Shown here: piece by piece, positions 1 to 64,000 of the stretch
Layout of the letters: each line of letters begins with the position of its first letter
Position numbering within the stretch: the first letter of the stretch is position 1
NCBI GenBank assembly: GCA_031424235.1
Contig: JANPHB010000209.1
Location: forward strand, 33,608 to 97,607
Length of the DNA: 64,000 nucleotides
Direction of reading: 5' to 3'
Source of the DNA: Pirellula sp.
Lineage (GTDB): Bacteria; Planctomycetota; Planctomycetia; Pirellulales; Pirellulaceae
Program-made: the position numbers and the translations under genes
Notes under the pieces: model-generated
Databases searched by the model: none
Seen by the model: the letters and a program-made list of their open reading frames with translations, nothing else
Told to the model about the DNA's origin: nothing

Positions 1-206
1 GATCAACCGTGTTCTTAACATCGCACGTTTTGGAAATTGTCGAACGACTTTGCACGCATGTCGGCATCATTCAAAGCGGCAAGCTGATACAGCAGTGCTC
101 GATGGACGAGCTCCATCAGAGCGGCACGTTGGAGCAATGTTTTTTGCATGCCACCGGGGCGGACAAAAACCAAGTCGCAACACTCGAGTGGCTGGAACAG
201 AGATAG
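1..206 (+). CDS. ABC transporter ATP-binding protein, C-terminal fragment (5' truncated by window edge)
   Basis: Frame is open from the window start. It contains the H-loop 'VFLTSHVLEIVERLC' and the 'TLEQCFLHAT' tail typical of ABC-2 ATPases, directly upstream of a permease. Confidence 0.85.
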   Translation, partial: STVFLTSHVLEIVERLCTHVGIIQSGKLIQQCSMDELHQSGTLEQCFLHATGADKNQVATLEWLEQR

Positions 207-218
207 GCCACACAACGT

Positions 219-2177
219 ATGTTATCTCCACGAGCAACGAAGCCCTCCTTTCTTAACGGCACACTAACGCATTTCCAAACCTTTGTGTGGCTGCGATGGC
301 GTATTCGGGTCAATCAATTGCGTCACTCGTCGGGAATTGGCAAGGCGCTCGCAGCCATCCTGTTGGTCTCGTTCGCTATCAGCTGCTTGGTACTGCTGGT
401 TGCTGGTTGTGTCATGGGTGCTGTTTTGCCGCGACTTGTACCGCCAGCGAACTACTTTTTGTTTTGGGATGGGTTGATCGCGCTGTTTTGTTTTATCTGG
501 ATGATCTTTGTTGCGACCGATGTGCAGCGGACCGATGCGATTACTTTCGATCGGATTTTGCATTTGCCGGTTTCTTTTTCGCAAGCCTTTGCAATCAATT
601 ATCTAAGCTCGTTGATCAACTTGCCGCTTATGTCGATGTGCGCTTTTAGTTTTGGATTCATCGTTGGGTCATGTTTTTCCGTCGGTCCGATCGCCTTACT
701 TTTCCCTATTCCTTTTGTCGTGTTTTTGATCGCGATTACCGCATTGACCTATCAGTTGCAAGGCTGGTTGGCTGCGATTATGGCCAATCCGAGGCGTCGC
801 CAATTGGTCATGATTGCGATTCCATTGTGCATCATTCTTGTTTCGCAACTTCCTTCATTCCTCGCGATGCGGTTCGCGAGCGAGGATTCGAAGCGAGCAC
901 GTCAACAACAAGCGGACAACAACTCGGCCAAGCAGGAGGACAAAAAGGGAGACAACAGCAGAGAGCCTTCCGAACAAGCCGTTGTATTGGATTCGGACAG
1001 TTCAGGCAGTGAAGAGAGCAGCGAAGAGTTGAAATCCATCCAGGAAAAAGAACGGAAAGAAAAGCGAGAGCGCGAACGTGCGAAGAATGTTGCATTATGG
1101 ATAGGGCGACTGCGACAAGCAAACTTGTGTGTCCCTCCTCTGTGGATGGCGGGCTGCATCGAGTCCATGATGGCAGGGACTTTTCACGTTGTGTGGCTCA
1201 CCATAGCGATGGGCGTAATCGCATTTGTTTCTTTGAGAAGAAACTACAGGCAGACTTTGCGGTTTTACAAGGGTGAAACCGATTCCCGGTCATCGACAAC
1301 GCGTAGGCTAAGCACAACAAGAAGCGAACAAGAGACAAGCGGGCCTTCCCATGTACTGCCTTTAGGAGAAAGTCGACGTTTGTTGTTGGTAGAACGTCGC
1401 TTTCCAATGGTGTCCGAGGACACATCGGCGATCATTTCGATGACGCTCAAGTCCATGACGCGAGCCCCAGAAGTTAAACTTTACCTGCTGTTGCCGCTGA
1501 TGGTGCCATTCATTTTGTTCGGCGTTTTGAAAGCTTGGGAGCCACCTAAGATCGATGAATTGAAAGCCGCGATTGTTGTTGGTTTCTCAGCTTGCAGTTT
1601 GTTCATCACGTCGGGATTGCTGGGCAACGTGTTTGCGTATGACCGCGCAGGGTTTCGAGCCTTTGTACTTTCACCGCTTCGTCGCGACCGCATTTTGCTA
1701 GGACGCAATCTAGCCACGGTACCGTTTTTGTTTCTCCAAACGATCCTGATGGCGTTTGCAATCGGCGTGTATTTCGGGATGTCGATCGACAAGTTCTTTT
1801 GCGCTGTTTTCCTGTCCGCGTCGATCTTGCCTCTTTTTTGTCTCTTGACCAATGTTATGGCCATCTTGACTCCTTTTCCGCTTGCTGCGGGCAGCATTCA
1901 GCCAAAGCAATTTAATCTAGTGCCGATTTTATTTAGTCTTGCCCTGAGTATGCTGATGCCAGCCATGACTGTCGTGGCTCTCATACCGCTGGGAATCGAG
2001 TGGTTTATGGATCAATTTGTCAAAAGCACTTCCTTCGTCCCGTATGCCTTGCTTCTTTCGATACCATGGTTGCTAGGTTCTTTGTATTTGTATCGTTGGT
2101 TGTTGCCATGGGAAGGCAAGCTGTTAGCAAGTCGCGAAAAAGAGCTTCTGCGAATCGTCACTTCGAAAATTGAATAG
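219..2177 (+). CDS. ABC-2 type transporter permease-like polytopic membrane protein
   Basis: 652 aa with two clusters of TM helices separated by a charged linker; 'GNVFAYDRAGFRAFVLSPL...ILLGRN' motif; follows the ATPase. Confidence 0.8.
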   Translation: MLSPRATKPSFLNGTLTHFQTFVWLRWRIRVNQLRHSSGIGKALAAILLVSFAISCLVLLVAGCVMGAVLPRLVPPANYFLFWDGLIALFCFIWMIFVATDVQRTDAITFDRILHLPVSFSQAFAINYLSSLINLPLMSMCAFSFGFIVGSCFSVGPIALLFPIPFVVFLIAITALTYQLQGWLAAIMANPRRRQLVMIAIPLCIILVSQLPSFLAMRFASEDSKRARQQQADNNSAKQEDKKGDNSREPSEQAVVLDSDSSGSEESSEELKSIQEKERKEKRERERAKNVALWIGRLRQANLCVPPLWMAGCIESMMAGTFHVVWLTIAMGVIAFVSLRRNYRQTLRFYKGETDSRSSTTRRLSTTRSEQETSGPSHVLPLGESRRLLLVERRFPMVSEDTSAIISMTLKSMTRAPEVKLYLLLPLMVPFILFGVLKAWEPPKIDELKAAIVVGFSACSLFITSGLLGNVFAYDRAGFRAFVLSPLRRDRILLGRNLATVPFLFLQTILMAFAIGVYFGMSIDKFFCAVFLSASILPLFCLLTNVMAILTPFPLAAGSIQPKQFNLVPILFSLALSMLMPAMTVVALIPLGIEWFMDQFVKSTSFVPYALLLSIPWLLGSLYLYRWLLPWEGKLLASREKELLRIVTSKIE

Positions 2178-2188
2178 GCTGTGTCATT

Positions 2189-4222
2189 ATGGCGAGTGAA
2201 AAGAAAGCACGGCCGGAAAGCCTCGATTTTCTGTTGGCTGCAATAGCGCCCGTTTTCATCATCGGGATGATCGGTTCTCTCGTTTACTTCATAATCATTG
2301 TTTGTTACGAAGGCCCATTTACCGCAAGGTTGATGTGGATATTGGGACTTTACACGGTTGCCGCAGTATTGATTGCACGCATTGCAATTGAGCAAAGCCG
2401 ACAGCTTGCGTTCACCTATATGTTTGCGTTAGGAGGGGCAACGTTGTTCGTGGCTCCGCAGTTCATGACCATTAGCGGGCCGATGGCTGTTTTTAGCTTC
2501 CCGATTCTGTTGGGGCTACTGGTGTTGGTAGCTGTGCTGGCGGACAGGATCACATTCGACTGCACCTCGATGAACGAACAAGAGCAAAGCACCGGAGTTG
2601 GGCTCTTGCAGTCGCTTGGTTTGGTCGAAAGTGAACGCAAAGCTTCCGCCTCCAACGCAACCACCAAGACCGCAGACGAGTCTGAGAATGCGTCTGAGCC
2701 GGAAACCGCCAAAGTCAAGAAGTCGCGTCGTCGCAGGCACAATCCGGGGGTTTGGGTTTTGTATTTTGCCTTGCTCGCGCTTCCTTTGTTCGGGCTTGGA
2801 CAACTGGTCATCAAAAGTTCGCTCGATCGACGTTGGGCGTTTACTTATCTGTTTGTCTATCTGCTTAGTTCGCTCTTTCTCTTGGTGTTGATATCGCTTT
2901 TGTCGTTGCGAAAGTACTTGCGGGAACGCGGTGTGCCGATGGAGACGGCGTTTGCCGTGCGTTGGTTGACAATCGGCATGACGAGTGTCTTCGTGGTGTT
3001 GTTTCTGCTGTCGCTGCTTCCGATTCCTGGTCACTCGCTCTTGTCGATGGACTTGCCGTTTCATTTCACGAGCCGTGATGATTTGCAAGCGAACAAGTGG
3101 GGATGGGGAAAGGAAGGAGCGCCCGGGGAGGGACCAGAAATTGGCAAGGGTGGGGAAGGCAACGAGCGAAATGAAAAAGGGGACAACCAGGGACAAGCGA
3201 ACGACCGAAATCGAAACCAGTCGAACGACGGGGAAGCGAAATCGGGCGATCAACAAAATGGCGATCAGCGAAATGGCGATCAGGATGGCCAAAGTCCCTC
3301 GCAGAGCGGTTCCCCAAAAGGCAAGGCAGAAGGCGGCAATAAACCAGGAGATAGTCAACAAGGAGACAAAGCGGAGGGAAGTCAGGAGCAACGAGGTCAA
3401 CGGCAAAGCGAAGCTGAGAATGGCTCCCAACGCGATCCGTCACAGAGCAAGGAAGCCGATCCGAGCAAACAGGACAATGCAAAAAACGAAAAACGGCAGC
3501 CCGAGAATGGCGATGAGCGTACACCTGACGAGAATCAGCCTCAACCTCCTAAAGGGGAGCCTCGTCAAGAAGACAAGCCTCCGCAGCAGGAACCAAAAAG
3601 GGGCCAGCAGCCTAAACCGGAAAAAGGACCTGAACCGCAACAGCCGCCGAAAACTCCCTCGATGTCCATCCAGTGGAATCTTCCAGCTCTGGTGCAGTGG
3701 TTGGTTATGCTCGTTTTGTTGGTTGTTGCCGTTATCTTCGGAATCAAGTACCGAAGAGAATTAGTTCAGGCCATGAAGGACTTTGCGGATTGGATTAATG
3801 CACTGTTAGGTCGAAAGAAGAGGTCTTTGATCCCGGCCGATCATGTGGTAGAAGGGGCAACTACGTTAGATGATCTGTATCCGCCGTTCAGTTCTTTTGC
3901 GAATCCCTTTCAAGCAGGTAGTGGATGGAGTCGTGAGCAAATGGTTAGGCACATGTACCTGGCTGTACTATCATGGGGTTATGAACGTAGAGTGGTTCGT
4001 GGCGAAGAAGAGACGCCCGAGGAATTCATCCGTCGACTTGCTCGCCGGTTTCCGGAGCAGCAGGAGTCGTTGAGTATGCTTGGGCGATTCTACAATAGAA
4101 TTGCGTATGCACGTGGAACGATCTCCGCTGTGGAAATCAAACCGATGGTTGAGCTATGGCAATGGCTCGTGGCTGCTCCAAAGTTAGTTCAATCGAAAAC
4201 AAAGGTCCCGGTGGTTACATGA
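2189..4222 (+). CDS. Membrane protein with long Q/G/E/P-rich linker and C-terminal DUF4129-like domain
   Basis: About 7 N-terminal TM helices, a ~200 aa low-complexity segment, another TM, then '[19 protein letters not shown]...[11 protein letters not shown]' (DUF4129-like). Confidence 0.75.
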
Positions 4223-5691
4223 CTCCTTTTTCCTCTCCCATGCTGGATCGACGAAGATTTCTAGGGCAAACTGCTCAAGGGCTAAGTGGTATTGCATTGG
4301 CCAGTTTATTGTATGGCGACGGATTGTTGGCCGCGGACAAGACACCGCTTCGTCCTCAAATCGATCCAGCGAGGCCATTCGCATCGCGAGCATCGCATTT
4401 TGCTCCCAAAGCAAAGAACGTTCTCATGATTTTCTGCGCGGGAGCATGCAGTCAGCTCGATACGTTTGACTACAAGCCGGAGTTGATCAAACGACACGGC
4501 GAACCGATGCCAGGTGCAGACGGATTGGTCACCTTTCAAGGCAAACAAGGGAATCTTACCAAGAGTCCATGGGAGTTTAAGCCGCGCGGCCAATGTGGAA
4601 AGATGGTCTCCGATTTGGTGCCGATGCTCGGTGACTTGGCCGATGATATGTGCTTTATCCATTCGCTCACCGGGAAAACCAACACGCACGGTCCAGGCGA
4701 GAATTTCATGTCGACCGGCTTTACCTTGGAGGGGTTTCCGAGCGTTGGCGCTTGGGTGACATGGGCGCTTGGGACGGAGAATCAAGAGTTGCCATCCTAC
4801 GTTGCCATTCCAGATCCGCGAGGGACGCCTCAGTCGAGTGTCAACAATTGGGGAAGTGGATTTCTGCCGGCGGCTTATCAAGGAACGGATTTTAACGCGG
4901 CACAACCGCTGCGAAATTTGGAGCCGCCAAAAGGAGTATCCGCTGCAACCGATCGAGCGACTCGCGATTTTCTTCAGGAGCTGAATCGTCGTCACATGAA
5001 GGATTTTCCTGGCGACAGCGAATTGGCTGCTAGGATTTCCAGCTATGAATTGGCAGCCAGAATGCAATTGAGCGTCCCCGCTGTGACCGACCTCAATACC
5101 GAAACGGCAGACACGTTGAGAATGTACGGAGCGGATGACGCATCCAATGAATTGAAAGCCAAGTACGCTCGCAACTGCATTCTTGCACGTCGACTTATTG
5201 AAAAAGGAGTTCGGTTCGTTCAGTTGTTCAATGGTGCGTACCAAACAGGTGGCGAGGGGGTGAGTAATTGGGACGGACATAAGCAGCTGCACGAGCAATA
5301 TGGAAAACATGGGCCGGTATTTGATCAACCGACCGCCGCATTGCTTCGCGATCTGAAGCAGCGAGGTCTTCTCAAGGACACACTTGTCGTTTGGTGTACT
5401 GAATTCGGTAGGATGCCAACGTTTCAGGCTGGAGCGAGCGGCAGAGACCACAACCCAGCGGGCTTCACAGCTTGGATGGCAGGGGCTGGTGTTAAGGCTC
5501 CATTCACATATGGTGCCACGGACGAGTTTGGGTATAAAGCAGTCGAAGGAATCGCGACGGTTTACGATTTTCACGCGACCATTTTGCATTTGTTGGGAAT
5601 GGACCACGAGCGGCTGACCTACTATCACAATGGAATCGAGCGTCGGTTGACCGATGTCCATGGGCATGTCCTAAGGGATGTTCTAGCGTAA
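4219..5691 (+). CDS. DUF1501 family Tat-exported protein (planctomycete sulfatase-like)
   Basis: Twin-arginine 'DRRRFL', '[10 protein letters not shown]', 'GVRFVQL', 'EFGRMP', 'GRDHNP', 'RRLTDVHG'. ATG at 4219 overlaps the upstream TGA (ATGA). Confidence 0.9.
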
Positions 5692-5732
5692 AGTTGTGCT
5701 CGTGCGATTTGGATGTTGTTGGTCCGCTCATA

Positions 5733-5785
5733 GTCGCACCCGGCAAGAGTGACCCACCGTGGGTCACTCTTGCCGAGAGTGACTT
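5733..5785. repeat. Long palindromic hairpin (REP-like or terminator)
   Basis: cggcaagagtgacccac/gtgggtcactcttgccg inverted repeat just downstream of the DUF1501 stop. Confidence 0.7.
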
Positions 5786-5939
5786 CGCATGGAATCGGCT
5801 GCGACGCGCACCTCTTTAAAGTCTGTTTTCCCGATTTCGAGTGGACAGCTCAACACGACTGAAGGTTCAGAACCTATAATCGAGGCCGATAGCTGCACTT
5901 GAGTCAAGATTGCGACCAGCCCGAACGTTAAGCAATACC

Positions 5940-8285
5940 ATGAAAACAACCAATCGCCTAAATGTTTGTTGCTCTCTTTTAGCCGCGTTTGTTTGCAGCC
6001 TTCTATGCGGCGATGTTCGAGCTCAACATGTGGACGTTGGCCAATTCAAGAATGAGCACCTCATCACCAACAGTATCAATGGCGACACGGGTGATGTTTC
6101 CATTTACGTTTCTTTTCCGAATTGGTTTGGTGAACCGGGATATTGCCCAATTCGAGTTCGGGTCGTGCCTCGAAAGGGGCTTCTGTTCAAACAGAGTGGT
6201 ATGCTCAAAGTGACCATAGGCCAGAACTACTATTCCAGCTTTGGCAATAAAGAAGTTGTGGTCGAGATACCCATCGAGAAAGGGACGGGGGTAGCAACTG
6301 GCGAAGCGCTTGGAAACTTCCTCATTGAGTCGGCAGCCTCTCGCGGCTATCAGTTTGGAATCTCAGCCAAGCTGAACGATCGAAAATTGTCTGGCCAGTA
6401 CTCCTACATTTACAACAGTCGGGGAATGGGTGTCAATGCTTGCAAAAGTCTCGTCTTGATCTCGGATGAAACGTCGAAGGATGACGTTCGGCGTACAGAA
6501 GCGATTGCAGAAATGGGTAGAACAGGGAACTGGTTTTCTCAAGAGCAGTTTGTATCTCAGTCCTCACAATCAAGCTCCTATTGCAATGTGCGAAACATGC
6601 CATCGAACTGGCTTTGCCTGAGCACTTTGGAGCAGATTTCGGTTTCATTGGAGGATCTTGAACGCATGGATGCCAAGGGACGTGAGTGCCTCAGCAGCTA
6701 CGTTCTTGCAGGGGGATTCTTGGCTATTAACAAGGTTCGTTCGCCGAAAACTATCGCGAATTTGTTGTCGATCGATTTAACGAGGAAGCACGGTGTATCA
6801 AAGCGAAACAAGAGCAGAACTAACGGTCAAGCAAACGTGCTGCAGCTAACAGACTTTCAATCGCCAAGCTTAGATCCTTTTGAGAATACCATTTGGGACA
6901 GGCACCAGATGGCGACGGGCCGAGCTGTTTTGAAAGGAGAGACTATACCTCCCTCCATTGGATATGTACCGCCCGTTTCATTCTCAGGTTTCTATGAAGC
7001 GACGGATTGGTTTTCCGAAAAGCTGGCCGAAGTTGGAACTAGCTTTCTGGATTCTAAGCTTGCATCCCCGATTGCTTTTGCGAGCGAGATTTACGATGCA
7101 GTGACGTTTGCTGAGGATGCTCCACAGGAAACAACTATTGTCGCACATGGCTTTGGAACTGTCTGTCTGGAAAGCCGTCGAAGAGCTGATTACGCCAATA
7201 TCCTGGATGAAACCTTTGGCAAAAATCGCTCCAGTTCGAATGCTGCAATTCCAGTAACCGCTGCGTCAGGAAACCGGACCGTTCGATTATCGAGCGGGGT
7301 CGGGGACGACTTTTGGACTTGGCTCATTCCCTCGGTGGGGCGTACGCCAGCCATTGCTTTCTTGACATTTGTCGTTTTGTTTGTGGGTGGAGCCGTCCCT
7401 GGAATCATGGTCTGGAGCAACCGACATAAACGAAGGGTTTGGTTAGTCGTACTCATCCCCATTACCGCCACCATTTGCACCTTTTTTCTGTTCAGCTACG
7501 GGTTGCTCAAGGATGGGTTGGGGGCAGTTTCACGGATTCGATCACTTGCATTCGTGGACCAAAATGGGGATGGACTTGTATGGTCACGTCAGACTTACTT
7601 TGCCGCGACGGTCTCGAATGATGGGATTTCCCTTGACCAGGAAACACACTTCAGTCCGATTATGACGAGTTCGTTTACCTCACTACCGACGAGCGAACAT
7701 GTGGAGTCAGATGGACGGCAAAAGTATCGTGGTTTTCTCCCGCCTCGTCTGCAAACCCAATTCTCAATCGCCCACCCTGTGAGAAAACTGCCGATTTTGA
7801 AACGCGGTCCAGAGCTGGATACACTCTTCAGCGGTCAAGCGATTCGAAATGCCTCCGCTTTCAAGTGGGACAAAGCGATCTTCGTTGGTGAAAACGACTT
7901 GTACTACTTGGCCCTGGATGTAAAGCCTGGAGAGAGGGCTGAGCTTGCGGTAACATCACGAGCAGACGCGATATCTGAGCTACATAAGTCGTACAAGTCT
8001 CAGCCGCTCGTCCCACCAGCCGACTCGCCGTCGGTCGATCAAACTTCATTGGGGCAGGTCTTCACTAATTATTTTGGGTTCCGTTACAATCCGGGAAGCA
8101 ATATTATTAGTCAAATTACCGAAGAGAGTGTTTGGCAAAGCCAACTTGGAAAAGCAACTTCCGACAAAACGGTGTTGCTACCTGGTACATACGTCATCTT
8201 TGCGCACGATGCCCCCTACGTTGAACGTTGCCTGCCGAATGTGCGCGACCAAGAAGGACTGCATACGATTGTCGGCCGTTGGTAA
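5940..8285 (+). CDS. Large exported/membrane hypothetical protein with a class I glutamine amidotransferase-like (non-catalytic) module
   Basis: Signal peptide from Met at 5940; 'MPSNWLCLSTLEQI...LSSYVLAGGFL' module; two TM helices at ~aa 470-525; TATAAT at ~5875. Confidence 0.7.
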   Translation: MKTTNRLNVCCSLLAAFVCSLLCGDVRAQHVDVGQFKNEHLITNSINGDTGDVSIYVSFPNWFGEPGYCPIRVRVVPRKGLLFKQSGMLKVTIGQNYYSSFGNKEVVVEIPIEKGTGVATGEALGNFLIESAASRGYQFGISAKLNDRKLSGQYSYIYNSRGMGVNACKSLVLISDETSKDDVRRTEAIAEMGRTGNWFSQEQFVSQSSQSSSYCNVRNMPSNWLCLSTLEQISVSLEDLERMDAKGRECLSSYVLAGGFLAINKVRSPKTIANLLSIDLTRKHGVSKRNKSRTNGQANVLQLTDFQSPSLDPFENTIWDRHQMATGRAVLKGETIPPSIGYVPPVSFSGFYEATDWFSEKLAEVGTSFLDSKLASPIAFASEIYDAVTFAEDAPQETTIVAHGFGTVCLESRRRADYANILDETFGKNRSSSNAAIPVTAASGNRTVRLSSGVGDDFWTWLIPSVGRTPAIAFLTFVVLFVGGAVPGIMVWSNRHKRRVWLVVLIPITATICTFFLFSYGLLKDGLGAVSRIRSLAFVDQNGDGLVWSRQTYFAATVSNDGISLDQETHFSPIMTSSFTSLPTSEHVESDGRQKYRGFLPPRLQTQFSIAHPVRKLPILKRGPELDTLFSGQAIRNASAFKWDKAIFVGENDLYYLALDVKPGERAELAVTSRADAISELHKSYKSQPLVPPADSPSVDQTSLGQVFTNYFGFRYNPGSNIISQITEESVWQSQLGKATSDKTVLLPGTYVIFAHDAPYVERCLPNVRDQEGLHTIVGRW

Positions 8286-8288
8286 GAT

Positions 8289-8479
8289 TAGCACGACGCG
8301 CAAGTTTTGAAGTTGCACTGAATTGAGAAATGTAGCTGAATTCGTGAGAATTCAGACGCTTTGCAATCAAGACGCGGCCAGAATTCTCACGAATTCTACT
8401 ACAAAAACACAAGTGTGCAACTTCAAAACGCGCAAGCTAGTGATTCCACCATGAATTTCACTAGTTTGCGCGTCGTGCT
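8289..8479. mobile_element. Composite: MITE-like unit (8305-8428) nested in a TAGCACGACGCGCAAG palindromic repeat
   Basis: Perfect 14-bp TIR TTTTGAAGTTGCAC/GTGCAACTTCAAAA; CGCGCAAG direct repeats at 8297-8304 and 8429-8436; internal GTAG REP doublet at 8332-8402. Confidence 0.75.
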
Positions 8480-8505
8480 CAGGTAATTCGGAACTCGCCG
8501 CTCGC

Positions 8506-9507
8506 CTAAGAGGTGACTTCAGTCTCAGCCATATCGCGAGCATGATACGAGCTTCGAACAAATGGACCCGATGCAACTTTCTTGAAGCCCATCGATCTCG
8601 CAATCGCTCCTAGTTCTTCGAACTCGTCAGGTGGCACGTATCGCACGACTGGCAGATACTTGGGACCAGGCTGAAGATATTGTCCGAGGGTCAAGAAATC
8701 GCAATGGTAAGTTCGAAGGTCCGCCAAACAGTCGAGCAACTCGTCGCGAGTTTCACCGAGCCCCAACATGAGTCCGCTTTTTGTCTTAATCGCATTGTTG
8801 CTATTCTTCACATGCTTTAGCAGATCCAAAGTCCATTGGTACTCGCTCTTAGGCCCTCTGACTTTACGGTAAAGTCTGGGGACGGTTTCCATGTTGTGAT
8901 TGAATACTTCCGGCGCCGATTCAATGACGCGGTCCAGGCCATGCTTGTGCCGAATAAAATCGGGCGTTAGCACTTCGACTGAGGCCCCCGTTTTGTTGCG
9001 AACAGCGATGACACATTGATAGAAGTGGTCACCGCCGCCATCCGGTAAATCATCGCGGGTTACGGAAGTAATGACTACGTGCTTCAAGCCCAATCGCAAC
9101 GCTGCTTCGGCAACGCGCTCAGGTTCGTCCCCCTCGAGCGCTTCGGGCTTGCCTCGCGAAACCGCGCAAAAACCACAAGGACGCGTGCAAACATTTCCGA
9201 GAATCATGAAAGTCGCGGTGTTTTGCGAATAGCACTCCATTCGATTGGGGCATTTTGCATTCTCGCAAACGGTCTCCAATCGCAATTCGTTAAGCAATCC
9301 CGAAGTGAAATGGTTGGCGTTCCCTTTCGGCACTTCTCGGCGCAGCCAGGGAGGCAACCGCCGGCTTGGCTCAAAAACTGCCGCAACGGAACCGCACCCA
9401 GCCGCATCTTGCCCCATGGAATCTTGCCCGGCAGAATCGTTCACCGAGGGAGCTTGGCCTGGGAAAGTGTCCGCTGGCGAAAGGACTTTCAAAATGGGGA
9501 GTTGCAT
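8506..9507 (-). CDS. lipA: Lipoyl synthase
   Basis: CX4CX5C (CENAKCPNRMEC), radical SAM CX3CX2C (CTRPCGFC), 'GQYLQP' and 'VRSSYHA'. Start at Met 9507 preferred over the track's 9720. Confidence 0.96.
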   Translation of the reverse strand: MQLPILKVLSPADTFPGQAPSVNDSAGQDSMGQDAAGCGSVAAVFEPSRRLPPWLRREVPKGNANHFTSGLLNELRLETVCENAKCPNRMECYSQNTATFMILGNVCTRPCGFCAVSRGKPEALEGDEPERVAEAALRLGLKHVVITSVTRDDLPDGGGDHFYQCVIAVRNKTGASVEVLTPDFIRHKHGLDRVIESAPEVFNHNMETVPRLYRKVRGPKSEYQWTLDLLKHVKNSNNAIKTKSGLMLGLGETRDELLDCLADLRTYHCDFLTLGQYLQPGPKYLPVVRYVPPDEFEELGAIARSMGFKKVASGPFVRSSYHARDMAETEVTS

Positions 9508-9798
9508 GAGGGGGAAAGCTGCTTGGACAGGGTTCAAAAACGCAAGGAAGCGAAACGGTACGACGCCGTCGTAGTGGACTTGCGACGACGTTGACCGAAT
9601 AATTGTGGTCGAACACTTCGATTCGGACCAGAGACTGTATGCGGATGCAGCCATTTTATCAACAAAAAGGTTAGGACCTCGCAAAACAGATCCCCGAAAA
9701 TCCTCCCAAACATCTGGCATTCACCACATGGAATGACGTACATTAGGTGGACTTGCGCCGTCGCGTAGGTCTTTAGAGAAAGTTCCAAGGTTGGTTAG

Positions 9799-10992
9799 AT
9801 GATGATTATTCGACTTGTAACGAATCCAACGAGTACACTCCTGGCCTTGATTGTACTTCTAAATGGTCTGGTTTTCGTGGGCGTAATAGGCTCGAAACGG
9901 TGCTTGGCTTCCGAGAATTGCCCGTTTTGCCCTGCAGCTTCACAGACGTTGCGGCAGGAAATTGCGTCGATGGACGCGGCCGCTATCGGTCGACTGAATG
10001 CAGATGGAAAGAACAGCATCGAGGGGCTGGCAACTTTTACCATCCAGAAGGTACTTTCGGGGGACAAACTGATCCGAAAGGATCAAGCGATCGAAGCCAG
10101 CTATCTTGGCCCCACAAAAACAGAAAAGAACTTTTTGCTTCTCGGAATCGACCCGACACGTTTGCTCTGGAGTTCTCCGCTGGCTTTGTCTTCCGAAGCA
10201 GAAAAGTACATTGAGGACATTCGAACGTTACCTGATTCCCAAAGCGAACGCTTAGAGTTTTTTCAAAAGTACTTTGAGCACTCCGATCCTTTAATCGCTC
10301 GGGATTGTTTCGACGAGTTTGCGCTCGCACCGTATTCCGATGTACTCGCGCTCAAAGACAAGATGGATCGCGAGAAATTGCTCGGTTGGGTTCAGGACAA
10401 CAAGAAGGCTCCAGATCGCAAACGACTGTACTTTACTATGCTAGCGATCTGCGGAAAACCGGAGGATGCCATGCTTCTCGAATCCATGATCAAAAGCGAG
10501 AACCCAGAAGCCAGAGCAGGCCTTGATGCTCTTTTGGCAGCCTATCTGACACTCAAGGGAGAAAAAGGCTTGGAGCTTGTAAAGGAATCCTTTTTGGACA
10601 ACGCGCACTGTCCGTTCGCGGACATCTATTCCGCCGTCATGGCCTTGAGGTTTCATGGTACCGAAGCCAACATTCTATCTAAAGAGTCTGTTGTTGGTGC
10701 GATGCACCGATTGCTCGAAAGACCCGACCTAGCCGACCTGGTGATTCCCGATCTAGCTCGATGGAACGATTGGAGCCAAGTTGCTAAGGTTAGCAAACTC
10801 TTTGAAAAAGCGACTGACGAAACCAATTGGGTTCGAGTCCCCGTGATCAACTACCTGAGAGCCTGTCCTTTACCCGAGGCGCAGGCTATGTTGACCAAGC
10901 TTGAGAAAATCGACCCCAATGCATTCAAACGGGCAAAGACTTTTTTTCCAATACCATTGCCGGCATCCCCCAAAGTCGGCGGCGTAGAATGA
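9799..10992 (+). CDS. Secreted hypothetical protein with N-terminal CPFC motif (paralog 1, no C-terminal anchor)
   Basis: Signal peptide, then 'ENCPFC'; colinear with the adjacent 11087-12520 gene. Confidence 0.85.
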   Translation: MMIIRLVTNPTSTLLALIVLLNGLVFVGVIGSKRCLASENCPFCPAASQTLRQEIASMDAAAIGRLNADGKNSIEGLATFTIQKVLSGDKLIRKDQAIEASYLGPTKTEKNFLLLGIDPTRLLWSSPLALSSEAEKYIEDIRTLPDSQSERLEFFQKYFEHSDPLIARDCFDEFALAPYSDVLALKDKMDREKLLGWVQDNKKAPDRKRLYFTMLAICGKPEDAMLLESMIKSENPEARAGLDALLAAYLTLKGEKGLELVKESFLDNAHCPFADIYSAVMALRFHGTEANILSKESVVGAMHRLLERPDLADLVIPDLARWNDWSQVAKVSKLFEKATDETNWVRVPVINYLRACPLPEAQAMLTKLEKIDPNAFKRAKTFFPIPLPASPKVGGVE

Positions 10993-11086
10993 TCGATGCG
11001 AACCAATGATTAAGATCCAATGGGTTGCTCTGAGTAGCAATCGTAAAGATGCAATCGCAAGAACTAGTAAGAGGCTGACAAAAACC

Positions 11087-12520
11087 ATGATGATTCGTTT
11101 GATTGCTCCTGTGCTTGGAGCGCTGATGATATCTTCCGTCAACGTACACACTGCGATGGCCGAAGAGAATTGCCCATTCTGCTCGGCTGCCTCGCAAACG
11201 CTTCGCCAAGAAATTAAGTCGATGGATGCGGTGGGAATCGGCAGATTGGAGACCGATGGCAAACCCGATGTGGATGGCATTGCCATGTTCAAAATCGAGA
11301 AGGTGCTTTCCGGTGAAAAACTGATCTCCGTGAACCAAGCGATCGAAGCGAGTTACTTTGGGCCAGGCAAATCCTCTAAGAAATTCCTCCTGCTGGGAGT
11401 GGACCCGAATAAGCTGCTTTGGTCATCCCCCCTCCCGCTATCCGCAGACGCTGAAAAGTATGTTGAGGAGATTCAAAAACTGCCTGAGTCGCAGGTCGAA
11501 CGGTTGGAGTTTTTCCAGAAGTACTTTGAGCATCCGGATTCTCTCCTGGCTCGCGATAGCTACGATGAGTTTGCGTTGGCTCCCTATGCCGATGTGGTTT
11601 TGCTCAAGGACAAAATGGATCGAGAAAAGCTATTGTCGTGGGTTCAGGACACATCCAAGTCGCCGGACCGCAAACGACTCTATTTCACAATGCTTGCCAT
11701 TTGTGGCAAACCAGAAGATGCCGTTTTGTTTGAGTCGATGATTCGAAGCGAAACTCCAGAAGCCCGAGCCGGACTGGACGCGCTTCTTGCCGCTTACCTG
11801 ACTCTCAAGGGAGAAAAAGGACTAGAGCTCATCAAAGAAGAATTCTTCGACAATGCCCACAGTCAGTATGCGGACATCTATGCCGCAGTCATGGCACTGC
11901 GTTTTCACGGAACCGAGGGCAACGCACTGCCCAAAGAATCGATTACGAAAACCATGCACCGGCTTTTGGAACGCCCAGATCTCGCGGATTTGGTCATTCC
12001 AGATCTGGCCAGATGGAGCGACTGGAGCCAACTCGAGAAAGTCTGTGAACTGTTCGAAAAAGCGACCGAAGACAACAACTGGGTACGCGTTCCGGTGATC
12101 AACTACTTGAGAGCCTGTCCGTTGCCAGAAGCCAAAGAAATGTTGATCAAACTGGAGAAAATCGATCCAAACTCCGTCAAGCGAGCCAAGACGTTTTTCC
12201 CGATTCCATCGCCTGCCGCACCCAAAAAGTTGGACAGTTCGTCCTCCATCCAAACGAAAACCTTGGATCGGGCTCTTGTTTTGAACGCGAATCGCACGTC
12301 GATTCGTGTTGCCTCATTGGATGATTCCGTCGCAATTTCGCAGCTCATTCAGACGCAGACCAGCGGGCCAATGGCAGCCCTTCCCGCTGTCGGCAAATTG
12401 AACCTTTGGGCCTCGTTTGTCGTAGTCATTTTGGCGACGGTGATGCTCGCGTTGGTAATGTGGAACATCGCAACCAATGGAGGCATGGTCGCCAAAATGG
12501 TGCTTAACCGAGTTCGCTAA
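11087..12520 (+). CDS. Secreted hypothetical protein with CPFC motif and C-terminal TM anchor (paralog 2)
   Basis: Signal peptide 'MMIRLIAPVLG...AMA|EENCPFC'; extra ~100 aa ending in a hydrophobic helix 'LWASFVVVILATVMLALVMW'. Confidence 0.85.
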   Translation: MMIRLIAPVLGALMISSVNVHTAMAEENCPFCSAASQTLRQEIKSMDAVGIGRLETDGKPDVDGIAMFKIEKVLSGEKLISVNQAIEASYFGPGKSSKKFLLLGVDPNKLLWSSPLPLSADAEKYVEEIQKLPESQVERLEFFQKYFEHPDSLLARDSYDEFALAPYADVVLLKDKMDREKLLSWVQDTSKSPDRKRLYFTMLAICGKPEDAVLFESMIRSETPEARAGLDALLAAYLTLKGEKGLELIKEEFFDNAHSQYADIYAAVMALRFHGTEGNALPKESITKTMHRLLERPDLADLVIPDLARWSDWSQLEKVCELFEKATEDNNWVRVPVINYLRACPLPEAKEMLIKLEKIDPNSVKRAKTFFPIPSPAAPKKLDSSSSIQTKTLDRALVLNANRTSIRVASLDDSVAISQLIQTQTSGPMAALPAVGKLNLWASFVVVILATVMLALVMWNIATNGGMVAKMVLNRVR

Positions 12521-12599
12521 CGGTTTTGTGGCGCAGTTTCGTCTCCCTTCAAAGCCGAGCATTCGTTTCAACATTATCCCGGACCACTTTTAGATCACG

Positions 12600-13286
12600 A
12601 TGAGCCAAGACATTTCAGACTCCAACGACACCCAATATGCTGCCGAGGATTCCGACGATTTCGTATACAAGTCGCTGAGCCGCGCGGCCATGCTCAGCTT
12701 GGTTTTCGGTTTGTTTAGCCTACTAGCATGGATTTCGCCCATGCTGCTATTTTTGCCCGCCATCGGACTTGTTTTCGGCATTATTGCAATTAGCAATCTG
12801 AAGAGGTACCCCAACGAATTGATTGGAACCCCAATCGCTTGGCTCGGACTCATTATTAGTACTGTGATTCTTATCGGTTCCCCAGTGAAACACATCTATG
12901 TCTACAACACAGAAGTTCCTGAGGGATTTGAGCGAGTTCAATTCGCGGCCTTGAAGAGCCCGATCCCAGAGTTTGACTTTCCAACACCCGAGGCAAGAGC
13001 GCTTAACGGAAAGAAAATATTTCTCAAAGGCTATGTGCATCCTACATCGATATCGAGCAGTTCATCCAAAACATTTGTCTTGGTACCGGACTGGGGTACT
13101 TGCTGTTTCGGAACGCAGCCGCCACTGACGCACATGATCCAGGTTCGATTGGTGAATGATGGATACGCCTATAAATCGGTTCGCCAACACTCGCTGGCCG
13201 GTACTTTCGAAGTGCATGACTACAAACGGCCGGTTGAAGGTTTGGATGGGGTATACTACGAGCTAGAAGCCGAGCACTTTCAGTAA
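12600..13286 (+). CDS. DUF4190-like membrane domain plus DUF3299-like domain protein
   Basis: TM hairpin followed by 'LNGKKIFLKGYVHP...FVLVPDWGTCCFG..PP...I.V' (DUF3299 signature). Confidence 0.8.
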   Translation: MSQDISDSNDTQYAAEDSDDFVYKSLSRAAMLSLVFGLFSLLAWISPMLLFLPAIGLVFGIIAISNLKRYPNELIGTPIAWLGLIISTVILIGSPVKHIYVYNTEVPEGFERVQFAALKSPIPEFDFPTPEARALNGKKIFLKGYVHPTSISSSSSKTFVLVPDWGTCCFGTQPPLTHMIQVRLVNDGYAYKSVRQHSLAGTFEVHDYKRPVEGLDGVYYELEAEHFQ

Positions 13287-13292
13287 CGCAAG

Positions 13293-13940
13293 GTAGCAGG
13301 CACATTCCATGTGCCATCCGCCCATGAGGGCCGAAGGCTCGACACATCCTCTGCCGGTGCCGTAAGCACCGGACTTGCTATTCCCAAGGATTTCAAGGCC
13401 CGAAGAGGCTGTGGAAAAATGTAGGACGCCCTTTTTAGGGCGTCGAAATTGGCCGTTTTTTGCAGTAACGACGGCCTGAAAAGGCCGTCCTACGAATAAA
13501 TTCACAGTCTCGAAGGGCCCACACACTCGATCATGTGTCGCCCCTTCCGGCAACGCTTTGAAGTATTTTCGAGAATTGGGTAGCAGGTTTCGTGAGTGAT
13601 GCAATCGAATCGTCATTGAATGGTTCTTGAACTCAGATTTCTCACGAAATCTGCTACAAAAGATTGCAAAAATTGCTTCACAGCGTTGCCCCTCCGGGCT
13701 CGTCTCCCGATTGGTCTTCGCACCGTGGCTCATCAGCCTCATCTTTACCCACATCTTTCAACATGAAACTCCAATTCCCCGGGGTTTTCGTACTCGTACT
13801 CGTACTCGATCGGATGGACAATCGAGTACGAGTACCATTTCATTGAGTACGAGTACGAGTACGAAATCTTTCCAAAAATTTGGGAAAAGATGAGGCTTAT
13901 CAGCCACGGCTAGGGATATGTCGGCCTTTCAGGCCTAATT
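13293..13940. mobile_element. Multi-layer composite repeat region: REP scaffold with at least three inserted TIR-bounded units
   Basis: Units at 13406-13510 (CGAAG duplicated), 13551-13688 (9-bp near-duplication) and ~13723-13909 (enclosing a (GTACTC)n palindrome); GTAG REPs at 13293, 13421-13493 and 13580-13657. Confidence 0.75.
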
Positions 13941-13996
13941 TGCGCATCTTAAAAATGCTTAAGCGGGGATAAGCGAAAGCAATCGGCCGCTTGCTT

Positions 13997-15967
13997 TTAC
14001 TCATTCGTCTGGAGTACTGGCGGCATGGGGCACCCCAGTGCATCCGAGATAACTCGCAATAGCTCTAGCTCTCGCACTTCGACCTTTCCATCTGCGGCGA
14101 TGCAAGCGGAACACGCAGCTAACATCGAGCGTTTCATCGTGCCTTGAGAATGCTCCAAAATATTTAACGCTTCATCGAGTGTTTTCAGTATGCATTCCGC
14201 ACTTGGGCTCAATTGCAATCCCTTGGCTATGTTTGGCACCGCCGCTAGTCCTGCTGCAAACGCCTTTTCCACTGTGTTCGTTTCGTTACCCAATCTTGCT
14301 AAAGTGGACAATACCGTTTGGAAACTTTGCAACATCGATTGCGTTGTGGGAGCCGAAGCGACTCTGTTTTTGCGTTGCAAGCGGTCAGCCAGTCTCTTTG
14401 AAATGAATCTCTGGATCGCAAACTCAAAAATCGTCCACTTGCGATCTGCCTCGATCAGTGCACGCACGTTTTTGCGAAACGCGATGGCTTGATTCGGCGA
14501 CAATTGATGAAGCGATGGCAGTGCCAAACAAGCCATCGGTAGTCGCTGCTCGTCTGCCAATGAATCCACGTGCGACAGAACTCGATTGAGCTCGCTCATG
14601 ACGCGATCATCGGTCGACGTCGCGAGCATTTGAATCTGCTGACTTCGAACTGGATCGTCCGAGGGAGCCAAAAGAAGTGCGTAGACGATAGCAACCGCAC
14701 CGAGCGGGTCGCGTATGTCTTCTGTCAACAGATCGTCCATTTCCTCGACCATGTGTTGAGCATGTACGAAGTGTTCAGGACGAGGCTCACCGATATGATC
14801 GACAGCTTGCTGAGGGCTTTGTTCATGACTCGCAGCTCCTGCCACCGCCGCTTGATGCACGTCGGCAAACGAGGATCGAGCAAGTGACAAGGAGCGTGGA
14901 TCGATCATTTCGGCTTCCGAGTGCGCTACCTTGTTGGTTGTTTCAAACACGCCATCAAAACGAGGATCGATTCTCTTGATGCGAACCGGAAGCGCGGGAT
15001 GGGTTGCAAACAAGTGCGAAACGACTCCCTCACCGAAAAACATATGACTTGCCTCAGAGGCGTGGGGACTAGCAAGCTGTGATTTCTGTGCCCAACCTCC
15101 AATGCGTTTCAAGGCATCGCCGATCCCATTTGGATTGCGGGTAAACTGCACAGCGGACGCATCGGCCAAGAACTCACGCTGTCTCGATACAGCGGCCTTG
15201 ATGAAATTTGCAAAGAACACGCCAATGTAACCGATCGCGACCAGCGAACCGCCCACGGCAGCAAATGCGGCGACCAACGCGAGAGTCCCTTTGTTGTCTT
15301 CGCTATTACTGCTGCCAGATCGAATTCCGACCTCACCTAATATTCGCAATGTCCAATATCCAATCAAGGCGATCAGCAAGATACCATTCAGCATTCCCAT
15401 TAATCGCAAATTGAGCCGCATATCTCCGTTGAGAATGTGACTGAACTCATGTGCGATCACCCCTTGCAACTCCTCTCGTTTGAGAGTCATAATCGCTCCC
15501 TGAGTCACGCCAATGACTGCGTTTTGAGGGGTTGTTCCCGCAGCGAAGGCGTTGATCCCCATTTCTCGCGGCATCAAGTAGACCGGCGGCACGGGCGTTC
15601 CAGATGCCAAAGACATTTCTTCGACAACATTTAGCAAAATGCGTTCAGCGAGCACTCCCGTATTGGGCGGAATCCTGACACCACCCAACGCCAGTGCAAC
15701 TTGTTCTCCGTCGCTACCCAAAGACCAGATCTTGTACAAGCTGCCGATCAAGATGATCGCTGTCACAACCGTCGCAACACTTGTCAGTAAGATCGGATGC
15801 CATTCAAAAAACGAAATGGGGCGTTCCGAAGTTCGTGTTGCAGCAACAACTATTCCAAGAAGCGCAGCGTAAACCGAAACAATCACCATAACGACGGCGA
15901 TAATGAAGTAAAGAACGAGAAGTGAAGTCTTGCGCCGTGCGCGATCTTGATGCTCGAAAAAGTCCAT
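13997..15967 (-). CDS. M48 family (HtpX-like) zinc metalloprotease with C-terminal extension
   Basis: 'INAFAAG', HEXXH (HEFSH), 'SRQREFLADASAVQFTRNP', 'THP'; paired with lemA. Confidence 0.92.
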   Translation of the reverse strand: MDFFEHQDRARRKTSLLVLYFIIAVVMVIVSVYAALLGIVVAATRTSERPISFFEWHPILLTSVATVVTAIILIGSLYKIWSLGSDGEQVALALGGVRIPPNTGVLAERILLNVVEEMSLASGTPVPPVYLMPREMGINAFAAGTTPQNAVIGVTQGAIMTLKREELQGVIAHEFSHILNGDMRLNLRLMGMLNGILLIALIGYWTLRILGEVGIRSGSSNSEDNKGTLALVAAFAAVGGSLVAIGYIGVFFANFIKAAVSRQREFLADASAVQFTRNPNGIGDALKRIGGWAQKSQLASPHASEASHMFFGEGVVSHLFATHPALPVRIKRIDPRFDGVFETTNKVAHSEAEMIDPRSLSLARSSFADVHQAAVAGAASHEQSPQQAVDHIGEPRPEHFVHAQHMVEEMDDLLTEDIRDPLGAVAIVYALLLAPSDDPVRSQQIQMLATSTDDRVMSELNRVLSHVDSLADEQRLPMACLALPSLHQLSPNQAIAFRKNVRALIEADRKWTIFEFAIQRFISKRLADRLQRKNRVASAPTTQSMLQSFQTVLSTLARLGNETNTVEKAFAAGLAAVPNIAKGLQLSPSAECILKTLDEALNILEHSQGTMKRSMLAACSACIAADGKVEVRELELLRVISDALGCPMPPVLQTNE

Positions 15968-15979
15968 CGTTCTCTCCGC

Positions 15980-16582
15980 TTAGAATTGGACTTTAACAGC
16001 CTCTCGCTCTTGCGGAGCGCTGATTACCTCAAGCAACGAGGCTCGCTCAAACCGACCAAAGCCGGCTACCAGTGAGCCTGGGAAAACCTCGCATGCCGTA
16101 TTGTAATATGTGACAGCGTCGTTGAATGCTTGTCGCGAGTACGAGACCTTGTTTTCTGTGCTCGTCAGTTCTTCTTGAATGGCAAGCATATTCTGATTGG
16201 CTTTCAAATCGGGATACGCTTCGGCCAAACCAATAAACTTGGTCATCGTCCCTGCCAACGCCACTTCGGCCGTAGACAAGTTTTGCATCGACTGAGCGTC
16301 TCCCGGATTGGCTGCCGCTTGTTGGCCCGCCGACATCGCGGTATTTCTCGCTCGTATCACAGCTTCGAGAGTCTCTTTCTCATGCTTCATGTATCCCTTG
16401 GCCGTTTCCACCAAGTTCGGAATCAAGTCATAGCGACGCTTGAGCTGAACATCGATCTGGGCATAAGCGTTTTTGTATCGGTTCCTCATCGAAACCAAAT
16501 TATTGTATATCGAGACCAGATAGAACAAAAAGAGTACGCAAACACCAGCTGCAACCAGCAATCCAACAGTTAACCCGACCAT
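15980..16582 (-). CDS. lemA: LemA family protein
   Basis: TM anchor, 'YNNLV..RN', 'IDVQLKRRYDLIPNLVETAKGY..HE', 'EAYPDLKANQN'. Confidence 0.95.
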   Translation of the reverse strand: MVGLTVGLLVAAGVCVLFLFYLVSIYNNLVSMRNRYKNAYAQIDVQLKRRYDLIPNLVETAKGYMKHEKETLEAVIRARNTAMSAGQQAAANPGDAQSMQNLSTAEVALAGTMTKFIGLAEAYPDLKANQNMLAIQEELTSTENKVSYSRQAFNDAVTYYNTACEVFPGSLVAGFGRFERASLLEVISAPQEREAVKVQF

Positions 16583-16794
16583 CTTCAACCCCTTCGTTCT
16601 TTCTACAAGTAACGTACGTTCGACGAACTGTGGTTCGATGGACCAACAGTTCAATCGCAATGGTAGTCGATTGAAGGGCGATTGTCGAACAGGCTCCAGT
16701 TCATCCCAGATAGGCCTTCAGCCCTGGCTGGCATGAGTTTTAAAGGACAATTAGCCGTTGGGCGCTCGCCTTGTCATTACCCAAATCTCTTTGA

Positions 16795-16835
16795 CTTTGC
16801 TCCCTCGCCCCGTTTCGGGGAGAGGGGAGAAAATC
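16795..16835. repeat. CCCTC(T/G)CCCC...GGGGAGAGGG palindromic repeat
   Basis: ctccctcgccccgtttcggggagaggggag hairpin in the intergenic region. Confidence 0.6.
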
Positions 16836-16918
16836 GCAATGGTTTCGTTCCGTTTTTAGGGAATTTGATTTCGAGGTTGAATCGATTGGGGGGTAAAGAC
16901 AAGGCTAATGCCAACCAA

Positions 16919-17920
16919 TTAAATTCCAACCAGTGGCCAGACGCAACCTTCAAGAAACGGTTTGTGAAAGAGAATCGGCACGGGAATGAGCACCCAAGCT
17001 GCCAACCATGCTCGTCCGATTGACTTTGACCTAAGAAACGTCACTCGTTTCTCAATAGTCATGCCGATCGCTTGGATCGCGAAATACAACATTGGCAGTC
17101 CGAACCCGGCCTGTACCGGAACACTAATGGCGAGCTCATGGAGTAAACCTGAGAACAAAAAGGCTCCGGCGGTTGCTACGACTGAGGAATGTCCAACATT
17201 CTTGCAGTGCGCACGTAGCGGACGGTACACAGCGATCGAAGTCATCTCGGAAAAAGCTCGGTTCCATCGATACCCCCAAAAATCGGAAAGGGATTCCGAA
17301 AGCAAGGGCGCTCGAAATAAAGCCAAGCACTTCACGCCAAAAAAACGCCACATGCCAGTAACGAGATTAAAGAGCCCAAAGTGAACGAATAGACTCAGCC
17401 CGGTCAACAAACAAGCAGTCGTAAACCATAGCTTCCATGACTTAATAGCCAAATTCGGTTCGGCGCTGCTGTGCGCCATCGCCCAAGCTACACCGATGAA
17501 GACGGCGCCGAGCGCTATGCGGATCAAGCCTCGCACACAATATTGCCGCCAATCCGCCAGTTGGTTGCTAGGCAACCGATGGAAAAGCTCCGATCGCATT
17601 CCAAACCAGCCTACACAAAAACAGAGCCATTGACCGAATGTCAAAGTGTTATTTCCATCATTTCGGGACTCCATGTAAACGACGGATTTCATGGACCACA
17701 ATAACGCGACGATGATCAACAACATCCGCGTTCCTTGCGGTTCAGCTACACTCAGCCTTTCGACGAACAAAACGCAAACCGAAACGAATCCCCAAGCGAC
17801 TATTCTCGACAAAGGCTGTTGCTCGATAGCAGCTAGTCGAAACCCGACCAATGGTATCGTGCAGAGAAACACAACCATGCAAGCGAGTAGCCTGCCATCA
17901 TGAACACCGTAACCAATCAC
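16919..17920 (-). CDS. MBOAT-family (wax synthase-like) membrane O-acyltransferase
   Basis: 'APLLSESLSDFWGYRWN' and 'FLFSGLLHELAIS' (catalytic His). Probable GTG start overlaps the upstream TGA. Confidence 0.85.
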   Translation of the reverse strand: MIGYGVHDGRLLACMVVFLCTIPLVGFRLAAIEQQPLSRIVAWGFVSVCVLFVERLSVAEPQGTRMLLIIVALLWSMKSVVYMESRNDGNNTLTFGQWLCFCVGWFGMRSELFHRLPSNQLADWRQYCVRGLIRIALGAVFIGVAWAMAHSSAEPNLAIKSWKLWFTTACLLTGLSLFVHFGLFNLVTGMWRFFGVKCLALFRAPLLSESLSDFWGYRWNRAFSEMTSIAVYRPLRAHCKNVGHSSVVATAGAFLFSGLLHELAISVPVQAGFGLPMLYFAIQAIGMTIEKRVTFLRSKSIGRAWLAAWVLIPVPILFHKPFLEGCVWPLVGI

Positions 17921-18342
17921 ACAGTCGCTCCGGTTAGATTCGCAATTGCAGCCCATCCGTAAACCGCAACGAGTGCGATGAAAAGACAATCAAGCATTAT
18001 TTCGGCAACAAAAAAAATCGCACCTTTGGGCGCATCGCTGCGATCGAACCAAGTGAACTGGATAATGACTCGAACCAACCAATAGACCAAGATATAGGTC
18101 GTTAACGCTTTCGCTAGAAATGAATGATCGATTAAACTCTCAGGGGAGAGCATTGAGACCAATGCGAAACTCAAGTTCGTCATCCAGATGTAGCCCGCGT
18201 ACGTCCAAAATACTTGGCGTGTCAGCGGCCGAAGCTTCGACGTGTCCTCGCCCCACCTTAGGACTCTCGGTATCGCCAAGCTGGCGAAAACGAGGATCAA
18301 TTGCCCAAGTCCCGCCATAAAAATCATCCTCTCGAGCATCAT
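17917..18342 (-). CDS. Small 4-TM membrane protein, translationally coupled to the MBOAT gene
   Basis: AGGAGG RBS; four hydrophobic segments; GTGA overlap with the downstream gene. Confidence 0.75.
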   Translation of the reverse strand: MMLERMIFMAGLGQLILVFASLAIPRVLRWGEDTSKLRPLTRQVFWTYAGYIWMTNLSFALVSMLSPESLIDHSFLAKALTTYILVYWLVRVIIQFTWFDRSDAPKGAIFFVAEIMLDCLFIALVAVYGWAAIANLTGATV

Positions 18343-18420
18343 CAATTGCTCCTCCTATTGGAATTCACCGCAGCAATTTCCTAACCACAACAATAAATGC
18401 TGCGAATCCAAGAGGTTGCT

Positions 18421-19608
18421 TTACTGGTCGACGAGTACCGCCATGGGAGGTTCTTGTGCTTTCTTGCGGCGAAAGACAAAATAGAGTCCGACACCAGCAA
18501 GAGCCAACAAGAATACGCTGAAAACAGGGCGAACAGCAATCCAGGCGACGCTGATGGTGATGAGGGCAAGGATGCTTCCAAGGATAAAACCGATCAGCAT
18601 AGTCGCAAAGCCAACCATCTTCCCGAACAATGGGACAACATTTGCCAGCGCCTTGAGCGGCGCGGCAATCAGAGAAAAACCAACGCAAGCCAACACCCAG
18701 CCAACTATGCGCAAAATAGTTGCCAAGGCCGTATTTGAGAATCGCAACGAATCAAACATCTGAGCCGCGGTTCGCTCGCCGGTTTCGATGCTCTCGATCG
18801 TTTCACCGTTCTTGGTCTTAAACGGCTCGAATTCTTTTCCTTTCTGCTGCGAAAGCAAGCTGACCGTCGTCGGCTCCACGACTCGGAACTGAATTCTCAA
18901 GTCCCCTACCTCAGGCTCCATTTTTGCCTGTGTTCCGACACAGTAACGCAGGTAGCCACCATCCACTTTGAAATGACTTCGCTCGTCCTCTGCTAATTTA
19001 CTAAGAACGGTAGCTTGGTCAATCGCGACATCTGTCCACGCGTTGATTGCGCCGACCAAAGAAGTTCGCAAGTGAAATGCCCCCAGGGTAGCTTTGTCGG
19101 AAATCAGTGAAGTTGAAGCGAATTTCGGTTGGGGATTTTCGTGGCCATTGGGTTGTTCAAACGACTGACTATTGACACGATCACCGTGCCATTTTTTCTG
19201 ATACTCGTAAGTTGTAATGGTCTCTTTGCCGCCGCCAAGCTTGTCTCTCGTCCTACTCTCTTTCTTTTCGACCCACTGGAACATTTCCACTTTTCGCTCC
19301 AATCGCAGAACCTTTTTCCCGATATCAAATACACCATCCGACAGCATCTCATCGGTGGTAGCCATTCCCATCACATGCACGAGTCGGCTATCTAAATCCG
19401 CAGAAGGCTCAAATGGCGAAGGCGCTTCGGCGACCACTTTCTCAGCCTGAATCAGCCCCTGAGTTCGATGGATCGTTCGGTACTCGTTCCAAGTCATCAG
19501 GGCGACGGAGCCGGGAACCATGACTAAACCAATCAAAACACCCACGACAGAATTGACAAGGCGAGAGAAGAAGCCTTTGTGTTCAGTACGCGTGACTCTG
19601 TCAACCAT
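18421..19608 (-). CDS. TMEM43 (DUF1625) family protein
   Basis: N-terminal TM 'LMTWNEYR', 'RKVEMFQWVE', 'PEVGDLRIQF', C-terminal TMs 'WIAVRP'. Confidence 0.88.
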   Translation of the reverse strand: MVDRVTRTEHKGFFSRLVNSVVGVLIGLVMVPGSVALMTWNEYRTIHRTQGLIQAEKVVAEAPSPFEPSADLDSRLVHVMGMATTDEMLSDGVFDIGKKVLRLERKVEMFQWVEKKESRTRDKLGGGKETITTYEYQKKWHGDRVNSQSFEQPNGHENPQPKFASTSLISDKATLGAFHLRTSLVGAINAWTDVAIDQATVLSKLAEDERSHFKVDGGYLRYCVGTQAKMEPEVGDLRIQFRVVEPTTVSLLSQQKGKEFEPFKTKNGETIESIETGERTAAQMFDSLRFSNTALATILRIVGWVLACVGFSLIAAPLKALANVVPLFGKMVGFATMLIGFILGSILALITISVAWIAVRPVFSVFLLALAGVGLYFVFRRKKAQEPPMAVLVDQ

Positions 19609-19769
19609 GAAGCTCTGCCTGCAATTTTAGGAGTGAAATCGGGAAAACAACCGCTTCAAACATCTTAGCATGACGCTACGAGGAATTTAAGAACGGTTCA
19701 CAACGTCAAGAGAGCATAATGTGTACACTAAGCACATCGCCGCGTATTTTACCGGTTAATATGCCGGTG

Positions 19770-19980
19770 CGCGTTAGCCAAATGGCACTCACTTTGTTAG
19801 CGGAACGGCGCGAGCCGTCCGGTGAGTATCCTAGTAAATGACGCGAAACCGGCGGGCTTGCGCCCAATGGCACTCACTTTCGATTGGAACAGGCAAATTA
19901 CTGAGCCGCGGGCGCTAGCCCAGGTTTCCACGATCACTCGACATTCGTCGGGAAACGCGGTAACGACGTTCGGCTAATTT
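19770..19980. repeat. Cluster of ATGGCACTCACTTT / TAGCGGAACGGCGCGAGCCGTCCGG repeats
   Basis: ATGGCACTCACTTT occurs twice here and again near 36131; TAGCGGAACGGCGC(G/A)AGCCGTCCGG recurs near 39270. Confidence 0.65.
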
Positions 19981-20109
19981 GTTTATCTGGCCAAAAGACT
20001 GGTGATGACGTGCGTTGTTACGATTTTCGAATTTCCCAGGCAAGATCTTAATCGGTGAGTCGAATAAGCGATTACGCAGTTTCAAATAGAAATCAAAGGA
20101 GATGTCTCA

Positions 20110-20211
20110 ATGTTCGGAATCGGTTTTTTTGAGTTGCTCATTTTGCTTGTTGTTGGGAGTGGGATTCTTGGGGCCATCGGTTTCGCGCTTTTTATGGCTC
20201 TCAAAAAATAG
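20110..20211 (+). CDS. 33-aa small membrane protein with TatA-like N-terminus (not in ORF track)
   Basis: AAGGAG at 20096-20101, 8 nt before ATG; translates MFGIGFFELLILLVVGSGILGAIGFALFMALKK*. Confidence 0.7.
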   Translation: MFGIGFFELLILLVVGSGILGAIGFALFMALKK

Positions 20212-20523
20212 TGGCTTCGTCACCCCGAGTGGGCAAAGCCATCGCAGCAGCCTTAACTGCGGAGCAGTGGCATTTGAAAGCCACGGATAGACCCCCGTGG
20301 TCAGCGTGGTGCGGTTGCCTAAGAGTCGCATAGCGACGGCATTCGCACGGATGCTACATGGCCTGATGTCGACATTTCCTTTGGGGGGGAAATGATTCAC
20401 AGCCCATGCCGCTCCTTCAGAGCTCCTGATCAATCGGGGCGTAATACCTGGGGTTTCGTTCGCGGTGCGAACTTCACCCCAGTATGAAAAATCCCATCGC
20501 ATTCGCGATTCAATCGCTGAAGG

Positions 20524-21339
20524 TTAGTACGGTTTATTTGTGACGTTATAGCTGAAGCAAACAAGGCCTTTTTGGCTTGCAACTGCGGATTCGAGTAGCT
20601 TCTCGAAGCGAGCTCGTTCTTTGACCATCGCCTTGTCTTTTATCGCGTCGACCTTGACCGCCGATAGCTTTTCAAACTCGGCGAGCGCCTCTTGGTAGCT
20701 CAGGAAACTAATCATTGGGATTTTCCGTTTTCGATCGGCTAGGCGAATCGGATCTCGAGCAGTATTCAGCTTGGATTTGATATTGAGATGACTGAGAAAT
20801 CCTTTCTCAGAAGGCGTTAAGAAAACTTTCTTGCCTAGCTCTTTGCAGATCTGTTCAAGAGCATAGCCATATTGCTTTGGGGCTCCATCAATAATCTTGC
20901 CTCTCAAAATCTCATACGCGGCGGCCTCGACGGTGAACTCCTCGTCATCCCACGTATTCCAAACGGCCCATTCATATCGACAACTCATGCCTCGACTCTT
21001 CTTGGTTTTCTTTAACAGATCACAAATGGCATCGTCGCAATCGTCCGTGTTGCGCCAAAGACCTGTTCGTTTGCCAGGCCGAACAAACCAGACCAGTTCC
21101 TTCAATTTAGACTCGGGCAATTGCTGAAACGCTTGGAACTTCTCCCAAGTCATCTTGGTCTTGCCATTTACAATGAAGGTATCATCCAGTTCGATGACGA
21201 CACGTACAACCAGACCGGCCTTGATTTTGTTAGCTCGATCTTTGGCAAAGAACTTTTCAAGCAACTTTGGTGGACACGCTTTGGTAACAGACTTCAACTC
21301 GCTGATGTCCACTTCGTAGATAGTGGTTCTTAAACTCAT
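20524..21339 (-). CDS. Lys-rich hypothetical protein (YfbM/DUF1877-like ends)
   Basis: 271 aa ORF in visibly AT-richer DNA; 'TIYEVDISEL', 'QYGYALEQICKELG' and C-terminal 'GLVCFSY' resemble that group. Confidence 0.7.
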   Translation of the reverse strand: MSLRTTIYEVDISELKSVTKACPPKLLEKFFAKDRANKIKAGLVVRVVIELDDTFIVNGKTKMTWEKFQAFQQLPESKLKELVWFVRPGKRTGLWRNTDDCDDAICDLLKKTKKSRGMSCRYEWAVWNTWDDEEFTVEAAAYEILRGKIIDGAPKQYGYALEQICKELGKKVFLTPSEKGFLSHLNIKSKLNTARDPIRLADRKRKIPMISFLSYQEALAEFEKLSAVKVDAIKDKAMVKERARFEKLLESAVASQKGLVCFSYNVTNKPY

Positions 21340-21393
21340 TTCATTATCCTAAATTCTAGTGGCAAGTTTGTGAGCACCGCTCCAAACATCCTT

Positions 21394-21455
21394 CGGGAGA
21401 GCGAGGCTCCTGCCGAGCTGCGGCACCATGGTTCGGCAGGAGCCTCACCCTCCCG
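21394..21455. repeat. REP-like palindrome family A (GGGAGGGCGAGGCTCCTGCCGAGC), copy 1
   Basis: ~24-bp stem; further copies at 28355, 41069 and 44469. Confidence 0.85.
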
Positions 21456-21515
21456 AGTAATGAATGAATGTTTGCAGGTGTGGCTTGAGGCCCTCGTCAC
21501 AGTCACTCATCTTCT

Positions 21516-24074
21516 TCAAAACCAAAGCGATACGTCCAAACGTCGAAACAGGACATCCAACAAGAACAAACACAGCGCTGTGATCAACAGGTAGGGCCAG
21601 AGCGGGATCACGTTTTGTGCCACTCGATCGCTGTTGGCGTACAAGTCGCTCGCCGTCGGACAATACTTGCCTCCCGAGACCTCCGCAACCTTCTTCATCA
21701 AGTTTTCGTCTGCAGGCCCTAGCCGCAGTTCGTCTGGGTAACCCACCACGATACTTCGCGTTTGCCGAAACGTCGGAACATTGCTTACGCTCTGAGATAG
21801 CTCCAAATGATATGCACCGGTCACGTCCGTCGGTATTTCGGCTTGGTACCGTCCTGGAGCGATTTGTTCCAATTCCAAATTGGTTCGCTCCAACCGCGGA
21901 GCAATCACAGTCATCTTAGTCGTTGCCTGATTTACGAATTTGCCAGCCGGATCGACCGAGTCCACGATGACACTAGATCGATTTCCGTTTCGTTGCACTT
22001 CGACAAATACTCCTTTGGATTCGATCTTCCGCATGCAGTGTCGAATCACTTGTGCCCAGAAAGGACCGAAGTTTGGCCATGTCAACCATTCTGCTGCCCA
22101 TTGGCTCTTTGCGTCCGACGTAAATGCCGCTGTCATGCCCAGACCATATCTCCACCATACTAATACCGGATCTCCGGCTTCGCTCGCCAAAATGAACTCG
22201 CTCGTGGGTTTCGGCTTCGTGATGACGTAACCTAACAAGAAAGGCGCTGTCTCTAAATCGATGCCGGCCAGAACCTGAGTTGGCCGAACCATGATCGGAA
22301 CAAACGGCAATTCGTTGATAGCGGACTTCGACGCCTCGACCGTTTCCTTCGCGAAGATCTGAGGGATGCTGTTGGCTTCTTCGCAAAGGTAAAAACGACC
22401 GCTTCCCGTTTCCGCCAACTTTTGAAGAAGCTCTTGATCCGCCCCAGTTCCAACAGCCACACTGCTCAGTGTGATTCTGGCCGCGACCATGTCACCCGCA
22501 ATGCCGTCGAAGTCGCCCGGTTCACTATGTCCATCAGTCAGAAGAATAACGTGCTTGAGCTTGGCACTCGCTCCCACCAACGCCTCATAAGCGTCCGACA
22601 ATCCAGGGTAGATGCTTGTCCCACCGCTAGCCTCAATCGTACTGATCCGATCGATGATGTATCCTTTGTCAGCCGCCGAGTGCAGCTCGCTCACCCAGTA
22701 GCTTTGGCCGTCGAATGCGATAACACCGAGTTGGTCCTTGGGTCCAAGCAATTCGGCTGCTCCCTTGGCCGCGTCCTTGGCCATTTCCATCTTTTCGCCT
22801 CCCATCGAGCCTGACTTGTCGATGACCAAAACCATAGCCAAACTCGGTTTTTCCTTTTCCTTGTCAAAATTGCTGCGAACAGGCAAGATCTCCTCAAGTG
22901 TTGTTTTGTAGTAGCCACCCAAACCGAAAGACTGGTCGCCACCGATCATGACCAAGCCACCGCCCAAATCCTCAACGTATGTCCGAAGGATCTCCATTTG
23001 CTGAAGCGACATCGTCGTTGCAGGGATATTCGATAGCACGACGCAATCAAATTTCTGCAACTCGCTCAATGTGCGTGGAAGTCCTTCGGCCGGTCGCACT
23101 TGAACGATTAAGTCTTGCTCCTCAAGTGCCCACCTCAGTTGACTGGTCTCTTGGACATTGGTGTCCACGATGAGCACACTCGGTTTGCCAGCAGCGAACA
23201 CCACCGCCGACGCCGCGTTGTTGTCGAGCAACGTATCCTTGAAACCGCGAACTCGAACTACGTAATCGGTCTGGCTCTCTTGCTCGATAGACTGCCGAAA
23301 TCGGAATCGGTTCTCACCTTCTTTGATTTTGATCGGCTTTTCGGAGTTGCTTACCAAAATGTCCCCTCGAAAGACATCGATGAAGCCTTCGTCTTCATGA
23401 TTGGACGAAATAATTGTTTCTACATAAAACGGCTCACCCTGACGAACTTCCGCTGGCGCGTTGGCTTCGGCGACTTGCACCTCCGGTTCCGACCGAACCG
23501 AGAGAGGAATCACGTTGACAGGGATTTTGCTGGCCGCGGCCGCTTGAATGGCATCCCCATGGGTCTGTCGTCCATCTGTCAACAAGACAATCTGCGGCAC
23601 AAAACCCGGCGGAGCAGCAGCCGCAGCGGTTTGAATTGCAGCAGCAAGATCGGTTCCACGCTGATCTTTTTCCTCGGGGGCAACAAGTTGTTCATAGCCT
23701 GACACGATCACCGATGGGTTTATGGCCACCTGCATATAAGCGATTTGACTGTCGCCGCGATTCTTCTCCATTTCGCTCACGAATTCATCGATCTTACCCT
23801 GCGATTTGCTATCGATGCTCAACCATCGGTCGATCGCGATTGCAAAGAACTGCCGGGTGGTCGGCGACAAGAGCGAAAGCCCTGCAATCGCCAGAATCAA
23901 GAGAACCATGATGAGGGTCCGAAACAACAGCGAGAACCGTCGCTGCCATTTTGGGAAATCGCTCAAGGAGCGGTAGTAGTACCAAGCGATTGGCAGTAGT
24001 AGAACCAAAAGCCAAAGCATCCAGGGTTGTGTGATCTCAAGAGACCATTGATTTGAAAGATCGGACGTGTTCAT
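21516..24074 (-). CDS. Double vWA / Ig-like / GATase-like membrane protein of the MoxR operon
   Basis: BatA-like N-terminal TMs; first vWA 'IDRWLS'; second vWA with intact MIDAS 'IDKSGSMGG'; 'WRYGLG..AAFTSD'; C-terminal TM. TAATG overlap with the upstream gene. Confidence 0.88.
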   Translation of the reverse strand: MNTSDLSNQWSLEITQPWMLWLLVLLLPIAWYYYRSLSDFPKWQRRFSLLFRTLIMVLLILAIAGLSLLSPTTRQFFAIAIDRWLSIDSKSQGKIDEFVSEMEKNRGDSQIAYMQVAINPSVIVSGYEQLVAPEEKDQRGTDLAAAIQTAAAAAPPGFVPQIVLLTDGRQTHGDAIQAAAASKIPVNVIPLSVRSEPEVQVAEANAPAEVRQGEPFYVETIISSNHEDEGFIDVFRGDILVSNSEKPIKIKEGENRFRFRQSIEQESQTDYVVRVRGFKDTLLDNNAASAVVFAAGKPSVLIVDTNVQETSQLRWALEEQDLIVQVRPAEGLPRTLSELQKFDCVVLSNIPATTMSLQQMEILRTYVEDLGGGLVMIGGDQSFGLGGYYKTTLEEILPVRSNFDKEKEKPSLAMVLVIDKSGSMGGEKMEMAKDAAKGAAELLGPKDQLGVIAFDGQSYWVSELHSAADKGYIIDRISTIEASGGTSIYPGLSDAYEALVGASAKLKHVILLTDGHSEPGDFDGIAGDMVAARITLSSVAVGTGADQELLQKLAETGSGRFYLCEEANSIPQIFAKETVEASKSAINELPFVPIMVRPTQVLAGIDLETAPFLLGYVITKPKPTSEFILASEAGDPVLVWWRYGLGMTAAFTSDAKSQWAAEWLTWPNFGPFWAQVIRHCMRKIESKGVFVEVQRNGNRSSVIVDSVDPAGKFVNQATTKMTVIAPRLERTNLELEQIAPGRYQAEIPTDVTGAYHLELSQSVSNVPTFRQTRSIVVGYPDELRLGPADENLMKKVAEVSGGKYCPTASDLYANSDRVAQNVIPLWPYLLITALCLFLLDVLFRRLDVSLWF

Positions 24075-26095
24075 TAACCGACCACCCTTCGTTGGTAGAG
24101 CCACCATTCGGTTGTGACAAGCAACAGACCGAGCATGGCCAAGTAAAACCAGATCGCTCGCCCTCCTAAAGACACAACCGAAAGAGAGTCAGCCGTAAGG
24201 AGCTCGCCTCGCGGCTTCAGATCGCTCTCGCTTCGGTTGGTCAAGTTGGATGCAAATGCCCATCGGTAGTCGACCTTTGCATTAGTCTCCACCTGTTTCG
24301 TTCCTTCTTTTGTTTCGGTTTTTGTGTCTCCTGCAGGGGCGACGGTCCAAAGACCGCATTCCAAGATCGGGCCGATGAGCGCTTGGTCTCCTTCTGCGAT
24401 CATGGCCAAGGTTTTGCCTGACGGACTGCTAACATGCAAGTCTCGTCGCAATTGCGTTGGGGCCGCCGATTCGACTGCCACTGCCGAATCGTTTGCCGAT
24501 TCCACTGAACTCTCTTCTTTGCCTTGAGTTGGCAGTGGTGCATCGGCTGATGTATCAGTCCCTTTGACTTCCGCTCGGTCATCTTCAGGAATGGCGAAGG
24601 CCGCCAATGTTCCTGTTGGCACAACGGGCCTAAGCTGCCCCTCGTTTCCTTGAAGCCACTCGATCGCATTTTTGATCAAAACCGGGAAGGCAATTCTTAA
24701 GGGCAAATCGCTTTGCTCCAAGTTGCAAGTGAGTATCCATAGATCGCCACCTGGCCGCTTCATTCGCGCCAGCATGGGCGAGTCCAATGGATCTCGGATC
24801 AAAGACTCGACAGGCCGTGTAAACGTAAGTTGCTTCGCACCGGGAAAAAGAACATTGTCCAACCGAATATGCTGCGTAAGCGGTGAGTCCTTTTCCACGC
24901 GTGCTACAAGCGGTTGTTCGAGCGACTCCCCGACGGTCATCAAATCAGCGCTGTTTTGAGGGTCGACGATGAGCAAACGACCGCGAGGCAGCTTCTCGGG
25001 AATGATACGATCCAAGACCAGCAGCCCGCTCTTGGGAGCAGCATCGGGAGCCGTTTCCGTGATTGTCAACTCGACCAACGGCATCGATTCCAAAACGCTC
25101 TTGAGAAAAAGACTTCCCTTCGTGACCAAGGTTATTGGCAATGGAGCACGTTGAGGCAGGATCGAGATCGCAGAATTGTCTGTCGACAATGCGTCCTTGG
25201 AATCCAGTTTCGCAACCAATCGTCCGCCGGTAGCTGAAGTATGGTCCAAAATCCGCGTTTGGCTTTCGCCTGCCTTGAGAGTGATCGGCACGACATCGAC
25301 CAAATTGTCTTCCAGACTAAGCTCCAGTTTGGTTTTGACTTCTTCCAAGCCACTGTTCGTAACCTCGATCAGTACCTGATAGCCTACCGAGTCCATCACG
25401 CTCCGCCGCACTTGATACCGAGTGATGGCGGTATTCTCTTGAGGTTTGCCAACTCCATAAATCTTAACCAGAGGGTTGTTTTTGATGGTTTCGAAATCCT
25501 CGATGCAGCCGTCTGTCAAAACGATGATTTCCGAACGCTCCACCCGATCTTTGAGAAGACGCTCGGCGGTTGCGATGGCCGGTAACAACGCTGAGGGAGC
25601 GTCGGTTTCCGGAAGCTCCGTAATCCCAACGATCAGCAATCGAGCATGATTGGTCAAGCCGACATGCACCACCGATTGACCGCCCGAGGAGACGAGCGAC
25701 ATCTCATCGCCAGGACGAAGCGACCGAGCTAGCCCCTTGGCAATTTCTTTTGCCGACTGCAAACGTGTGATGCCGCCGGCTTCCGTGGCTTTCATGCTGG
25801 CGGAGTTATCCACAATGAGCACGATGCGGCGTTGCGAGTTCTTTTGCCAACTCCAAAGTGGATCGATGAGTGCTCCGACAAGCAACAAAACGAAGGCTAA
25901 TTGCAATAGCAACGAGAGCCAATGCCGGAGCTGTTGCCACCAAGCTCTCGGCTTCTTTTCGTCGAAGAGTTGATTCCAAAAGAGGAGCGTTGAGACCGGT
26001 CGGCGCCGCAATCGGACCTTGATAATGTAGATCAAGAAGATTGGGACAGTGAGCGCGGCCCACCAAGCGAGCATAGGACTGGCAAACTCTAACAT
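24074..26095 (-). CDS. BatA-domain / vWA membrane protein
   Basis: 'PIFLIYIIK....PVSTLLFW' BatA motif, MIDAS 'VDNSASM', 'SESDL' and C-terminal TM 'EWWLYQRR'. Confidence 0.9.
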   Translation of the reverse strand: MLEFASPMLAWWAALTVPIFLIYIIKVRLRRRPVSTLLFWNQLFDEKKPRAWWQQLRHWLSLLLQLAFVLLLVGALIDPLWSWQKNSQRRIVLIVDNSASMKATEAGGITRLQSAKEIAKGLARSLRPGDEMSLVSSGGQSVVHVGLTNHARLLIVGITELPETDAPSALLPAIATAERLLKDRVERSEIIVLTDGCIEDFETIKNNPLVKIYGVGKPQENTAITRYQVRRSVMDSVGYQVLIEVTNSGLEEVKTKLELSLEDNLVDVVPITLKAGESQTRILDHTSATGGRLVAKLDSKDALSTDNSAISILPQRAPLPITLVTKGSLFLKSVLESMPLVELTITETAPDAAPKSGLLVLDRIIPEKLPRGRLLIVDPQNSADLMTVGESLEQPLVARVEKDSPLTQHIRLDNVLFPGAKQLTFTRPVESLIRDPLDSPMLARMKRPGGDLWILTCNLEQSDLPLRIAFPVLIKNAIEWLQGNEGQLRPVVPTGTLAAFAIPEDDRAEVKGTDTSADAPLPTQGKEESSVESANDSAVAVESAAPTQLRRDLHVSSPSGKTLAMIAEGDQALIGPILECGLWTVAPAGDTKTETKEGTKQVETNAKVDYRWAFASNLTNRSESDLKPRGELLTADSLSVVSLGGRAIWFYLAMLGLLLVTTEWWLYQRRVVG

Positions 26096-26107
26096 GGGGC
26101 GTTTTCT

Positions 26108-26986
26108 TTAGCTTTGGATTCCGGATGCTCGCATCATGCGCATAATCAACTCATCAAACGGCAAGTCCGTGGTCGATCGTGTGCACGACAACGAGTACGT
26201 TTTGCAATAGGTTTCGATGGAGGTAAGGAACTCGTTAAAAAGCTGTTTGTATTGCTTTAACTTCCGTTCGGTAACGGTAATCTTTCGGCGTTGACCGGTT
26301 TCAATTTCATCCAGTTCGATATCACCCAGGAAGGTCGGGTTGGCTTCTTCGGCGGTATGAATCTGAATGACATGCGGCTCAAAGCGACGGTGCCTCAACA
26401 AGTCCACGCCGGCCCTAAATCCCGCTTGATCGAAAAGATCGCTTATAATCACCACGAGCCCCGTCCGCTGAGCGCGGTTCACCAGCGATTTGGCCACGGT
26501 TGCCAAGTCGGTCGCCGTTCCGGCCGTTTTGGTATTCTCCAAAAACTTGAGAATACTCAGCACCCGGTCCTTGCCACGCGTCAACGGCAGCACATCCAGC
26601 GGCTTGTCGGCGTAAGCCATAATGCTTACGCGATCGAGGTCCGCCAGTGCGATGTAGGCTAACGCGGCCGCGATGCGTCGCGCGTAATCGAACTTGTTGG
26701 GCGTTCCGCAATCCATGCTCTTGGAAGCGTCGAGCAGGATGTACACATGCAAGTCCTCCTCTTCTTGGAAACGCTTGAGGAGCAGATCCCCAAATTTTGC
26801 GTAGACGTTCCAGTCCAGGTAGCGAAGATCGTCACCGGCTGCATACTCTCGGTGGTCGGCAAATTCGATGCCTCCTCCGAGTTGTTTGGTTCTGCGTTGA
26901 GCCAAAAGTCGGCCACGAAAAACGCGGCGCGACACCAGCGACAGATACTCTAGTTTTTTTAGAAAGTCAGAATCGAAGAGGCTCAT
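26108..26986 (-). CDS. DUF58 family protein
   Basis: 'GGGIEFADHREYAAGDDLRYLDWNVYA', 'LLDASKSM', 'ISDL'. Confidence 0.95.
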   Translation of the reverse strand: MSLFDSDFLKKLEYLSLVSRRVFRGRLLAQRRTKQLGGGIEFADHREYAAGDDLRYLDWNVYAKFGDLLLKRFQEEEDLHVYILLDASKSMDCGTPNKFDYARRIAAALAYIALADLDRVSIMAYADKPLDVLPLTRGKDRVLSILKFLENTKTAGTATDLATVAKSLVNRAQRTGLVVIISDLFDQAGFRAGVDLLRHRRFEPHVIQIHTAEEANPTFLGDIELDEIETGQRRKITVTERKLKQYKQLFNEFLTSIETYCKTYSLSCTRSTTDLPFDELIMRMMRASGIQS

Positions 26987-27990
26987 GCGGCTTTCATCTT
27001 CCCAATGTTGCTAAGGATATCGCGGATGACATCGTCGGTTTTGATGTCTTCGGCTTGTCCTTCAAAATTGAGAAGCACACGATGGCGAAGGCAATTGACT
27101 GCCATCGCATCGATGTCGTTGCGAGAAACGTGATAGCGGTAGTCGAGAATGGCATTGATCTTTGCGGAAAGGATCAGAGCTTGTGCACCGCGCGGGCTGC
27201 TGCCGAAGCGAACGAAACGCTTGGTCATTGAAGTCGCCAGTTCGTGGTCCGGATGCGTTGCCATCACGACATGAATTGCGTGCCGTCGTACCTCATCGCT
27301 GATTGGGATGCGGCGAGCCAAAGCGGACATTTCCAAGATGCGTTTTGGATCGAGCAAAGGTTGGGCTTCGGGCGTTTGGGATTCGGTGGTTCGATCTAAG
27401 ATCGTTTCAATTTCGGCTGCGGTTGGAAAGGGCACAATCAGTTTGAAAAGAAACCGGTCCAATTGAGCTTCGGGGAGCGGATAAGTTCCTTCCATTTCGA
27501 GCGGGTTTTGGGTGGCCAGGACAAAGAACATGCGATCCAGTTGGTGCGTGATGCCCGCCACGGTAACGCTGCGCTCTTGCATGGCTTCAAGCATGGCCGA
27601 TTGCGTTTTCGGTGTGGCACGATTGATTTCATCCGCGAGTACCACATTGGCGAAAATCGGCCCTCGTTCAAATCGGAAGCTTCGGCTGCCACCCTCTCCC
27701 TCGACCAAGATGGTTGTCCCGACCAAGTCCGCTGGCATCAAGTCTGGAGTGAATTGAATGCGAGTGAATTTCGCTTCGAGTGCACTGGCAAGCGTCCGAA
27801 CAAGCATCGTTTTGCCAAGTCCCGGTACCCCTTCAAGCAAAACGTGTCCACCAGCGACTAACGCAAGCAAGACGCCATCGACGATTGGCTGTTGTCCGAC
27901 AATGACTTTTCCGATTTCATTTCGAAGTTTCTCAAAATCGACTCGAAACTGATCCAACGCACTCTTTAACTCGGGCGCAATCTCTGGCAT
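26983..27990 (-). CDS. moxR: MoxR family AAA+ ATPase
   Basis: Walker A 'GVPGLGKT', 'RIQFTPDLMPAD', 'LADEINRATPKTQSAMLEAMQE', 'TQNPLEMEGTYPLPEAQLDRF'. Confidence 0.95.
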   Translation of the reverse strand: MPEIAPELKSALDQFRVDFEKLRNEIGKVIVGQQPIVDGVLLALVAGGHVLLEGVPGLGKTMLVRTLASALEAKFTRIQFTPDLMPADLVGTTILVEGEGGSRSFRFERGPIFANVVLADEINRATPKTQSAMLEAMQERSVTVAGITHQLDRMFFVLATQNPLEMEGTYPLPEAQLDRFLFKLIVPFPTAAEIETILDRTTESQTPEAQPLLDPKRILEMSALARRIPISDEVRRHAIHVVMATHPDHELATSMTKRFVRFGSSPRGAQALILSAKINAILDYRYHVSRNDIDAMAVNCLRHRVLLNFEGQAEDIKTDDVIRDILSNIGKMKAA

Positions 27991-28159
27991 TTCAAACTCC
28001 GGTAAACTGGGTGTTCGTGAGCGAGCAAATCATGATTTTCGTGAAATACACAGCAGCGAAGAGGGCGCTGAAGGTAACTTAGACAAAACGTCATTGACGA
28101 AGTTCTAAATGCTTTGGGTTCAAAAGTCAAATTTTTCCAGCGCCATTGCTTTGGGCCCC

Positions 28160-28244
28160 CACCAATCTTCCTGCCACCAATCTTCCTGTCACCAATCTTC
28201 CTGTCACCAATTTTATGACAGGAAAATGGATGACAGGAAAATGA
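28160..28244. repeat. 15-bp tandem repeats (CACCAATCTTCCTGT x3.6) followed by 2 related inverted copies (ATGACAGGAAAATGG)
   Basis: Units start at 28160, 28175, 28190 and 28205; inverted units at 28215 and 28230. Confidence 0.85.
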
Positions 28245-28354
28245 ACGCGATCTTGCCACGAAAAGACACAAAACTCACAAAGGATGCGCTGCAGGATAAA
28301 CAGGACCTGCTTTCAACATGTTCTGTTCGGCTTCACCCAAGCAATTTGTTCTTC

Positions 28355-28415
28355 GGGAGGGTGAGGCTCCTGCCGAACCGTGGCGCTGCAAGCTCGGCAG
28401 GAGCCTCGCTCTCCC
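28355..28415. repeat. REP-like palindrome family A, copy 2
   Basis: Near reverse complement of the 21394 copy. Confidence 0.85.
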
Positions 28416-28515
28416 TTGGTTTCTAAGGGAGTTGACAAAGCTAAGATGTTGAAAGCAGTGGGATATTTGGAAGCCGTGGGATAAGCAGTAGGCTTTGTCG
28501 GTGCTGTTCTGTTGA

Positions 28516-29706
28516 ATGAAAGAATATGTACAATACTGTCCAATTTCCATTGGTCCCTCAAAGAGCCTGGAGTCTTTTGTGCTAAGTCATTGCCGCCCTT
28601 TTTTCCTTTATGGATTTTGCCTGCTCGTCGTTGACGCAATGCCTAGTCTCCTCATTGCACAGGAAAACGTTCCATCCCTCGGCACTCGCTTGAGCGAAAA
28701 GCAATCTGCGGACTTAGCTCAATTGGCAATCGCCGGACTGCAGCGGGAGTTCCCGAACAAACCCGCGAATGTGATCACTGGCCCGCCCACCATCCTCGGT
28801 CCCAAGCAGATGCATCCTGCCTTTTATGGTTGTTACGATTGGCATAGCAGTGTCCACGGCCACTGGATGCTGGTGCGACTCCTAAAAAAATCGCCACAAC
28901 ATCCGCTTGCCGAAGTTTCGCGTTTGAAGCTCGCGGAGAACTTGACGGGGCCAAATATCGACGCCGAGGCGGCATACTTTGACGAGAAAGAAAACAAGTC
29001 CTTTGAACGCATGTACGGTTGGGCGTGGTTGTTGCGATTGGTGGATGAGTTGCATACCTGGGACGATCCACAAGGCAAACAATGGCGTTCGACCTTGATC
29101 CCGCTCGAACGCAAGATCGTTGAGCTGACCAAAAACTATCTGCCACGTTTAAAGCAACCGATTCGAACTGGCGTTCACCCCGACACCGCATTTGCACTTG
29201 GCCAGATTCTCGACTATGCAAGAACAGTCGGAGACAAAGAGCTTGAGGCACTCGTCGCCTCGCGAGCCCGCGAATACTATGCGAACGATAGAAAGTACAA
29301 TTCGGACTACGAGCCTTCCGGCGAAGATTTCTTTTCGCAGAGTCTCAACGAAGCAGACTTGATGCGCCGAATCCTTGGCCCCGATGCATTCTCGAAGTGG
29401 CTCAGCGAGTTTCTTCCTGACGTCGGCACAGCCAGTGATTCCAAACTAATGCAGCCCGTCGCAGTGAGCGATGTCACCGATCCGAAACTGGTACATCTAG
29501 CTGGCCTCGACCTCTCGCGGGCTTGGTGCATGCAAGGTATCGTTCAAGGACTGCCAAAAGGAGACGTTAGAATAGCATCGCTAACGAACGCGGCCAAAGA
29601 GCATGCGAAAGTAGGGTTGAGCTATGTCTTCAGCGGGCAATACGAAGGAGAGCATTGGCTCGGCACGTTTGCTGTCTATTCATTGACGAACGTTTCAGGC
29701 CAGTAG
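28516..29706 (+). CDS. DUF2891 family protein (start uncertain, may be later)
   Basis: 'HPAFYGCYDWHSSVHGHW', 'FERMYGWAWLL', 'HLAGLDLSRAW', 'YEGEHWLGTFA'. Confidence 0.92.
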   Translation: MKEYVQYCPISIGPSKSLESFVLSHCRPFFLYGFCLLVVDAMPSLLIAQENVPSLGTRLSEKQSADLAQLAIAGLQREFPNKPANVITGPPTILGPKQMHPAFYGCYDWHSSVHGHWMLVRLLKKSPQHPLAEVSRLKLAENLTGPNIDAEAAYFDEKENKSFERMYGWAWLLRLVDELHTWDDPQGKQWRSTLIPLERKIVELTKNYLPRLKQPIRTGVHPDTAFALGQILDYARTVGDKELEALVASRAREYYANDRKYNSDYEPSGEDFFSQSLNEADLMRRILGPDAFSKWLSEFLPDVGTASDSKLMQPVAVSDVTDPKLVHLAGLDLSRAWCMQGIVQGLPKGDVRIASLTNAAKEHAKVGLSYVFSGQYEGEHWLGTFAVYSLTNVSGQ

Positions 29707-30440
29707 CACGAAGCGCAAGCTAGTGAAACGATCAGGCGAACAAGTGAAACCATCGGGAAACTCACTAGCTTACCTAGTCATGCCGAAGAAGCGTTGGGAC
29801 CTACAATCGATAAAAATTCCATAGTCGTGAAAGAACTCTCTTTTCACGTTGTTTTCTTGGTTGGGGACAGTTCAGAGCAAGGTAACTTTCGGCAAGAGGA
29901 GGCAGTCTCACTTTTTTGAGGAAGTGTTTTTAGCCGTGAAACGGCGACAGTTCGTAGCTGCGGGGCTCGCCCCGCAGACACCTTTAGTAATCGAATGCAG
30001 GAGCCGTGAAATGGCGCCACCACACAGTGGCGCCGTTTCACGGCTCTCGTATTCAACGTGCCTAGAAACCCTGGGGCAAGCCCCACGGCTACGAAGTGCC
30101 GCCGCTATCGCGGCTAAGAAACAAAGCGGTCGTCGCTTACCAGAAAATCGCAACAGTCGTGTCAGCCAGTTGTTGGGAATATCCGATGGCATGGGTTGGG
30201 ATGATTTGGAAGTGCGCGAGCTCAATACTGGCTCAGCTTACTTTGGACGGTAAAAAACGGCACTTCTCGGCGATCGCCACCATTTTTCCTATGCCTATGC
30301 GTGGAATCCCGCAGGCTTGTCCTGCGGATCGTTAGGTTTTTAGCTACGCACTGAACGCTCCGTCATTCGCTCGTGCCCCCGGATTTGCCGAAGGCAAAAC
30401 CGGGGACACGAGCGACAGTCGCGAAGAGAGGGTTTAGTAG
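29704..30440. repeat. Cluster of palindromic repeats between convergent genes
   Basis: TAGCACGAAGCGCAAGCTAGTG at 29704; GTAG doublet 29954-30092 enclosing a gagccgtgaaatggcgcca hairpin; gctcgtgccccgg...ccggggacacgagc at ~30369-30416. Confidence 0.7.
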
Positions 30441-30563
30441 CTGAAAACCGAAACTTCCACAGGGTAAACCTGTGGGATTCTTTGGGCAAAACGACAGAAC
30501 CGGTGGTGTTCAGCGTGAAGTGTCTAAAAACTGCGTTTTATCTAACAGGCCGATGCGAACGAC

Positions 30564-32192
30564 TTAGTGCACAAACTGCTGTGCTAAATGAAAAGAACGC
30601 AGACCGAGATCGCTAGAGGCATACGATAGGATAATGTTGATCAACTGCGAGTCCCCAACGTGTTCCGCAGATTCTTGTAGCATATAAATGGCTTCACGCG
30701 GCGATGCATGGCACGACTGTACGTACCGAAACAGCCTTGGCCGCCAATGGTCTGAGTATGCTCTGTTGACCAAGTCCTGCGTCTTCTTTAACGCTCGCGG
30801 GTCAAGAAAGAACTGCTTGACCACGGCAAAGTGCGCCAGCGTCCCTATCACCAGCCAGCCCAAGGTAAACATAAACATGACTTCCTTCGAAAACCATCCA
30901 AAGGCCATCACAATCGGCACAAAGACCAAGAGGCTATAGGGAATCGAAAAAAGCCGCCAACGCATCCATGTCAACCGACTCCAAATTTGCCCCGACTCGT
31001 TGCGTATGTCAGCGATCGCCAAATCCGATTGCTTGGCCAATCGCTGGATCGGCGCCTCTTCAAATCCGAGCCCCGTTTGTTCAATGACATCGAAGGCGAT
31101 CATCGCGTTGAGCAGCAAAACCCGATTGTCCGCTTCGCTATCCGTTGCGGCGAATGAGTCCATGACTCCATTGCCATTGCGAGCGATGTCGTCTTGCACC
31201 TGCGCTACTTTAGCGGTCGAGATATTCCACGGGTCTTCGCAATAGCTCCGTATCATTTCGTCAATTTGCCTCCGCATCGTATCGTCAGCAACTTTCGAAC
31301 GATCGAGGCGGAAGTAGTCTCGGACCAAAGTCAAAAACTCCATGTCTTGCTCAAGGTGCCCCGGAATCTCGGTTCCATGTTGCTGGATAAACATCCATTT
31401 TTGCTCATACCACGCATCCGTCGCTCGCCATCGAATCACGCGGAGCAGATGAACATAAAACACGATCCGAGAAACAATCGCTCCCTGTTTGAAATTCGAT
31501 TCGCAGGCCGCAAGAATTTTGGCAAAGGTTTCAAATGGGATACTCCTCGCAACTCGGTCCCAAAGCGGCTCGGTCACTTGATAGAAGACTTCGGCCGGAA
31601 CAATTTTTGAAAGCGTCACCAAAACGGAATGAGCTGTCTCGGTTTCGACATCGCTGGCCAAATGTTCCCGCAAAAGCCTATTCAAGCCTGGGTCGTCTGG
31701 GAATTGTTTGATGCCCGTCAAAAGCCACTTCAAAAATCGCTGCGGATCAGCGCGATCAACCATGTCCGACAGCATCGCAAGAATGTAAAAATCTTGTGGC
31801 GATTTATTGGCTGCTGTACTGAGCTTTTGGTAGGCTCCAAACGGGTCCTGTGTTGCCAAGACCTTGTTCGACACGGGCGCCGAAGCAGCTGCAGAACCGA
31901 CAGACTCCGACCTAGACGGTTTTTTGCCCTCGGACTCACTCGTATTGAAGCTCCAAGCGTCGATTTGCGTTGCAGAGAGCTGCTGCTGAACACCGTACCG
32001 ATTCTGGCTTTCTAATTCTTCGTAGGCTTCGCGGATGCGTTGAAATTCTTGTGGATGCGTTTCCGGCTTGTAGATGCGAATCAACTTGCCATAAGAACGC
32101 TTCAGGTCACTTCGCTCAAATTGCGGCGCCAGACCAAAGAAGCCCACAGGGTCGTGAGGCAATCGATTCCATTGAACTTGGTTGGGTTCCAT
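30564..32192 (-). CDS. DjlB/DjlC-like J-domain co-chaperone with non-canonical KPE motif and C-terminal TMs
   Basis: N-terminus 'DPVGFFGL...DLKRSYGKLIRIYKPETHPQEFQRIREAYEEL'; in an operon with hscC. Confidence 0.75.
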   Translation of the reverse strand: MEPNQVQWNRLPHDPVGFFGLAPQFERSDLKRSYGKLIRIYKPETHPQEFQRIREAYEELESQNRYGVQQQLSATQIDAWSFNTSESEGKKPSRSESVGSAAASAPVSNKVLATQDPFGAYQKLSTAANKSPQDFYILAMLSDMVDRADPQRFLKWLLTGIKQFPDDPGLNRLLREHLASDVETETAHSVLVTLSKIVPAEVFYQVTEPLWDRVARSIPFETFAKILAACESNFKQGAIVSRIVFYVHLLRVIRWRATDAWYEQKWMFIQQHGTEIPGHLEQDMEFLTLVRDYFRLDRSKVADDTMRRQIDEMIRSYCEDPWNISTAKVAQVQDDIARNGNGVMDSFAATDSEADNRVLLLNAMIAFDVIEQTGLGFEEAPIQRLAKQSDLAIADIRNESGQIWSRLTWMRWRLFSIPYSLLVFVPIVMAFGWFSKEVMFMFTLGWLVIGTLAHFAVVKQFFLDPRALKKTQDLVNRAYSDHWRPRLFRYVQSCHASPREAIYMLQESAEHVGDSQLINIILSYASSDLGLRSFHLAQQFVH

Positions 32193-32204
32193 TGCTGCGA
32201 TCGC

Positions 32205-32915
32205 TTAATGACGGCTTAAGCCAACTAGAATTATTTTCAGGATTACGATCATCGCCCACCAGCCATACCATGGGATCTCAAATGAGAAACCACCGCTTGA
32301 GTCATGGCTGGTCGCATTCGAACTCGAGGCAGAGAACGACGATGTGACTCGTTTCATTTTCGTAAGCGTCGCAAACCAGTCTTGCTCAAGAGCATAAAGT
32401 GCCGGGTATTCGGTTTGGATCAGCTTGGCTGCTTTTTGCACGGCCTTCATGCGTTTGCGATCGTCGATCGAGCGTAGAAAGCGATCTCGCACTCTCCCCG
32501 CTTCGACAGGAGGCAGAACGGCAGCCGAGCGAAACGCATTGAAGAGTGGCAAATCCATACCTGGCATTTGCGACAATTTAGGAAACTCGACGCGACAGTC
32601 GGCAGCGGTTTTCAATCGGGATACAACCGGTCCAAACTCAGGCACTCGCTGGACATCGATGGCGTTCAAAGAGTGTTGCAATCGCTCCAGCGGCAATTTC
32701 CAAAATTCCCCTTGCAAATGAGCAATCTGACGACGAACGAGATTGCGCTGAGTACCGAGGTCCGCTTGCGAAGGCCCTTTGTCGAGATCATGGCGTTTGA
32801 GCCCAAGCGCCCTGCGCCGAAAATCCAGCACTTCAGCTGCTTGCCAAACCGGATTCATCTGAAAGACTAAATCCAAATAGCGCTGGACTTTTTCCTCACG
32901 CGACGAAGTCGTCAT
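32205..32915 (-). CDS. Hypothetical helical protein with C-terminal membrane anchor (hscC operon)
   Basis: 236 aa; start overlaps the hscC 3' end; C-terminal 'WYGWWAMIVILKIILVGL'. Confidence 0.75.
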   Translation of the reverse strand: MTTSSREEKVQRYLDLVFQMNPVWQAAEVLDFRRRALGLKRHDLDKGPSQADLGTQRNLVRRQIAHLQGEFWKLPLERLQHSLNAIDVQRVPEFGPVVSRLKTAADCRVEFPKLSQMPGMDLPLFNAFRSAAVLPPVEAGRVRDRFLRSIDDRKRMKAVQKAAKLIQTEYPALYALEQDWFATLTKMKRVTSSFSASSSNATSHDSSGGFSFEIPWYGWWAMIVILKIILVGLSRH

Positions 32916-34641
32916 CGGAGGCCTCCTTGTACTCGATCCCCAAACTGGACAGAGTGATCATCAACGACTGACGCGCAAACTCAAATTCGTTGCGATCGCT
33001 CTTGGCCATCGCGTCCTCGAATAAATCCAAGGCCATGTCGAGTTGCTTGCGTTGTTCCGGATGCAACTCGCCCAGCATACGTTCGCAGAACCTCGCTAGT
33101 TTCTGATGCCGTAAATCTTCGCGTGGGTAAAATTTCAGTTGCTGGATACGTTGAAGCGCCTCTTGGATCTGTTCTTTGTTGAGACCGCGAACATGGTTGG
33201 TCAACGCCGTTCGATGTTTCTTTCCACCCGGAGAGTAAGCCTCGACTTCCAAAATCCCATTAAGATCGTAGGTGAACCGAATATGGATTGGAGTGCCCAT
33301 TGGACCTGGAGGAAGATCCTTTACATGTAGCACCCCTAATTCGACGTTGTCAGCGACTTTCCTCGCGTCCCCTTGGAAGACTCGCACCTCGACTTCACGC
33401 TGATTGGGGGCGATCGTATTGAAGACCTCCTCCCTGGACAACGGAATCGTGCTATTTCGATGGAGAATGGGGTGGAAGTATCCAGGCGTAACTTGGCCGG
33501 CAAACTCCTTGGCAATTTCTACGCCGAGAGTAAAAGGGCAGACATCGGTCATTACCATGTCATCGACCGCTTGGTCGCAGTCGATCAATGCAGCTTGAAT
33601 GGAGGCTCCCAATCCAACCACTTCGTCAGGGTTGTATTCCATGATTGCAGGTTTGCCGAAGTAATCTGACACAAAGTCACGAAGAACCAACATGCGAGTG
33701 GCCCCTCCGACCAAGATGACATCGTTGATATCGGTCGTCTTGAGACTGGCATCGCGCAGTGCTCGATCGATAGGAGGGCCAATCCGTTTCATGAGCGATT
33801 GGGAAAGCTTGGCGAACGTGTTTCGGTCGATTTTGAATTCGGTCGGCTTTTGCGAGTAACTTCCGTCGAGTTCAGGAAGTCGAATCTTGGCGACTTCTTG
33901 CGTCATGAGTTTTCGTTTGGCGAGTTCGCATTCATATCGGAGTCGCGACACTCGCAAAGGTTGCTTGAGCTCAGCAACTTCGAGGTGGGTCTTTTCGTGG
34001 TTGAGCACGGCGGACACAATTCGATCGGTGAAGTCCTCGCCACCTAACATGCTTTCGCCAGCGGTTGCTCGTATTTCTAGTGTCCCTTCGAATACCTCCA
34101 TGACAGTCACGTCGAAGGTGCCACCACCGAGGTCGATGACACAGAGATTTTTCTCGCTATTGCGAGCATGAAACCCATAGACCAAGGCTGCGGCAGTTGG
34201 CTCGTTGATGATTCGCTTGACAGTCACGCCGGCCATTTCTCCGGCTAGCTTGGTCGCTTGTCGCTGATGGTCGTTGAAGTAAGCCGGTACGGTGATCACG
34301 GCTTCGACGACTTTATGATTGAGAAACTTTTCGGCGTCGGAAAGGAGGGACCGCAGGACCAAGCTGCTCAGTTCGTGGGCGGTGAATTTTCGTCCCGCAA
34401 CTTCGAGCGTGCGATCGGAGCCCATGAATCGTTTGAAGCAGGAGGCGGTGCGTTCAGGACGAGCTACACGAAGTTCTTTGGCTGTGTCGCCAACAACCAC
34501 GTCACCCGACTCCAAAATGCCGACCACCGACGGAGTTAGAAAGCTACCATGCGAGTTAGGGATCAGCGTAGGTTTGCCGTCTTGAAAAACGGCACAAAGC
34601 GAATTGGTAGTTCCTAAATCGATTCCAACAGAAGTGGTCAT
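32896..34641 (-). CDS. hscC: Hsp70 family chaperone, HscC type
   Basis: 'GIDLGTTNS', 'TVPAYFND', 'INEPTAAAL', 'DLGGGTFD', 'LVGGATRM', 'MTDVCPFTLG'; short C-terminus without the DnaK tail. Confidence 0.88.
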   Translation of the reverse strand: MTTSVGIDLGTTNSLCAVFQDGKPTLIPNSHGSFLTPSVVGILESGDVVVGDTAKELRVARPERTASCFKRFMGSDRTLEVAGRKFTAHELSSLVLRSLLSDAEKFLNHKVVEAVITVPAYFNDHQRQATKLAGEMAGVTVKRIINEPTAAALVYGFHARNSEKNLCVIDLGGGTFDVTVMEVFEGTLEIRATAGESMLGGEDFTDRIVSAVLNHEKTHLEVAELKQPLRVSRLRYECELAKRKLMTQEVAKIRLPELDGSYSQKPTEFKIDRNTFAKLSQSLMKRIGPPIDRALRDASLKTTDINDVILVGGATRMLVLRDFVSDYFGKPAIMEYNPDEVVGLGASIQAALIDCDQAVDDMVMTDVCPFTLGVEIAKEFAGQVTPGYFHPILHRNSTIPLSREEVFNTIAPNQREVEVRVFQGDARKVADNVELGVLHVKDLPPGPMGTPIHIRFTYDLNGILEVEAYSPGGKKHRTALTNHVRGLNKEQIQEALQRIQQLKFYPREDLRHQKLARFCERMLGELHPEQRKQLDMALDLFEDAMAKSDRNEFEFARQSLMITLSSLGIEYKEASDDDFVA

Positions 34642-34668
34642 TTTTGGGAGAACGTGATGTCAGGCGAA

Positions 34669-34729
34669 TTGAAAATACGCAGTTATTGAAATTACGCAGT
34701 TAAGGTGAGCTTCGTCGATCGACGAAGCT
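34669..34729. promoter_or_regulatory. Candidate operator upstream of hscC: 17-bp tandem direct repeat plus perfect 22-bp palindrome
   Basis: TTGAAAATACGCAGTTA (34669-85) / TTGAAATTACGCAGTTA (34686-702); AGCTTCGTCGATCGACGAAGCT (34708-29). Confidence 0.5.
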
Positions 34730-34757
34730 GTTTCATCCAAGGTCTGGTAGGCAGTCA

Positions 34758-34870
34758 CCCTCCCGCTGGGAGGGTCGAGCGAAGCGAGGGGAGGGTGAAG
34801 TGCCAGAGTCAATCATACAATTCAGTTCACCCTCCCCAACCTCTGGCCGACCCTCCCGGAGCGAGGGTGA
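34758..34870. repeat. CCCTCCC...GGGAGGG palindromic repeat doublet
   Basis: accctcccgctgggagggtcg ... cgaccctcccggagcgagggtga. Confidence 0.65.
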
Positions 34871-35099
34871 TTTAGGATCTTCATCTTTTGTCGACCATGA
34901 CAAATGTGGTATCGATCTTAATAAGTTCTAACAAGGCATCATATTCAACGACTTATAGTCGTGTCGCCACACGCCACAATGTCAAGGATTTCGCGTGCAA
35001 ATGTCGCCCTCCCACCGTCTCGTCGCAGGGGAGATTGTTTGTCACCGCAAGTAACTTTAGCCTAAGGCGTTGAAAGCATCTCCATACTACCATTACGGA

Positions 35100-36038
35100 C
35101 TACTTTTCTTCAGCTTTCGCTGGGCCGATGTTCATCTCCAATTTCATGTCGATTTGCATGGGTATTTCTTGCCCGCCGGCGTTCATTTCCATGCTGATTT
35201 TTGAATCGCTTCGGATTTCAGAAATGGGGAACACATGATTCGCATCCAGCATCATCGTACCTTTGCCTGTAGATTCCAACGACTCCAACGTCACTGTCGA
35301 ACCCTCAGGCAATCCAGGTGTCTTTACTTCTTGTGGCTCAGCGGTTTGTGTCACTTCAACGGTCAAATCGTATTTTCCTCCGTCAATCTTGTTGAGCGTA
35401 TTGATGGAAGTTTGCTTCAATTTCATGCCGTTCACTTCAACAAGTTGTGTGACACTCCACTTTCCACCAACACCGATCGGTTCTTCTGGTAAAGGTGCGC
35501 TCAAGCGGCTCATCGATTCCTTCATTCCGTCGATCATCGCCTTGATCTGCGCGTTGCTTTTGGGTGGTAACTTGATGTCGGATTTCTTTGTGAAGGCACG
35601 ATTTGACATGACTGCACTTCCAGACATTCCCTCGATAGATTTGAGCATGCTTGTCATCGTTTCTTTCATAAGAGCCGACACAGTATCATCGTCAACCAAA
35701 CCGATTTTCGGGTAAGAATATTCAAACGTGAAATCACCGTTGGACGCCACGTCTGTCACTGTAACGTCGACCGTAAACTGCATCGCCGGAGTTGGCGTCG
35801 CAGGCAGTTTCTGGCCACGCATGACAATCGTCTGATCCATTTTCATCGTCATGATGGACGTTTGTTTGGTTCCCATGACCGGAGTCATGCGCAATTTGGT
35901 TTTTGGATTCGAACCCGCTTCAAGCAGTTTGACAACAGCCGCCTCATCCGGCTTTTTTGTTGCTTCTTGTGCATGTGATGCAACGTAAGCGCTGGCGACT
36001 ATCGACGCGCAAAAGATCAAGATTAACTTGCAAGACAT
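35100..36038 (-). CDS. Secreted protein, DUF6263-like
   Basis: Signal peptide 'MSCKLILIFCASIVASAYVASHA|QE'; 'PLPEEPIGVGGKW' motif. Confidence 0.75.
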   Translation of the reverse strand: MSCKLILIFCASIVASAYVASHAQEATKKPDEAAVVKLLEAGSNPKTKLRMTPVMGTKQTSIMTMKMDQTIVMRGQKLPATPTPAMQFTVDVTVTDVASNGDFTFEYSYPKIGLVDDDTVSALMKETMTSMLKSIEGMSGSAVMSNRAFTKKSDIKLPPKSNAQIKAMIDGMKESMSRLSAPLPEEPIGVGGKWSVTQLVEVNGMKLKQTSINTLNKIDGGKYDLTVEVTQTAEPQEVKTPGLPEGSTVTLESLESTGKGTMMLDANHVFPISEIRSDSKISMEMNAGGQEIPMQIDMKLEMNIGPAKAEEK

Positions 36039-36282
36039 TATTTTAGGCCACTTGTGCAAGAGAGCGGATGTGAGGTAATACCGCTAATCATATTCGATTT
36101 GGACTGAAATGTGGCGATAAGCAGGAACACATGGCACTCACTTTATTAGCGGCACGGCGCAAGCGGGCTTTCGGGTTCAGTCGTTTAACAGTCAGCCGTA
36201 GGCGTACTTCGTTTTTTGCCCTCGTTCCAGGGCTCAGCCTTGGAACGCACTGCTTCGATCCATTGTGTTCCCAGGCGGAGCC

Positions 36283-36411
36283 CAACGCGGTGAAGCATTG
36301 TGTAGCGAAACTTGTCAAGAGTTTCGGTCGTTAAAGCGATGCAGCCGAAAGTCTTGACGACTTTCGCTACAAAAGCCTCGTTTTAACAGCGAAAAATGCT
36401 TCACAGCGTTG
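36283..36411. mobile_element. 129-bp MITE-like element (TIR CAACGC(G/T)GTGAAGCATT) with a GTAG REP doublet
   Basis: 17-bp TIR with 1 mismatch; perfect 9-bp flanking duplication GGCGGAGCC (36274-82, 36412-20); inserted in a CCCAGGCGGAGCCTGGG palindrome. Confidence 0.85.
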
Positions 36412-36473
36412 GGCGGAGCCTGGGAGCGAGTTTAAAGATTTTGTCGAAGCAAGAACCAATCGCCTCGCGTTTG

Positions 36474-37421
36474 CTAGTTGAGTTTCTCTGGTTCCGTAAA
36501 ACCGAATTGATCGAGCCATCGATAATCCAACTCCGACTCATCCGTTCGCCCCAATTCGTCTAGAATGCTCGCGCGATGGAATCGGACCACTGCAATTCGT
36601 TTCGCTTGAAGTTCCAAGTCGATGGGCCTCAAGTAGGAGAACTCTTTTTTCAATTTATCCAATCGACCAAGAGGTGGTGTGTCCAGTGAATCGGTTTTTG
36701 TAGCCTCTTCAACTTCGGCTAAAAACAATGCCTCGAATCTGCCTCGTTCTTTGGCGTTGATCCCTTTGATTTGTTTCAGTTCCAGATGAAGCTTTCTGAT
36801 CGATTCTTCGATAAACGCAAGTGCATCTTTGTCCCTGCCTAAGCCATGCAAAACCCATGCTTTCGTGTCTAAAAATTCGATCCTTGAGGTCCCATCGGCC
36901 ACAAGTGCAGCGTCAACTTCTGCCAAACCGGTTTCAAGTTCCTTTTTTGAAAGAGCTCGGGCATAAGCCAGAAAATTGTTTTCTTCCGCGTTTCGTTTGG
37001 AAATCGCAGGGAAAAACCTTTCCATCATTTTGACTGCGAACTCGTTCTCGCGCCGTAAGTGAAAATGTTCCCCGACGAGATGCGCAAGGATCCGCCGCTG
37101 AAACTCCGGCGTTCGTGAGATCAAGGCCACGGAGTCGTCGAATAAGGCTGCGATAGCTTCGTGCGTTGGTTTTTCTTTGTTAAAGACCAAGTCAAATTTC
37201 AAATTCCAATACTCGAGCTCGGTTGCAACTTGATGCGAAAGCAACGCGGCTTGCTTGAGCGATTCCTCAGCCTTGTCGGGATGCCCATCCAAATATTGGT
37301 TTGCGGCCCAGGCTACGGTCCACTTGGCCCGCCAGTCTGGCCCGAAAAAAATCGGCAAAAGTGGTCCAAATGCCAACAGGCACACACAGGCAACAAGGAT
37401 TGGAGTCAGGTACTTTTTCAT
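36474..37421 (-). CDS. Membrane-anchored TPR-like hypothetical protein
   Basis: N-terminal TM; 'NNFLAYARAL', 'FLDTKAWVLHGLGR..DAL' TPR-like segments. Confidence 0.75.
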   Translation of the reverse strand: MKKYLTPILVACVCLLAFGPLLPIFFGPDWRAKWTVAWAANQYLDGHPDKAEESLKQAALLSHQVATELEYWNLKFDLVFNKEKPTHEAIAALFDDSVALISRTPEFQRRILAHLVGEHFHLRRENEFAVKMMERFFPAISKRNAEENNFLAYARALSKKELETGLAEVDAALVADGTSRIEFLDTKAWVLHGLGRDKDALAFIEESIRKLHLELKQIKGINAKERGRFEALFLAEVEEATKTDSLDTPPLGRLDKLKKEFSYLRPIDLELQAKRIAVVRFHRASILDELGRTDESELDYRWLDQFGFTEPEKLN

Positions 37422-37583
37422 CGATAATTCACAGCAAATCCTGGAAATAACCCACATCCCAAATCGAAAACGCCATGGTGTCAGGCGAAACCTTCCACTG
37501 GGAGCAATTGCCTGTTACCATTCTCGGAACATTCATTGAAACGCAGTTGCCAACATCTATCAACCCAACCAGGGAATGATCGA

Positions 37584-37910
37584 ATGCCACTTTTCGAGAT
37601 CGAAACAGATTCTCACATAATTGTCACTTGGGCGAAAGATGAAGCGTCGGCCCGCGATGTTCTTCGCGACGCTTACCCATCCGACGATATTGTTCGTATT
37701 ACCAAACGCCCCCGCGATACCTGGGTCATTTCCAAAGCGGTTTTGGGGGCGACTGGACGCCAATTGGATATTTGTTCGATTGCCCGTGATTGCTTGTCGA
37801 AATCTTCGGGTGACAAGCTGCATGCCATTCGATTGTACATGTCGGAAACAGGCTCCGACCTCGAAAAAGCCCGCCGAATTATTGAATCCAACATGGTAAT
37901 GGGCTGGTAG
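37584..37910 (+). CDS. Conserved small planctomycete protein (DUF6793-like)
   Basis: 'MPLFEIETDSHIIVTWA...KRPRDTWVISK...AIRLYM..TGSDLEKARRIIESNMVMGW'. Confidence 0.75.
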   Translation: MPLFEIETDSHIIVTWAKDEASARDVLRDAYPSDDIVRITKRPRDTWVISKAVLGATGRQLDICSIARDCLSKSSGDKLHAIRLYMSETGSDLEKARRIIESNMVMGW

Positions 37911-37935
37911 CCTACCTCACTCAAACCCAAACAAC

Positions 37936-39231
37936 ATGACCGACTCAAAACGACTGAAGAGCCAAGCCGCCTTTGCCAAAGCCAAACGGCTCATCCCCGG
38001 CGGTGTGAACTCGCCCGCCCGCGCTTTCCATGGCGTTGGTGGGGAACCGATTTTCATCTCGCATGCGTCGGGTCAGTATTTGTTTGACATCGATGGAAAC
38101 CGGTACCTCGACTACATCGGCTCGTGGGGACCGATGATCCTGGGGCACGCTCAGCCGCAAGTCATCGAAGCCATCCGAATCGCCGCCGAAAAAGGAACAT
38201 CGTTTGGCGCTCCGACGGAAAACGAATCGCGGCTTGCCGAGCTGATTATGGCGGCCGTTCCAAGCATCGAGCGCGTGCGTTTGGTCAGCAGCGGAACCGA
38301 AGCGACCATGAGTGCGATCCGCGTTGCCCGCGGAGCGACAGGCCGAGAAAAGATCATCAAATTCGCTGGCTGCTATCACGGCCACGTAGACTCGCTACTC
38401 GTGGCAGCGGGCTCGGCAGCAGCGACTTTAGGCGTCCCCGATTCTCCAGGTGTCACCGCGGGCAACACCAAGGATACGATCGTTCTCGAATACAACGATC
38501 CGCAATCGATCGTCGACACGTTCCAGAAGTTCCCAACTGAAATCGCTGCAATCATCTTGGAACCCATTGTCGGCAACATGGGAACGGTCCTGCCGACACC
38601 CGAGTTTCTAAAAGCTCTCCGCCATGAAACCACCAAACACGGCGCGATCTTGATCTTCGATGAAGTCATGACGGGCTTTCGAGTTGCTTACGGTGGTGCA
38701 CAAAGTTTGTTTGGCATCGAACCTGACATGACGACCTTAGGAAAGATTGTTGGAGGCGGGCTACCTTTAGCTGCCTACGGCGGCAAAGCATCAATCATGG
38801 ACAACGTCATGCCAGCTGGCAAAGTCTATCAAGCGGGCACCTTATCCGGCAATCCGCTAGCAACGGCGGCTGGCGCGACCACGCTCGAGATATTGCGTGA
38901 CGACCCGCCATATGAATACTTGGAAACGCAGGCCAGTCGATTGGCGGCGGGCCTTAAGAGTGCCGCGGACGCTGCGGGATTCCCATCGCAGATGCAGAGG
39001 ATGGGCAGCATGATGACCCTCTTCTTTAATGACGCTCCCGTAGTCGACTGGCCGAGTGCGAACCGATCGGACCGCAAACGCTTTGGCAAGTACTTCTGGG
39101 GGTTGATCGAGGAAGGGGTATACATGCCCTGCAGTCAATTCGAAGCCCTTTTCTTCTCCCGAACCCACCGCCCAGAAGACATCGAACATACGATCGACGC
39201 GGCACATCGGGTGCTGGCGAGAATGGATTAG
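37936..39231 (+). CDS. hemL: Glutamate-1-semialdehyde 2,1-aminomutase
   Basis: 'IPGGVNSPARAF', 'DYIGSWGPMILGH', 'FDEVMTGFR', PLP lysine 'TTLGKIVGGG', 'YQAGTLSGNP'. Confidence 0.97.
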   Translation: MTDSKRLKSQAAFAKAKRLIPGGVNSPARAFHGVGGEPIFISHASGQYLFDIDGNRYLDYIGSWGPMILGHAQPQVIEAIRIAAEKGTSFGAPTENESRLAELIMAAVPSIERVRLVSSGTEATMSAIRVARGATGREKIIKFAGCYHGHVDSLLVAAGSAAATLGVPDSPGVTAGNTKDTIVLEYNDPQSIVDTFQKFPTEIAAIILEPIVGNMGTVLPTPEFLKALRHETTKHGAILIFDEVMTGFRVAYGGAQSLFGIEPDMTTLGKIVGGGLPLAAYGGKASIMDNVMPAGKVYQAGTLSGNPLATAAGATTLEILRDDPPYEYLETQASRLAAGLKSAADAAGFPSQMQRMGSMMTLFFNDAPVVDWPSANRSDRKRFGKYFWGLIEEGVYMPCSQFEALFFSRTHRPEDIEHTIDAAHRVLARMD

Positions 39232-39306
39232 TTGAGAGATAGTAGCTAGCGACAAATGGCGATCACTTTGCTAGCGGAACGGCGCAAGCCGTCCGGTGAG
39301 TGACTT

Positions 39307-39373
39307 CGTTTAACAGTCAGCCGAAGGCGTACTGCCAAAGGAATGCGGTACGCCTTCGGCTGACCGTTAAACG
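39307..39373. repeat. Palindrome family B (CGTTTAACAGTCAGCCG(T/A)AGGCGTAC), full copy
   Basis: ~26-bp stem; other copies at 36182 (half), 41315, 46011, 50322 and 54189 (half). Confidence 0.85.
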
Positions 39374-39387
39374 AGTAAACCCTCGCA

Positions 39388-39909
39388 TCATGCGAATGGT
39401 TTTTGGCCTCGCGCTCTTCTCTCTCCATTGAATAACAGGAACGCTGGTCCATACTTCTTCAGTAGCTTTACAATCTGGGAAGAGCTTGTACCAAGCGTCA
39501 CTGCGACCTGGCTGACATTCCAATCGTATCTTGAAAGAGTCTCCATTAACTCAGCAAGAATAGATGGCCAATCCTGGTTTGCCTCCGAGATGTCGACTCG
39601 ACCGTCGCGACAATAAAGTCGCCACGTGTCGGATCCGATCAACGGGCTGGCTGATTCAATTTTTGCAGCCAGACGAACTTCTACCGCGAGCTTGCAGCGC
39701 AACCGCATGACCGCAACCTTGCGGTTTTCATTTTGCGTTCTGCGTTCACTTGCGGATGCGATAACTCCGGCAGGAAGGAATTCAATTTGGACGCCGGTCT
39801 CGACTTTGTTTCGATTCTGACCACCAGGCCCGCTCGCGCGAGAGAATGTCAAGCGGCATTGCGAGAGCAATTCCTGTTCAGCCCAACATGCCGGATGCAA
39901 ATCGTTCAT
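39388..39909 (-). CDS. Peptide chain release factor-like protein (GGQ domain) with C-terminal HTH-like region
   Basis: 'FSRASGPGGQNRNKVETGV', 'ERRTQNENR'; no codon-recognition domain. Confidence 0.88.
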   Translation of the reverse strand: MNDLHPACWAEQELLSQCRLTFSRASGPGGQNRNKVETGVQIEFLPAGVIASASERRTQNENRKVAVMRLRCKLAVEVRLAAKIESASPLIGSDTWRLYCRDGRVDISEANQDWPSILAELMETLSRYDWNVSQVAVTLGTSSSQIVKLLKKYGPAFLLFNGERRARGQKPFA

Positions 39910-41009
39910 GATCGATCGAGCAGCGACGCTACTTTTCGAATCAACTCTTGCACTTGCGGCTTTTCCACATCAGCCCATTCCGCATGATGAATTGGCGCTT
40001 TCATGAACTCCGTCACGCCAGGCAGTCTTGCCGATCCGAGTGAAACTGCGCCGTCCCCAAGTCCCAAAGTCAACTCGTCGCTCGAAATCAGTTCTTCGAC
40101 TCGTCGAAGCCCCTTCTCGATCTTTTCAAGTCCGCGAGTCTGCGATTCGCTGCGCCCTTGGCTTACTGCAATCGAGCCAGCCAATCGCAGCAATGGACTG
40201 ATCGGCCCTCGCGTGCCTGCAATGATCGAGTAACGAACTCCGGGTACTCGCTCCATGCTGTTGAGCGTTCGCAGAAACTCAGAGCCAGGAACGAGTTCAT
40301 CGCAGGCCTCACCTAAACCGTCATCGACAAGGGCATTGATTACGGAGATCAAGGAGTCCGAACCATTTTTCATTTTGGACAGGGCGTCTGCAAATTCTAA
40401 CGCGTCCGCATATTGCGCTAAAACCGAACCATGATTTGGGGGGCAAAGCATGGTCAGATGGTCGACCATCTCGCAAGCAGCAAATCGATCAGGCTCTGAG
40501 GGGAATTCCAAAGCGTATCGCGCAACCAGCCCCCCCATACTATGCCCAACAATCGAAACCTTGGTGTTGGGGGAACCGAGATGAAATTCTTGAAGCAGTC
40601 GCTTCAGCACGCGCCCCGACTCTTGGATCGAGCCATCATTTGGGTAATCGAAAACGGCGCAGCGCGTGTTCGCAGGGAACGCCATGGTCCGCTCAAGCGA
40701 CATCGCAAACTGTTCGCAGGCTTGAGCATCCCCTTGCAGTCCACCAAGAATCAAAACGATACGTTCAGGGAGTTCGCTGATCGACAACCGCTCTGGGCTG
40801 CCATCTACCTCCCCACGGGCTAGGAGCCGAATTTCGTATTTGGGTTCAGCAAGCGGTGCGATGGCCGCTCGCAATTCGCTTCGCAAGGACTGCCAGCTTT
40901 CGGCAAGTTCTCCCGACTGGACTGGACGACGCAAGTCCTGTGCGTTCGCTGACCTTGCAAAGCAACAAATGCAAACGGCAAGAGAAATCGCAAACCAAAG
41001 CCGAACCAT
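39906..41009 (-). CDS. Secreted alpha/beta hydrolase (lipase/esterase-like)
   Basis: GHSMGG nucleophile elbow, 'PPNHGS', 'GDGAVS', 'H'. True start at Met 41009; the track's N-terminal extension is a translated REP. Confidence 0.85.
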   Translation of the reverse strand: MVRLWFAISLAVCICCFARSANAQDLRRPVQSGELAESWQSLRSELRAAIAPLAEPKYEIRLLARGEVDGSPERLSISELPERIVLILGGLQGDAQACEQFAMSLERTMAFPANTRCAVFDYPNDGSIQESGRVLKRLLQEFHLGSPNTKVSIVGHSMGGLVARYALEFPSEPDRFAACEMVDHLTMLCPPNHGSVLAQYADALEFADALSKMKNGSDSLISVINALVDDGLGEACDELVPGSEFLRTLNSMERVPGVRYSIIAGTRGPISPLLRLAGSIAVSQGRSESQTRGLEKIEKGLRRVEELISSDELTLGLGDGAVSLGSARLPGVTEFMKAPIHHAEWADVEKPQVQELIRKVASLLDRS

Positions 41010-41068
41010 CTTAGGATTATCGCCCCCGCTAATCCAATTCTTCACTCGGTAGGGCGAGTTCTTCATTC

Positions 41069-41129
41069 GGGAGGGCGAGGCTCCTGCCGAGCCATTGCGT
41101 CGCAAGTTCGCCAGGAGCCTTGCACTCCC
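41069..41129. repeat. REP-like palindrome family A, copy 3
   Basis: gggagggcgaggctcctgccgagcc...gttcgccaggagccttgcactccc. Confidence 0.8.
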
Positions 41130-41282
41130 AGTGTTATTCAAATGATTATCCATGACAACGCAAGATCAGAGTGGAAGTAGACTTCAGAGACAACGACGAC
41201 AAAATTCGATTTTCGGACACCTTTTTTATAGGCCCCAGACGAGCTTGTCTCGTCTGGGCCAACGGTTCGATAGGACAAGTGG

Positions 41283-41395
41283 CTTGTTGATTTAGTACTT
41301 GCCCAAATGCACTTCGTTTAACAGTCAGCCGTAGGCGTACTGTCAAAGTAGCAAAGTACGCCTACGGCTGACTGTTAAACGACTAAATCAACAAG
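41283..41395. repeat. Family B palindrome enclosed by 14-bp inverted repeats CTTGTTGATTTAGT/ACTAAATCAACAAG
   Basis: Outer IR at 41283-96 and 41382-95; core at 41315-41381. The same right flank follows the copies at 46011 and 50322. Confidence 0.75.
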
Positions 41396-41467
41396 TGACA
41401 AGCCCATCGGGGCGTTAACAAAGTGAGACAGCCCCAAGCCCGTTGGGGCGTAATCCAATTCGACCGA

Positions 41468-43045
41468 TTATGATTGCAAACCGTCCAACCGAGTCAAGCA
41501 GCGATCGATCCTTTTTAGGCTCTCTTCTTTGCCTAGGATTTCAAAGTAGTCAAAGATTCCAAGGCCATTCGATTTACCTGTAACAGCAATTCTCAACGCG
41601 CTAATGCAAACCCCGAGCTTGACTCCACGCTGCTCCGCGAATTGCTTGAGCTGCGGTTCAAGTGTATCGTGGCTCATCGATTCGGCCGCAGCTAGGACAG
41701 TTCGGAAATCGCGAAGGGCCGAAATCGCAACGGGATCGCTGGCCAATCGCTTTTGAAATCCTTCTTGATCGGTAACAAGATTTTCGGCGGACACAAATAG
41801 TTCATCGAACTGCAATACGTCCCCAGCGACCTTAATACGGTCACCCGCGGCGAGAACGATCTTGCCAAGCGTGTCTGCAACGTCACACGGCGGAGGATCG
41901 GAAACAAGTCCAGCCTTTTGAAGATACGGTAGGACCATGGCAACCTTCTTCTTCAGGTCCAGGTTGTTCATCCAGCGAGTCTGAAACGCAACCAACTTTT
42001 GCGGATCGAACGACGCCGGTGACTTGCTGACTCGTTCCAACGAAAAATGCTTGATCGCATCGTCCAACGTGAGATGCTCTGTGCTGTCGTCCAAAGACCA
42101 ACCGAGCAACATCAAGTAGTTCAGAATGGCTCCCGGCAAGAATCCTATTTCACGATAGAAGTCGACCACGACGGGATTGAACGTCTCTTTGGTCACTAGC
42201 ATCTTCGCCCGTTCCGCAATCGTTTCTCCCATTTGGCAGAGGGCGGCGAAGTCCTTTTGCTTGAGGTACTTGTCGAGTTTACGCTTGCTGAGCTTGGCCG
42301 TTCCGCCCGGTTCGGCCACGTAGGGCAAGTGAGCGTAAATCGGCAAGGTGTAGCCGAGGCTCTGGGCGATAAAAATTTGACGCGGTGTATTCGCCAAATG
42401 TTCGACCGAGCGTACGACGTGGGTGATTTGGAAATCAAAATCATCGACCACACTGGCTAAATTATAGAGACAAGTCCCATCACCGCGCTGGATAATATGG
42501 TCCTGTTCATCGGCCCATTCGAAGGAGCAATCTCCACGGACCATATCATGAAAACGGCATTGTCCCTCGCGAGGCATTTTCAAACGAACGAAGGCTTGTC
42601 GTCCTTCGGCTTCAAACGCGGCCTTCTTTTCAGGCGTATCGGCCATATAGCGTCGATCGTTGATAAACGCTTTACCCTCTTTTTTGGCTTGTTCTTTTTG
42701 TGCTTCGATTTCTTCGGTTTTGGCGAAGTCGAGGTAAGCGTGGCCGGACGCGAGCAGCTTGGCCGCGGCCGCTTGGTAGCCTGCAGATCGCTGAGACTGG
42801 AAGTAGGGAACGAACGGACCGCCCACTTCGGGCCCCTCGTCCCAATGGAGACCAAGCCATTTGAAGCCGTCCAAGATTGGTTGCAAAGCCGCTTCGACGT
42901 TGCGATTTTGATCCGTGTCATCGATCCGGAGCAGAAACTGACCACCCGCTTGTTTTGCTAGCAGATAATTAAAAAGTGCGGTTCGAACCCCTCCAATATG
43001 GAGATATCCAGTGGGGCTAGGGGCAAAACGAGTGCGGATCGTCAT
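41468..43045 (-). CDS. gltX: Glutamate--tRNA ligase
   Basis: 'RTRFAPSPTGYLHIGG' (HIGH), 'RIDDTD', 'KLSKR' (KMSKS equivalent). Confidence 0.96.
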   Translation of the reverse strand: MTIRTRFAPSPTGYLHIGGVRTALFNYLLAKQAGGQFLLRIDDTDQNRNVEAALQPILDGFKWLGLHWDEGPEVGGPFVPYFQSQRSAGYQAAAAKLLASGHAYLDFAKTEEIEAQKEQAKKEGKAFINDRRYMADTPEKKAAFEAEGRQAFVRLKMPREGQCRFHDMVRGDCSFEWADEQDHIIQRGDGTCLYNLASVVDDFDFQITHVVRSVEHLANTPRQIFIAQSLGYTLPIYAHLPYVAEPGGTAKLSKRKLDKYLKQKDFAALCQMGETIAERAKMLVTKETFNPVVVDFYREIGFLPGAILNYLMLLGWSLDDSTEHLTLDDAIKHFSLERVSKSPASFDPQKLVAFQTRWMNNLDLKKKVAMVLPYLQKAGLVSDPPPCDVADTLGKIVLAAGDRIKVAGDVLQFDELFVSAENLVTDQEGFQKRLASDPVAISALRDFRTVLAAAESMSHDTLEPQLKQFAEQRGVKLGVCISALRIAVTGKSNGLGIFDYFEILGKEESLKRIDRCLTRLDGLQS

Positions 43046-43178
43046 CAGGCATTGACTTCAAAATAGGAACAAATCTCAGGTTGGACGGAATTAGCGGTAA
43101 AGGTAACATGGTAATTCGAATTCGTCACGCGTCCCGCTGACGAGTAGAATCGTACTTTCTGTCAACAAGGAATGTTGC

Positions 43179-44435
43179 ATGCTTAGAAAAGCAATCGTCG
43201 CGGCGTCGCTATTGCTAATCGGTACCTGTCTCGGTTGGGCATTTCAGGGTTTTGGGCTGGGCCGACCGGCAAACGCGGAACCGCAACGCGAGGGTTTCGC
43301 TCCCGCGCCGCAGTTTCCCACCCCACCAAGAGCGAACCCTGGCGTGAATCCTGGCTTCCAAGCCGGCGTTCAACCAGTGCAGCCTCTCAACTTTCCAGGT
43401 GCCAATCCGACCCAGCAGGTCCTGCCTGTTTCAGACGGCTTTGTCCCTATGACCAGTGAGGAAGCGGTCAATGTTTCGGTCTACGAACGGACGAATCGCA
43501 GCGTCGTCAATATAAAAACTCAGTCGATAAGACCTGAATCGCTTTTCGTGTTCACCCAAGTCGCAGGCAGCGGCAGCGGTAGCGTGATCGACCAGCAAGG
43601 TCATATATTGACAAATCACCACGTGATCGATGGGGCAAAGCAGATCACCGTCATGCTTTACAACGCAGATGCCTTTCCCGCCGAACTTGTCGGCCAAGAC
43701 CCCGCGAACGACATTGCCATCCTCAAAATCAATGCACCTGATTCGTTGTTGTTTCCTATTCAATGGGGTGACTCATCAAACCTGAAAGTTGGGCAGCATA
43801 TCATTGCAATTGGAAACCCCTTCGGGTTCGAACGAACGATGACCACCGGCATCATTTCTAGCCTGAATCGTCAAATCGAATCGAAGGTGCCCGACAATAA
43901 AATGAAATCGTTAATTCAAATCGATGCCGCCCTCAATCAAGGAAACTCGGGCGGTCCCTTGATGAACTCCCGAGGTGAATTGATTGGAATGAACACCGCG
44001 ATTGCGACCCGCAGCGGCGATAACTCCGGCATCGGCTTTGCCATTCCCATCAATACGATTCGACGCGTCGTACCTCAACTGATTGCAACCGGCCGTGTCC
44101 AACGCCCTACGATTGGCATCATGCAAGTGGTCGAGAATGAGAAGGGGCTCTTGGTGGCCAATCTTACGCCCAATGGTCCAGCCGAACGAGCAGGGTTGAG
44201 AGGCTTGAAAGTGGAACGAAAGAAAGTCCGCAGAGGGCCACTCACCGTCGAACAATCCGTAGTCGATCCAAGCCAAGCCGATTTGATCATCGGTGTCGAC
44301 GATAAAAACGTGAAAAATTCGGATGACCTATTGGCTGCCATTGAGGTCAAGAAATCGGGCGATCAAGTTGTCTTGCGTGTGGTGAGACAAGGGCAGATAG
44401 TTCAAGTACCAGTGATACTCGGTAGTGAGGACTAA
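43179..44435 (+). CDS. htrA: HtrA/DegP-family serine protease with one PDZ domain
   Basis: 'GSGSVID', 'TNHHV', 'DIAILKI', 'AIGNPFG', 'GNSGGPL', PDZ 'GPAERAGL'. Confidence 0.93.
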   Translation: MLRKAIVAASLLLIGTCLGWAFQGFGLGRPANAEPQREGFAPAPQFPTPPRANPGVNPGFQAGVQPVQPLNFPGANPTQQVLPVSDGFVPMTSEEAVNVSVYERTNRSVVNIKTQSIRPESLFVFTQVAGSGSGSVIDQQGHILTNHHVIDGAKQITVMLYNADAFPAELVGQDPANDIAILKINAPDSLLFPIQWGDSSNLKVGQHIIAIGNPFGFERTMTTGIISSLNRQIESKVPDNKMKSLIQIDAALNQGNSGGPLMNSRGELIGMNTAIATRSGDNSGIGFAIPINTIRRVVPQLIATGRVQRPTIGIMQVVENEKGLLVANLTPNGPAERAGLRGLKVERKKVRRGPLTVEQSVVDPSQADLIIGVDDKNVKNSDDLLAAIEVKKSGDQVVLRVVRQGQIVQVPVILGSED

Positions 44436-44468
44436 CCCCGGCTACTCGGCAGGGTAAAGTTGACTACT

Positions 44469-44531
44469 CGGGAGGGCGAGGCTCCTGCCAAACCGTGGCA
44501 CCGCGGGCTCGGCAGGAGCCTCGCCCTCCCG
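44469..44531. repeat. REP-like palindrome family A, copy 4
   Basis: cgggagggcgaggctcctgcc...ggcaggagcctcgccctcccg. Confidence 0.85.
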
Positions 44532-44693
44532 AAAATTCTAACTAGACTTGGCATTGCAAAGATGTTTCGATCGCACATGGAATGTTCTAACTTCTCTCTT
44601 TTCGGCTGTTTGGAAATGTGTACAACTTCGATTTGAAATGCTCTGACGCGGTTCGACAGAGCAATTACCCTCCGAATTGCGACTCAAAGTGTC

Positions 44694-45992
44694 GTGCAGA
44701 ACATGTTTGACGTCGATGATTACCGCTGGCTTTCCACTATAGAAGCTCAAAAACTCTGGCAGCCACTAAGCTCCGAGCCGACGAACAAGCCAGACGCTCT
44801 GCTAAAGCGGCTTCGATCGCACCTTCCGACGAATCACGCTTCACTCTTAGTTGAGCAATTCGAGCTTTTGGGTTTGGCAAAAAAGAAAGTCTCGCAGCCT
44901 CTTCTTTGGTTTTGGACAAGGCAATTGCTTGAACAGTCGAGTGATTTCGAAACGGCCGCCGAAACCGCACTCGATTTTCAACCAGGAAATCGCATATGGG
45001 ATATTTGTTGTGGCGCCGGTGCCGATTCCGTGGCTCTCGCAAATCGTGGCCTTATCGTCCAGGCTGTCGATCGTTGTCCAATCGCTTGCGAGCTGACTCG
45101 GCATAACGCTCGTTCTCATGGTCTTGCTATCAACGTATTCGATCGAGCCGCAGAGCAAACGGAAATCGATCCTGAAAGCTACGTCCATATCGACCCAGAT
45201 CGTCGTGCGGACGGAACGCGATCAAGTAGCCTCGACCGATTGTCTCCTGGTTGGGATACGATTGTCAGTCTCTTGGGGCGTTGCCGCGGCATGTCGTTGA
45301 AACTAGCACCAGGCACGCGAGTTGATTTAAATGGCTTGGCGCAAAGAGTCGAGCGTCCGCCGGAGTCGGTTCGGTTTCTTGCCAAGGATGGTTCTGTTCG
45401 GCAACAACGATGGTATTGGGGGCTCGAGCGATGGCCGGCCGGTTCGATCACCGTCAGCATGCATTTGAACGAACCATCAACTCGGCGTGCCGAGCAATTT
45501 GCAGCCAGCCATGCAAACGCGAATACTTGCAGCACAACTGCAACTCACGGTTGGTTTCATGAAACGTTTTTGACTAGCGAAGTCCATTCGATGAATTCGT
45601 CGAACTTAGCGAGTGCTCCAAGCGCTTACGTCGCGGACTACGACCCATCGATTCGCGCCGCGGAATTGAGCAGCAGTTTCGCAAAACGTTACGGCTGGCA
45701 ACTGATCGATTCCAGCAGTGGCTATCTCACATCGAACGAAGCTTCGGTGCACCCGATGGTTCGATGGTTCCGCGTTGAGGAAGTTTTGCCGCTCGACAAC
45801 AAGCGTATCAAGAGTTTCGCAAGAACGGCCAATGTGCGAACGTGGGAGCTCAAAAGCCGTGGGCTTGAAGTGGACTTGAACGCGCTCCGCAATGTTTTGC
45901 CAACGGAGAAAAAGAGCGAGACAAGCATGACGATTTTGTGCACAAAGCTCGGCAACCATCATCGAGCTATTTTTTGCACTGAAGTTGTGTAG
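44694..45992 (+). CDS. Class I SAM-dependent methyltransferase with THUMP-like C-terminal domain
   Basis: 'LEQSS', motif I 'WDICCGAGADS', 'HIDPDRR', 'KLAPG', 'DYDPSIRAAEL'. Confidence 0.82.
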   Translation: MQNMFDVDDYRWLSTIEAQKLWQPLSSEPTNKPDALLKRLRSHLPTNHASLLVEQFELLGLAKKKVSQPLLWFWTRQLLEQSSDFETAAETALDFQPGNRIWDICCGAGADSVALANRGLIVQAVDRCPIACELTRHNARSHGLAINVFDRAAEQTEIDPESYVHIDPDRRADGTRSSSLDRLSPGWDTIVSLLGRCRGMSLKLAPGTRVDLNGLAQRVERPPESVRFLAKDGSVRQQRWYWGLERWPAGSITVSMHLNEPSTRRAEQFAASHANANTCSTTATHGWFHETFLTSEVHSMNSSNLASAPSAYVADYDPSIRAAELSSSFAKRYGWQLIDSSSGYLTSNEASVHPMVRWFRVEEVLPLDNKRIKSFARTANVRTWELKSRGLEVDLNALRNVLPTEKKSETSMTILCTKLGNHHRAIFCTEVV

Positions 45993-46010
45993 GCACATCA
46001 TTACGTAATT

Positions 46011-46077
46011 CGTTTAACAGTCAGCCGTAGGCGTACTGTCAAAGCCTGCAAGTACGCCTCCGGCTGACTGTTAAACG
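46011..46077. repeat. Palindrome family B copy between convergent genes
   Basis: cgtttaacagtcagccgtaggcgtac / gtacgcctccggctgactgttaaacg. Confidence 0.85.
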
Positions 46078-46180
46078 ACTAGCTCAACAAGATTTTGAGC
46101 GAGGGGCTAGCGCCCAACGGCTAATGGGGGCGGGTTACCAAGTCACGGCACAAAGTGCCGTGCTACGTTGGGATAGTAAT

Positions 46181-46723
46181 TTAAGCTGCTCGATTTACAG
46201 CGGACTGCTCGGTTACAGCAGCTGGCAAGGCTACCTTCTGCAATGTCCCTCCCTGAACCGACGAAGCGAAGATCGTCGATTTGGAATGGCAGAGCCTTGG
46301 CAGCCAATCTGCAACAGCTCTTCCTTGAGGAGTGTCTGCTCCCCATGTCCCATCAACAATGATCAGATCGCTTGGCAGCACCGTGTGTGCAACACGAGCC
46401 AAGGCGTTGGTCGGATCGCCTGGAATGAGGTGCGCTTTGACGCCAAATTCGGCGAGCATCCGATGTGCCGCTTTGAGGTTCATGTGCGGAACGTTGGGTC
46501 CGGCTGATTCGAATGCGTCTACTCCAACATAGCGAATTTGCGCGCAGCCTTCTGGCAGCGTGCAAAGCGGCAACACTTGCCTGATGCGTTCACCCGAGCC
46601 GATACCGATTTCGAGAATCGACGCGAATGGATTGTCTATCACGTGGAGGAACAAAGCCCGCTCGCTGACGGGTTTCGATAGATAGCGCCAATAGAGACGT
46701 TGTACCCAACTCAACCGAGCCAT
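46181..46723 (-). CDS. SAM-dependent methyltransferase-like hypothetical protein
   Basis: 'SILEIGIGSG', 'YVGVDAFE', 'DLIIVD' Rossmann-type motifs. Confidence 0.72.
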   Translation of the reverse strand: MARLSWVQRLYWRYLSKPVSERALFLHVIDNPFASILEIGIGSGERIRQVLPLCTLPEGCAQIRYVGVDAFESAGPNVPHMNLKAAHRMLAEFGVKAHLIPGDPTNALARVAHTVLPSDLIIVDGTWGADTPQGRAVADWLPRLCHSKSTIFASSVQGGTLQKVALPAAVTEQSAVNRAA

Positions 46724-47200
46724 GATTCGATTTCTCCGCTGCAGACGCGACTTTGTTATTCGGCTAAAAAAGATCAAAAAGAGCCGCATTTGGGACCGGG
46801 TTTCTGCATCCATGCATCCTTCCAGTTCCCATGCGGCGAAACCATTCTCACCATTTCATGCAGGCTCAATTTCGTTCACTTCCATGTGACGTCTTGATTC
46901 CGCTGGTGCGAATGAAGCTTGTCGAAGACTCCGTCTTTGACTTGCTCAGTAGCTCTTTCGGCGGCAAACGGCCAGAGAATTCAGACGAATCGGACCAGCC
47001 GGAAATTCTTCACTAAAGCGCCTATTGTAGGGTCTGAAACGATTACGCTAGCAAACGACGTTCTTCAGCCACGGCATCTCGATCGGTATTTTCAAACCGT
47101 TTCAGCCTGTGACCTAACCTAAACCAATCCGCAAAAAACTGGTTATCGGTTTCGTTTTTAAAAAACGCTCAAGTTTTGTCTGATCGAGACTCCCAATCCT

Positions 47201-50200
47201 ATGAATCCATTCCCTAAGAAAATCGCCCTATCCGCCTCTGACTCTCCGTGGGCTTTTCGCCCTATGTGGGAGCAGTGTGAGCGTCGACTGGCATTGTCGG
47301 CAATGCCTTGGATGCCCTGGGATATCGGCCCACAGCAAGCGGTCGCTCCCACTATAGTCGACCTTCCCCAACCGGACGATCTCGTTTCGCATCCCTCGCA
47401 TTTGCAACCGATCGACACCAACGTAGCGCCAGCAATTGAACAGCATTTGGCAGAAGCTCATTCGCAATCCGGTTGGAACCAGGTCCACTCGCAATACGGC
47501 TTGACCGGCAAGGGGCAAACTGTTGCCGTGATCGATAGCGGCATTGCGTTTGATCACGTGGCCTTAGGCAAAGGCTATGGACCTGGCTACAAAGTCGTCG
47601 GCGGCTGGGACTTTGCCGAAAAAGACGCAAGACCCTACGACGATGCACCGGGCGGCTTCCACGGAACTCACGTTTCAGGAATCATCGGAGCCAATGATGG
47701 GACGCATTTGGGCGTCGCACCCGACGTCGACTTGGTCGCTCTACGTGTCTTTACCGATGCAGGCAAAGGGGACATGGGGTGGACTGAAAGTGCGCTCAAG
47801 TGGGTGCATGAGAATCGCAACAGTTTTGCCAATCCAATCACCACCGTCAATCTTTCGCTTGGCTCCGCTTGGAACTCGAACACGGTTCCATCCTGGGGAA
47901 CACTCGAAGATGAACTTGCTCAGTTGCAACGGGACGGCATTGTTGTGGTCGCGTCTGCTGGCAACTCGTTTCAACAATACAAAACGCCGGGCCTATCCTA
48001 CCCGGCCGCAAGCCCATACGTAATTCCCGTTTCGAGCGTCGATGCCAACGGACAACTCAGCGACTTCAGTCAACGCGATGCGCGATCGATTGCCGCTCCT
48101 GGTCGTTCGATAGAAAGCACCGTGCCTGACTATTTCTACGGCAAAGATGGAATCGCAAACGACTGGTCTACTGCGAGCGGCACGAGCATGGCGGCACCCT
48201 ACATCGCAGGCGCAAGCGTACTTGTCCGCGAAGCCATGGAAATGGTTGGGATGCAAAACATCTCCTCGCAATCGATCTACGAGCATCTCAAGTCGACAGC
48301 CAATTCCGTCTGGGATAGCGTCACCAAACAAAACTACCAATCGCTCGATTTGGATCGGGCCATCGAAAGCCTGCTCCCGGTCGATACCGTTGGTGACACG
48401 CTTGCAACGGGTATGAATTCCCAAATCCAAAGCACTTGGCAAACCGACGGTTGGATCAATTCACTCTCCGATCAAGATGTCTATCGGCTCACACCCAATC
48501 AAAGCGGCACTGTATCCGTACAGCTTGCGAGCGAATATGTAGACGATGCGGTATTCAAGCTTTTTCGGGGTGGCCAAGAGACAGCACTGCACGCCAGTCA
48601 AGGCAAATTGTCCTTTGCGGTTTCGGCCGGTGAAAACGTTGGTCTCAGCATAGCGGACCTCGACTCAATTGGCTCCTATCATTTGAATTGGAGCTTCGCG
48701 GCCAGTTCGAACAATGGAGGCGGAAGCGGTGGCGGTACGAACGGTGGTGGCGCTAACACCCTCATCCCAAGTAAAATTGTAGACCTTGGTTCGGTCGACT
48801 TGCTTGAGCAGACACTTAGCGGTTCATCTAGGTATAAGCTCACAGCAGAACACACCGGTATCATGAGTGTCGTGGTCGACGCTGGTACACAGACGACTGG
48901 TTCGCAGTCGACGGGCGCATTGCAGGTCTTTCGGCCAGGGATTGCCAATGGCACACTGTCCGACTCGCTTGTCGAAAACAACCAATGGCGGATCGATTTC
49001 AATGCGACACAGGGGCAAAGCGTTGAGTTCGTGCTACCTGGCACGGCCAGTCGAAACGTGCACTTGGTCAATTTGCTCCAGCAGCAAGGCACCGCATTGA
49101 CCATTTACGGGACCGACGCCGCAGACGCGGTCAAACTGGACCTGAGCAATGGCCTGGTAGCCAACGTCGCTGGGATTTCGTACCAACTTGATAACACAAT
49201 CAAAAGTGTCGTGGTCGATGCGAATCAAAACAATGACACGCTCACGCTGATTGGCTCCAAAAGGGCGGAGACAGTCGAATTGCGTCCGGGACTGACGACG
49301 TTCGAGAACACTCAACTGACAGTCCGAGCCACTGGCTTTGAGAATGTTCAATTTCAGGGCGGAGGTGGCCCCGATCGAGCTTATCTTTACGACGCGGCCA
49401 CCGATGATCGTTTGAGCATTTGGCCGAACAAGGCTGAGTTGACCGGTGTTGGGTATTCGTTCAAAGTTAGTCAAGTCGACCGTATTTTTGTGCATGCCAA
49501 TCAAGGTGGTGACGACCAAGCTTCTATGTTCGATTCGGTCGGCGATGACACATTGAGTGTGCGCCCGCAATTTTCTAGTTTGGCAGGGACCGGTTATTTC
49601 AATTACGTGGCCGGCTTCGAACGCGTCGTTGCTTACTCCAATGCTGGCGGAGTTGACCGCGCGGCGATCTACGATTCGGTTGGCAACGATCTCTTTAGCA
49701 CGAGCGGCGAAGTAACCTCGATTGTTGGTTCGGGGTTTTCCGCTTTCGCGCGTGGCTTTGAAAAGGTCGAAGCGTTCTCGAATGCGGGTGGAGTAGACCG
49801 GGCCAGCATCTATGCGCCAGTTGGCGGCAAATTGACGTCGGGGGCTGACTATGTTGGAATGCAAGACGCCACCCGATCTAGTATTGCGAGAAATTTCGAA
49901 CGGGTCGAAACCTTCCTTCCGGGGCAAACGGTCGCAACGCCTATTCGCTCAAATGCCTTAGGGACCTTGAGTGAAGATTCGGCACACTCGATTGAGCCGA
50001 TTGCTATTGATCCGATTGCTTCTGTGCCGATGGCAATGACGTCTACGGTGACGAACGTTTCTGCCAATAAATGCGAAGCGGTTTTTGATAAGATGGATTG
50101 GATTGCCAATCTTGTGGAAAAAGAAATCAGCCAACTGCGAGTCGGCCCCAATGAGGCCGCGATACTGGCGATCGATACGCAATCCGCTAATACGGACGGA

Positions 50201-50284
50201 AATGCGAATGGGCTCGATTTGACGTGGATCGATCGGGATTTGGAGCGAGCAGCTCTCGACGAAATTTTCGCAAAACACGCGTGA
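47201..50284 (+). CDS. Secreted S8 (subtilisin-like) serine protease with accessory domains and repeats
   Basis: Planctomycete-type leader 'EQCERRLALSA'; triad 'VIDSG', 'HGTHVSG', 'GTSMAAP'; oxyanion 'ASAGNS'. Confidence 0.92.
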   Translation: MNPFPKKIALSASDSPWAFRPMWEQCERRLALSAMPWMPWDIGPQQAVAPTIVDLPQPDDLVSHPSHLQPIDTNVAPAIEQHLAEAHSQSGWNQVHSQYGLTGKGQTVAVIDSGIAFDHVALGKGYGPGYKVVGGWDFAEKDARPYDDAPGGFHGTHVSGIIGANDGTHLGVAPDVDLVALRVFTDAGKGDMGWTESALKWVHENRNSFANPITTVNLSLGSAWNSNTVPSWGTLEDELAQLQRDGIVVVASAGNSFQQYKTPGLSYPAASPYVIPVSSVDANGQLSDFSQRDARSIAAPGRSIESTVPDYFYGKDGIANDWSTASGTSMAAPYIAGASVLVREAMEMVGMQNISSQSIYEHLKSTANSVWDSVTKQNYQSLDLDRAIESLLPVDTVGDTLATGMNSQIQSTWQTDGWINSLSDQDVYRLTPNQSGTVSVQLASEYVDDAVFKLFRGGQETALHASQGKLSFAVSAGENVGLSIADLDSIGSYHLNWSFAASSNNGGGSGGGTNGGGANTLIPSKIVDLGSVDLLEQTLSGSSRYKLTAEHTGIMSVVVDAGTQTTGSQSTGALQVFRPGIANGTLSDSLVENNQWRIDFNATQGQSVEFVLPGTASRNVHLVNLLQQQGTALTIYGTDAADAVKLDLSNGLVANVAGISYQLDNTIKSVVVDANQNNDTLTLIGSKRAETVELRPGLTTFENTQLTVRATGFENVQFQGGGGPDRAYLYDAATDDRLSIWPNKAELTGVGYSFKVSQVDRIFVHANQGGDDQASMFDSVGDDTLSVRPQFSSLAGTGYFNYVAGFERVVAYSNAGGVDRAAIYDSVGNDLFSTSGEVTSIVGSGFSAFARGFEKVEAFSNAGGVDRASIYAPVGGKLTSGADYVGMQDATRSSIARNFERVETFLPGQTVATPIRSNALGTLSEDSAHSIEPIAIDPIASVPMAMTSTVTNVSANKCEAVFDKMDWIANLVEKEISQLRVGPNEAAILAIDTQSANTDGNANGLDLTWIDRDLERAALDEIFAKHA

Positions 50285-50321
50285 CTTCCTTCGCCTGCCT
50301 TGAGCTGATGGCTTTTCATTT

Positions 50322-50490
50322 CGTTTAACGGTCCACCGTAGGCGTACCGAAGAGCATTGGAGTACGCCTCCGGCTGACTGTTAAAAACTGCAAAACGACT
50401 AAATCAAAAGACTCTTCGGTGGCTGGTTTCGTGCGAAACCAGATGCAATACAATGGTTTGTGAATGCCGGTTTCTCACGAAACCAGCTAC
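50322..50490. repeat. Family B palindrome plus GTAG REP doublet (50419-50490)
   Basis: gtggctggtttcgtgcgaaacc ... ggtttctcacgaaaccagctac; same REP type as 8332 and 13580. Confidence 0.75.
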
Positions 50491-50591
50491 ACAGGATGAC
50501 AAGAACGGATTGCGAAAGAAGCACTGTTCAAGTCGAATATACTTCGAACGAGTGATTGTGATGTTTTGTCACTATCTCTTCAAAACGTTTC

Positions 50592-53500
50592 ATGCTTCCA
50601 TTCGTGTCGGTGGGTTGTTCAGTGCAAATCGAAGACTACACTCTGGGTCGGCCGCTTACTAGCTCGGAACGCTTCCAAGAATACTACGCGACCAAGAGGG
50701 GCAAGCCTTTTCGGCTCATTCGATGGCTGAACCCGGAGTCGGGAACGGTTGAATGCGTAAATCGTGCGGTTCTCGTCTCCCACCAGAATGTCCTTTCGAT
50801 TTCAATCGTTGAGAACCACAGCGATGCCCTGATTACCTCCACCCCGTACGTTCATCAACAGCATTTTGATGTTCGACAGCCTAATGCCAATGAGCTACCG
50901 ATGATTCTGCTCAAGGTCGCACAAGCGCTCAGTGCATCGCATCAAATCGGGATCGCTCACGGCGCATTGCTTCCGTCGAAAGTCTATTGGACGGATTCCA
51001 GCTCGTTTGCTCCCGTTGCGACGAACACCAACGTGATGATCGATCTACTAGATGGCGAACTCTCCCGAGCATCTTTGGATGCTCGCATCGGTGCCTTCTC
51101 GCTTGCTGAGGATGTCTGTGCATTCGGGACGTTTCTGCAGACTATTTGTAACAGAACTCCTGCACTCATGAATTCGATAAGCCCTTTCCAATCGCTGATC
51201 GTGCGTATGGTGCATTCCGATTGGCTGGAACGCCCAACTATGGATGAAGTGGCTGACCGGTTGGCAGAGTCCATTCGTCCACCTACTTCTATTTCTTTCG
51301 TATCTTCGGGCGTATCCAATTCGAAACTCATCGGATCCGATTCTAGTTTTGAGGATTCTGCGAACGATGCGACTCAAGCAATTTCCGCAAACGAAGCTGA
51401 GTCGATAGCCAAAGAACGGATGGTTCCAGAGCACTTGCCGGAGATAGGTCGCTTTGTCATCGAACGCACGCTAGGCGAAGGGGGCATGGGAGCTGTCTAC
51501 CTAGGCCGAGATCGTGGTAGCGACGAACGGGTCGCCATCAAAGTCCTTTCCCAGCGGATGGCCAATGATGAAAAGGCGTCGCGTCGATTTGCTAAAGAAG
51601 CAAGATTGATGTCGACAGTCGACCACCCTGCGATCGCCCGGCTGATCGAATTCAATCGATCCGGAGATACCACTTATTTGGCCATGGAATACGTTCCGGG
51701 CGGCAGCCTCGCAGATTTCACGCGAACGCACCAAAAGCTAAACGAAACCTTGGTTGTTAGCGCTGTTGCGGACGCAGCTCGCGGTCTCAATGTCGCCCAC
51801 CAAATGGGAATGGTGCATCGCGATATCAAACCTGCCAATCTGCTACTGAGTGCCCGCGGCGAGCGTTCCTTTCAATCAGGCGAACTCGATCAGTCTGAAA
51901 GCGAGCCGTTGATCAAAGTCGCTGACTTCGGTTTGGCCAAGAACTTCGATCCCGCCGAGTCCATGGCGATGACTCAAACGGGCATGATCATGGGCACTCC
52001 CTATTACATGGCTCCCGAGCAATGCAGGGGAGAGGAGGTTGGACCGGCAACCGATGTGTATGCTCTCGGTATCACCCTGTTTCAATGCTTATCCGGTCGG
52101 CTTCCCTATCAAGGACAAACGCCGGTTGACATCTTTCGACTGCACTGTGATGCTCCCATCCCCAAGTTGCGATCCGTCGCTGAAACAGTCAGCGATGCAA
52201 TCCAAGAAGTTATCGAAAAATGTTTGGCCAAGAATCCTAATGCTCGTTACCAAAATGCGGGCGAGCTGTTTCAAGACTTAGAGGGATTGCTGACTGGTAC
52301 CAGGACGTCCATTCAATCGCACCCGGCCGTACCCACTCCAAACGCTGCGGGTATTCTCCGTTACCAATTCCAGTGGAAATTGCGTTCCTCAGCGGAATCG
52401 CTTTGGCCATATCTTTCGAACACAGATCGCGTCAATCAAGCCGTTGGCTTGCCCGCTGTTAAGTACAAGACCTTTCAAGATCCTAAGTTGGGAATGAGGC
52501 GAATCGCGACGGTGCGAGCGATGGGCATGACCATGGAGTGGGAGGAGCATCCCTTTGAATGGATCGAAGGTCGACGGCTGAGCGTACTGCGACAATTTCC
52601 CAGCGGTCCGTTTCACTGGTTTACCAACGTCGTTGAGCTCAACCCACAGTCGGACGGAGGAACACTCGTCGTTCAAACGTTGGAGATGATCCCACGCAAT
52701 TTCATGGGCAAGGTGTTTGCCAAATTTCAAATCGGCAATAAATCGGAACGCAACTTCGGACGCGTTTACGAAAAGATCGACGAGTACTTGCAATCCAACT
52801 CGAGCAAAAGTGTCGTCAATGCGTTTGCGGCGACCAAGCTAATGACTCGGGAACAGAAGCGTCGACTGACCGAACGTTTTGATCGAATTCGAGCCAGCAC
52901 TCAGGCCATCGATCCGAAAGTGGTTGATACGCTCGAACAATATCTCGAGTTCGCGAGCGATTTGGACGTTGCTCGATTACGCCCCATTGCGTTAGCGGAA
53001 CGCTTTGAGCTCAAGCCGGAGGAGGTCGTCGAAGTCTGTTTGCTGGCGGCTCGCGAGGGGGCCCTGATCTTGCTTTGGGATATCCTTTGTCCGACTTGTC
53101 GCATTCCATCTGACGTCAAAGAGACCCTCAAGGGACTTGCCGATCATGGTCATTGTGAAGCCTGCAACGCAGACTATGAACTCGATTTCGCAAAGAGTAT
53201 CGAACTGATCTTTCGGGCGCATCCGGAAATACGCGTATCCGAAACGCGAACGTATTGTGTTGGCGGTCCAGCCTTCTCGTCGCATGTCGCAGCGCAATTG
53301 AGGATTCAAGCGGACGAACGCCTCAACGTCCAGTTGCGAATGAGCGATGGGCAATATCGACTTCGGGGCCCTCAGCTGCCCTACGTCATCGATTTTCGGG
53401 TCGCCGCCAATGGGCGAGTCGGACGGTGGGATATCGATCTGGCTCGACCGGCCGCCAAACAGGATGTACCAACATTGCGAAGTGGCGAACAAGTCCTCTC

Positions 53501-54152
53501 GATTTTGAATTCGCTTTCGGATCCAAGACAGATACGCATTGAACGCTTGGCATCGCGGGCCGACGCGCTGACGGCAGCTGACGCAGCTCGACTTCCAGCC
53601 TTTCGGGAGTGGTTTCCCGACGAAGTGCTATCGCCGGGGCAAATGGTTAGCCTTACCACCGTAACGCTACTAGGTTGTCAGATCGCAAATGCGGTTCAGC
53701 TCTACGCGTCGCTTTCCGATCAGGCCGCTTGTGCGCAGATACTCAAGCATTTGCAAAGTATGGCAAGCATTGTCGCAAGCAACAGCGGTTGCGTGATCAA
53801 GACAATGAACGACGGCTTGAACACGGTCTTTCCGAGCACCAGCAATGCGGCTGCGGCAGCAACGCAGATAGCCAAGGCATCGGCTGAGTGGGGAGTCTCG
53901 ATTCGCCAGGCCATCCATCAAGGTTCCGCGATCGTAGCGACGATTAACGATCGCCTGGACTATTTTGGCGAGACACCGCAGTATTTGGAGGAATTGCTTC
54001 GCAGCTCGCAACCGAACGAACTTTGGATGTCGGATCAGAGCTGGAATGATTCGAGCGTGTCCTCAACTTTGCGAGTTGACTGGAATGTCCAAATGGAGCC
54101 GTCGTTATCGAACTGGCCGAAATGGAACATTGTGCGTGCACTTAAGAACTAG
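50592..54152 (+). CDS. Ser/Thr kinase fusion: pseudokinase + kinase + SRPBCC-like + DUF5939-like + degenerate class III cyclase
   Basis: Intact kinase 'GEGGMGAVY/VAIK/HRDIKPAN/DFG/GTPYYMAPE'; 'LSNTDRVNQAVGL...WEEHPFEW'; 'CPTC...HCEAC...YC.GGP'; cyclase-like 'VIKTMNDG...IHQG...LDYFG'. Confidence 0.88.
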   Translation: MLPFVSVGCSVQIEDYTLGRPLTSSERFQEYYATKRGKPFRLIRWLNPESGTVECVNRAVLVSHQNVLSISIVENHSDALITSTPYVHQQHFDVRQPNANELPMILLKVAQALSASHQIGIAHGALLPSKVYWTDSSSFAPVATNTNVMIDLLDGELSRASLDARIGAFSLAEDVCAFGTFLQTICNRTPALMNSISPFQSLIVRMVHSDWLERPTMDEVADRLAESIRPPTSISFVSSGVSNSKLIGSDSSFEDSANDATQAISANEAESIAKERMVPEHLPEIGRFVIERTLGEGGMGAVYLGRDRGSDERVAIKVLSQRMANDEKASRRFAKEARLMSTVDHPAIARLIEFNRSGDTTYLAMEYVPGGSLADFTRTHQKLNETLVVSAVADAARGLNVAHQMGMVHRDIKPANLLLSARGERSFQSGELDQSESEPLIKVADFGLAKNFDPAESMAMTQTGMIMGTPYYMAPEQCRGEEVGPATDVYALGITLFQCLSGRLPYQGQTPVDIFRLHCDAPIPKLRSVAETVSDAIQEVIEKCLAKNPNARYQNAGELFQDLEGLLTGTRTSIQSHPAVPTPNAAGILRYQFQWKLRSSAESLWPYLSNTDRVNQAVGLPAVKYKTFQDPKLGMRRIATVRAMGMTMEWEEHPFEWIEGRRLSVLRQFPSGPFHWFTNVVELNPQSDGGTLVVQTLEMIPRNFMGKVFAKFQIGNKSERNFGRVYEKIDEYLQSNSSKSVVNAFAATKLMTREQKRRLTERFDRIRASTQAIDPKVVDTLEQYLEFASDLDVARLRPIALAERFELKPEEVVEVCLLAAREGALILLWDILCPTCRIPSDVKETLKGLADHGHCEACNADYELDFAKSIELIFRAHPEIRVSETRTYCVGGPAFSSHVAAQLRIQADERLNVQLRMSDGQYRLRGPQLPYVIDFRVAANGRVGRWDIDLARPAAKQDVPTLRSGEQVLSILNSLSDPRQIRIERLASRADALTAADAARLPAFREWFPDEVLSPGQMVSLTTVTLLGCQIANAVQLYASLSDQAACAQILKHLQSMASIVASNSGCVIKTMNDGLNTVFPSTSNAAAAATQIAKASAEWGVSIRQAIHQGSAIVATINDRLDYFGETPQYLEELLRSSQPNELWMSDQSWNDSSVSSTLRVDWNVQMEPSLSNWPKWNIVRALKN

Positions 54153-54228
54153 TGTGATTTGTTTAATGGCAATACCGTTCAATTATTTGTTTAACAGTCA
54201 GCCGAAGGCGTACTGGGTGAGCCGAGGC

Positions 54229-54573
54229 TCAATTCAATCCCATGACACCGTTTAGGTCTTTTCCCACAACGAGTAATATTAGCGCAATGCTGACGAACGG
54301 CAAAAGAAGCGGTAGCGGCGCCAGCGAATAGCGGCGAAGAAAAAAGAGACTCCACGAACCAGCAATTGCCGCCATGCAGGCTAACGGAAGAGTCGCAAGC
54401 GAGCACAGCATCATTGCTGCCTTAGTGCGGAATTGCTGATTGGGATCTTGAACGATGCACACTGACACGATACCGAATAGCAATCCAGAAACGGACAAAA
54501 GAAGGACAACGCCATAGACCAGCGAAACAAGTCCGAGAAATACTTGATAAACTCGTAGAGATGTCAATTGCAT
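54229..54573 (-). CDS. Small 3-TM hypothetical protein
   Basis: 114 aa, three hydrophobic helices; tightly packed behind two same-strand ORFs. Confidence 0.6.
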   Translation of the reverse strand: MQLTSLRVYQVFLGLVSLVYGVVLLLSVSGLLFGIVSVCIVQDPNQQFRTKAAMMLCSLATLPLACMAAIAGSWSLFFLRRYSLAPLPLLLPFVSIALILLVVGKDLNGVMGLN

Positions 54574-54582
54574 CGCAAGTAC

Positions 54583-54960
54583 CTAGGTTGTAGTGGCATC
54601 GACATGCGCGTGCAAAATGTCAACATATAGACCTGTGCTCAGCGTACTATTTCCAGACACGATGCCTTCGACGTGGATTTTCGGATGGTCAGAAGCTGGT
54701 CCGATTACAAAAAACAGCCGACTACTCCGGGCATCGAGTCGATCGTGAGGCGAAAAAACAAGCCTAAGTCGATGGACGGTTCCTTCGATTGCCGCCACAA
54801 TCTGGAACCACTCATCGCGAGGTCGCCAATCTTGGAACTTCCATTTTTCCAAGGTAAGTGAAATCGGCCGGCTTTCGAGTTGACAGAGATCGCGTGTGAT
54901 CTCAATCGGTTTTCGGTCGCCATTGCAGAGCATGATTTCAATTTCGGCTGCCGTTAACAT
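54583..54960 (-). CDS. Hypothetical protein
   Basis: 125 aa; 9-15 bp spacing to its neighbours; GAAGAGAG before the ATG. Confidence 0.55.
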   Translation of the reverse strand: MLTAAEIEIMLCNGDRKPIEITRDLCQLESRPISLTLEKWKFQDWRPRDEWFQIVAAIEGTVHRLRLVFSPHDRLDARSSRLFFVIGPASDHPKIHVEGIVSGNSTLSTGLYVDILHAHVDATTT

Positions 54961-54975
54961 CTCTCTTCGCCGTTC

Positions 54976-55359
54976 TCAAATTTGATCAAAATACATACGC
55001 ACCATCAATTCACCATTCGAGCCATGAGTGTCTAGAGTCGTCCCTAGGTCCAACCATAGCCTTAGCTTGGTCGCACCCGGATCATCTAAGTTAACACCAA
55101 CCCAGGAATAGGTCCCTTGCAGTTCATGAGTTTGTCCGCTCGGCTCCTGCACGTTTAGTGTGAATTCAAATGCGACGCCGGTTCGTACCAAGATCGCCAT
55201 GTTCGGATCGTCGTTTCTGGGGCGTGCACCCGTTAGCCACTGTGGTTCGGATACTACCCGAAACGTCTCCAGTCGTGAACCAGGGACTTGTTGCTGGAGC
55301 ATCCGCTCAACCTCAGTTCGAATCTCGGCAAATGGTTCATCTGCAAGCCACTTAAGCAT
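54976..55359 (-). CDS. Hypothetical soluble protein; 5' end overlaps a MITE terminus
   Basis: Globular-looking sequence from 'DEPFAEIR'. The track's N-terminal residues are translated MITE/REP DNA. Confidence 0.65.
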   Translation of the reverse strand: MLKWLADEPFAEIRTEVERMLQQQVPGSRLETFRVVSEPQWLTGARPRNDDPNMAILVRTGVAFEFTLNVQEPSGQTHELQGTYSWVGVNLDDPGATKLRLWLDLGTTLDTHGSNGELMVRMYFDQI

Positions 55360-55471
55360 TTTCTCCTGCAAAAACAGGCTTTGTGTAGCGAAAGTCGTTA
55401 AGACTTTCGGCTGCATCGTCTAACGACCGAAACTCTTGACGAGTTTCGCTACATAATGCTTCAAAGTGTTG
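55344..55471. mobile_element. 128-bp inverted, partly degenerate copy of the 36283-36411 MITE-like element
   Basis: Its reverse complement aligns end to end with the 36.3 kb copy, including the GTAGCGAAACTCGTCAAGAGTTTCG doublet. No TSD is discernible. Confidence 0.8.
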
Positions 55472-55474
55472 TAA

Positions 55475-56845
55475 CTACAACGACTTAGCCACGGAAGTCC
55501 GATACGCTGCCAAGGCGGGAATAATTCCAGCCAAGATTCCGATTACGATCAGGCCGGGTACGATGAATAGTTCTTCGATCGAATTGATACTCAGGAAATT
55601 GATTCGCACCCCAGTCGCTTGCTCAGTCCAAGCGTTACTCAACGGGCCAACGGCGTGACCTGCAATCCAGCCAATGAAACCACCCACTACGGCAATCAAT
55701 ACGGACTCAACTAAGATGATGGCCGTGATATGATCGCGTGATGCCCCTAATGCTCGCATGACTGCGATATCCCGTTTGCGTTCGCTCATGCTATTGTAGA
55801 TCCCGACCAAGATACTGATTGCACTTACGATGCAAACCAAACTCGTGATCGCAAGGAGCGCCCATTTGATGGGCTTAACGAAAAAGTTCAGTAGGCCACT
55901 AATCACACCGATCGGCGAAACGGCTTGAGCAAACTTCGATTTGTTGACCTGTCTTTGCAGGCCAATCCCTTTCATCCCGTCCGTCTTGATCAAAATCGCA
56001 GTGACTTCTCTCTTCTCAATCGGCAAACGCACCTTCGACAATTTTGTATCACGCTCAGGAGCCGTGGCAGACCCTTTTTCTTCTCGGCCAGCCTCGTCGC
56101 GATTGGGAGCAACGTGCCCTTCTAGCAAGTAGAACCCCTCGATGTTGACAAACGCCCCGCGGTCGTTTGGCGTTCCTGTTGGTTCCAAGATGCCAACAAC
56201 AACAAATCCTTGATCGTGTTTAGCACCGCCGGCGGCTCCGTGCGAAGCAAAGATTTCACTCCCAAGTTCGAGCTTCATTTCGGCCGCGACTTGCGAACCA
56301 ACAACGGCTTCGAAGTAGCCATGCTCGTCCGAATAGTCTACGAAATTGCGACCTTTGGCGAATCGGTAGTCAAGGTCATTGTCATTGCCGTGCTTCAGCA
56401 AATTGAAGTAATCTGGCGTGGTACCAATACATCGAAACGTATCGATGTAGTCACCCATGCAAAGCGGAATCGCAAATCCGCCCTTGATAAGGAAAGAGTA
56501 CAAGCCGCTCCGTTCTGGTTCTTTCAATACTCCCCCGATCCGTTCGTATTCTTTCTGGCGGCCATCGTCCGCCATGTACTCCATGTAATAGGAGTATTGA
56601 ATGTTCTCCACGGGCTGACTCAAAAAAAAGACAGTGTTGAACGTCAATTGAATATCGCTGCCCTTAGCTCCAACGATCAAGTTGTAGCCCACATTGCTAG
56701 TACGGTCGAAGGTCCTTTGGATGACTCCCGATATCGTCAATACAAGTACTACGAGCGCAACCCCCAACGCCATCGATAGCATTGTTAGAGCAGTAGGCAG
56801 TTTGCGATAAGTAAGGTTGCGGACAGCAATGGTAAATAAGTTCAT
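55475..56845 (-). CDS. FtsX/MacB-like ABC permease (ZrgC-like)
   Basis: 'LIVGAKGSDIQL', 'SHG...KH', 'TGTPNDR', 'ERKRDIAVMRALGA'. Confidence 0.88.
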   Translation of the reverse strand: MNLFTIAVRNLTYRKLPTALTMLSMALGVALVVLVLTISGVIQRTFDRTSNVGYNLIVGAKGSDIQLTFNTVFFLSQPVENIQYSYYMEYMADDGRQKEYERIGGVLKEPERSGLYSFLIKGGFAIPLCMGDYIDTFRCIGTTPDYFNLLKHGNDNDLDYRFAKGRNFVDYSDEHGYFEAVVGSQVAAEMKLELGSEIFASHGAAGGAKHDQGFVVVGILEPTGTPNDRGAFVNIEGFYLLEGHVAPNRDEAGREEKGSATAPERDTKLSKVRLPIEKREVTAILIKTDGMKGIGLQRQVNKSKFAQAVSPIGVISGLLNFFVKPIKWALLAITSLVCIVSAISILVGIYNSMSERKRDIAVMRALGASRDHITAIILVESVLIAVVGGFIGWIAGHAVGPLSNAWTEQATGVRINFLSINSIEELFIVPGLIVIGILAGIIPALAAYRTSVAKSL

Positions 56846-56869
56846 CGTTCTGAATCGTTCTAAGTGTTA

Positions 56870-57559
56870 CTATTGTTCCGTGGTTGCGATTCGGTCGGCG
56901 AACGCACGATTGATTTGATCCAGCCGTTCCACACGTCCGAATTGATTTGCGATTTCGTCGCTGTGGGTGACCATCAAGATCGCGACAGATTCCTCGCGAC
57001 AAACATCCTTGATCAAATCGATGATGCGTTTTTGATTTGCAGGATCCACGTTGGCTGTCGGTTCGTCTGCGAGCAAAAGACGAGGCTTGTTAGCTAGTGC
57101 GCGAGCCACTGCCACACGTTGCTGTTGACCGACAGACAGTTGGCTTGGCAAGTAATGCATTCGGTCCGACAATCCAACTTTATTGAGCAACTCCTTGCCC
57201 CGCTCTGCGTTAATCTTTTTGCGAGCGAACGTCATTCCGAGTCGAACATTTTCCAGTGCGGTAAATGCGGGTAGCAAGTTAAAGGTCTGAAAAACGTAGC
57301 CCATCTTGTCCGCCCGAATGCGGTCTCGCCGCGACTCAGAAAATTGTGTCAGCTCCGTTCCGTCCAGACGGATTGAGCCGCTATCGGCGGACACGATTCC
57401 GGAGATGATGTGCAGAAGCGTCGTCTTACCACCGCCGCTTTCACCACGAAGCACGACCTGTTCTGCTTGGGCGATATCGAGTTGTGGAATATCGAGTATC
57501 AGCAGTTTGTTCCCACCAGGTTCTGCGTAGGATTTTTTTAAGTTTCGTATTTCTAGCAT
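56870..57559 (-). CDS. ABC transporter ATP-binding protein (LolD/ZrgB-like)
   Basis: Walker A 'GESGGGKTT', 'FQTFNLL', 'LSVGQQQRVAVARAL', 'ADEPT', 'VTH'. Confidence 0.95.
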   Translation of the reverse strand: MLEIRNLKKSYAEPGGNKLLILDIPQLDIAQAEQVVLRGESGGGKTTLLHIISGIVSADSGSIRLDGTELTQFSESRRDRIRADKMGYVFQTFNLLPAFTALENVRLGMTFARKKINAERGKELLNKVGLSDRMHYLPSQLSVGQQQRVAVARALANKPRLLLADEPTANVDPANQKRIIDLIKDVCREESVAILMVTHSDEIANQFGRVERLDQINRAFADRIATTEQ

Positions 57560-57659
57560 CGACAGTTCGGTGGATGATGTGTTGGGGTGGCTCGTTCAGG
57601 AGTACGAAAGAGAACTAAAATCAGTTCAATGCTCTCGATTCAGACGATTGACTTTGAGA

Positions 57660-58232
57660 TCATGCATTTCGATCGAAACGCTTGCTTTTCATGACCCGAT
57701 CGATTTCGCGACTTGCGTCTGCTTTTTTGAGCGTCTCTCGTTTGTCATGAAGTTTCTTGCCCTTGCACAAGGCAATGACACATTTTGCCTTGCCACGTTC
57801 CGCAAAGTAAACTCGCAACGGGACCATGGTGAGGCCACGTTCTTTGGAGCGACCAACGAATCGCATCAGCTCGCTTTTGTTCAAGAGCAACTTGCGTACG
57901 CGCTTGGTAGCATGGTTCCAAATGGACGCTTGTCGATACTCTTCGATTTCGCAGCCGACCAACCAAAGCTCGCCATCTTTGATACGCGCGTAAGCCTCGT
58001 CAATGGAGCATTTGCCATTTCGAAGACTCTTGACTTCGCTGCCGTGGAGCACCATTCCGCATTCGATGGAGTCCAAAATCTCGTATTGATGTTTGGCTTT
58101 TCGGTTGTCGGTCACCATTTTGTGCGTGACGGTACTCGAAGCCTTTGCCACCGGGACTTTGGCGTCTTTGGGTTTTGCTTTGGTAGGTTTCGGTTTGGTT
58201 GGAGCCGTTTGTTGGGCTTTTTTCTTATTCAA
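57660..58232 (-). CDS. smpB: SsrA-binding protein
   Basis: 'NRKAKHQY', 'G.VL.GSEVKSLR', 'RKLLL', 'GKKLHDKRE'; Lys/Pro-rich N-terminal extension. Confidence 0.96.
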   Translation of the reverse strand: MNKKKAQQTAPTKPKPTKAKPKDAKVPVAKASSTVTHKMVTDNRKAKHQYEILDSIECGMVLHGSEVKSLRNGKCSIDEAYARIKDGELWLVGCEIEEYRQASIWNHATKRVRKLLLNKSELMRFVGRSKERGLTMVPLRVYFAERGKAKCVIALCKGKKLHDKRETLKKADASREIDRVMKSKRFDRNA

Positions 58233-58235
58233 TGG

Positions 58236-59993
58236 CTACCTGCTGACGTTTGCTTTTGGCGAAGCGAGCTCAAAAACCGCAAAACTCTCGTTGAACTCGG
58301 TTGGGGATGGATACAAGATTGGCAGGAGTGGGAGATTCTGTCCAGTGACTCGACGATCTAACAAAACATAGCGGATACCATACTTGGCTTGCAACTCCCA
58401 GAGTTTTTCGGTTGTCAATGGTTGTAGGTTTTTCGCTTTGTCGAATTGGTAAGCATCGGCGCGTCGCGTGTTCCATTCAACCAAGTCTTCGGCGTTTTGG
58501 GGTGCGTCTTTCCAGCAAGCCAGTTCAGGCCGCCCTGTGTGCCACTTAAAAGACTGTTGGCGCCGTGGAGTCAGCCAAAGGGAACCCGGCTCCGAATTCT
58601 CCTTGATCCAATTGCACACACGCAGCCAATCTTGAAATTGTTTTTGTTGAACGCTGTCCAAATCTGTCTTGGCCAATAAATTCGCTTTATCACCAGCCGG
58701 AATCACCTCATTCCAATTGGCTTCAAATCGATACGCCAGCAGGACGATGCCGGGCAAGAATGCACCGCAGCATAGGATCAACCTTGCTAGAACAGGATAC
58801 GGCCGGTATCGAAGCTGCCCAAAACCAAAGGAAACCGCTAACGCACCAATCAGCATTGGCATGGCAACGTCATTCCATCGAAACAAGTAAAATCGTAGAA
58901 ATTTGGACGCGATCGGCTTGGAAAACGAACCAATTCCGTAATCAATCAGCAATCCGACCAGGGCTACAGCAAAACCAAACAGCCCCGCGCCGATCGCAAA
59001 TCGAACTCCGCGCGGCATGCTGCGATCGTCTCGCCAATTGGATCGAATCGTTAACAATAATAGGAAAGCCGCACAGCCTAGCTGGAGCTCAAAATTCTGC
59101 CAGCGAATCGAGTCGAATTTAGACGGAGCGAGATGGTGACCAAGTCGAGTGTAAACTTGCGTTACAGCACTCTTGCTAGCCAGAACAGGGTCGGTTCCCC
59201 AATCGATCGCCACCGCAGGCACCACGCCAACCACAACTCCAACGATGCACCACGCCCAACCGACTCGATGCATAACGATCCATTTCCAAAGTTTCAACCT
59301 TGGTTTCCAGCAATCCAGAGCCAAGGAAACAGACCCAACACAGGCAATCACCCAAATCCCTGTAACCACGTGATAGGCTGCCGAGCCACCCAGCAACGCC
59401 CACGCCAAAGTCCATCTTCGACGAATGGCCATTGCGATCCCACCGAAGATCATCGCGTAGGCGATTCCTTTGGACTCACATCCGCCAACAACCCATTCCC
59501 CCGCCCAATGCCCATAATGCAAACCTGCCAGCCAAACGATGGCCCAACAGCTAGCAACTAAGGGAGCGTCGAAAAGACACTCTCGTGATTCGCCAGCACT
59601 CCCTGTTGCTTCAACGGAATTGCCGAATTTCCAGAGCGATCGTCCGAGAATTGTCCAACCGGCGGCCAAAAATATCCATGTCACAAATCGGCCTGTCCAA
59701 ACTGCCCATGGCAGCGGCATGCAACGTGTGAGGTAGCCGAACGTTGCGAAAAACAGCCAGTGAGCGTCACCTGATTCCAAAAACAAATCACCCCTCCCAA
59801 AATCCCTATTCCAAAAATGGGCGGCCTTGGTCCAGTAATGCGGTTCATTAATGGCCGGAACGTTGCTCCCTGCATAAATAAAGAAAACACAAAAAACGCA
59901 AAGGAAATCGACAAAAGAACCATTCATCCAGCTCGGTTTGCCGAAATCGTTTCCCACCAACTTCTGCTCGGATGATGTTTCTGTCATGGTCAT
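58236..59993 (-). CDS. Polytopic membrane protein, DUF6798-like
   Basis: 'PAINEPHYWTKA', 'WVVGGCESK', 'RLGHHL', 'LFRWND', 'WKDAPQ'. Confidence 0.75.
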   Translation of the reverse strand: MTMTETSSEQKLVGNDFGKPSWMNGSFVDFLCVFCVFFIYAGSNVPAINEPHYWTKAAHFWNRDFGRGDLFLESGDAHWLFFATFGYLTRCMPLPWAVWTGRFVTWIFLAAGWTILGRSLWKFGNSVEATGSAGESRECLFDAPLVASCWAIVWLAGLHYGHWAGEWVVGGCESKGIAYAMIFGGIAMAIRRRWTLAWALLGGSAAYHVVTGIWVIACVGSVSLALDCWKPRLKLWKWIVMHRVGWAWCIVGVVVGVVPAVAIDWGTDPVLASKSAVTQVYTRLGHHLAPSKFDSIRWQNFELQLGCAAFLLLLTIRSNWRDDRSMPRGVRFAIGAGLFGFAVALVGLLIDYGIGSFSKPIASKFLRFYLFRWNDVAMPMLIGALAVSFGFGQLRYRPYPVLARLILCCGAFLPGIVLLAYRFEANWNEVIPAGDKANLLAKTDLDSVQQKQFQDWLRVCNWIKENSEPGSLWLTPRRQQSFKWHTGRPELACWKDAPQNAEDLVEWNTRRADAYQFDKAKNLQPLTTEKLWELQAKYGIRYVLLDRRVTGQNLPLLPILYPSPTEFNESFAVFELASPKANVSR

Positions 59994-60147
59994 TTTTGAA
60001 ATTCAGGTATTCTTTTTGCGGGGCGAAGGCGAAATGCCAGAACGCTGGAAAGTTTCTGAAAATTAGGAAAAGAATAACGATCAGAACACAAACGACTAGC
60101 AATCCTGGAATTTTCCGGAAAATCCGCTTGACAGCCCTCCCTTTTTC

Positions 60148-60175
60148 TTGACTGTCACGGTGTGGCACTTAGAGT
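60148..60175 (+). promoter_or_regulatory. Putative sigma70 promoter for csrA
   Basis: TTGACT-16 bp-TAGAGT. Confidence 0.45.
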
Positions 60176-60250
60176 TGAATGGAACTGATTAAGCGTGTGG
60201 ACACAGTTTCGACAGATGAGCCTCAGCTTTGTAAAGCAGTCTACGAAATT

Positions 60251-60300
60251 ACAGGATCAGGAGATGGGTATTTTGCCCAAGGATTGCAGGAAGGGAAGTC
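60251..60300 (+). promoter_or_regulatory. csrA leader with five GGA motifs (candidate CsrA autoregulatory sites)
   Basis: GGA at 60254, 60260, 60281, 60289 and 60294; the last two lie in or next to the RBS region. Confidence 0.55.
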
Positions 60301-60510
60301 ATGTTAGTATTATCGAGAAAAAAGAACGAGAGCATCGTTATCAACAATGAGATCACGATCGTCGTGGTTGAAATTCGGGGTGACAAAGTCAGGCTAGGGG
60401 TCGAAGCCCCTCGAGAAGTGCCAGTTCACCGCCGAGAGGTGTTTGACGCAATTCAGCGAAATCTAGACTCGCAAGCACCTGAAGAGTCCGAACAAAAAGA
60501 AGAGTCCTAG
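60301..60510 (+). CDS. csrA: Carbon storage regulator CsrA/RsmA
   Basis: 'MLVLSRKKNESIVI', 'VRLGVEAPREVPVHRREV'. Confidence 0.97.
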   Translation: MLVLSRKKNESIVINNEITIVVVEIRGDKVRLGVEAPREVPVHRREVFDAIQRNLDSQAPEESEQKEES

Positions 60511-60591
60511 GATTCTTGATCCGTTTCTCGTCAGATTGCCTTGGTTTTTCGTTTGAATGTGACGATGGAAGGAAGACCTTTCAGGCAAGGC

Positions 60592-60619
60592 TTGACAGAA
60601 GCCAGGCGATCCGTACACT
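60592..60619 (+). promoter_or_regulatory. sigma70 promoter of tRNA-Glu
   Basis: TTGACA (60592-97), 16 bp spacer, TACACT (60614-19). Confidence 0.7.
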
Positions 60620-60654
60620 TTCGCCACGCTTCAAGGCATTGCCAGCAGACATGC

Positions 60655-60727
60655 GGCCCCGTCGTCTAGAGGCCTAGGACATCGCCCTTTCACGGCGGTA
60701 ACACGGGTTCGACTCCCGTCGGGGTCA
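60655..60727 (+). tRNA. tRNA-Glu (TTC); CCA not encoded
   Basis: Acceptor GGCCCCG/CGGGGTC; anticodon stem TCGCC/GGCGG with loop CTTTCAC; T-arm GGTTCGACTCC. Confidence 0.96.
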
Positions 60728-61973
60728 TTACGTTTAGTTTCAGTAGCCATCCGGCACCATCAGAACCCTGCAATTTGCAGGGTTTTTTTGTTTCCTGATT
60801 TGCTGCGATGGTTCCCGAATCGCTATTGATGGGGGAACCGGTGGGGGGACGGAAAGCAATTGCCTTTTCGAAATGGGTGTCAGTCACTTGAAGGTAGTGC
60901 TTTTCAGCTACCTTTCCGGAATGCCCAAGCCACTTGTTTACAACGTGATCGGGAAACGCTTCTTGCAACTCCGTTCGCCGTGTGGATCGCAGATTTACGA
61001 AAAGTTTCGGCCATGATGTGAGCCCAGCCGATTCGACGATGCGAATGAACTGGGTTCGAAGGTTCATTTCCGAACCGCCTCGATAACGATTGATGCAATA
61101 AATTGCCCCCTTTGGCGCAAGCTCCCAAGCTTCATCTATTGCGAGTTTGATTTCAGGGAACAACGGCAGAAACCTTAAACCGGTTTTTGGTGAATCGATT
61201 CGTAGGCGATTCCCTCCCCAATCTACATCAGTCCATTTCAGCCCTAAAACTTCGCTTGGACAACGCAAACCCCCGAAACGTGTCAATGCGAAGATCAACC
61301 GCCAATCAGAATCAGGGCTCGCCTCTTTGATTTTGATCGAATCCGCGATCGAAACGAAGTGATGCCTTGCCGAGTTCGATTCGGATCCGCCTTTGATGTC
61401 TGCGAACGGGCTTTCGCCTAGCAAACGGTCCCTTACCGCATGTTGAAACATCGTTTTGGCTCGCTTGCAATGCTTCGAAACGGTTGCGACGGCCATCGGT
61501 CTAGCGGTCATCCAACGCTTCCACCGATCGCCGTCGGCTTGAGTCATCGATTGCAACGCGGTCTTCTCTCCAAAGTACTCGACCAATAGCCGGCGGGTCT
61601 GTTTGTAGTTGATGTCGGTTGTTGCCTTGATGTCACTACGGCCGGCAATGTACGAATCGAGAAACGGCCCAAGAAGCTTTCCTTCGTCGGTCGAGAGCTT
61701 TTGAGATATTGGACTGGCAAGCCCCCACGAAACCAAATTCTCTCTAAGCTTGCCGGTGGTTCCGTTCGCCCATGCTGTAGCATCAACCGCCGGGGAAACA
61801 TTGTTTGATTTCGCTTTGGAGAGCTCGTCACAATGCTGAGCAACTAGATTCGCCTGCCGTTCAGATTTCTTCGTTAGACCTGCAATGTAAAGCTCTCGCC
61901 GTCTCGAGTCGACGTAGAAACGAATTCGAAAGCCTTGCCGGCCATCTTGATCAAGCCTTGAAACACTTGCCAT
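60690..61973 (-). CDS. Tyrosine recombinase/integrase
   Basis: 'TRFGGLRCPSE', 'SPKTG', 'FVNLRSTR', 'WLGHS', 'KHYLQ'; N-terminal arm-binding-type region from 'MASVSRL'. The stop codon lies in the tRNA anticodon loop. Confidence 0.93.
   Translation of the reverse strand: MASVSRLDQDGRQGFRIRFYVDSRRRELYIAGLTKKSERQANLVAQHCDELSKAKSNNVSPAVDATAWANGTTGKLRENLVSWGLASPISQKLSTDEGKLLGPFLDSYIAGRSDIKATTDINYKQTRRLLVEYFGEKTALQSMTQADGDRWKRWMTARPMAVATVSKHCKRAKTMFQHAVRDRLLGESPFADIKGGSESNSARHHFVSIADSIKIKEASPDSDWRLIFALTRFGGLRCPSEVLGLKWTDVDWGGNRLRIDSPKTGLRFLPLFPEIKLAIDEAWELAPKGAIYCINRYRGGSEMNLRTQFIRIVESAGLTSWPKLFVNLRSTRRTELQEAFPDHVVNKWLGHSGKVAEKHYLQVTDTHFEKAIAFRPPTGSPINSDSGTIAANQETKKPCKLQGSDGAGWLLKLNVMTPTGVEPVLPP
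60764..60789 (+). terminator. Rho-independent terminator-like hairpin after the tRNA
   Basis: AACCCTGCAA-T-TTGCAGGGTT followed by a T-run. Confidence 0.7.
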
Positions 61974-62089
61974 GAAATCAACTCCTATCAAAGTTGCCCT
62001 ACCTGAAAAAGTGAAAAACCAAGGCAACCGCGATAGGTTCGGCTTTCGGGTTCGATGCCCTAGCCTTGGCTTTTTGTCGTCGTTGTTCG

Positions 62090-63070
62090 TTAGTTCGCTG
62101 TAGCGTTCAATTGGGAATCCAAGAACGCATCTAGTTGTTCGTTCTGCCATTCGTTGACCATGGCATCCATTATTCTGGCTTTTCCGTCTCCGGGTTCTGG
62201 CAACCGGTCGAATCGTTCGCAAGCGCCAGCAAGACGCATAGCGAGTAAGCCAAAGTCGCCTGCAGCGCCGATGTGTCCAGCTTGGATTCCCTTAATGCCG
62301 GCCCTGAGGATCGACACTAGGCCAGCTTTTGCAGTATCCGAATAGCACCGGCCTGTCGGCTTGGACTGAATCGTCGTATTGCTTGCCCCTCCATTCCACA
62401 ATCCGGATAGGAATTGTTCATGAATGGCATCGGCTTCACTGCCCTCGGAATCGCCGTAAGCGATGTCGAGAAGCCCTGAGGCCATCACGCCCAGTTCTTC
62501 CGGTGTTCCGAAACCGATTGGCGTCTCAGTCAGGATCGATTCAATGTGTGAAAGTAGAAGTTTGGTAACGTCCGGATTCAATTCACTCGTTGAAAGCCTT
62601 AGGTGATCGTCAACAAAAATGCTCAAGTCGCATGTTTGAGTGTCGGCATTTTCTGCGTCGCAGGCCTCCGCGCTTTCTATGTCATCGTCTCCGGTTTCCT
62701 CATCGTCTCCGATTTCGTCGTCGGCGGCCGGAAACCATCCCTCTGACCAAAGACTTTGACGGGATTCCAAAATCTCCTGCCAAGTCTCATCGTAAGCTCG
62801 GTGCAATTGCTCGTTCAATTTCGGATCCTTGAGGTCACCAGCAAAGCCGCGGCTAAATTGGTCCGACGGGTCCACGTGGTTGGCGAGCTCCTCTAAATGA
62901 GCGGCAAGTACTCCAAGCCCTGAGGAATCGCAAAGGTCCTCAGAATCGATCAACGCGATCGCATCATTGAGGAGACGTTTTACGACCGTTTTGGTTCCTG
63001 GGGAAAAAACGGTCTTGATTGGGCCTGGATTGCTATCGAAACCGGCGATTGATCGAACTACACTAGCCAT
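62090..63070 (-). CDS. Acidic hypothetical protein with apparent internal helical repeats
   Basis: GGAG RBS before Met 63070; D/E-rich linker; three similar 'G(L/F)G(V/L)(L/M)A'-type helical units. Confidence 0.7.
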   Translation of the reverse strand: MASVVRSIAGFDSNPGPIKTVFSPGTKTVVKRLLNDAIALIDSEDLCDSSGLGVLAAHLEELANHVDPSDQFSRGFAGDLKDPKLNEQLHRAYDETWQEILESRQSLWSEGWFPAADDEIGDDEETGDDDIESAEACDAENADTQTCDLSIFVDDHLRLSTSELNPDVTKLLLSHIESILTETPIGFGTPEELGVMASGLLDIAYGDSEGSEADAIHEQFLSGLWNGGASNTTIQSKPTGRCYSDTAKAGLVSILRAGIKGIQAGHIGAAGDFGLLAMRLAGACERFDRLPEPGDGKARIMDAMVNEWQNEQLDAFLDSQLNATAN

Positions 63071-63184
63071 CGTACTGAACTCCGTAATTGAGTTTGGGAC
63101 CACGGCCCCGGATGTTGACGCATCGCGGGGCCACTTTTGTTGGGTGACTCCATGATTGTATGATTGTCGGGATATTCTGCAATA

Positions 63185-63439
63185 CTAGCTTCTCGGGAAT
63201 ACTGATCGTGTTGATACAGAAAGCGCTAAAGCGATCGCGGGTATCGCGTTGAATGAGGGTTCATTTCTTCCTGACTCCCACGCGTAGTATGTTCTCACTG
63301 GACAGGCAAAGCCCGCCTTCGTAATCGCGTTGGCCATTTCTTCCCCGGTCATGCCGGCCTTCTCTCGAAGTGTTCGCAAACGGGCTGCAAAACGCCCTGC
63401 GTAGGTTGTTTCGTCCACTGGTTTCGGCGGTCTGCCCAT
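63185..63439 (-). CDS. XRE-family helix-turn-helix transcriptional regulator
   Basis: 'RLRTLREKAGMTGEEMA...TYYAWESGRNEP....IALAL.VS'. Confidence 0.9.
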   Translation of the reverse strand: MGRPPKPVDETTYAGRFAARLRTLREKAGMTGEEMANAITKAGFACPVRTYYAWESGRNEPSFNAIPAIALALSVSTRSVFPRS

Positions 63440-63470
63440 TGTGAGTGCTCTTGCTTGCTTGGATCGCGGG

Positions 63471-64000
63471 TTAGGGGTTTGATGAGAAGACTAGCCAATG
63501 TTCGCCCATGCGAACCGCCAAATGGGTCTTGTCGATTTGCTTGAAATCCTTCTTGAACTTGTCGGATTTGAAATCGACTGGAATGTTTGTATTGCCCGTT
63601 TCCTTCGTTCTCCAGCTCATGCCCTCATTCCGGAAGCCCATTTCAATCGGGTATTGAATGCAATGCAGCTTGGCGAAATCGCCAGTAGGTTCCGAAGCGA
63701 TGTTGTATTGCTTAGTGGAATCGTGATCGGCAAACCATGCTGTTGAGAACAAATGGGATAGTTCAGGAGTTTCCTCAGCGGTTGCAACGTCGTTGCTGGC
63801 TAGCGCGTTTGCGACCATTGGCGGCTGATGTTTGGGGGGCCTTGCGTCCAGGTAAATCACCCAATGTTTACCCTTTCGAACGGACAAATGATTCTTGTCG
63901 ATGAGATTGAAACGCTTTTTGAACGCATCGGACCTAAAATCCAGCTCTTCAAAGAAGGTTCCGTGAACTCGATTCTCCCACCTGATGCCTTTGTCCGTGA
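63471..64000 (-). CDS. Hypothetical protein with duplicated domain (5' end beyond window)
   Basis: Frame is open to position 64000. 'DFRSDAFKKRFNLIDKNHLSVRKGKHWVIY' repeats as 'DFKSDKFKKDFKQIDKTHLAVRMGEHWLVF'. Confidence 0.75.
   Translation of the reverse strand, partial: TDKGIRWENRVHGTFFEELDFRSDAFKKRFNLIDKNHLSVRKGKHWVIYLDARPPKHQPPMVANALASNDVATAEETPELSHLFSTAWFADHDSTKQYNIASEPTGDFAKLHCIQYPIEMGFRNEGMSWRTKETGNTNIPVDFKSDKFKKDFKQIDKTHLAVRMGEHWLVFSSNP

What the first reader, a model, noticed from the sequence alone, without database searches (positions are those of the whole stretch)
8289..8479. 124-bp MITE-like unit carrying a REP doublet, inserted into another REP with an 8-bp duplication
Seen: perfect TIR TTTTGAAGTTGCAC (8305-18) / GTGCAACTTCAAAA (8415-28), flanked by CGCGCAAG direct repeats (alternatively a 15-bp TIR with a 6-bp TSD). 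The interior is a GTAG REP doublet (GTAGCTGAATTCGTGAGAATTC ... GAATTCTCACGAATTCTACTAC). Removing the unit restores TAGCACGACGCGCAAGCTAGTG, which occurs uninterrupted at 29704. Inference: DDE-type transposition has mobilised a REP doublet and targeted another REP.
Basis: partly seen in the sequence, partly recalled or inferred. Interest (0 to 1): 0.65.

Follow-up and report, generated by a model that had tools for sequence, protein, structure and literature searches.

The report
Miniature transposon inserted in REP hairpin
A 124-base non-coding mobile element has jumped into one arm of a repeated hairpin between two genes of a Pirellulaceae bacterium; it is one of about 150 orphan copies left by a transposon family that inserts only into this hairpin's core sequence, which is a clear case of a known behaviour rather than a new kind of system.

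Summary
Window 8305-8428 is a 124-bp element with perfect 14-bp terminal inverted repeats (TIRs) and an 8-bp target-site duplication (TSD), CGCGCAAG. It sits in the left arm of a REP hairpin (8290-8479) between convergent genes.

- The genome holds 31 full and 9 partial copies of this unit. At least four other MITE families share the TIR and the target.
- The unit lies in both orientations relative to the REP arm (13:12).
- The uninterrupted arm occurs 227 times in this genome.
- At the orthologous locus, one close relative has the empty site. Another has a different MITE at the same base with the same duplication.
- A 1.5-kb autonomous IS has the same ends, an 8-bp TSD and the same REP-core target. 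It encodes a 453-479-aa DDE transposase that is IS701-like but below the family cut-off. It occurs in the same genus and across Planctomycetota.
- This genome has no copy of that IS, so its MITEs are orphans.
- Both the outer hairpin and the interior doublet belong to REP families that flank their own RAYT-like genes.

One detail is wrong: the copy at 29704 differs by one base.

REP-targeting ISs are known (Tobes and Pareja 2006). This is a new member of that kind, of moderate interest.

The parts
8305..8428 (+). 124-bp MITE (family F124), non-coding. Layout: TIR, 12 nt, REP-C arm, 27-nt spacer, REP-C arm, 11 nt, TIR.
   Evidence: There are 31 full-length and 9 partial copies in the genome, and this copy differs from the consensus at 2 of 124 positions.
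8305..8318 (+). Left terminal inverted repeat, TTTTGAAGTTGCAC.
   Evidence: Identical to the ends of the autonomous 1.5-kb IS in relatives.
8415..8428 (-). Right terminal inverted repeat (GTGCAACTTCAAAA on the + strand).
8297..8304 (+). Target-site duplication, copy 1 (CGCGCAAG).
   Evidence: D3. Present once in the orthologous empty site of G349.
8429..8436 (+). Target-site duplication, copy 2 (CGCGCAAG).
8331..8353 (+). Interior REP-C unit 1: a GTAG head plus the small hairpin CTGAATTC-GTGA-GAATTCAG.
   Evidence: I1, I9. The REP-C family has 204 arms at up to 2 mismatches. 97 core matches lie outside F124. Arrays flank a RAYT-like gene at C179.
8381..8403 (-). Interior REP-C unit 2, inverted. 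With unit 1 it forms a REPIN-like doublet.
   Evidence: I1.
8290..8304 (+). REP-A left arm, outer part (AGCACGACGCGCAAG), cut off from the rest of the arm by the insertion.
   Evidence: (I4).
8437..8442 (+). REP-A left arm, inner part (CTAGTG), followed by the 16-nt loop at 8443-8458.
   Evidence: the spacing between arms is 16 nt in 84 of 102 hairpins.
8459..8479 (-). REP-A right arm (CACTAGTTTGCGCGTCGTGCT), intact.
   Evidence: (I2, I4).
5910..8285 (+). Upstream gene, 791 aa, no Pfam family. Its stop codon lies 4 nt before the REP.
   Evidence: Orthologues at 86-87% identity in G349 and G342.
8506..9720 (-). Downstream convergent gene, 404 aa, lipoyl-synthase-like radical SAM protein.
   Evidence: PF04055 9e-21; LIAS_N 8e-7.
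29704..29725 (+). Uninterrupted REP-A arm in the same window, 21/22 identical to the restored site. Its partner arm is degenerate.

Best explanation
[quoted passage not shown] It was inserted by cut-and-join DDE transposition into the left arm of a REP hairpin lying between two convergent genes.

Shown:
- The element has the same 14-bp ends as a roughly 1.5-kb IS of Planctomycetota; the match runs to about 19 bp in sister MITE families.
- That IS encodes one 453-479-aa DDE transposase of the IS4/IS701 superfamily.
- Both the IS and the MITEs are flanked by an 8-bp duplication of the motif [A/C]GCG[C/T]NAG.
- The motif is almost always embedded in ...CGA|NGCGYNAG|C..., the conserved core of REP families that flank RAYT-like genes.
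- The orthologous site is empty in one relative and occupied by a different MITE in another.

Inferred:
- The transposase binds the TIRs in trans.
- It recognises the REP core as sequence, and possibly its structure.
- It makes cuts staggered by 8 bp, and repair of the gaps produces the duplication.
- REP hairpins serve as harmless landing sites in intergenic DNA.

The interior of the MITE is a doublet of a different, GTAG-type REP that travels as cargo. The window's genome assembly has no cognate transposase, so its roughly 150 copies are now orphans. They were either spread by an IS since lost or can be mobilised only by an incoming copy.
For: Anatomy.

Copies: 69 exact TIRs and two main size classes, 124 and about 260 bp. 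F124 has 31 full copies and F260 has 41, and further families F183/F191/F240/F421 share the TIR.

Duplication: 43 of 58 complete elements have a direct 8-bp TSD with at most 2 mismatches, 25 of them perfect. The reconstructed target consensus is TAGCACGA-CGCGCAAG-CTAGTGAAT.

Independence of insertions: F124 lies in both orientations relative to the REP arm, 13 against 12. The uninterrupted REP-A arm occurs 227 times exactly and 333 times at up to 2 mismatches, against about 80-90 filled junctions.

Orthologous locus: G349 has the empty arm with a single CGCGCAAG. G342 has an F260-type MITE at the same base with the same duplication.

Autonomous partner:
- G108, L021 821-2327: 1507 bp, 469-aa ORF, PF01609 E=7e-17, TSD CTCACGCT.
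- Same genus, G317, L162 1434-2938: 25-bp perfect TIR, TSD CGCGTCAG inside ACCCGA..CGAGG.
- Further copies in Pirellulaceae, Mariniblastus, Pirellula, Schlesneria, Isosphaeraceae and Zavarzinella, with the same ends and the same type of target.
- D, D, E and the Y(2)R(3)E(6)K motif are invariant in 7 intact transposases.

REP status of the target and the cargo.

Precedent for REP-targeting ISs, including the PF01609-type ISRm22 and hybrid direct repeats produced by recombination: PMC1525189.
Against: - No transposition was observed; everything rests on comparative sequence.
- No cognate transposase is in this genome: tblastn best E=0.45, and searches found none. Trans-mobilisation here cannot be current unless the assembly lost the IS. 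Related MAG assemblies do lose IS interiors (G025, G014).
- About 317 CGCGCAAG octamers outside REP-A are apparently unused. Recognition therefore extends beyond the octamer, but what is recognised was not determined.
- A few copies (C96:7999, C239:84116, C211:43549) have inverted rather than direct flanks. I attribute these to recombination between two insertions, without proof.
- The transposase falls below the curated cut-offs of every NCBIfam IS model.
Confidence: 0.88

Rival explanations
1. Fixed composite repeat. REP-A and the 124-bp unit would be one larger repeat spread as a block, for example by the RAYT-like enzyme or by recombination, rather than by separate insertion events.
For: Nearly all copies share the same 14-20 nt on each side.
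Against: - The shared flank is exactly the REP arm; sequence beyond it differs at every locus.
- The element lies in both orientations within the arm, 13:12.
- At least five unrelated interiors share the same TIR and the same site.
- 227 arms are uninterrupted.
- The orthologous locus is empty in G349 and carries a different MITE in G342.
Confidence: 0.03
2. Single-strand HUH (RAYT or IS200/IS605-type) mobilisation. The unit would be moved by one of the genome's Y1 transposases acting on its hairpins, not by a DDE enzyme.
For: The genome encodes at least 13 Y1_Tnp-like genes. The unit carries a REP-C doublet whose family flanks a RAYT-like gene. The whole region is a strong hairpin, -95.7 kcal/mol, z = -9.5.
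Against: By established knowledge, HUH Y1 transposition makes no target duplication and uses subterminal hairpins, not terminal inverted repeats. Here there is an 8-bp TSD, confirmed by an empty site. The TIRs are those of a DDE IS. The REP-C doublet with this spacer is almost confined to F124, 33 of 36 occurrences. It therefore spreads as cargo, not by itself.
Confidence: 0.04
3. A functional structured element rather than a parasite. The nested hairpin would be selected as a bidirectional terminator or mRNA stabiliser between the convergent genes, and its mobile-element look would be incidental.
For: It lies between convergent genes and folds very stably. REPs are known to act in termination and mRNA stability (background in PMC3733652 and PMC2817692).
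Against: The orthologous intergenic region is built differently in each of three close genomes, so this particular structure is not conserved. No Rfam family matched; there were only sub-threshold miRNA hairpin hits. A host effect could be secondary and does not explain the origin.
Confidence: 0.05

Closest known systems
REP-targeting insertion sequences: IS1397/ISKpn1 and ISPsy8 (IS3), IS621/ISPpu9/ISPpu10/ISPa11 (IS110), ISRm22 (IS4-type, Transposase_11) - Tobes and Pareja 2006, PMC1525189
   Same: All or nearly all copies sit at one fixed position of a REP sequence, with short direct repeats for the DDE members. Occasional hybrid flanks are explained by recombination. Like this IS, ISRm22 has a PF01609-type transposase.
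   Different: - Here the insertion is inside the stem, 6 bp from the loop side, not at the symmetry axis.
- The TSD is 8 bp, against 2-6 bp in the published cases.
- The host is Planctomycetota.
- The site is exploited mainly by MITE derivatives, in a genome that lacks the transposase.
- The ends and the target core are conserved across a phylum.
IS701 family (ISfinder; NCBIfam NF033540)
   Same: Single ORF. The DDE_Tnp_1 fold matches almost the whole profile (27-361 of 363). D, D, E and Y(2)R(3)E(6)K are conserved. The element is about 1.5 kb long and has marked target specificity.
   Different: The score of 93.5 bits is below the curated cut-off of 150. Identity to annotated IS701 transposases is only 21-25%. 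The TSD is 8 bp, whereas IS701 members are listed with 4-5 bp; that figure is from my recollection of ISfinder and was not checked here.
Bacterial MITEs sharing ends with a parent IS (Nezha, NEMIS/Correia, RUP, MITEAba12) and nested MITEs
   Same: Small size, TIRs, a TSD, no coding capacity, many copies, several interiors under one set of ends, and insertion into other repeats.
   Different: The cargo is a REP doublet of a RAYT-associated family, and the target is another RAYT-associated REP.
REPINs and RAYTs (Bertels and Rainey 2011, PMC3116915; Nunvar et al. 2010, PMC2817692; Di Nocera et al. 2013, PMC3733652)
   Same: Both the outer hairpin (REP-A) and the interior doublet (REP-C) behave as REP/REPIN families. 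They are high-copy extragenic palindromes with arrays flanking a single HUH tyrosine-transposase-like gene.
   Different: The 124-bp unit itself is not a REPIN. It has TIRs and a TSD and depends on a DDE enzyme.

Membership tests
MITE (non-autonomous derivative of a DDE IS) | Terminal inverted repeats | tested here: met
   14/14 perfect, 8305-8318 against 8415-8428.
MITE (non-autonomous derivative of a DDE IS) | Target-site duplication, verified against an empty site | tested here: met
   CGCGCAAG is present twice here and once in the orthologous G349 site. 43 of 58 elements have a direct 8-bp TSD.
MITE (non-autonomous derivative of a DDE IS) | Small, non-coding, multi-copy | tested here: met
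   124 bp. 31 full and 9 partial copies, at a mean 95% identity to the window copy over the full-length ones.
MITE (non-autonomous derivative of a DDE IS) | Ends shared with an autonomous IS encoding a transposase | tested here: met
   1.5-kb IS copies in G108, G317, G287, G292, G284 and others have the same TIR and TSD length. None is in the window's own genome.
IS701 family (for the autonomous partner) | Transposase reaches the curated family model cut-off | tested here: not met
   NF033540 is the best hit, E=1.6e-26 and 93.5 bits against a cut-off of 150. The IS4 models score lower.
IS701 family (for the autonomous partner) | DDE catalytic triad with the Y(2)R(3)E(6)K signature of the IS4/IS701 group | tested here: met
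   PF01609 E=7e-17. LIDAT, GDTAY and YSxRWQIELFFKELK are invariant in 7 intact proteins.
IS701 family (for the autonomous partner) | 4-5-bp target duplication (ISfinder description, recalled) | tested here: not met
   The TSD is 8 bp in every full-length copy examined.
REP / REPIN with cognate RAYT (outer hairpin REP-A) | High-copy extragenic palindrome | tested here: met
   333 arms at up to 2 mismatches and 102 complete hairpins, mostly with a 16-nt spacer.
REP / REPIN with cognate RAYT (outer hairpin REP-A) | Arrays flank a single HUH tyrosine-transposase (RAYT) gene | tested here: inconclusive
   C184:73743-74204 is flanked by 7 and 4 REP-A arms. The protein has an HUH motif (NHVHVV), but Y1_Tnp scores only 22.3 bits against a cut-off of 23, and NF047646 gives E=8e-4.
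REP / REPIN with cognate RAYT (interior REP-C) | GTAG head plus palindrome, present independently of the MITE, flanking a RAYT | tested here: met
   GTAG-CTGAATTC-GTGA-GAATTCAG. 97 core matches lie outside F124. 11 arms surround C179:2141-2791, whose product hits REP_Tyr_transpos NF047646 at E=2e-9, below the cut-off.
REP-targeting IS behaviour | Insertions confined to one position of a REP | tested here: met
   Nearly all MITE and IS copies lie in REP-A, REP-B or equivalent arms at ...CGA|NGCGYNAG|C....

The most novel reading that the evidence does not exclude
The IS family and the REP core it targets are locked together across Planctomycetota. The 14-bp ends are the same, or differ by one or two bases, in elements whose transposases are only 42-84% identical. 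The target motif ...CGA|NGCGYNAG|C... recurs in REP families that otherwise differ, each with its own RAYT-like gene (REP-A, REP-B, the G025 and G184 types, and possibly REP-D). This would be a long-lived three-way association in which a DDE transposon parasitises the recognition core of RAYT-maintained REPs. F124, a MITE carrying a REPIN of yet another RAYT, might then be mobilisable by two unrelated enzyme systems.
Probability: 0.2. Interest if true: 0.6.

Novelty: new member of a known kind. Interest (0 to 1): 0.35.

Why it matters
It adds a well-documented planctomycete case to the short list of transposons that use REP hairpins as safe landing sites. The case is complete: an empty site, two alternative occupants of the same site, and the autonomous parent are all in hand.

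It shows that a large share of the small-repeat load of a 10-Mb Pirellulaceae genome comes from about 150 orphan MITEs of one IS family. This matters for annotation and for assembly, because many contigs break at these elements.

The strict 8-bp target inside a defined 20-nt context, together with near-invariant ends, makes the transposase a candidate for studying sequence-specific DDE integration. It does not reveal a new kind of mechanism.

Tried and rejected
- Full-length IS in the window's genome. I searched for TIR pairs 500-6000 bp apart at up to 3 mismatches with a TSD, and found only chance pairs. I inspected unpaired TIRs and those at contig ends; all are MITE interiors or noise. A self-BLAST for long repeats gave no candidate carrying these ends. 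tblastn with the G108 transposase found nothing.
- The G025:C14 IS copy is a frameshifted pseudogene, and its fragments gave no Pfam hit. I stitched it only to find intact relatives.
- Rfam gave only sub-threshold miRNA hairpin hits.
- A literature search for IS701 TSD lengths yielded no usable statement. That comparison rests on recollection.
- Rejected: a 9-bp TSD with asymmetric ends. It is possible because the target has A before and the element ends in A, but it is less economical than symmetric 14-bp TIRs with 8 bp.
- Rejected: an IS110 or bridge-RNA type of insertion, because these elements have TIRs, a TSD and a DDE_Tnp_1 partner.

Full report
**Observation.**
- TTTTGAAGTTGCAC lies at 8305-8318, and its exact reverse complement at 8415-8428.
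- The pair is bracketed by CGCGCAAG at 8297-8304 and 8429-8436.
- Inside is a 23-nt inverted repeat, 8331-8353 against 8381-8403.
- Outside, AGCACGACGCGCAA (8290-8303) pairs perfectly with 8466-8479.
- Removing 8305-8436 restores TAGCACGACGCGCAAGCTAGTG.

The copy cited at 29704 differs at one base: it has A for C at 29712. The element lies between the stop codon of a 791-aa gene of unknown family (ending at 8285) and the stop codon of a convergent lipoyl-synthase-like gene (ending at 8506). As RNA, the whole intergenic stretch folds into three nested hairpins at -95.7 kcal/mol, z = -9.5.

**Genome-wide picture.**
The named relatives of the transposase fit a planctomycete.

The 14-mer occurs 69 times exactly. 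Inverted pairs fall into two main size classes, 124 bp and about 260 bp, with rarer classes of 183-191, 240 and 421 bp. The interiors of these classes are unrelated to one another. BLAST finds 31 full and 9 partial copies of the 124-bp family (F124), and 41 full and 13 partial copies of F260. The window copy is 2 nt from the F124 consensus. In all, about 150 elements carry these ends.

**Are these separate insertions or one fixed composite?**
Almost every copy has the same flanks: GCACGACGCGCAAG|element|CGCGCAAGCTAGTG, or its reverse complement. A minority lie in a second context, ACCCGA[MGCGTRAG]CGAGG.
1. The shared flank is exactly the REP arm, and sequence beyond it differs at each locus.
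2. F124 lies in both orientations relative to the arm, 13 against 12.
3. Unrelated interiors use the same site.
4. The uninterrupted arm occurs 227 times exactly and 333 times at up to 2 mismatches.
5. The orthologous locus was found in two congeners whose upstream protein is 86-87% identical. G349 has TTAGCACGACGCGCAAGCTAGTG with a single CGCGCAAG, which is an empty site. G342 has an F260-type MITE with a further element nested in it, at the very same base and with CGCGCAAG on both sides.

So one site has three states. Of 58 complete elements, 43 have a direct 8-bp duplication with at most 2 mismatches, 25 of them perfect. Most of the rest are shifted by a 1-nt indel at the junction.

Three to five copies have inverted rather than direct flanks (C96:7999, C239:84116, C211:43549). 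This is what recombination between insertions in the two arms of one hairpin, or in two REPs, would leave. The same explanation was given for the hybrid repeats of ISRm22 (PMC1525189). I did not test it.

**The autonomous partner.**
No long element with these ends exists in the window's genome. The TIR is patchily present in congeners and in other families of the order.

In G025, five contigs start 106-135 bp inside a shared sequence that ends in the TIR. This is the signature of a collapsed multi-copy IS. One degenerate full copy lies on C14. A read-through of that pseudogene led to intact copies.

The copy at G108, L021 821-2327, is 1507 bp with both TIRs. It holds a 469-aa ORF and is flanked by CTCACGCT on both sides, inside CCTCG...TCGGGT. 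That context is the reverse complement of the ACCCGA[AGCGTGAG]CGAGG context used in the window's genome.

Further full copies have the same ends and an 8-bp duplication of the same motif:
- same genus: G317, G024, G350;
- same family: G287, G292, G284, G184;
- other orders: Schlesneria, Isosphaeraceae, Zavarzinella.

All of these copies are 1.50-1.52 kb except a 1347-bp pseudogene copy in G194. One exception, G091, sits in a different octamer.

The protein carries DDE_Tnp_1 (PF01609, E=7e-17). Its best NCBIfam model is IS701, at 93.5 bits against a curated cut-off of 150. It is 21-25% identical to annotated IS701 transposases. The motifs LIDAT, GDTAY and YSxRWQIELFFKELK, which give D, D, E and Y(2)R(3)E(6)K, are invariant in seven intact proteins.

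The window's genome has no homologue: tblastn gives a best E of 0.45, and searches find none. There are not even the contig-end fragments seen in G014 and G020. Its MITEs are therefore orphans.

**What the target and the cargo are.**
REP-A is a roughly 62-bp palindrome with 21-25-nt arms and, in 84 of 102 hairpins, a 16-nt spacer. Arrays of REP-A arms flank a 150-aa HUH protein with the motif NHVHVV at C184:73743-74204. Arrays of the second target, REP-B, flank a paralogue at C205. A third paralogue at C298 is flanked by a further family, REP-D. These proteins hit Y1_Tnp and RAYT models only weakly. They are best described as RAYT-like.

The interior of F124 is two inverted copies of GTAG-CTGAATTC-GTGA-GAATTCAG. 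This REP-C family has 204 arms, about 100 of them outside F124. Eleven arms surround a 216-aa protein at C179:2141-2791 with the motifs PDHMHLL and YIARNP. It matches the REP-associated tyrosine transposase model NF047646 at E=2e-9. The doublet with this particular 25-nt spacer is almost confined to F124, 33 of 36 occurrences, so it spreads as MITE cargo.

**Mechanism.**
Shown: the ends, the duplication, the empty site, the parent IS with a DDE transposase, and the fixed target context.

Inferred from what is established for IS4-type DDE enzymes:
- the transposase binds the TIRs in trans;
- it cuts the target with an 8-bp stagger, and repair of the gaps yields the duplication.

About 317 CGCGCAAG octamers outside REP-A appear unused, so recognition must extend beyond the octamer. 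What exactly is read, the flanking CGA and C or the hairpin itself, was not determined.

**Comparison and novelty.**
REP-targeting ISs are established for the IS3, IS110, IS4, IS256 and IS5 families (PMC1525189). REPs are known in Planctomycetes (PMC3733652). An earlier report of this scan on 13293-13940 reached the same general conclusion for other MITE families. This finding differs from the published cases in several ways:
- the insertion is in the stem;
- the duplication is 8 bp;
- the transposase is a divergent IS701-like enzyme;
- the ends and the target core are conserved across the phylum;
- MITEs dominate in a genome without the enzyme;
- the cargo is a REPIN.

I rate it a new member of a known kind, with interest 0.35.

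Noticed in passing
G000 C184:73380-74460; C205:5650-6560; C298:4600-5420 (outside the window): Three paralogous 150-180-aa HUH (NH[VMC]H[VV]V) proteins are each flanked on both sides by arrays of their own repeat: REP-A, REP-B and REP-D respectively. This looks like a planctomycete RAYT-like subfamily that barely registers with Pfam Y1_Tnp (19-22 bits).
   Followed up: partly
G000 C179:1900-3150 (outside the window): A 216-aa RAYT-like gene (PDHMHLL, YIARNP) is surrounded by 11 GTAG-type REP-C arms arranged as doublets with 25-37-nt spacers. This is the same family as the interior of the 124-bp MITE.
   Followed up: partly
L055 (G342:C55) about 2340-2480; G000 C112:46074-46442: A third small element with ends GAGGTTGTGAA...TTCA[CT]AGCCTC is nested at the same point inside F260-type MITEs in two genomes. 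It is another site-specific MITE, one that targets a MITE.
   Followed up: no
window 8490-8509: GGAACTCGCCGCTCGCCTAA is the reverse complement of TTAGGCGAGCGGCGAGTTCC. It is a module found next to many REP-A hairpins genome-wide (consensus row), and here it overlaps the TAG stop codon of the lipoyl-synthase-like gene. The repeat may supply or abut gene ends.
   Followed up: no
G000 C96:7999-8122; C239:84116-84239; C211:43549-43808: These MITE copies have flanks that are inverted rather than direct repeats. In C211 a REP-A arm lies on one side and a REP-B arm on the other. This suggests MITE-mediated recombination or deletion between insertions.
   Followed up: partly
G025 contigs C15, C31, C35, C45, C60, C59, C99, C100 (L001-L005, L009-L018): Eight contig ends stop 106-135 bp inside the IS, and the intact interior is absent from the assembly. 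Multi-copy ISs evidently drop out of these MAGs, so absence calls need care.
   Followed up: yes
window 29704-29790: This REP-A arm has one mismatch. Its partner arm is degenerate (CACTAGCTTACCTAGTCATGC) and the spacer is about 40 nt, so it is a decaying hairpin.
   Followed up: no
G000, many contig ends (e.g. C291:1, C302:1, C92, C104, C413, C417): Contigs begin or end exactly at, or within, these MITEs. The repeat families are a major cause of the assembly's fragmentation into 418 contigs.
   Followed up: no

Follow-up and report, generated by a model that had tools for sequence, protein, structure and literature searches.

This locus raises the question of how a single spacer between two gene ends comes to hold several palindromes of different kinds, one beside the other. 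The spacer lies in a 64,000-nucleotide stretch of Pirellula sp. DNA, hereafter the window, and occupies the 710-bp interval 13287-13996, which contains three strong palindromic units, here called (i), (ii), and (iii) (Table 1). A first-pass annotation of the same DNA had placed the region between convergent genes and had interpreted it as three units nested within one palindromic scaffold. The convergent arrangement is confirmed, as is the nesting, whereas the scaffold turns out to be a mosaic of several repeat modules. The most probable account, to which we assign a probability of roughly 0.8, is that of nested MITE-like insertions: three non-autonomous elements, mobilized in trans, would have inserted into hairpin tips of a REP-type mosaic.

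Table 1. Genes, scaffold modules, inserted units, and related repeats. Positions are those of the window unless a sister contig is named.
Feature	Position	Strand	Description
DUF4190/DUF3299 gene	12600-13286	+	Left neighbor of the spacer
Single GTAG-headed REP hairpin	13293-13322	+	GTAGCAGGCACA-TTC-ATGTGCC..ATCCGCC; uninterrupted in the window
Scaffold mosaic, left part	13327-13405	.	Outer inverted-repeat arm 13327-13355; hairpin CCGGTGCCGTAAGCACCGG 13354-13372; ends in left half of target hairpin GGCCC-GAA-GGGCC, including left CGAAG 13401-13405
Unit (i)	13406-13510	+	105-bp MITE-like palindrome; ends AGGCTGTGGAAAAAT / ATAAATTCACAGTCT
Scaffold segment	13511-13550	.	Right half of hairpin 1, CACACACTCGATCATGTGTCG, left half of GCCC-CTTCC-GGGC; left duplication copy CCCTTCCGG at 13542-13550
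Unit (ii)	13551-13688	+	138-bp MITE-like palindrome; ends CAACGCNNTGAAG
Scaffold segment	13689-13738	.	Right half of hairpin 2, linker, left half of CCGTGGCT-(C/T)ATC-AGCCACGG; left duplication copy GGCTCATCAGCC at 13727-13738
Unit (iii)	13739-13893	+	155-bp MITE-like palindrome; ends 13739-13758 / 13874-13893
Scaffold, right part	13894-13996	.	Right half of hairpin 3, outer inverted-repeat arm 13908-13936, tail of small palindromes immediately past the M48 gene stop codon
M48 peptidase gene	13997-15967	-	Right neighbor of the spacer; LemA gene next
Family (ii), full relative	36283-36411		
Family (ii), partial relatives	55354-55471, 50413-50505		
Family (ii), subfamily member	8305-8427		
Family (ii), full copy	L010:3370-3500		Sister MAG locus
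TTCGTTTAACAGTCAGCCGTAGGCGTACT...AGTACGCCTACGGCTGACTGTTAAACGA family	36180-36209, 39305-39387, 41313-41395, 46009-46091, 50320-50385, 54186-54215		Long palindrome with 28-nt arms
TCGGGAGGGYGAGGCTCCTGCCGA...TCGGCAGGAGCCTCRCCCTCCCGA family	21393-21456, 28353-28426, 41067-41140, 44468-44541		Second long palindrome
CAAATGGCACTCACTTTGTTAGCGGAACGGCGC... repeat	19779-19827, 36128-36176, 39253-39301		Third intergenic repeat

The right-hand neighbor of the spacer indicates the company in which this DNA belongs. The M48 protein has its closest public relatives in freshwater Planctomycetota/Pirellulaceae MAGs, namely L007 (93% amino acid identity) and L010 (92%), followed by Pirellula MAGs at 59-72% identity. 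The window sequence itself is found mainly in one freshwater-sediment metagenome run, X1, which contains 79% of the sampled words of the window and 79-82% of the sampled 31-mers of the spacer region, and in which contigs of the flanking genes have a depth of ~22-24.

The sequence that surrounds the three units is itself repetitive. The single REP hairpin at the left edge of the spacer has a related copy in L014 and reaches a summed depth of up to 3787 in run X2, the adjoining left part of the scaffold is multi-copy by metagenome depth, and scaffold modules are combined in many different ways across metagenome contigs. GTAG ranks first of the 256 possible tetranucleotide tags ahead of intergenic hairpins in the window (12 occurrences against a median of 2), and the intergenic GTAG-hairpins include those at 13293, 13421, 13470, and 13634. 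A terminator scan returned two hairpin-plus-T-run sites, no more than in shuffled sequences, so that terminators by themselves are an inadequate description of the spacer. Rfam gave nothing near significance in the spacer and yielded only a tRNA and an int-alpA motif in the whole window; a structured-RNA gene reading of the spacer was dropped on the basis of this result.

Units (i), (ii), and (iii) measure 105, 138, and 155 bp and are non-coding. They are crossed by chance ORFs only, and the homologs of these ORFs lie exclusively among other copies of the repeats. Folded as single-stranded DNA, the units give z-scores of -5.05, -4.73, and -7.77, respectively, with 0 of 200 shuffles folding as well in each case. 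For units (i) and (ii), the limits, ends, flanking sequences (CGAAG on both sides and CCCTTCCGG/CCCCTCCGG, respectively), and inner doublets proposed by the first-pass annotation all hold. The inverted ends of unit (i), AG(G/A)CTGTG, are imperfect, with 10 of 15 positions matching by direct reading, and its core consists of inverted GTAGGACG hairpins at 13421-13445 and 13469-13493, with the GTAG-REP doublet itself at 13421-13444 (+) and 13470-13493 (-). Unit (ii) is bounded by an inverted repeat (13549-13569 / 13670-13690) and contains an inner pair, GTAGCAGGTTTCGTGAG / CTCACGAAATCTGCTAC, at 13580-13596 and 13641-13657; its REP content amounts to a truncated GTAG-REP (13580-13596) and a complete one on the minus strand (13634-13657). 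Each of these two units thus holds an inverted doublet in which a GTAG head is followed by a hairpin with a 7-8 bp stem. The annotation had also called the three elements unrelated. They do form three families, but units (i) and (ii) share part of their design, in that each has a GCTGTG(G)AA-type end and, after it, a doublet of GTAG hairpins.

Unit (i) is a single-copy sequence in the window but a multi-copy one elsewhere. About five further copies occur in X1 at genome depth (21-25), with right ends at 13511-13517. Four more copies are present on the JGI contigs L095 and L096, which were reached through the proteins P0002 and P0003 (JGI), matches to a chance ORF crossing the repeats. Three of these four are 91-93% identical to the window copy, and in L095/L096 the similarity begins at AGGCTG and stops at CACAG(T/C)CT. 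The window copy is flanked by a 5-bp target duplication, CGAAG, at 13401-13405 and 13511-13515. The corresponding flanks are CTCCG/CTCCG and CTTCG/TTTCG in L095 and CTTCC/CTTCG in L096, so that the duplication matches at 5/5, 5/5, 4/5, and 4/5 positions and is seen in four out of five copies. The fifth, an old diverged copy in L095 (L095b), has no recognizable duplication. A 19-mer scan of metagenome contigs with unit (i) produced 14 loci, all of them chance matches within unrelated genes, and a 17-mer scan of viral contigs produced no match. As a separate observation, about 18-27% of the sampled words from the stretch 13372-13630, which includes the unit (i) core, are present in many lake, river, drinking-water, and plastisphere metagenomes, and run X4 holds a copy of the core with one mismatch in 98 nt; the core is on these grounds widespread in freshwater habitats.

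Unit (ii) belongs to a larger family, the only one of the three for which self-BLAST of the 64-kb window retrieved relatives, units (i) and (iii) being single-copy there. Its copies in X1 have left ends at 13547-13550, right ends at 13688-13690, and differing flanks. A 9-bp duplication accompanies four copies of the family. In the spacer it is the imperfect pair CCCTTCCGG (13542-13550) / CCCCTCCGG (13689-13697), and the other three are perfect 9-mers of different sequence: GGCGGAGCC twice at 36283, CCTAAAAGG twice in L010, and ACGCGCAAG twice at 8305. The partial copies carry no recognizable duplication. In both of these multi-copy families, then, the length of the duplication is fixed and its sequence is variable, which argues for staggered-cut insertion and against a fixed flanking signal.

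Unit (iii) required a correction of its limits. The first-pass annotation had drawn it from about 13723 to 13909, following an inverted repeat around a (GTACTC)n palindrome. A 36-nt inverted repeat (13723-13758 / 13874-13909) does enclose such a palindrome, but the element proper is shorter: the outer 16 nt of each arm, CCGTGGCT.AT.AGCC, represent a split target hairpin together with the duplicated target and lie outside it. The inverted ends of the element read TCATCTTT(A/T)CCCA(C/A)AT, with the terminal sequence TCATCTTTNCCCA..., and its interior is a three-arm (GTACTC)n / (GAGTAC)n palindrome (13786-13866) with arms at 13786-13817 and 13835-13866. It is bracketed by a 12-bp direct repeat, GGCT(C/T)ATCAGCC, present as GGCTCATCAGCC (13727-13738) and GGCTTATCAGCC (13894-13905) with 11 of 12 positions matching; this repeat comes from the single complete copy with both flanks. 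No fewer than four left ends and three right ends of the unit occur on X1 contigs of depth 22-32, each differently flanked, with the right ends at 13888-13892. A 4-bp duplication combined with longer inverted ends is a less likely description, which arises because the target of unit (iii) is palindromic; it is disfavored by the absence of GGCT immediately past the element end in two of three other right flanks. A protein search with the chance ORF over unit (iii) gave no further copies.

The interior motif of unit (iii) is also found outside this context. Hairpins of the (GTACTC)n/(GAGTAC)n type, as at 13786-13866, are extremely abundant in freshwater metagenomes, with a summed depth of ~6000 in X1, and a simple hairpin of the same type lies at L008:1910-1950 in another Planctomycetaceae MAG. 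Other copies of unit (iii) in X1 adjoin arms of two palindrome families, one of the type seen at 21393-21456 in the window (one such copy adjoins an arm of the TCGGGAGGGYGAGGCTCCTGCCGA...TCGGCAGGAGCCTCRCCCTCCCGA family) and one of the type seen in the spacer of L007.

The question for the spacer as a whole is whether these pieces move separately or together. All three units recur singly, in the source metagenome as well as on other contigs, and keep their ends while the flanks change. Summed depth in X1 ranges from ~50 to ~6000 along the spacer, against ~22-24 for the flanking genes, and the profile shifts at the unit boundaries. The first-pass annotation had named two observations that would tell against it, recurrence of the whole block as one unit and flanking duplications at chance level. 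The depth varies along the block and its pieces end at unit boundaries, so the block as such is not a recurring unit, and the duplications, whose sequences differ between copies, go far beyond chance. Paralogous copies of the scaffold on metagenome contigs supply the complementary evidence, as empty sites at other loci than the one in the window. Those of unit (i) omit exactly 110 bp (105+5), that of unit (ii) omits 147 bp (138+9), and three for unit (iii) omit 167 bp (155+12). At least six X1 contigs read ...GCACCGT|GGCTTATCAGCCACGG, the intact hairpin without unit (iii). The empty paralogs show that the scaffold modules exist without their inserts.

Palindromes between short direct repeats are prone to deletion, and an empty paralog could in principle be the product of hairpin-stimulated slippage between such repeats. 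The corresponding explanation dispenses with transposition altogether: the spacer would be a BIME-like array that arose through local duplication, through recombination, and through the growth of palindromes, with the direct repeats as by-products. The many combinations in which scaffold modules occur across metagenome contigs agree with it. It is nevertheless very improbable, because copies of the units are scattered over unrelated loci and further metagenomes, where both the flanks and the duplicated sequence vary from copy to copy. Slippage deletion is not able to create such dispersed copies, and the length of the duplication is constant within each family.

The annotation had proposed comparison with the orthologous intergenic region of related strains. 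In the sister species L007, where the flanking genes share 88-89% DNA identity with those of the window, the orthologous spacer measures 275 bp and has none of units (i)-(iii); in L010 synteny is lost at the position of the spacer. The L007 spacer (L007:11967-12241) has palindromes of its own, such as TTAGCCGTTGGGCGCTAGCCCCGG...CCGGGGCTAGCGCCCATCGGCTAA, a family that also flanks copies of unit (iii) in X1.

Since the window comes from a metagenome-assembled genome, mis-assembly of high-copy repeats deserves consideration as a source of the apparent nesting. The source run's short-read contigs are interrupted at 13354 and 13917, and in the portion of the runs that was read no 100%-identical independent contig covers either junction of unit (i) or the left one of unit (ii). 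When the proteins of the flanking genes were looked up by exact match, only two short Logan contigs were returned, both of which end in repeats. Artifact is still hardly credible as the explanation, and less so than any other considered here, given that independent X2 contigs at strain depth cover 13625-13817 with 100% identity, that X1 contains most of the sampled 31-mers of the region as noted above, and that the same nesting is repeated on independent contigs, with unit (i) inside REP loops in L095 and family (ii) inside hairpins at 36283 and in L010.

The insertion sites themselves form a pattern. For each complete copy the pre-insertion target was rebuilt, and a site was counted when the duplication was centered on a stem of 4 bp or more without mismatches. 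Seven of nine rebuilt sites qualify: six of the eight that were computed, with stems of 4-8 bp lying exactly on the axis, and that of L010, which was judged by eye. Only ~1.3% of the intergenic axes of the window have a centered stem of this length. Targets of unit (i) are GGCCC-GAA-GGGCC in the window (stem 5 bp), GGCACA-CTCCG-TGTGCC in L095a (7 bp), and GGCACA-CTTCG-TGTG.C in L095c (5 bp); those of family (ii) are GCCC-CTTCC-GGGC at 13551-13688 (4 bp), CCCAGGC-GGA-GCCTGGG at 36283 (8 bp), and, of the same kind, CCCT-AAA-AGGG in L010; that of unit (iii) is CCGTGGCT-NATC-AGCCACGG (8 bp). Two L095 copies of unit (i) occupy the loop of a REP hairpin whose family is represented in the window by the intact copy at 13293-13322. 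The two sites that fall outside the pattern are the L096 copy of unit (i) and the family (ii) copy at 8305, which lies within one arm of a long palindrome. The duplicated sequences are arranged symmetrically around the axis of the hairpin, as in C-GAA-G, GGC-GGA-GCC, and GGCT-NATC-AGCC. Targeting of hairpin tips is thus statistically strong, and the earlier suggestion that REP hairpins act as insertion hot-spots is supported by the contrast between 6/8 computed sites and the 1.3% background. Precedents exist: members of five insertion sequence families target REPs, and in the case of ISRm22 insertion takes place exactly at the axis of palindromy, with 6-bp direct repeats (PMC1525189).

The doublets within units (i) and (ii) suggest another mover. 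The inner modules match the GTAG-REP superfamily, to which the present units add a further layer in that the REP doublets lie within TIR-bounded units. The units could accordingly be REPINs, that is, inverted GTAG-REP doublets spread through single-stranded intermediates by an enzyme of the RAYT type (IS200/IS605-like, HUH/Y1), with the outer inverted repeats as conserved REPIN flanks. The prevalence of GTAG as a pre-hairpin tag in the window and the presence of two inverted GTAG-plus-hairpin modules in each of units (i) and (ii) fit this idea. So does the abundance of the parts, with the REP core reaching a summed depth of ~600 in X1 against ~100-250 for the outer portions of these two units, and so does the variation of stems between subfamilies in which GTAGC and the GTGAG loop are kept. 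For Rhodopirellula baltica, also one of the Pirellulaceae, both GTAG REPs and a large number of tyrosine-transposase genes flanked by repeats have been reported, and GTAG dimers enclosed in longer palindromes are known from several other phyla (PMC3733652).

Several observations make spread of the whole units as REPINs distinctly unlikely all the same. The units bear duplications of fixed length and variable sequence, and insertion of the IS200/IS605 type is not known to yield such target duplications. Unit (iii) contains no GTAG module, and the window has no RAYT or Y1 transposase gene. The paper that describes REPINs uses the terms "duplication" and "direct repeat" solely in unrelated contexts (PMC3116915). 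Given their duplications of 5 and 9 bp, the composite units are not classed here as REPINs.

A search for an alternative enzyme was made within the window. Pfam scanning of its 46 ORFs detected no transposase and no RAYT, and the sole recombinase was a phage-type integrase beside a tRNA-Glu, unrelated to the units of the spacer. Neither the 46 ORFs nor the other loci retrieved include a parent insertion sequence whose ends match those of the units. As the window has neither a transposase gene nor an insertion sequence with matching ends, the class of the enzyme is deduced from the duplications alone.

Under the favored account of nested insertions, the spacer between the two gene ends would have served as a neutral "sink" and would initially have contained a REP-type mosaic in which several hairpins had a GTAG head. 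Three different non-autonomous miniature elements would later have entered it by staggered-cut transposition, every one of them in the tip of a small hairpin of its own, and the enzymes would have acted in trans from other places in the genome. The duplications would then be of 5 bp for unit (i), 9 bp for unit (ii), and probably 12 bp for unit (iii), and such differing lengths point to a minimum of two transposases, and probably to three. A dimeric transposition complex might favor symmetric or bent palindromic targets, which would be a reason for the symmetry of the duplications. The inner GTAG-REP doublets would be structural cargo and would not drive the movement.

Several known systems resemble parts of this locus. 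REP-targeting insertion sequences (IS1397/ISKpn1, ISRm22, ISPpu9/10, and ISPa11) likewise land inside repetitive extragenic palindromes, which are frequently located between convergent genes (Tobes and Pareja, 2006; PMC1525189). The present case differs in that the inserts are non-coding and only 105-155 bp long, in that three families with differing duplication lengths are adjacent, and in its planctomycete host. Bacterial MITEs such as Correia/NEMIS, RUP, ERIC, and Nezha are similar in their small size, terminal inverted repeats, lack of coding capacity, and long hairpins, as well as in their many intergenic copies and target duplications (PMC3733652). Compared with these named MITEs, units (i) and (ii) contain GTAG-REP doublets, and the sequences are unrelated as far as testable, without an Rfam match.

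GTAG REP dimers in longer palindromes (Di Nocera et al., 2013; PMC3733652) and REPINs (Bertels and Rainey, 2011; PMC3116915) have the same inverted-doublet inner modules, and several families coexist per genome in these systems, as they do here. Target duplications of composite units are not described in either paper, whereas they are present here at fixed length, which suggests a mover other than a RAYT. The BIMEs of Escherichia coli are comparable as intergenic mosaics of alternating short palindromes whose modules are reused in many combinations. The mosaic in the spacer differs from them in having arisen partly from demonstrable insertions with duplications and not just as regular REP-linker arrays.

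REP mosaics, MITEs, and REP-targeted insertion are already known in kind. What is new are the element families, the little-studied host lineage, and the occurrence of GTAG-REP doublets together with genuine target duplications. REP-targeted insertion, known for Proteobacteria and full-size insertion sequences, is thereby extended to miniature elements in freshwater Planctomycetota. The locus offers a clean, checkable example of intergenic build-up, in which palindromic repeats appear to draw palindromic mobile elements to their tips and hairpins may in this way grow in layers at safe spots between gene ends. Repeat stacks of this type are also relevant to assembly, as they break short-read assemblies at these spacers.

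The conjunction of GTAG-REP doublets with true target duplications leads to a testable question, namely what moves REPs in Pirellulaceae. A speculative answer, to be regarded as rather doubtful, is that GTAG-REP doublets of this family of bacteria travel as the cores of TIR-bounded units that insert at hairpin tips with true target duplications, and not, or not only, by RAYT-type spread. If this were true, either staggered-cut transposases would have captured REP doublets as cargo, or an enzyme of the Y1/TIRYT type would insert in hairpin loops and leave duplications. Either case would constitute a previously undescribed route of REP dissemination and would explain the layer-by-layer growth of palindromes.

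The remainder of the window holds further repeats. The long-palindrome family TTCGTTTAACAGTCAGCCGTAGGCGTACT...AGTACGCCTACGGCTGACTGTTAAACGA occupies at least six intergenic spots and is also present in the sister MAG L010 (~9870-9940). A second long-palindrome family has four positions, and a third intergenic repeat often adjoins a TTTAACAGTCAGCC palindrome (Table 1). An inverted pair of GTAG-hairpins, GTAGCTGCGGGGCTCGCCCCGCAG, at 29954-29977 and 30069-30092, falls within an ORF of 134 aa (29849-30253), which may be spurious or may contain REPs in frame.

Other features of the window lie outside the repeat families. Directly after the tRNA-Glu (60655-60727) come an ORF on the minus strand (60690-62222), an int-alpA RNA motif (62002-62070, minus strand), and a 1.2-kb gap. 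This ORF is the likely source of the phage-integrase Pfam match, and the region 60655-62222 looks like the edge of an integrated element. A direct repeat of 273 nt with 74% identity (10702-10974 and 11954-12226) is shared by the genes 9799-10992 and 11006-12520, which look like tandem paralogs, and a 15-nt tandem repeat, CACCAATCTTCCTGC, is present in ~3.6 copies at 28160-28214.

Follow-up and report, generated by a model that had tools for sequence, protein, structure and literature searches.

Insertion sequences (IS) of the IS4 family are defined by their transposase, in which the catalytic E lies within a Y-(2)-R-(3)-E-(6)-K signature. Among the members that make 9-bp target site duplications (TSDs), namely IS10/Tn10, IS50/Tn5 and the IS4Sa group, IS10 has the target NGCTNAGCN. 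The MIC231 and IS231 MITEs of the Bacillus cereus group consist of IS4-family ends around variable passengers, protein-coding genes in the case of MIC231, and are mobilised in trans. A different set of elements, IS1397, ISKpn1 and ISPpu9/10, targets REPs; these belong to other families (IS1397 to IS3) and make short duplications. HUH transposition (IS200/IS605) is not known to make target duplications. The existence of REP-targeting insertion sequences is noted in PMC3733652, where they are cited as reference 12, and GTAG REPs along with many RAYTs have already been reported for Rhodopirellula baltica (PMC3733652).

Elements in a 64,000-nucleotide stretch of Pirellula sp. DNA (hereafter the window) are compared here with these systems. 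We consider it very probable that they are non-autonomous MITEs of a planctomycete IS4-family IS of ~1.6 kb, their interiors being host REPINs. That one sort of selfish DNA should be nested in another is unusual but explainable. Like the IS4-family elements with 9-bp duplications, the cognate IS codes for a single long DDE_Tnp_1 protein with the YREK signature, has short terminal inverted repeats beginning CA and duplicates 9 bp. Its target is symmetric, as is that of IS10, but it differs from members of the family in favouring the apex of G+C-rich hairpins (CCNNNNNGG). As in MIC231, IS4-family ends enclose variable non-IS DNA, which would here too be mobilised in trans; unlike those of MIC231, the passengers are 50-80-bp REP doublets or other palindromes of at least 17 types, and the elements are mostly 130-170 bp long. 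The preferred insertion site is a REP palindrome, in the loop or close to it, as for the REP-targeting IS, from which the present elements differ in being of the IS4 family, in their 9-bp duplications and in that the MITEs also bear REPs as cargo. Inverted GTAG REP pairs, free copies and, in related genomes, RAYTs flanked by REP arrays recall the REPIN-RAYT systems (Bertels and Rainey 2011, PMC3116915; Nunvar 2010, PMC2817692; Di Nocera 2013, PMC3733652); classical REPINs, however, have no terminal repeats outside the REPs and no TSD, whereas many of those seen here lie inside a DDE-type MITE.

Elements in the window

The terminal repeat CAACGCTGTGAAGCATT has five matches in the window at up to three mismatches, where 0.26 would be expected: 13551-13567(+), 13672-13688(-), 36283-36299(+), 36395-36411(-) and 55455-55471(-). 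The elements that they delimit, and the features related to them, are as follows.

8305..8427, separate MITE-like element, 123 bp, with other ends, TTTGAAGTTGCAC, at 8306-8318 and 8415-8427
8332-8402, REP doublet of the 8.3 kb element, of related GTAG/GTGA-loop type
8296-8304 and 8428-8436, 9-bp flanking repeat of the 8.3 kb element, ACGCGCAAG, within a palindrome
13551..13688, older MITE, 138 bp, ends plus a GTAG...GTGA-loop REP doublet
13551-13567 and 13672-13688, ends of the 13.5 kb MITE, with 2 and 1 mismatches respectively
13580-13657, its REP doublet (GTAG...GTGA-loop), left REP partly decayed
13542..13550, its left TSD copy, CCCTTCCGG, matching 13689-13697 at 8/9 positions
13689..13697, its right TSD copy, CCCCTCCGG
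36283..36411, (-) strand, intact MITE, 129 bp, IS left end at the high coordinate
36283-36299, IRR-type end of the 36 kb MITE
36302-36370, its REP doublet cargo
36371-36394, its IS left-arm remnant
36395-36411, its IRL
36274..36282, its left 9-bp TSD copy, GGCGGAGCC, identical to 36412-36420
36412..36420, its right 9-bp TSD copy, GGCGGAGCC
36225..36430, its target REP pair, GTTCCAGGGCTCAGCCTTGGAAC followed by GTTCCCAGG-CGGAG-CCTGGGAGC, the second hairpin split at its apex
50419..50490, free REPIN, an inverted GTAG/GTGA-loop REP doublet without terminal repeats
54976..55359, (-) strand, conserved 127-aa gene adjoining the 55 kb MITE
55360..55471, (-) strand, truncated MITE with a single real terminal repeat at 55455-55471
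55360-55384, its IS left-arm remnant, including AGGAG
55385-55452, its REP doublet

A first-pass annotation of this DNA had described shared terminal repeats at three loci, 9-bp duplications flanking the first two elements, and the placing of both inside REP-like palindromes. The duplications are indeed present (9/9 positions at 36 kb, 8/9 at 13.5 kb) and each intact copy lies in a REP-type hairpin: that at 36 kb interrupts TCCCAGG-CGGAG-CCTGGGA and that at 13.5 kb is inserted within GCCCC-TTCC-GGGC, its reconstructed target, GTCGCCCCTTCCGGGCTCG, being the apex of a GCCCC-NNNN-GGGC hairpin. An IS-left profile matches 36411->36371 over its positions 1-43 (nhmmer, E 2e-5). The terminal repeats proved to be shared by the 13.5 and 36 kb elements in full and by the 55 kb copy at its right end only. 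The supposed left repeat of the latter, at 55344-55359, was rejected: it has 12/17 matches and is the reverse complement of ATGCTTAAGTGGCTTG, which represents the conserved N-terminus M-L-K-W-L of the adjoining gene. That gene has 183 homologues, which begin M-L-x-W-L and whose alignments start at query residue ~20. An HMM of the IS ends detected no terminal repeat at 55344-55359, and no TSD surrounds the 55 kb copy.

The cargo assignments of the same annotation were borne out. The 36 and 55 kb copies share one type of inverted doublet, GTAGCGAAACTCGTCAAGAGTTTCG (4 matches against 0 expected), and the 13.5 kb type recurs at 8.3 kb within other terminal repeats and at 50419 without any, GTAGCAGGTTTCGTGAG-type doublets being found at 13580/13657, 8332/8402 and 50419/50490 (6 matches against 0.12 expected). 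The window contains 16 GTAG hairpins, compared with 1 in shuffled sequence. No second copy of the 8.3 kb element turned up in the 1.75 Mb of planctomycete DNA searched, and the 50.4 kb doublet has neither ends of the 8.3 kb type nor any trace of CAACGCTGTGAAGCATT-type repeats.

The MITE family in other genomes

A genome scan for the ends returned 116 loci, about 108 of them real and nearly all in Pirellulales. The terminal inverted repeats measure 17-18 bp, and repeat positions 8 and 15-18, which the search pattern had left free, are 86-97% conserved. In other genomes 114 elements could be scored; 72 have 9-bp flanking duplications with at most one mismatch, 48 of these being perfect. Over these 114 there is no duplication signal at 8 or 10 bp, and identity is ~0.8 inside the 9 bp and ~0.2 outside. 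The target consensus is CCYGWCRGG, palindromic CCNNNNNGG, usually at the apex of a REP-like hairpin. The shortest is 103 bp long and the longest 495 bp, the commonest lengths being near 132, 142-152 and 161-166.

At least 17 real clusters of internal cargo were found, nearly all of them REP doublets, and more than one cargo type occurs in several of the genomes. The typical layout is of two inverted REPs ~25 nt apart, each comprising GTAG and a hairpin with a 7-9-bp stem. The 36 kb MITE is missing from the orthologous site of relatives (L117-L123) whose flanking proteins are 86-91% identical and in which the target REP is missing also, so that they provide no clean empty site; conversely, a type-A MITE occupies another site in a relative and is missing from the present genome. 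Presence and absence, which had been suggested as a check in close genomes, are lineage-specific.

The cognate insertion sequence and its transposase

An IS4-like DDE source had been predicted, and a metagenome scan brought to light 12 or more full-length copies, 1583-1630 bp long, whose ends are those of the MITEs; like the MITEs, they duplicate 9 bp, and they share the target preference. Five full-length copies have perfect 9-bp duplications, CCCTTCAGG and CCCGAAGGG for example. The IS codes for one DDE transposase of ~490 aa, for which Pfam DDE_Tnp_1 (PF01609; cutoff 23) gives scores of 63 and 50 bits. In 12 intact copies, mutually 50-82% identical, the motifs FDGSR, CGDAGF and Y-x2-R-x3-E-x6-K (Y.MRW..E.E.RG.K) are invariant, as are the 17-bp ends across transposases as low as 50% identical. 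Among NCBIfam models, NF033592 (IS4) matches best, at 99 bits; as this is below the cutoff of 115, the transposase is, on sequence grounds, a divergent IS4 member or belongs to a sister group. There are weaker matches to the IS1634 and IS701 models, and identity to annotated IS4-family transposases is only ~25%. No sequence match was found in the PDB, nor any ISfinder-style name for the IS in the sources searched.

As previously noted, the window contains no transposase of either class (DDE or HUH), and no full-length IS was found in it or in the loci taken from named genomes, ~1 Mb in all; in the metagenomes holding the present genome, only IS-like fragments were seen. Because the full-length IS contigs are all metagenomic, we infer rather than observe that IS and MITEs reside together in one genome. 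TSDs at most copies, diversity of cargo genome-wide and a cognate IS had been fixed beforehand as the points at which the two-tier interpretation could be refuted, and none of them refuted it.

REPs as cargo and as landing sites

Free and embedded REPINs coexist. No trace of the ends accompanies 18 of the 57 GTAG doublets, the 50419-50490 doublet among them, and in the genome VAR_17 a free doublet and the embedded ones share 87-92% identity. One 299-bp element with a perfect duplication contains two REPIN types, and others contain tandem REP arrays. RAYTs are abundant in planctomycetes. The REP family split by the 36 kb MITE flanks RAYT genes in three of them (L028, L126 and L127), and at L262 a full-length IS splits a hairpin of the GCCCC...GGGC kind beside a Y1 transposase gene. 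RAYTs were found only for the non-GTAG REP family CCCAGGC...GCCTGGG and for a GCCCC...GGGGC family, and none was seen flanked by the GTAG cargo families, whose link with RAYTs is taken from R. baltica (PMC3733652).

Under the reading that we favour, the ends that these elements share belong to an IS4-family IS, as its terminal inverted repeats. The MITEs have kept its IRR and, on the other side, IRL with ~25-45 nt of adjoining left arm, their spacer showing homology to left-arm positions 18-45 of the IS; a full-length copy elsewhere would supply the transposase that moves them in trans. Their interiors are filled by host palindromic repeats, mostly REPINs of families resident in the same genome. 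The REPINs would enter the neutral interior through mobility of their own, presumably driven by a RAYT, after which the DDE enzyme would spread the REPIN-bearing MITEs further, and REP hairpins would serve as landing pads for IS and MITEs alike. Of the mutual colonisation originally envisaged, the landing of MITEs and IS in REP hairpins is observed; the entry of REPINs into MITEs is suggested by the nested or tandem REPs inside elements with intact TSDs, together with the populations of free REPINs.

The cargo could instead have been captured at the birth of each MITE, REP DNA being copied as filler during abortive gap repair or internal deletion, with no REPIN transposition into existing MITEs. 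This is a realistic alternative, although not the one we would back. IS-internal or transposase sequence is absent from every MITE examined, and an IS deletion derivative of 1218 bp with a perfect TSD exists at L253. The length of left arm retained differs between groups: some keep a GGAAAAC motif (IS positions ~18-45), others are missing GGAAAAC and have a left arm that reaches about position 60, and type-B elements retain just ~13 nt. Rather than the single chassis of the first-pass annotation, we would speak of elements derived by deletion from one IS and falling into two or more left-arm lineages. Such varied breakpoints fit repeated births with cargo capture as well as later invasion. Against capture, the one GGAAAAC lineage bears unrelated cargo (GTAGCG, GTAGCCGAATTC, CGTTTAAC and TAGCGG), REPs are nested or tandemly multiplied within elements having perfect TSDs, and in one genome the free REPINs and those inside MITEs belong to the same sequence population.

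We think it unlikely that the palindromic interior is under selection rather than simply tolerated, such that a hairpin or cruciform joins the ends for synapsis, or recruits a bending or wrapping protein, and only palindrome-filled derivatives transpose well. An element of ~130 bp is shorter than the DNA persistence length, and nearly all MITE interiors are strong palindromes whatever their family, unrelated palindrome families occupying one and the same position. Whole MITEs fold as one long hairpin with ends paired (z -4.7 to -8.9), the 36 kb copy at -40.7 kcal/mol (z -8.3) and that at 13.5 kb with z -4.7. However, REP palindromes are in any case the commonest short mobile DNA in these genomes, and the full span of lengths, obtained by unbiased sampling, indicates no strict rule of size or geometry. 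The idea that the ends are mere outer flanks of REPINs, moved by a RAYT (HUH tyrosine transposase) with no DDE enzyme, might appeal in that the interior most often found is a GTAG REP doublet and planctomycetes are rich in RAYTs (PMC3733652), but it has practically no chance of being correct, being refuted by TSDs of exactly 9 bp, with variable central bases, and by the DDE transposase gene bounded by identical ends, which elsewhere enclose unrelated non-GTAG palindromes, while free REPINs bear no trace of them.

Returning to the favoured reading of REPIN-bearing MITEs derived from an IS4-family IS, we tentatively suggest that REPINs in Pirellulales have two routes of spread, each independent of the other, through their own RAYT and through MITEs moved by an unrelated IS4-family DDE transposase, that REP hairpins are preferred sites for the IS, and that palindromic cargo may enable synapsis. 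If so, the IS4-family route could also take REPINs between genomes along with the IS, and each class of selfish DNA would depend on the other, in a relationship going beyond mere nesting.

Elements sharing terminal repeats

The window DNA comes from a planctomycete from freshwater sediment, has a G+C content of ~51% and holds many further palindromic repeat families. The 17-mer end CAACGCTGTGAAGCATT is matched five times in the window with no more than three mismatches, against 0.26 matches expected, as two inverted pairs and a lone end; a further MITE-like element has different ends.

Elements of the window
13551-13688: inverted pair of CAACGCTGTGAAGCATT ends (13.5 kb MITE)
36283-36411: inverted pair of CAACGCTGTGAAGCATT ends (36 kb MITE)
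55455-55471: lone CAACGCTGTGAAGCATT end, that of a truncated MITE (55 kb copy)
8296-8436, including flanks: MITE-like element of 123 bp with a REP doublet between ends TTTGAAGTTGCAC and flanks repeated over 9 bp

As the first-pass annotation had claimed, the terminal repeats at 13551 and 36283 are shared and paired, and the 36 kb MITE lies between perfect 9-bp direct repeats (GGCGGAGCC), the 13.5 kb MITE between near-perfect ones (CCCTTCCGG / CCCCTCCGG). The interiors of the window MITEs are inverted doublets (REPINs) of GTAG-tagged hairpins. Here too the earlier description holds: the 36 and 55 kb copies have a common cargo, GTAG-CGAAACTC-GTCAA-GAGTTTCG, and that of the 13.5 kb copy is of a GTAG-stem-GTGA-stem type which recurs at 8.3 kb within the other end pair and at 50.4 kb without ends. 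Long DNA hairpin folds are found for all the window MITEs and doublets (z from -4.7 to -8.9). The 8.3 kb element is inserted in the palindrome GCACGACGCGCAA...TTGCGCGTCGTGC, and no second copy of its ends was present in 1.75 Mb of fetched loci. No Rfam family covers the elements, and the window encodes, as had been stated, neither a DDE nor a Y1 transposase.

Further repeats in the window
36180, 39305, 41313, 46009, 50320 and 54186: long hairpin repeat in six copies, TCGTTTAACAGTCAGCCGTAGGCGTACT ... inverted arm, 28-bp stems, related to the CGTTTAAC family, which is MITE cargo in Rubripirellula obstinata and free in the window
21393, 28353, 41067 and 44468: palindromic repeat in four copies, TTCGGGAGGGCGAGGCTCCTGCCGAGCC ... 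GGCTCGGCAGGAGCCTCGCCCTCCCGAA
19779-19880, 36128-36176 and 39253-39301: repeat CAAATGGCACTCACTTTGTTAGCGGAACGGCGCGAGCCGTCCGGTGAGT
19.8 kb: 15-mer AATGGCACTCACTTT, recurring after a truncated TAGCGG-type doublet
13421-13493: free GTAG REP doublet of another family, GTAGGACGCCC...GGGCGTC, 58 bp from the 13.5 kb MITE
29954-30092: free GTAG REP doublet of another family, GTAGCTGCGGGGC...GCCCCGCAG
13786-13866: palindrome of (GTACTC/GAGTAC) hexamer runs; its 32-nt arms show 88% complementarity

Distribution, duplication and target of the MITE family

Scanning one genome per species for paired ends 88-118 nt apart yielded at least 116 loci. Among the matches listed, ~108 are real, nearly all from Pirellulales (Rhodopirellula, Stieleria, Novipirellula, Rubripirellula and many MAGs), and the ~6 from unrelated phyla represent chance, ~8 having been estimated beforehand from the specificity of the pattern. 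Complete genomes with the MITEs include Stieleria magnilauensis (CP036432), Novipirellula sp. SH528 (CP197418) and strain SH139 (CP197414). Again among the matches listed, the end positions that the pattern left free (8 and 15-18) are 86-97% conserved, and variants at positions 7 and 14 are concordant between both ends of one element.

The 9-bp duplication that the first-pass annotation regarded as diagnostic recurs at most copies: among the matches listed, the flanks are perfect in 48 of 114 elements, with at most one mismatch in 72 and at most two in 85, and in these same 114 elements duplication over 8 or 10 bp is all but absent. Identity per flank position is ~0.8 within the 9 bp and ~0.2 beyond. 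The target consensus in these matches is the palindrome CCYGWCRGG and, since its variable central bases are duplicated as well, the repeats are a true staggered-cut footprint. Once rebuilt, an empty site typically falls at the tip of a small G+C-rich hairpin (such as GCGACCCC-NNNN-GGGGTCGC or GCCCC-NNNN-GGGGC), the hairpin-apex preference of the family being CCNNNNNGG.

Constant MITE length was considered and rejected: the genome scan peaks at 131-134 bp, partly an artefact of its 114-144 bp search window, whereas an unbiased single-end metagenome scan gave lengths of 103-495 bp, the long elements stacking several different palindromes. Viral contigs scanned with the end sequence gave 14 single matches, compatible with chance.

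Copies also differ both ways between the window and close genomes, a comparison that had been proposed at the outset. The 36 kb MITE is missing in relatives with an 86-91% identical flanking protein, and the 86% relative bears a type-A MITE, between tRNA-synthetase and DUF676 genes, that is missing from the window; copies were therefore gained in both lineages after their split. No clean empty site is available because the target REPs are themselves lineage-specific. Contigs of the source metagenomes contain the 36 kb junctions, high repeat depth and the cargo REP in many further copies, and no empty site was seen in them.

The cognate insertion sequence

An insertion sequence (IS) with these ends, for which the first-pass annotation had recommended a search, was found in metagenomes. 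The single-end scan gave 120 loci, of which at least 12 have the same ends 1583-1630 bp apart, with 9-bp duplications of the MITE-like target type. Five are perfect (CCCTTCAGG, CCCGAAGGG, CGAAAGTGG, CCCAATGGG and CCCAACGGG, the last belonging to a 1218-bp deletion derivative). Every full copy has one intact ORF of 481-496 aa, whose product matches Pfam DDE_Tnp_1 at 63 bits (cutoff 23) and, as its best NCBIfam model, IS4 at 99 bits, under the cutoff of 115. The twelve transposases share 50-82% identity, with FDGSR, CGDAGF and Y-x2-R-x3-E-x6-K invariant, the last of these being the IS4 signature. In plasmids tblastn gave nothing closer than genes of ~25% identity annotated as IS4 family, and the PDB sequence search gave no match.

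The IS consists of the left terminal inverted repeat (IRL), a subterminal ..GGAAAAAC.GGGGTTTCG.. motif, a 5' leader and the ORF, whose stop codon lies 0-2 nt from the right repeat (IRR). Within the leader GCCAGATTCC...GGAATCTGGC pairs across the ribosome-binding site (AAAGGAA) and start codon. This inverted repeat, conserved at positions 80-145 of one IS locus (L145) and at the corresponding place in 12 further IS copies, encloses an inner ACTGAA-ACAC-TTCAGT hairpin and abuts the transposase start codon; it resembles a fold-back control of transposase translation.

This IS4-like element is very widespread and apparently unnamed; it has more than 2100 homologs, most of them on contigs of ~1.6-2 kb as expected for a collapsed repeat. 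Source metagenomes contain fragments 80-90% identical to its leader and transposase gene. No IS was found in ~1 Mb of genome loci through solo ends, recurrent ORFs or a scan for inverted repeats plus TSDs, and neither cluster names nor neighbouring genes pointed to a host for the IS contigs.

The MITE spacer is homologous to positions ~18-45 of the IS left arm; in the 36 kb copy, positions 1-43 of the IS-left profile match 36411 to 36371 (E 2e-5). The opposite side of a MITE is IRR plus a few A/T bases only, and none contains IS-internal sequence. There are at least two left-arm lineages, one with a GGAAAAC motif and the other lacking it and extending to about position 60, and both carry several unrelated cargo types.

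Cargo diversity and free REPINs

MITEs are laid out as an end, 0-5 nt, palindromic cargo, a spacer of 20-45 nt and an end. Clustering the interiors of the matches listed gave 31 clusters, at least 17 of them real and distinct, and several genomes, including R. maiorica and five MAGs, hold two or more types, so the predicted cargo diversity is borne out. The families include several GTAG-hairpin REPs, a (G)TAGCGG...GGGC-GCGA-GCCC doublet, long hairpins of the CGTTTAAC type, TTAGCCG types and others; in Rhodopirellula sp. SM50 and Stieleria the MITEs most often carry the TAGCGG family.

MITE-bearing genomes show strong enrichment of GTAG hairpins (for example 16 in the window against 1 when shuffled). 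That free REPINs are decayed MITEs, as suggested by free copies at a Rubripirellula obstinata locus (L041) that to the eye seemed to retain a degenerate end, was rejected as a general explanation: in an ungapped test, 18 of 57 GTAG doublets are free and resemble the end sequence no more than random positions do. One MAG (VAR_17) has a free doublet sharing 87-92% identity with embedded ones, which is the range among embedded copies. Distributions can be reciprocal, type A being embedded in the window's lineage and free in R. obstinata, and the CGTTTAAC family the reverse. In some elements REPs have been active within the chassis: one of 299 bp (L083, 7646-7944) has a perfect duplication and two different REPIN types inside, and those of L022 and L067 contain tandemly multiplied REPs.

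At two R. obstinata loci (L052 ~5880-6007, L086 3854-4060) an end-like motif, CAGCGCTG(G/C)GAAGCAT(T/A)GTGGCAAC preceded by GGCAACACAAACTG, recurs as a direct repeat, ~187 bp apart, on the two sides of a GTAGGCCGTAGCGAGCC... palindrome, and could be a related repeat that is built differently.

REP targets and HUH transposases

The first-pass annotation had proposed a search for REP-associated HUH (Y1) tyrosine transposases (RAYTs) beside each REP type, and this succeeded for the target REPs but not for the cargo. The 36 kb copy splits the hairpin TCCCAGG-CGGAG-CCTGGGA, and arrays of the REP family that includes this hairpin lie beside a 178-aa RAYT in L028, Rhodopirellula islandica (L126) and strain SH139 (L127). 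The protein is named 'REP element-mobilizing transposase RayT' by JGI; a regular-expression search of locus ORFs found no RAYT, and the L028 gene came to light when E. coli RayT was used as tblastn query. The hairpin split by the 13.5 kb copy is of the same kind as GCCCC-TTCC-GGGGC in L262-L266, within which a full IS with a perfect CCTTCCGGG duplication lies at the 3' end of a Y1_Tnp gene. There (3412-5494) the IS abuts the 3' end of this IS200-like/RAYT gene, whose reading frame therefore enters IRL (…RPFRATL*). The DNA searched yielded no RAYT with REPs of the GTAG cargo families at its flanks. For these families the link to RAYTs leans on the GTAG REPs and many RAYTs reported in R. baltica (PMC3733652).

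The 55 kb copy and other window features

The first-pass annotation had given the 55 kb copy two terminal repeats; its right end and cargo stand, there is no duplication, and the supposed degenerate left repeat is rejected, its reverse complement ATGCTTAAGTGGCTTG coding for the N-terminus of the adjoining gene. The ORF at 54976-55416 (minus strand) belongs to a conserved family of 183 homologs; as alignments begin at residue ~20 and homologs start M-L-x-W-L, the true start is the ATG at 55359-55357, minus strand. The true end of the copy is ...AATGCTTCAC... and a left-arm remnant lies directly upstream of the gene start, its AGGAG 4 nt from the ATG. The conserved 127-aa gene (54976-55384 region, minus) starts, with M-L-K-W-L, exactly at the end of the truncated MITE. 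An intact MITE end, read outward, is AAAATGCTTCAC and includes an outward-facing ATG. Fusion of MITE and gene could have arisen by deletion through a shared ATGCTT, and the remnant may serve as the translation-initiation region of the gene.

Other features of the window
60655-60727: tRNA-Glu, its 3' part overlapped by the end of the integrase ORF
60690-62222, minus: 510-aa tyrosine integrase ORF with Phage_integrase and SAM-like domains
62002-62070, minus: Rfam int-alpA RNA match
60655-63103: probably the edge of an integrated element reaching the window's end
9799-12520: two adjacent ORFs of 397 and 504 aa without Pfam matches, sharing a 273-nt segment of 74% identity (10702-10974, 11954-12226); probably tandem paralogues

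Origin and significance of the chimeras

Very probably the window elements are IS4-family MITEs moved in trans: the transposase so supplied would cut at the CA termini and make a staggered 9-bp insertion at symmetric hairpin-apex targets. For the cargo we favour entry of REPINs into the neutral MITE interior, after which they would co-amplify with the element, since REPs are nested or tandem within intact TSDs, one arm lineage bears unrelated cargo, and free and embedded REPINs appear to form a shared population. The mutual colonisation suggested by the first-pass annotation is upheld in one direction, MITEs and IS lying in REP hairpins; in the other, where REPIN entry is favoured, capture of the cargo as filler DNA at each MITE's birth is a serious rival, possible if somewhat doubtful. 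Retention of a palindromic interior by selection appears unlikely. Movement of the whole unit by a RAYT alone is refuted by the exact 9-bp duplications and by the DDE transposase gene within the same ends.

The IS4 family and its 9-bp duplications are already known, as are REPIN-RAYT systems and MITEs or cassette-like derivatives of IS4-family elements, such as MIC231, which the present MITEs resemble in being derivatives of that kind. REP-targeting insertion sequences are known (reference 12 of PMC3733652). The searchable literature yielded no account of this IS or of MITEs whose REPIN cargo is interchangeable.

In practice the elements cause breaks in assemblies and lead to spurious ORF calls in planctomycete genomes, and they explain much of the dense palindromic clutter of their intergenic regions. 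REPIN mobility has so far been largely inferred from sequence populations. Here the same REPIN occurs free and in a DDE-mobilised MITE, a tractable natural chimera and, because one route leaves a 9-bp footprint and the other none, the two modes of spread can be separated.

Follow-up and report, generated by a model that had tools for sequence, protein, structure and literature searches.

Receptor guanylyl cyclases such as GC-A (NPR1) combine a pseudokinase, the kinase-homology domain, with an active class III cyclase. A dead kinase located immediately N-terminal to a live one is found in JAK (JH2-JH1), GCN2 and the plant tandem kinase proteins, and the TOMM kinase/cyclase fusion (TIGR03903) joins a bacterial kinase to a cyclase domain. 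Several bacterial Ser/Thr pseudokinase families have been described, namely ActPs1-3, GLW, CP1, DYD and DLHK, in a review that makes no mention of Planctomycetes, cyclase domains or tandem arrangements (PMC12599244). Our search of the literature on planctomycete kinase/cyclase fusions found nothing relevant.

The gene described here lies in a 64,000-nucleotide stretch of DNA from Pirellula sp. (the window) and packs five domains into 1186 amino acids, in the order pseudokinase, kinase, SRPBCC, DUF5939 and pseudocyclase. Its catalytic kinase domain is 30-34% identical to PknB-type Hanks kinases (M. tuberculosis PknB and PknA, S. pneumoniae StkP; TM 0.93) and shares all of their motifs including the TQT activation loop, but unlike these kinases the protein is soluble, has no transmembrane or PASTA domains, and is extended by a pseudokinase at its N-terminus and an SRPBCC-DUF5939-cyclase-fold module at its C-terminus. 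With GC-A it shares the presence of kinase and class III cyclase folds in one chain, one of them dead and presumably regulatory, and GC-A cyclase domains are among the Foldseek matches of the C-terminal model. The logic is however mirrored, a dead cyclase being paired with a predicted live kinase, and the protein carries an extra dead kinase, has no membrane receptor part and is not an orthologue. The likeness to the tandem pseudokinase-kinase proteins is an analogy only: the window domains are bacterial and PknB-like, the activation segment of the N-domain is lost and the arrangement is independent. The C-terminal domain finds its best sequence and structure matches in Ma1120 of M. avium and the cyclase domain of M. 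tuberculosis Rv1900c (LipJ), which retain the metal-binding Asp pair and cyclase activity, whereas in the window domain Q, Q and E occupy half of the six catalytic positions. The N-domain resembles the described bacterial pseudokinase families in being a bacterial kinase fold with degraded catalytic motifs (PMC12599244), and its own family appears to be undescribed. Membership of the TOMM family was rejected, TIGR03903 scoring 134 bits against a cut-off of 705.75 and matching the kinase part only.

Layout of the gene and its protein

The gene and its parts are as follows.

50592 to 54152, forward strand: whole ORF, a single open frame of 1186 amino acids plus stop
50622 to 51287, forward strand: predicted N-terminal pseudokinase domain (aa 11-232), from hhalign, PDB profile matches, AF2 and motifs
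51288 to 51446, forward strand: linker (aa 233-285), predicted to be disordered, with pLDDT below 50 at residues 236-276
51447 to 52289, forward strand: Hanks-type (PknB-like) Ser/Thr kinase domain (aa 286-566), from Pfam PF00069 and motifs
52356 to 52796, forward strand: probable SRPBCC/helix-grip domain (aa 589-735), from AF2 topology and PF10604 matches in the family
52848 to 53561, forward strand: DUF5939 region (aa 753-990), from PF19363, invariant columns and AF2
53604 to 54071, forward strand: class III cyclase-homology domain, catalytically degenerate (aa 1005-1160), from profile, Foldseek and catalytic positions
54072 to 54149, forward strand: C-terminal tail (aa 1161-1186), with two beta strands predicted by AF2

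Translation probably begins at the GTG at 50622 (codon 11), because this position is kept in the relative L001, where it is the called start, and the ATG of the ORF is not. Since no transmembrane segment was found in the protein, a membrane receptor is rejected. A function cannot be read from the operon either, because gene neighbours differ between the relatives examined and no conserved partner was found among them, and scans for promoters, terminators and Rfam families gave no match at the gene (50592 to 54152). The linker (dN/dS 0.13-0.24) ends, in the N-domain alignment, in a conserved NDATQ...AKE.MVP...IGRF segment directly before the kinase, and the C-terminal tail is less conserved than the domains (dN/dS about 0.15). 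The AF2 model of residues 575-1186 (pLDDT 93.4, pTM 0.88) suggests that the SRPBCC, DUF5939 and cyclase-fold domains form one compact, rigid three-domain unit.

The initial annotation had arrived at the same five-domain anatomy, and Pfam and profile matches, AF2 models and motif alignments bear out both the anatomy and its motif calls. These comprised an N-domain without Gly loop and VAIK lysine and with HGALLPSK for HRDxKPxN, a second kinase with all motifs, a ligand-pocket SRPBCC-like domain, a Cys-rich DUF5939-like domain, and a cyclase fold lacking the first metal Asp and the N..AAR motif while keeping KTMND and DYFG; the evidence for each is given below.

Catalytic residues and putative sensor domains

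Judged by its motifs, the second domain is the only one of the five with a complete catalytic apparatus. Pfam Pkinase (PF00069) covers residues 289-554 (E 1.8e-57, 195.2 bits against a gathering threshold of 31.7), and PknB is the best PDB match (E 1e-48; Foldseek TM 0.93). Every element expected of a competent kinase was located: the GxGxxG loop (GEGGMG, 295), the VAIK Lys (314), the alphaC Glu (KEARL, 335), the HRD Asp and catalytic-loop Asn (HRDIKPAN, 409), the DFG Asp (445) and APE (474). The TQT motif lies in the activation loop at 460, an insert of about 25 residues separates the catalytic loop from DFG, and dN/dS is 0.05-0.07.

The isolated N-domain has no Pfam match. A profile of eight N-domain sequences aligns over its full length with the kinase domain (hhalign, probability 97-98%, E 1e-11 to 1e-13) and matches 367 PDB kinases (best E 5.7e-6), its weak matches including GCN2 and the PAN3 pseudokinase. 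In the AF2 prediction its secondary structure is bilobal and kinase-like (block pLDDT 67-93); the model of residues 1-580 (pTM 0.61) has a disordered linker between pseudokinase and kinase, and its Foldseek matches are dominated by the true kinase. In the N-domain the Gly loop reads TSSERF (23-28) for GxGxxG, the beta3 segment RLIRW for VAIKV (FRLIRW, 40-45) and the catalytic loop HGALLPSK for HRDIKPAN (123-130), the DFG Asp is lost (IDLLDG, 150-155), and the activation segment is shortened, with no APE. A kinase fold counts as a pseudokinase by sequence once any of the beta3 Lys, HRD Asp and DFG Asp is lost; all three are absent here, and the N-domain is a predicted pseudokinase without the essential catalytic residues. 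Word-indexed protein searches recovered only P0121 with the N-domain as query and only P0121 and P0127 with the N-domain alignment; P0122-P0127 were recovered only through an exhaustive HMMER search.

SRPBCC domains are typically ligand pockets. The probable one found here shows the highest conservation of all the domains (85% identity to P0125, dN/dS 0.016-0.056), carries an invariant WEEHPFEWIEGRR motif and is modelled by AF2 with the helix-grip pattern beta-alpha-alpha-beta6-long alpha (pLDDT about 95). PF10604 (Polyketide_cyc2) is matched by nine of 20 aligned family members (best E 3e-8), the window protein itself giving no Pfam match to it. The DUF5939 region (dN/dS 0.043-0.060) scores 57 bits with PF19363 against a cut-off of 22.5, with coverage limited to profile positions 11-125 of 281, and is predicted to begin with five helices and to continue as a beta-rich part (AF2 pLDDT 87-98). 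Its invariant residues C833, C836, C855, C858, C889 and H898 (CxxC...CxxC), together with the invariant motifs WDILCPxCR (829-836) and HCEAC (854-858), point to a putative Zn-binding site. PDB sequence-profile searches found no homologue of either domain, and the best 50 Foldseek matches of the C-terminal model were cyclases only, with no SRPBCC or DUF5939 neighbour; no publication on DUF5939 was found in the library searched, and no ligand is known.

For the last domain, the family profile matches Ma1120 (E 3e-23) and Rv1900c (E 9e-13). The window domain alone matches Rv1900c with E 0.0013, Pfam Guanylate_cyc (PF00211) scores 16.3 bits on the window protein, short of its threshold of 21.9, and Foldseek aligns the model with the Rv1900c cyclase domain (TM 0.80-0.86, rmsd 2.6-3.1 A). 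Of the six catalytic residues three are kept, K1070 (the substrate Lys), D1074 (metal Asp 2) and D1123 (the adenine-specifying substrate Asp), and three are lost: metal Asp 1 has become Q1030, the transition-state Asn Q1130 and the transition-state Arg E1134. Within the Pirellula clade Q1030 and Q1130 are conserved down to about 52% domain identity, and the Arg position is Glu or Asp. The beta1-alpha1 phosphate-binding motif G-[FS]-T reads N-A-V and is absent across the whole family, which together with the acidic residue at the Arg position argues against canonical triphosphate binding. The domain is a predicted dead cyclase, without the essential catalytic residues, in which the conserved Lys/Asp pair may serve a structural purpose.

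Selection and spread across the Planctomycetota

Purifying selection acts on the whole C-terminal module, dead cyclase included, with the same strength as on the kinase. Against the 91% identical orthologue L002, dN/dS is 0.050 for the kinase, 0.016 for SRPBCC, 0.043 for DUF5939 and 0.038 for the cyclase domain; the medians over 12 unsaturated Pirellula orthologue pairs are 0.069, 0.056, 0.060 and 0.063, respectively, and 0.34 for the N-domain. The proposal that the dead cyclase is repurposed rather than decaying thus gains support, its dN/dS (0.038-0.063) being that of the kinase with full motifs, and the domain being 72% identical in an orthologue whose N-domain is only 31% identical. The HRD Asp is absent from 62 of 62 N-domains in the motif table, and the two Gln residues are conserved in the Pirellula clade.

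It is hardly credible that the flanking domains are remnants in decay or that the N-domain lies outside the same polypeptide. The N-domain does evolve about five times faster than the kinase or cyclase domain and is only 23-47% identical among orthologues whose other domains are 60-90% identical. In addition, on one fragmentary contig, L001, the linker is interrupted by a stop codon 23 nt before the contig ends. Against this, the dN/dS of the N-domain is 0.23-0.34 and that of the cyclase domain 0.04-0.06, the N-domain is still open and recognisable, at least 17 orthologues contain no stops, and the frame runs uninterrupted from N-domain to kinase in L002 and L004. Decay, or a pseudogene, is rejected because dN/dS is low and the orthologues are intact.

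A species-level genome scan returned 537 related loci, the best 80 of which are nearly all labelled Planctomycetota; about 62 of these 80 contain the N-terminal dead kinase. Uninterrupted ORFs of this architecture are present in at least 17 Pirellula-clade genomes and make up about 62 of the top 80 loci. Across Planctomycetota, the arrangement of five domains, with the dead kinase and the dead cyclase both included, is ancient and widespread. The canonical D-K-D-D-N-R set is found in none of the 113 closest protein relatives and none of 76 genome loci, including relatives without a kinase match, and all six catalytic positions are occupied in just one of the 113 (P0033, D-K-E-D-N-R), counting Glu at the second metal site. 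The adenine-specifying residues are by contrast largely retained, the Lys in 95/113 protein relatives and 73/76 genome loci and the Asp in 105/113 and 76/76. The premise of the initial annotation that the usual output partner of SRPBCC/DUF5939 modules is an active cyclase accordingly finds no support in the relatives sampled. Its suggestion that output has been rewired to phosphorylation fails as a special event in the present protein, the layout being widespread; any such rewiring would be ancient and family-wide in the relatives sampled, since none of them has the canonical cyclase set.

Possible roles of the degenerate domains

We consider it reasonably probable that the protein is a soluble cytoplasmic sensor Ser/Thr kinase in which the pseudocyclase dimerises and possibly binds an adenine nucleotide, and the pseudokinase acts as allosteric partner. 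The signal would be received by the SRPBCC pocket, the Zn-Cys DUF5939 domain or both. Class III cyclases typically form head-to-tail dimers, and the cyclase-fold domain may supply such a dimer here; binding of an adenine nucleotide via the family-invariant Lys/Asp pair, with no turnover, is a further possibility. Dimerisation and nucleotide sensing are both plausible roles. The dimer would juxtapose two PknB-like kinase domains and could thereby allow trans-autophosphorylation of the TQT activation loop, while the fast-evolving pseudokinase on its disordered linker may exert allosteric control of the kinase or dock partners, in the manner of other tandem pseudokinase-kinase proteins. A bolder formulation, to which we give only tentative credence, sees the family as a bacterial, independently evolved JAK-like tandem and at the same time as a mirror image of the receptor guanylyl cyclases, with the dead cyclase dimer as a ligand- or adenine-nucleotide-gated kinase switch and the Zn-Cys DUF5939 and SRPBCC domains as its sensor.

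Two further explanations concern the C-terminal domains. If the C-terminal module were a mere scaffold or a platform for substrate recruitment, with no small-molecule sensing, the Lys/Asp pair and the cysteines would be purely structural; DUF5939 has neither a ligand in the literature searched nor a PDB homologue, the phosphate-binding loop is degenerate and AF2 predicts a compact, rigid assembly. We nevertheless regard this as rather unlikely, the Lys/Asp pair being near-invariant here though it varies among true cyclases of different substrates, and the SRPBCC domain, in general a ligand pocket, being the most constrained of all. Alternatively the cyclase fold may still be an enzyme, a non-canonical cyclase or other nucleotidyl transferase using D1074 and the substituted residues, which would make the protein bifunctional. 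The retention of K1070, D1074 and D1123, the strong purifying selection, the conservation of Q1030 and Q1130 and the residue set of P0033 would all fit, but the domain lacks one metal ligand and both transition-state residues, the charge at the Arg position is reversed, and G-[FS]-T is gone. The positions of metal Asp 1, Asn and Arg moreover vary freely across the 113 protein relatives and 76 genome loci, as would not be expected had catalysis been maintained; the chances of this explanation appear slim.

Proteins of the family are labelled 'protein kinase' or 'class 3 adenylate cyclase' in the databases, and the latter name probably misstates what they do. The family is large, conserved and uncharacterised, with two enzyme folds made non-catalytic around one predicted live kinase, and it would be a bacterial example of the tandem pseudokinase-kinase. 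With its invariant Cys/His motif it gives good access to DUF5939, and the family as a whole offers a clean test case for the role of a dead class III cyclase kept by selection, be it that of a dimeriser, a nucleotide sensor or something else.

Domain anatomy and catalytic residues

The protein combines a single predicted catalytic centre, that of the kinase, with two enzyme folds that appear dead judging from their residues, and its C-terminal module is strongly constrained. Checked against domain profiles, alignments and catalytic positions, the domain anatomy and motif calls of the initial annotation proved correct in every particular.

Gene and protein features
Window 50592..54152, + strand: whole ORF, a single long open frame of 1186 aa
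aa 11-232: N-terminal domain, kinase fold by hhalign, PDB profile matches and AF2
aa 233-285: linker, predicted disordered
aa 286-566: kinase domain, PknB-like, Pfam E 1.8e-57
aa 589-735: SRPBCC domain, AF2 helix-grip model, pLDDT about 95
aa 753-990: DUF5939 region, PF19363 at 57 bits versus a cut-off of 22.5, partial coverage
aa 1005-1160: cyclase-fold domain, class III cyclase fold

The N-terminal domain has no match in Pfam, and the few relatives found for it (P0121 to P0127) came from an exhaustive HMMER search. An alignment of eight such domains matches the family's own kinase-domain alignment across both lobes (hhalign probability 97-98%, E 1e-11 to 1e-13), the derived HMM hits 367 kinases in the PDB (best E 5.7e-6), and the AF2 model is bilobal and kinase-like (block pLDDT 67-93). 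Its catalytic loop reads HGALLPSK as opposed to HRDIKPAN, TSSERF occupies the position of the Gly loop, the VAIK lysine of beta3 has given way to a residue that some alignments make Arg and others Ile, the DFG aspartate is absent and the activation segment including APE is deleted. The linker evolves fast except at its C-terminal end directly before the kinase (aa 258-285, window 51363-51446), where the conserved segment NDATQ..(I/L)P....E...AKE.MVP..(M/L)P.IGRF could serve as a regulatory or docking element.

The second kinase domain retains all catalytic motifs including the TQT activation loop, resembles PknB closely (E 1e-48; Foldseek TM 0.93) and falls within the definition of the Hanks kinases; the protein probably works like a sensor kinase of that family. 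The SRPBCC profile PF10604 finds no match in the window protein and is matched by nine of 20 aligned relatives. The DUF5939 region passes from a helical segment into a beta-rich part, and the Cys/His set among its invariant residues (WDILCPxCR, HCEAC, C889 and H898) looks like a Zn site. No sequence homologue of this region was found in the PDB, nor any paper on DUF5939 in a literature search.

The cyclase-fold domain superimposes on the cyclase domain of Rv1900c (Foldseek TM 0.80-0.86), which its sequence matches on its own with E 0.0013; the family profile matches Ma1120 with E 3e-23. Beyond the substitutions tabulated here, N-A-V stands where cyclases have G-[FS]-T after the first metal Asp.

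Cyclase positions in the window protein (columns assigned from MAFFT and HMM alignments)
Metal Asp 1: Q1030, lost
Substrate Lys: K1070, kept
Metal Asp 2: D1074, kept
Substrate Asp: D1123, kept
Transition-state Asn: Q1130, lost
Transition-state Arg: E1134, lost

Cyclase residues across the family and selection on the dead domains

The initial annotation held that SRPBCC/DUF5939 modules usually feed an active cyclase, and that here the output had been rewired from cyclic nucleotide synthesis. The premise finds no support among the relatives sampled, because not one of 113 proteins or of 76 genome loci, the latter drawn from the best 80 of 537, has the canonical six-residue set. A recent rewiring is unsupported. 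The relative P0033 (D-K-E-D-N-R) is the sole protein with six out of six, provided that Glu counts at metal site 2; within the family it is the prime candidate for residual cyclase activity. Thirty relatives with no detected kinase domain, several of them fragments, hold two to five of the six residues. The positions of metal Asp 1, Asn and Arg vary freely among relatives; the substrate Lys is retained in 95/113 proteins and 73/76 loci, and the substrate Asp in 105/113 and 76/76. The common pattern of the Pirellula clade is Q-K-D-D-Q-E, the Arg position being acidic in most members.

dN/dS by domain: against the 91% ortholog L002 (dS about 1.2) unless stated; then the median over 12 Pirellula ortholog pairs in which dS is not saturated, as it is for more distant pairs
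N-domain: 0.23 (against L001, dS 0.71); 0.34
Linker: 0.13; 0.24
Kinase: 0.050; 0.069
SRPBCC: 0.016; 0.056
DUF5939: 0.043; 0.060
Cyclase-fold domain: 0.038; 0.063
Tail: 0.16; 0.15

The constraint on the dead cyclase equals that on the live kinase, and the proposal that it has been repurposed holds up, with dN/dS of 0.038-0.063 in orthologs. The pseudokinase evolves several-fold faster than either; identity to the full-length ortholog P0125 is 31% in the N-domain, 76% in the kinase, 85% in SRPBCC and 72% in the cyclase-fold domain. Its frame stays open and its invariant residues are kept, and no stop interrupts the frame between N-domain and kinase in L002 and L004. Decay of the dead domains is ruled out by the dN/dS values together with this open frame. 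In L001, a syntenic relative on a short contig, a stop in the linker lies 23 nt from the contig end and is probably an end-of-contig artefact.

Translation start and gene surroundings

The protein probably starts at window 50622, since the annotated ATG (50592) is not kept in L001, which has Thr-Leu at that place, whereas L001 keeps the GTG of codon 11 and has its called start at that codon. The protein is soluble, with no transmembrane segment. There is no paralog elsewhere within the window, and no conserved gene neighbours emerged among the relatives compared. Upstream lies a gene for a 1027-aa subtilase (47201-50284, +; Peptidase_S8 E 1e-38), whose long C-terminal region gives, by eye, an impression of internal repeats; the same gene precedes the ortholog fragment in L001, so synteny of the two genes is confined to close relatives. 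Downstream, genes for a 456-aa permease of the MacB/FtsX type and a 229-aa ABC ATPase lie on the opposite strand (55475-57559, -). The interval between them and the kinase gene holds three small ORFs (54229-55416, -) that have no Pfam hits. Further on, a tRNA gene (60655-60727, +; 57 bits) lies about 1.3 kb from an int-alpA sRNA match (62002-62070, -; 36.7 versus a threshold of 35.8 bits), and a 510-aa ORF (60690-62222, -) overlaps the region, which could reflect an integrase or mobile-element insertion at the tRNA.

Proposed mechanism and spread of the family

Head-to-tail dimerisation is obligatory for class III cyclase domains, and in PknB-like kinases activation comes from dimerisation together with trans-autophosphorylation of the TQT loop; in the mechanism that we infer, the cyclase-fold domain would therefore supply the dimer that activates the kinase. 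AF2 renders the C-terminal module as one compact unit (pLDDT 93.4, pTM 0.88). The substrate Lys and Asp specify adenine, and their near-invariance here, at positions that differ among real cyclases with different substrates, suggests that a base-binding pocket is retained; the loss of the phosphate-loop motif and the charge reversal at the Arg position count against canonical ATP binding. The signal input is likely the pocket of SRPBCC, the most conserved domain, together with the Zn-Cys DUF5939 domain. The pseudokinase may act as an allosteric partner or a docking surface; the AF2 model of the pair, with a pTM of 0.61, does not place it firmly against the kinase.

By analogy, not homology, the protein resembles a mirror image of the receptor guanylyl cyclases, and its tandem kinases recall JAK and GCN2. 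It is not a member of the TOMM kinase/cyclase fusions. A 2025 review of bacterial Ser/Thr pseudokinases lists seven families and has nothing on Planctomycetes, cyclase domains or tandem arrangements (PMC12599244).

Querying with aa 565-1186 retrieved 178 relatives, named "protein kinase" or "class 3 adenylate cyclase" in the databases, and a scan with the DUF5939 alignment, one genome per species, gave 537 loci. Nearly all of the best 80 are labelled Planctomycetota (MAG labels taken as deposited), with Gemmataceae, Isosphaeraceae, Fuerstiella and the complete genome of Tundrisphaera lichenicola among them. Many others are MAGs of Pirellula sp., whose identity of 85-89% puts the source organism of the window close to Pirellula. 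Typical planctomycete members also sit on contigs labelled 'uncultured Chitinophaga sp.' and 'Candidatus Kuenenia' (L042, L028-L030), the Chitinophaga-labelled contig (L042) probably being mis-binned. One Pirellula MAG (JAYTVM01, isolate GFS_5689) carries a full five-domain copy on each of two contigs (L011 and L016), so that two or more paralogs occur in some genomes. At two loci the profile match of the active kinase is split (476-627 and 744-888 in the 1498-aa ORF of L045; 294-441 and 485-629 in L064), implying a large insertion inside the domain. In about 62 of the best 80 loci the open frame (stop-to-stop, hence an upper bound on length) extends upstream of the kinase by over 200 aa, a stretch matched by the kinase HMM, the N-domain HMM or both. 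All 62 lack the HRD Asp, with HG., AG. or VG. instead, and the DFG Asp is likewise missing. The GxGxxG loop and APE are retained in Gemmataceae and Isosphaeraceae and both lost in the Pirellula clade, so the tandem dead-kinase/live-kinase design is old and the window copy its most degenerate form. The protein is no singular oddity but belongs to a widespread, uncharacterised planctomycete family.
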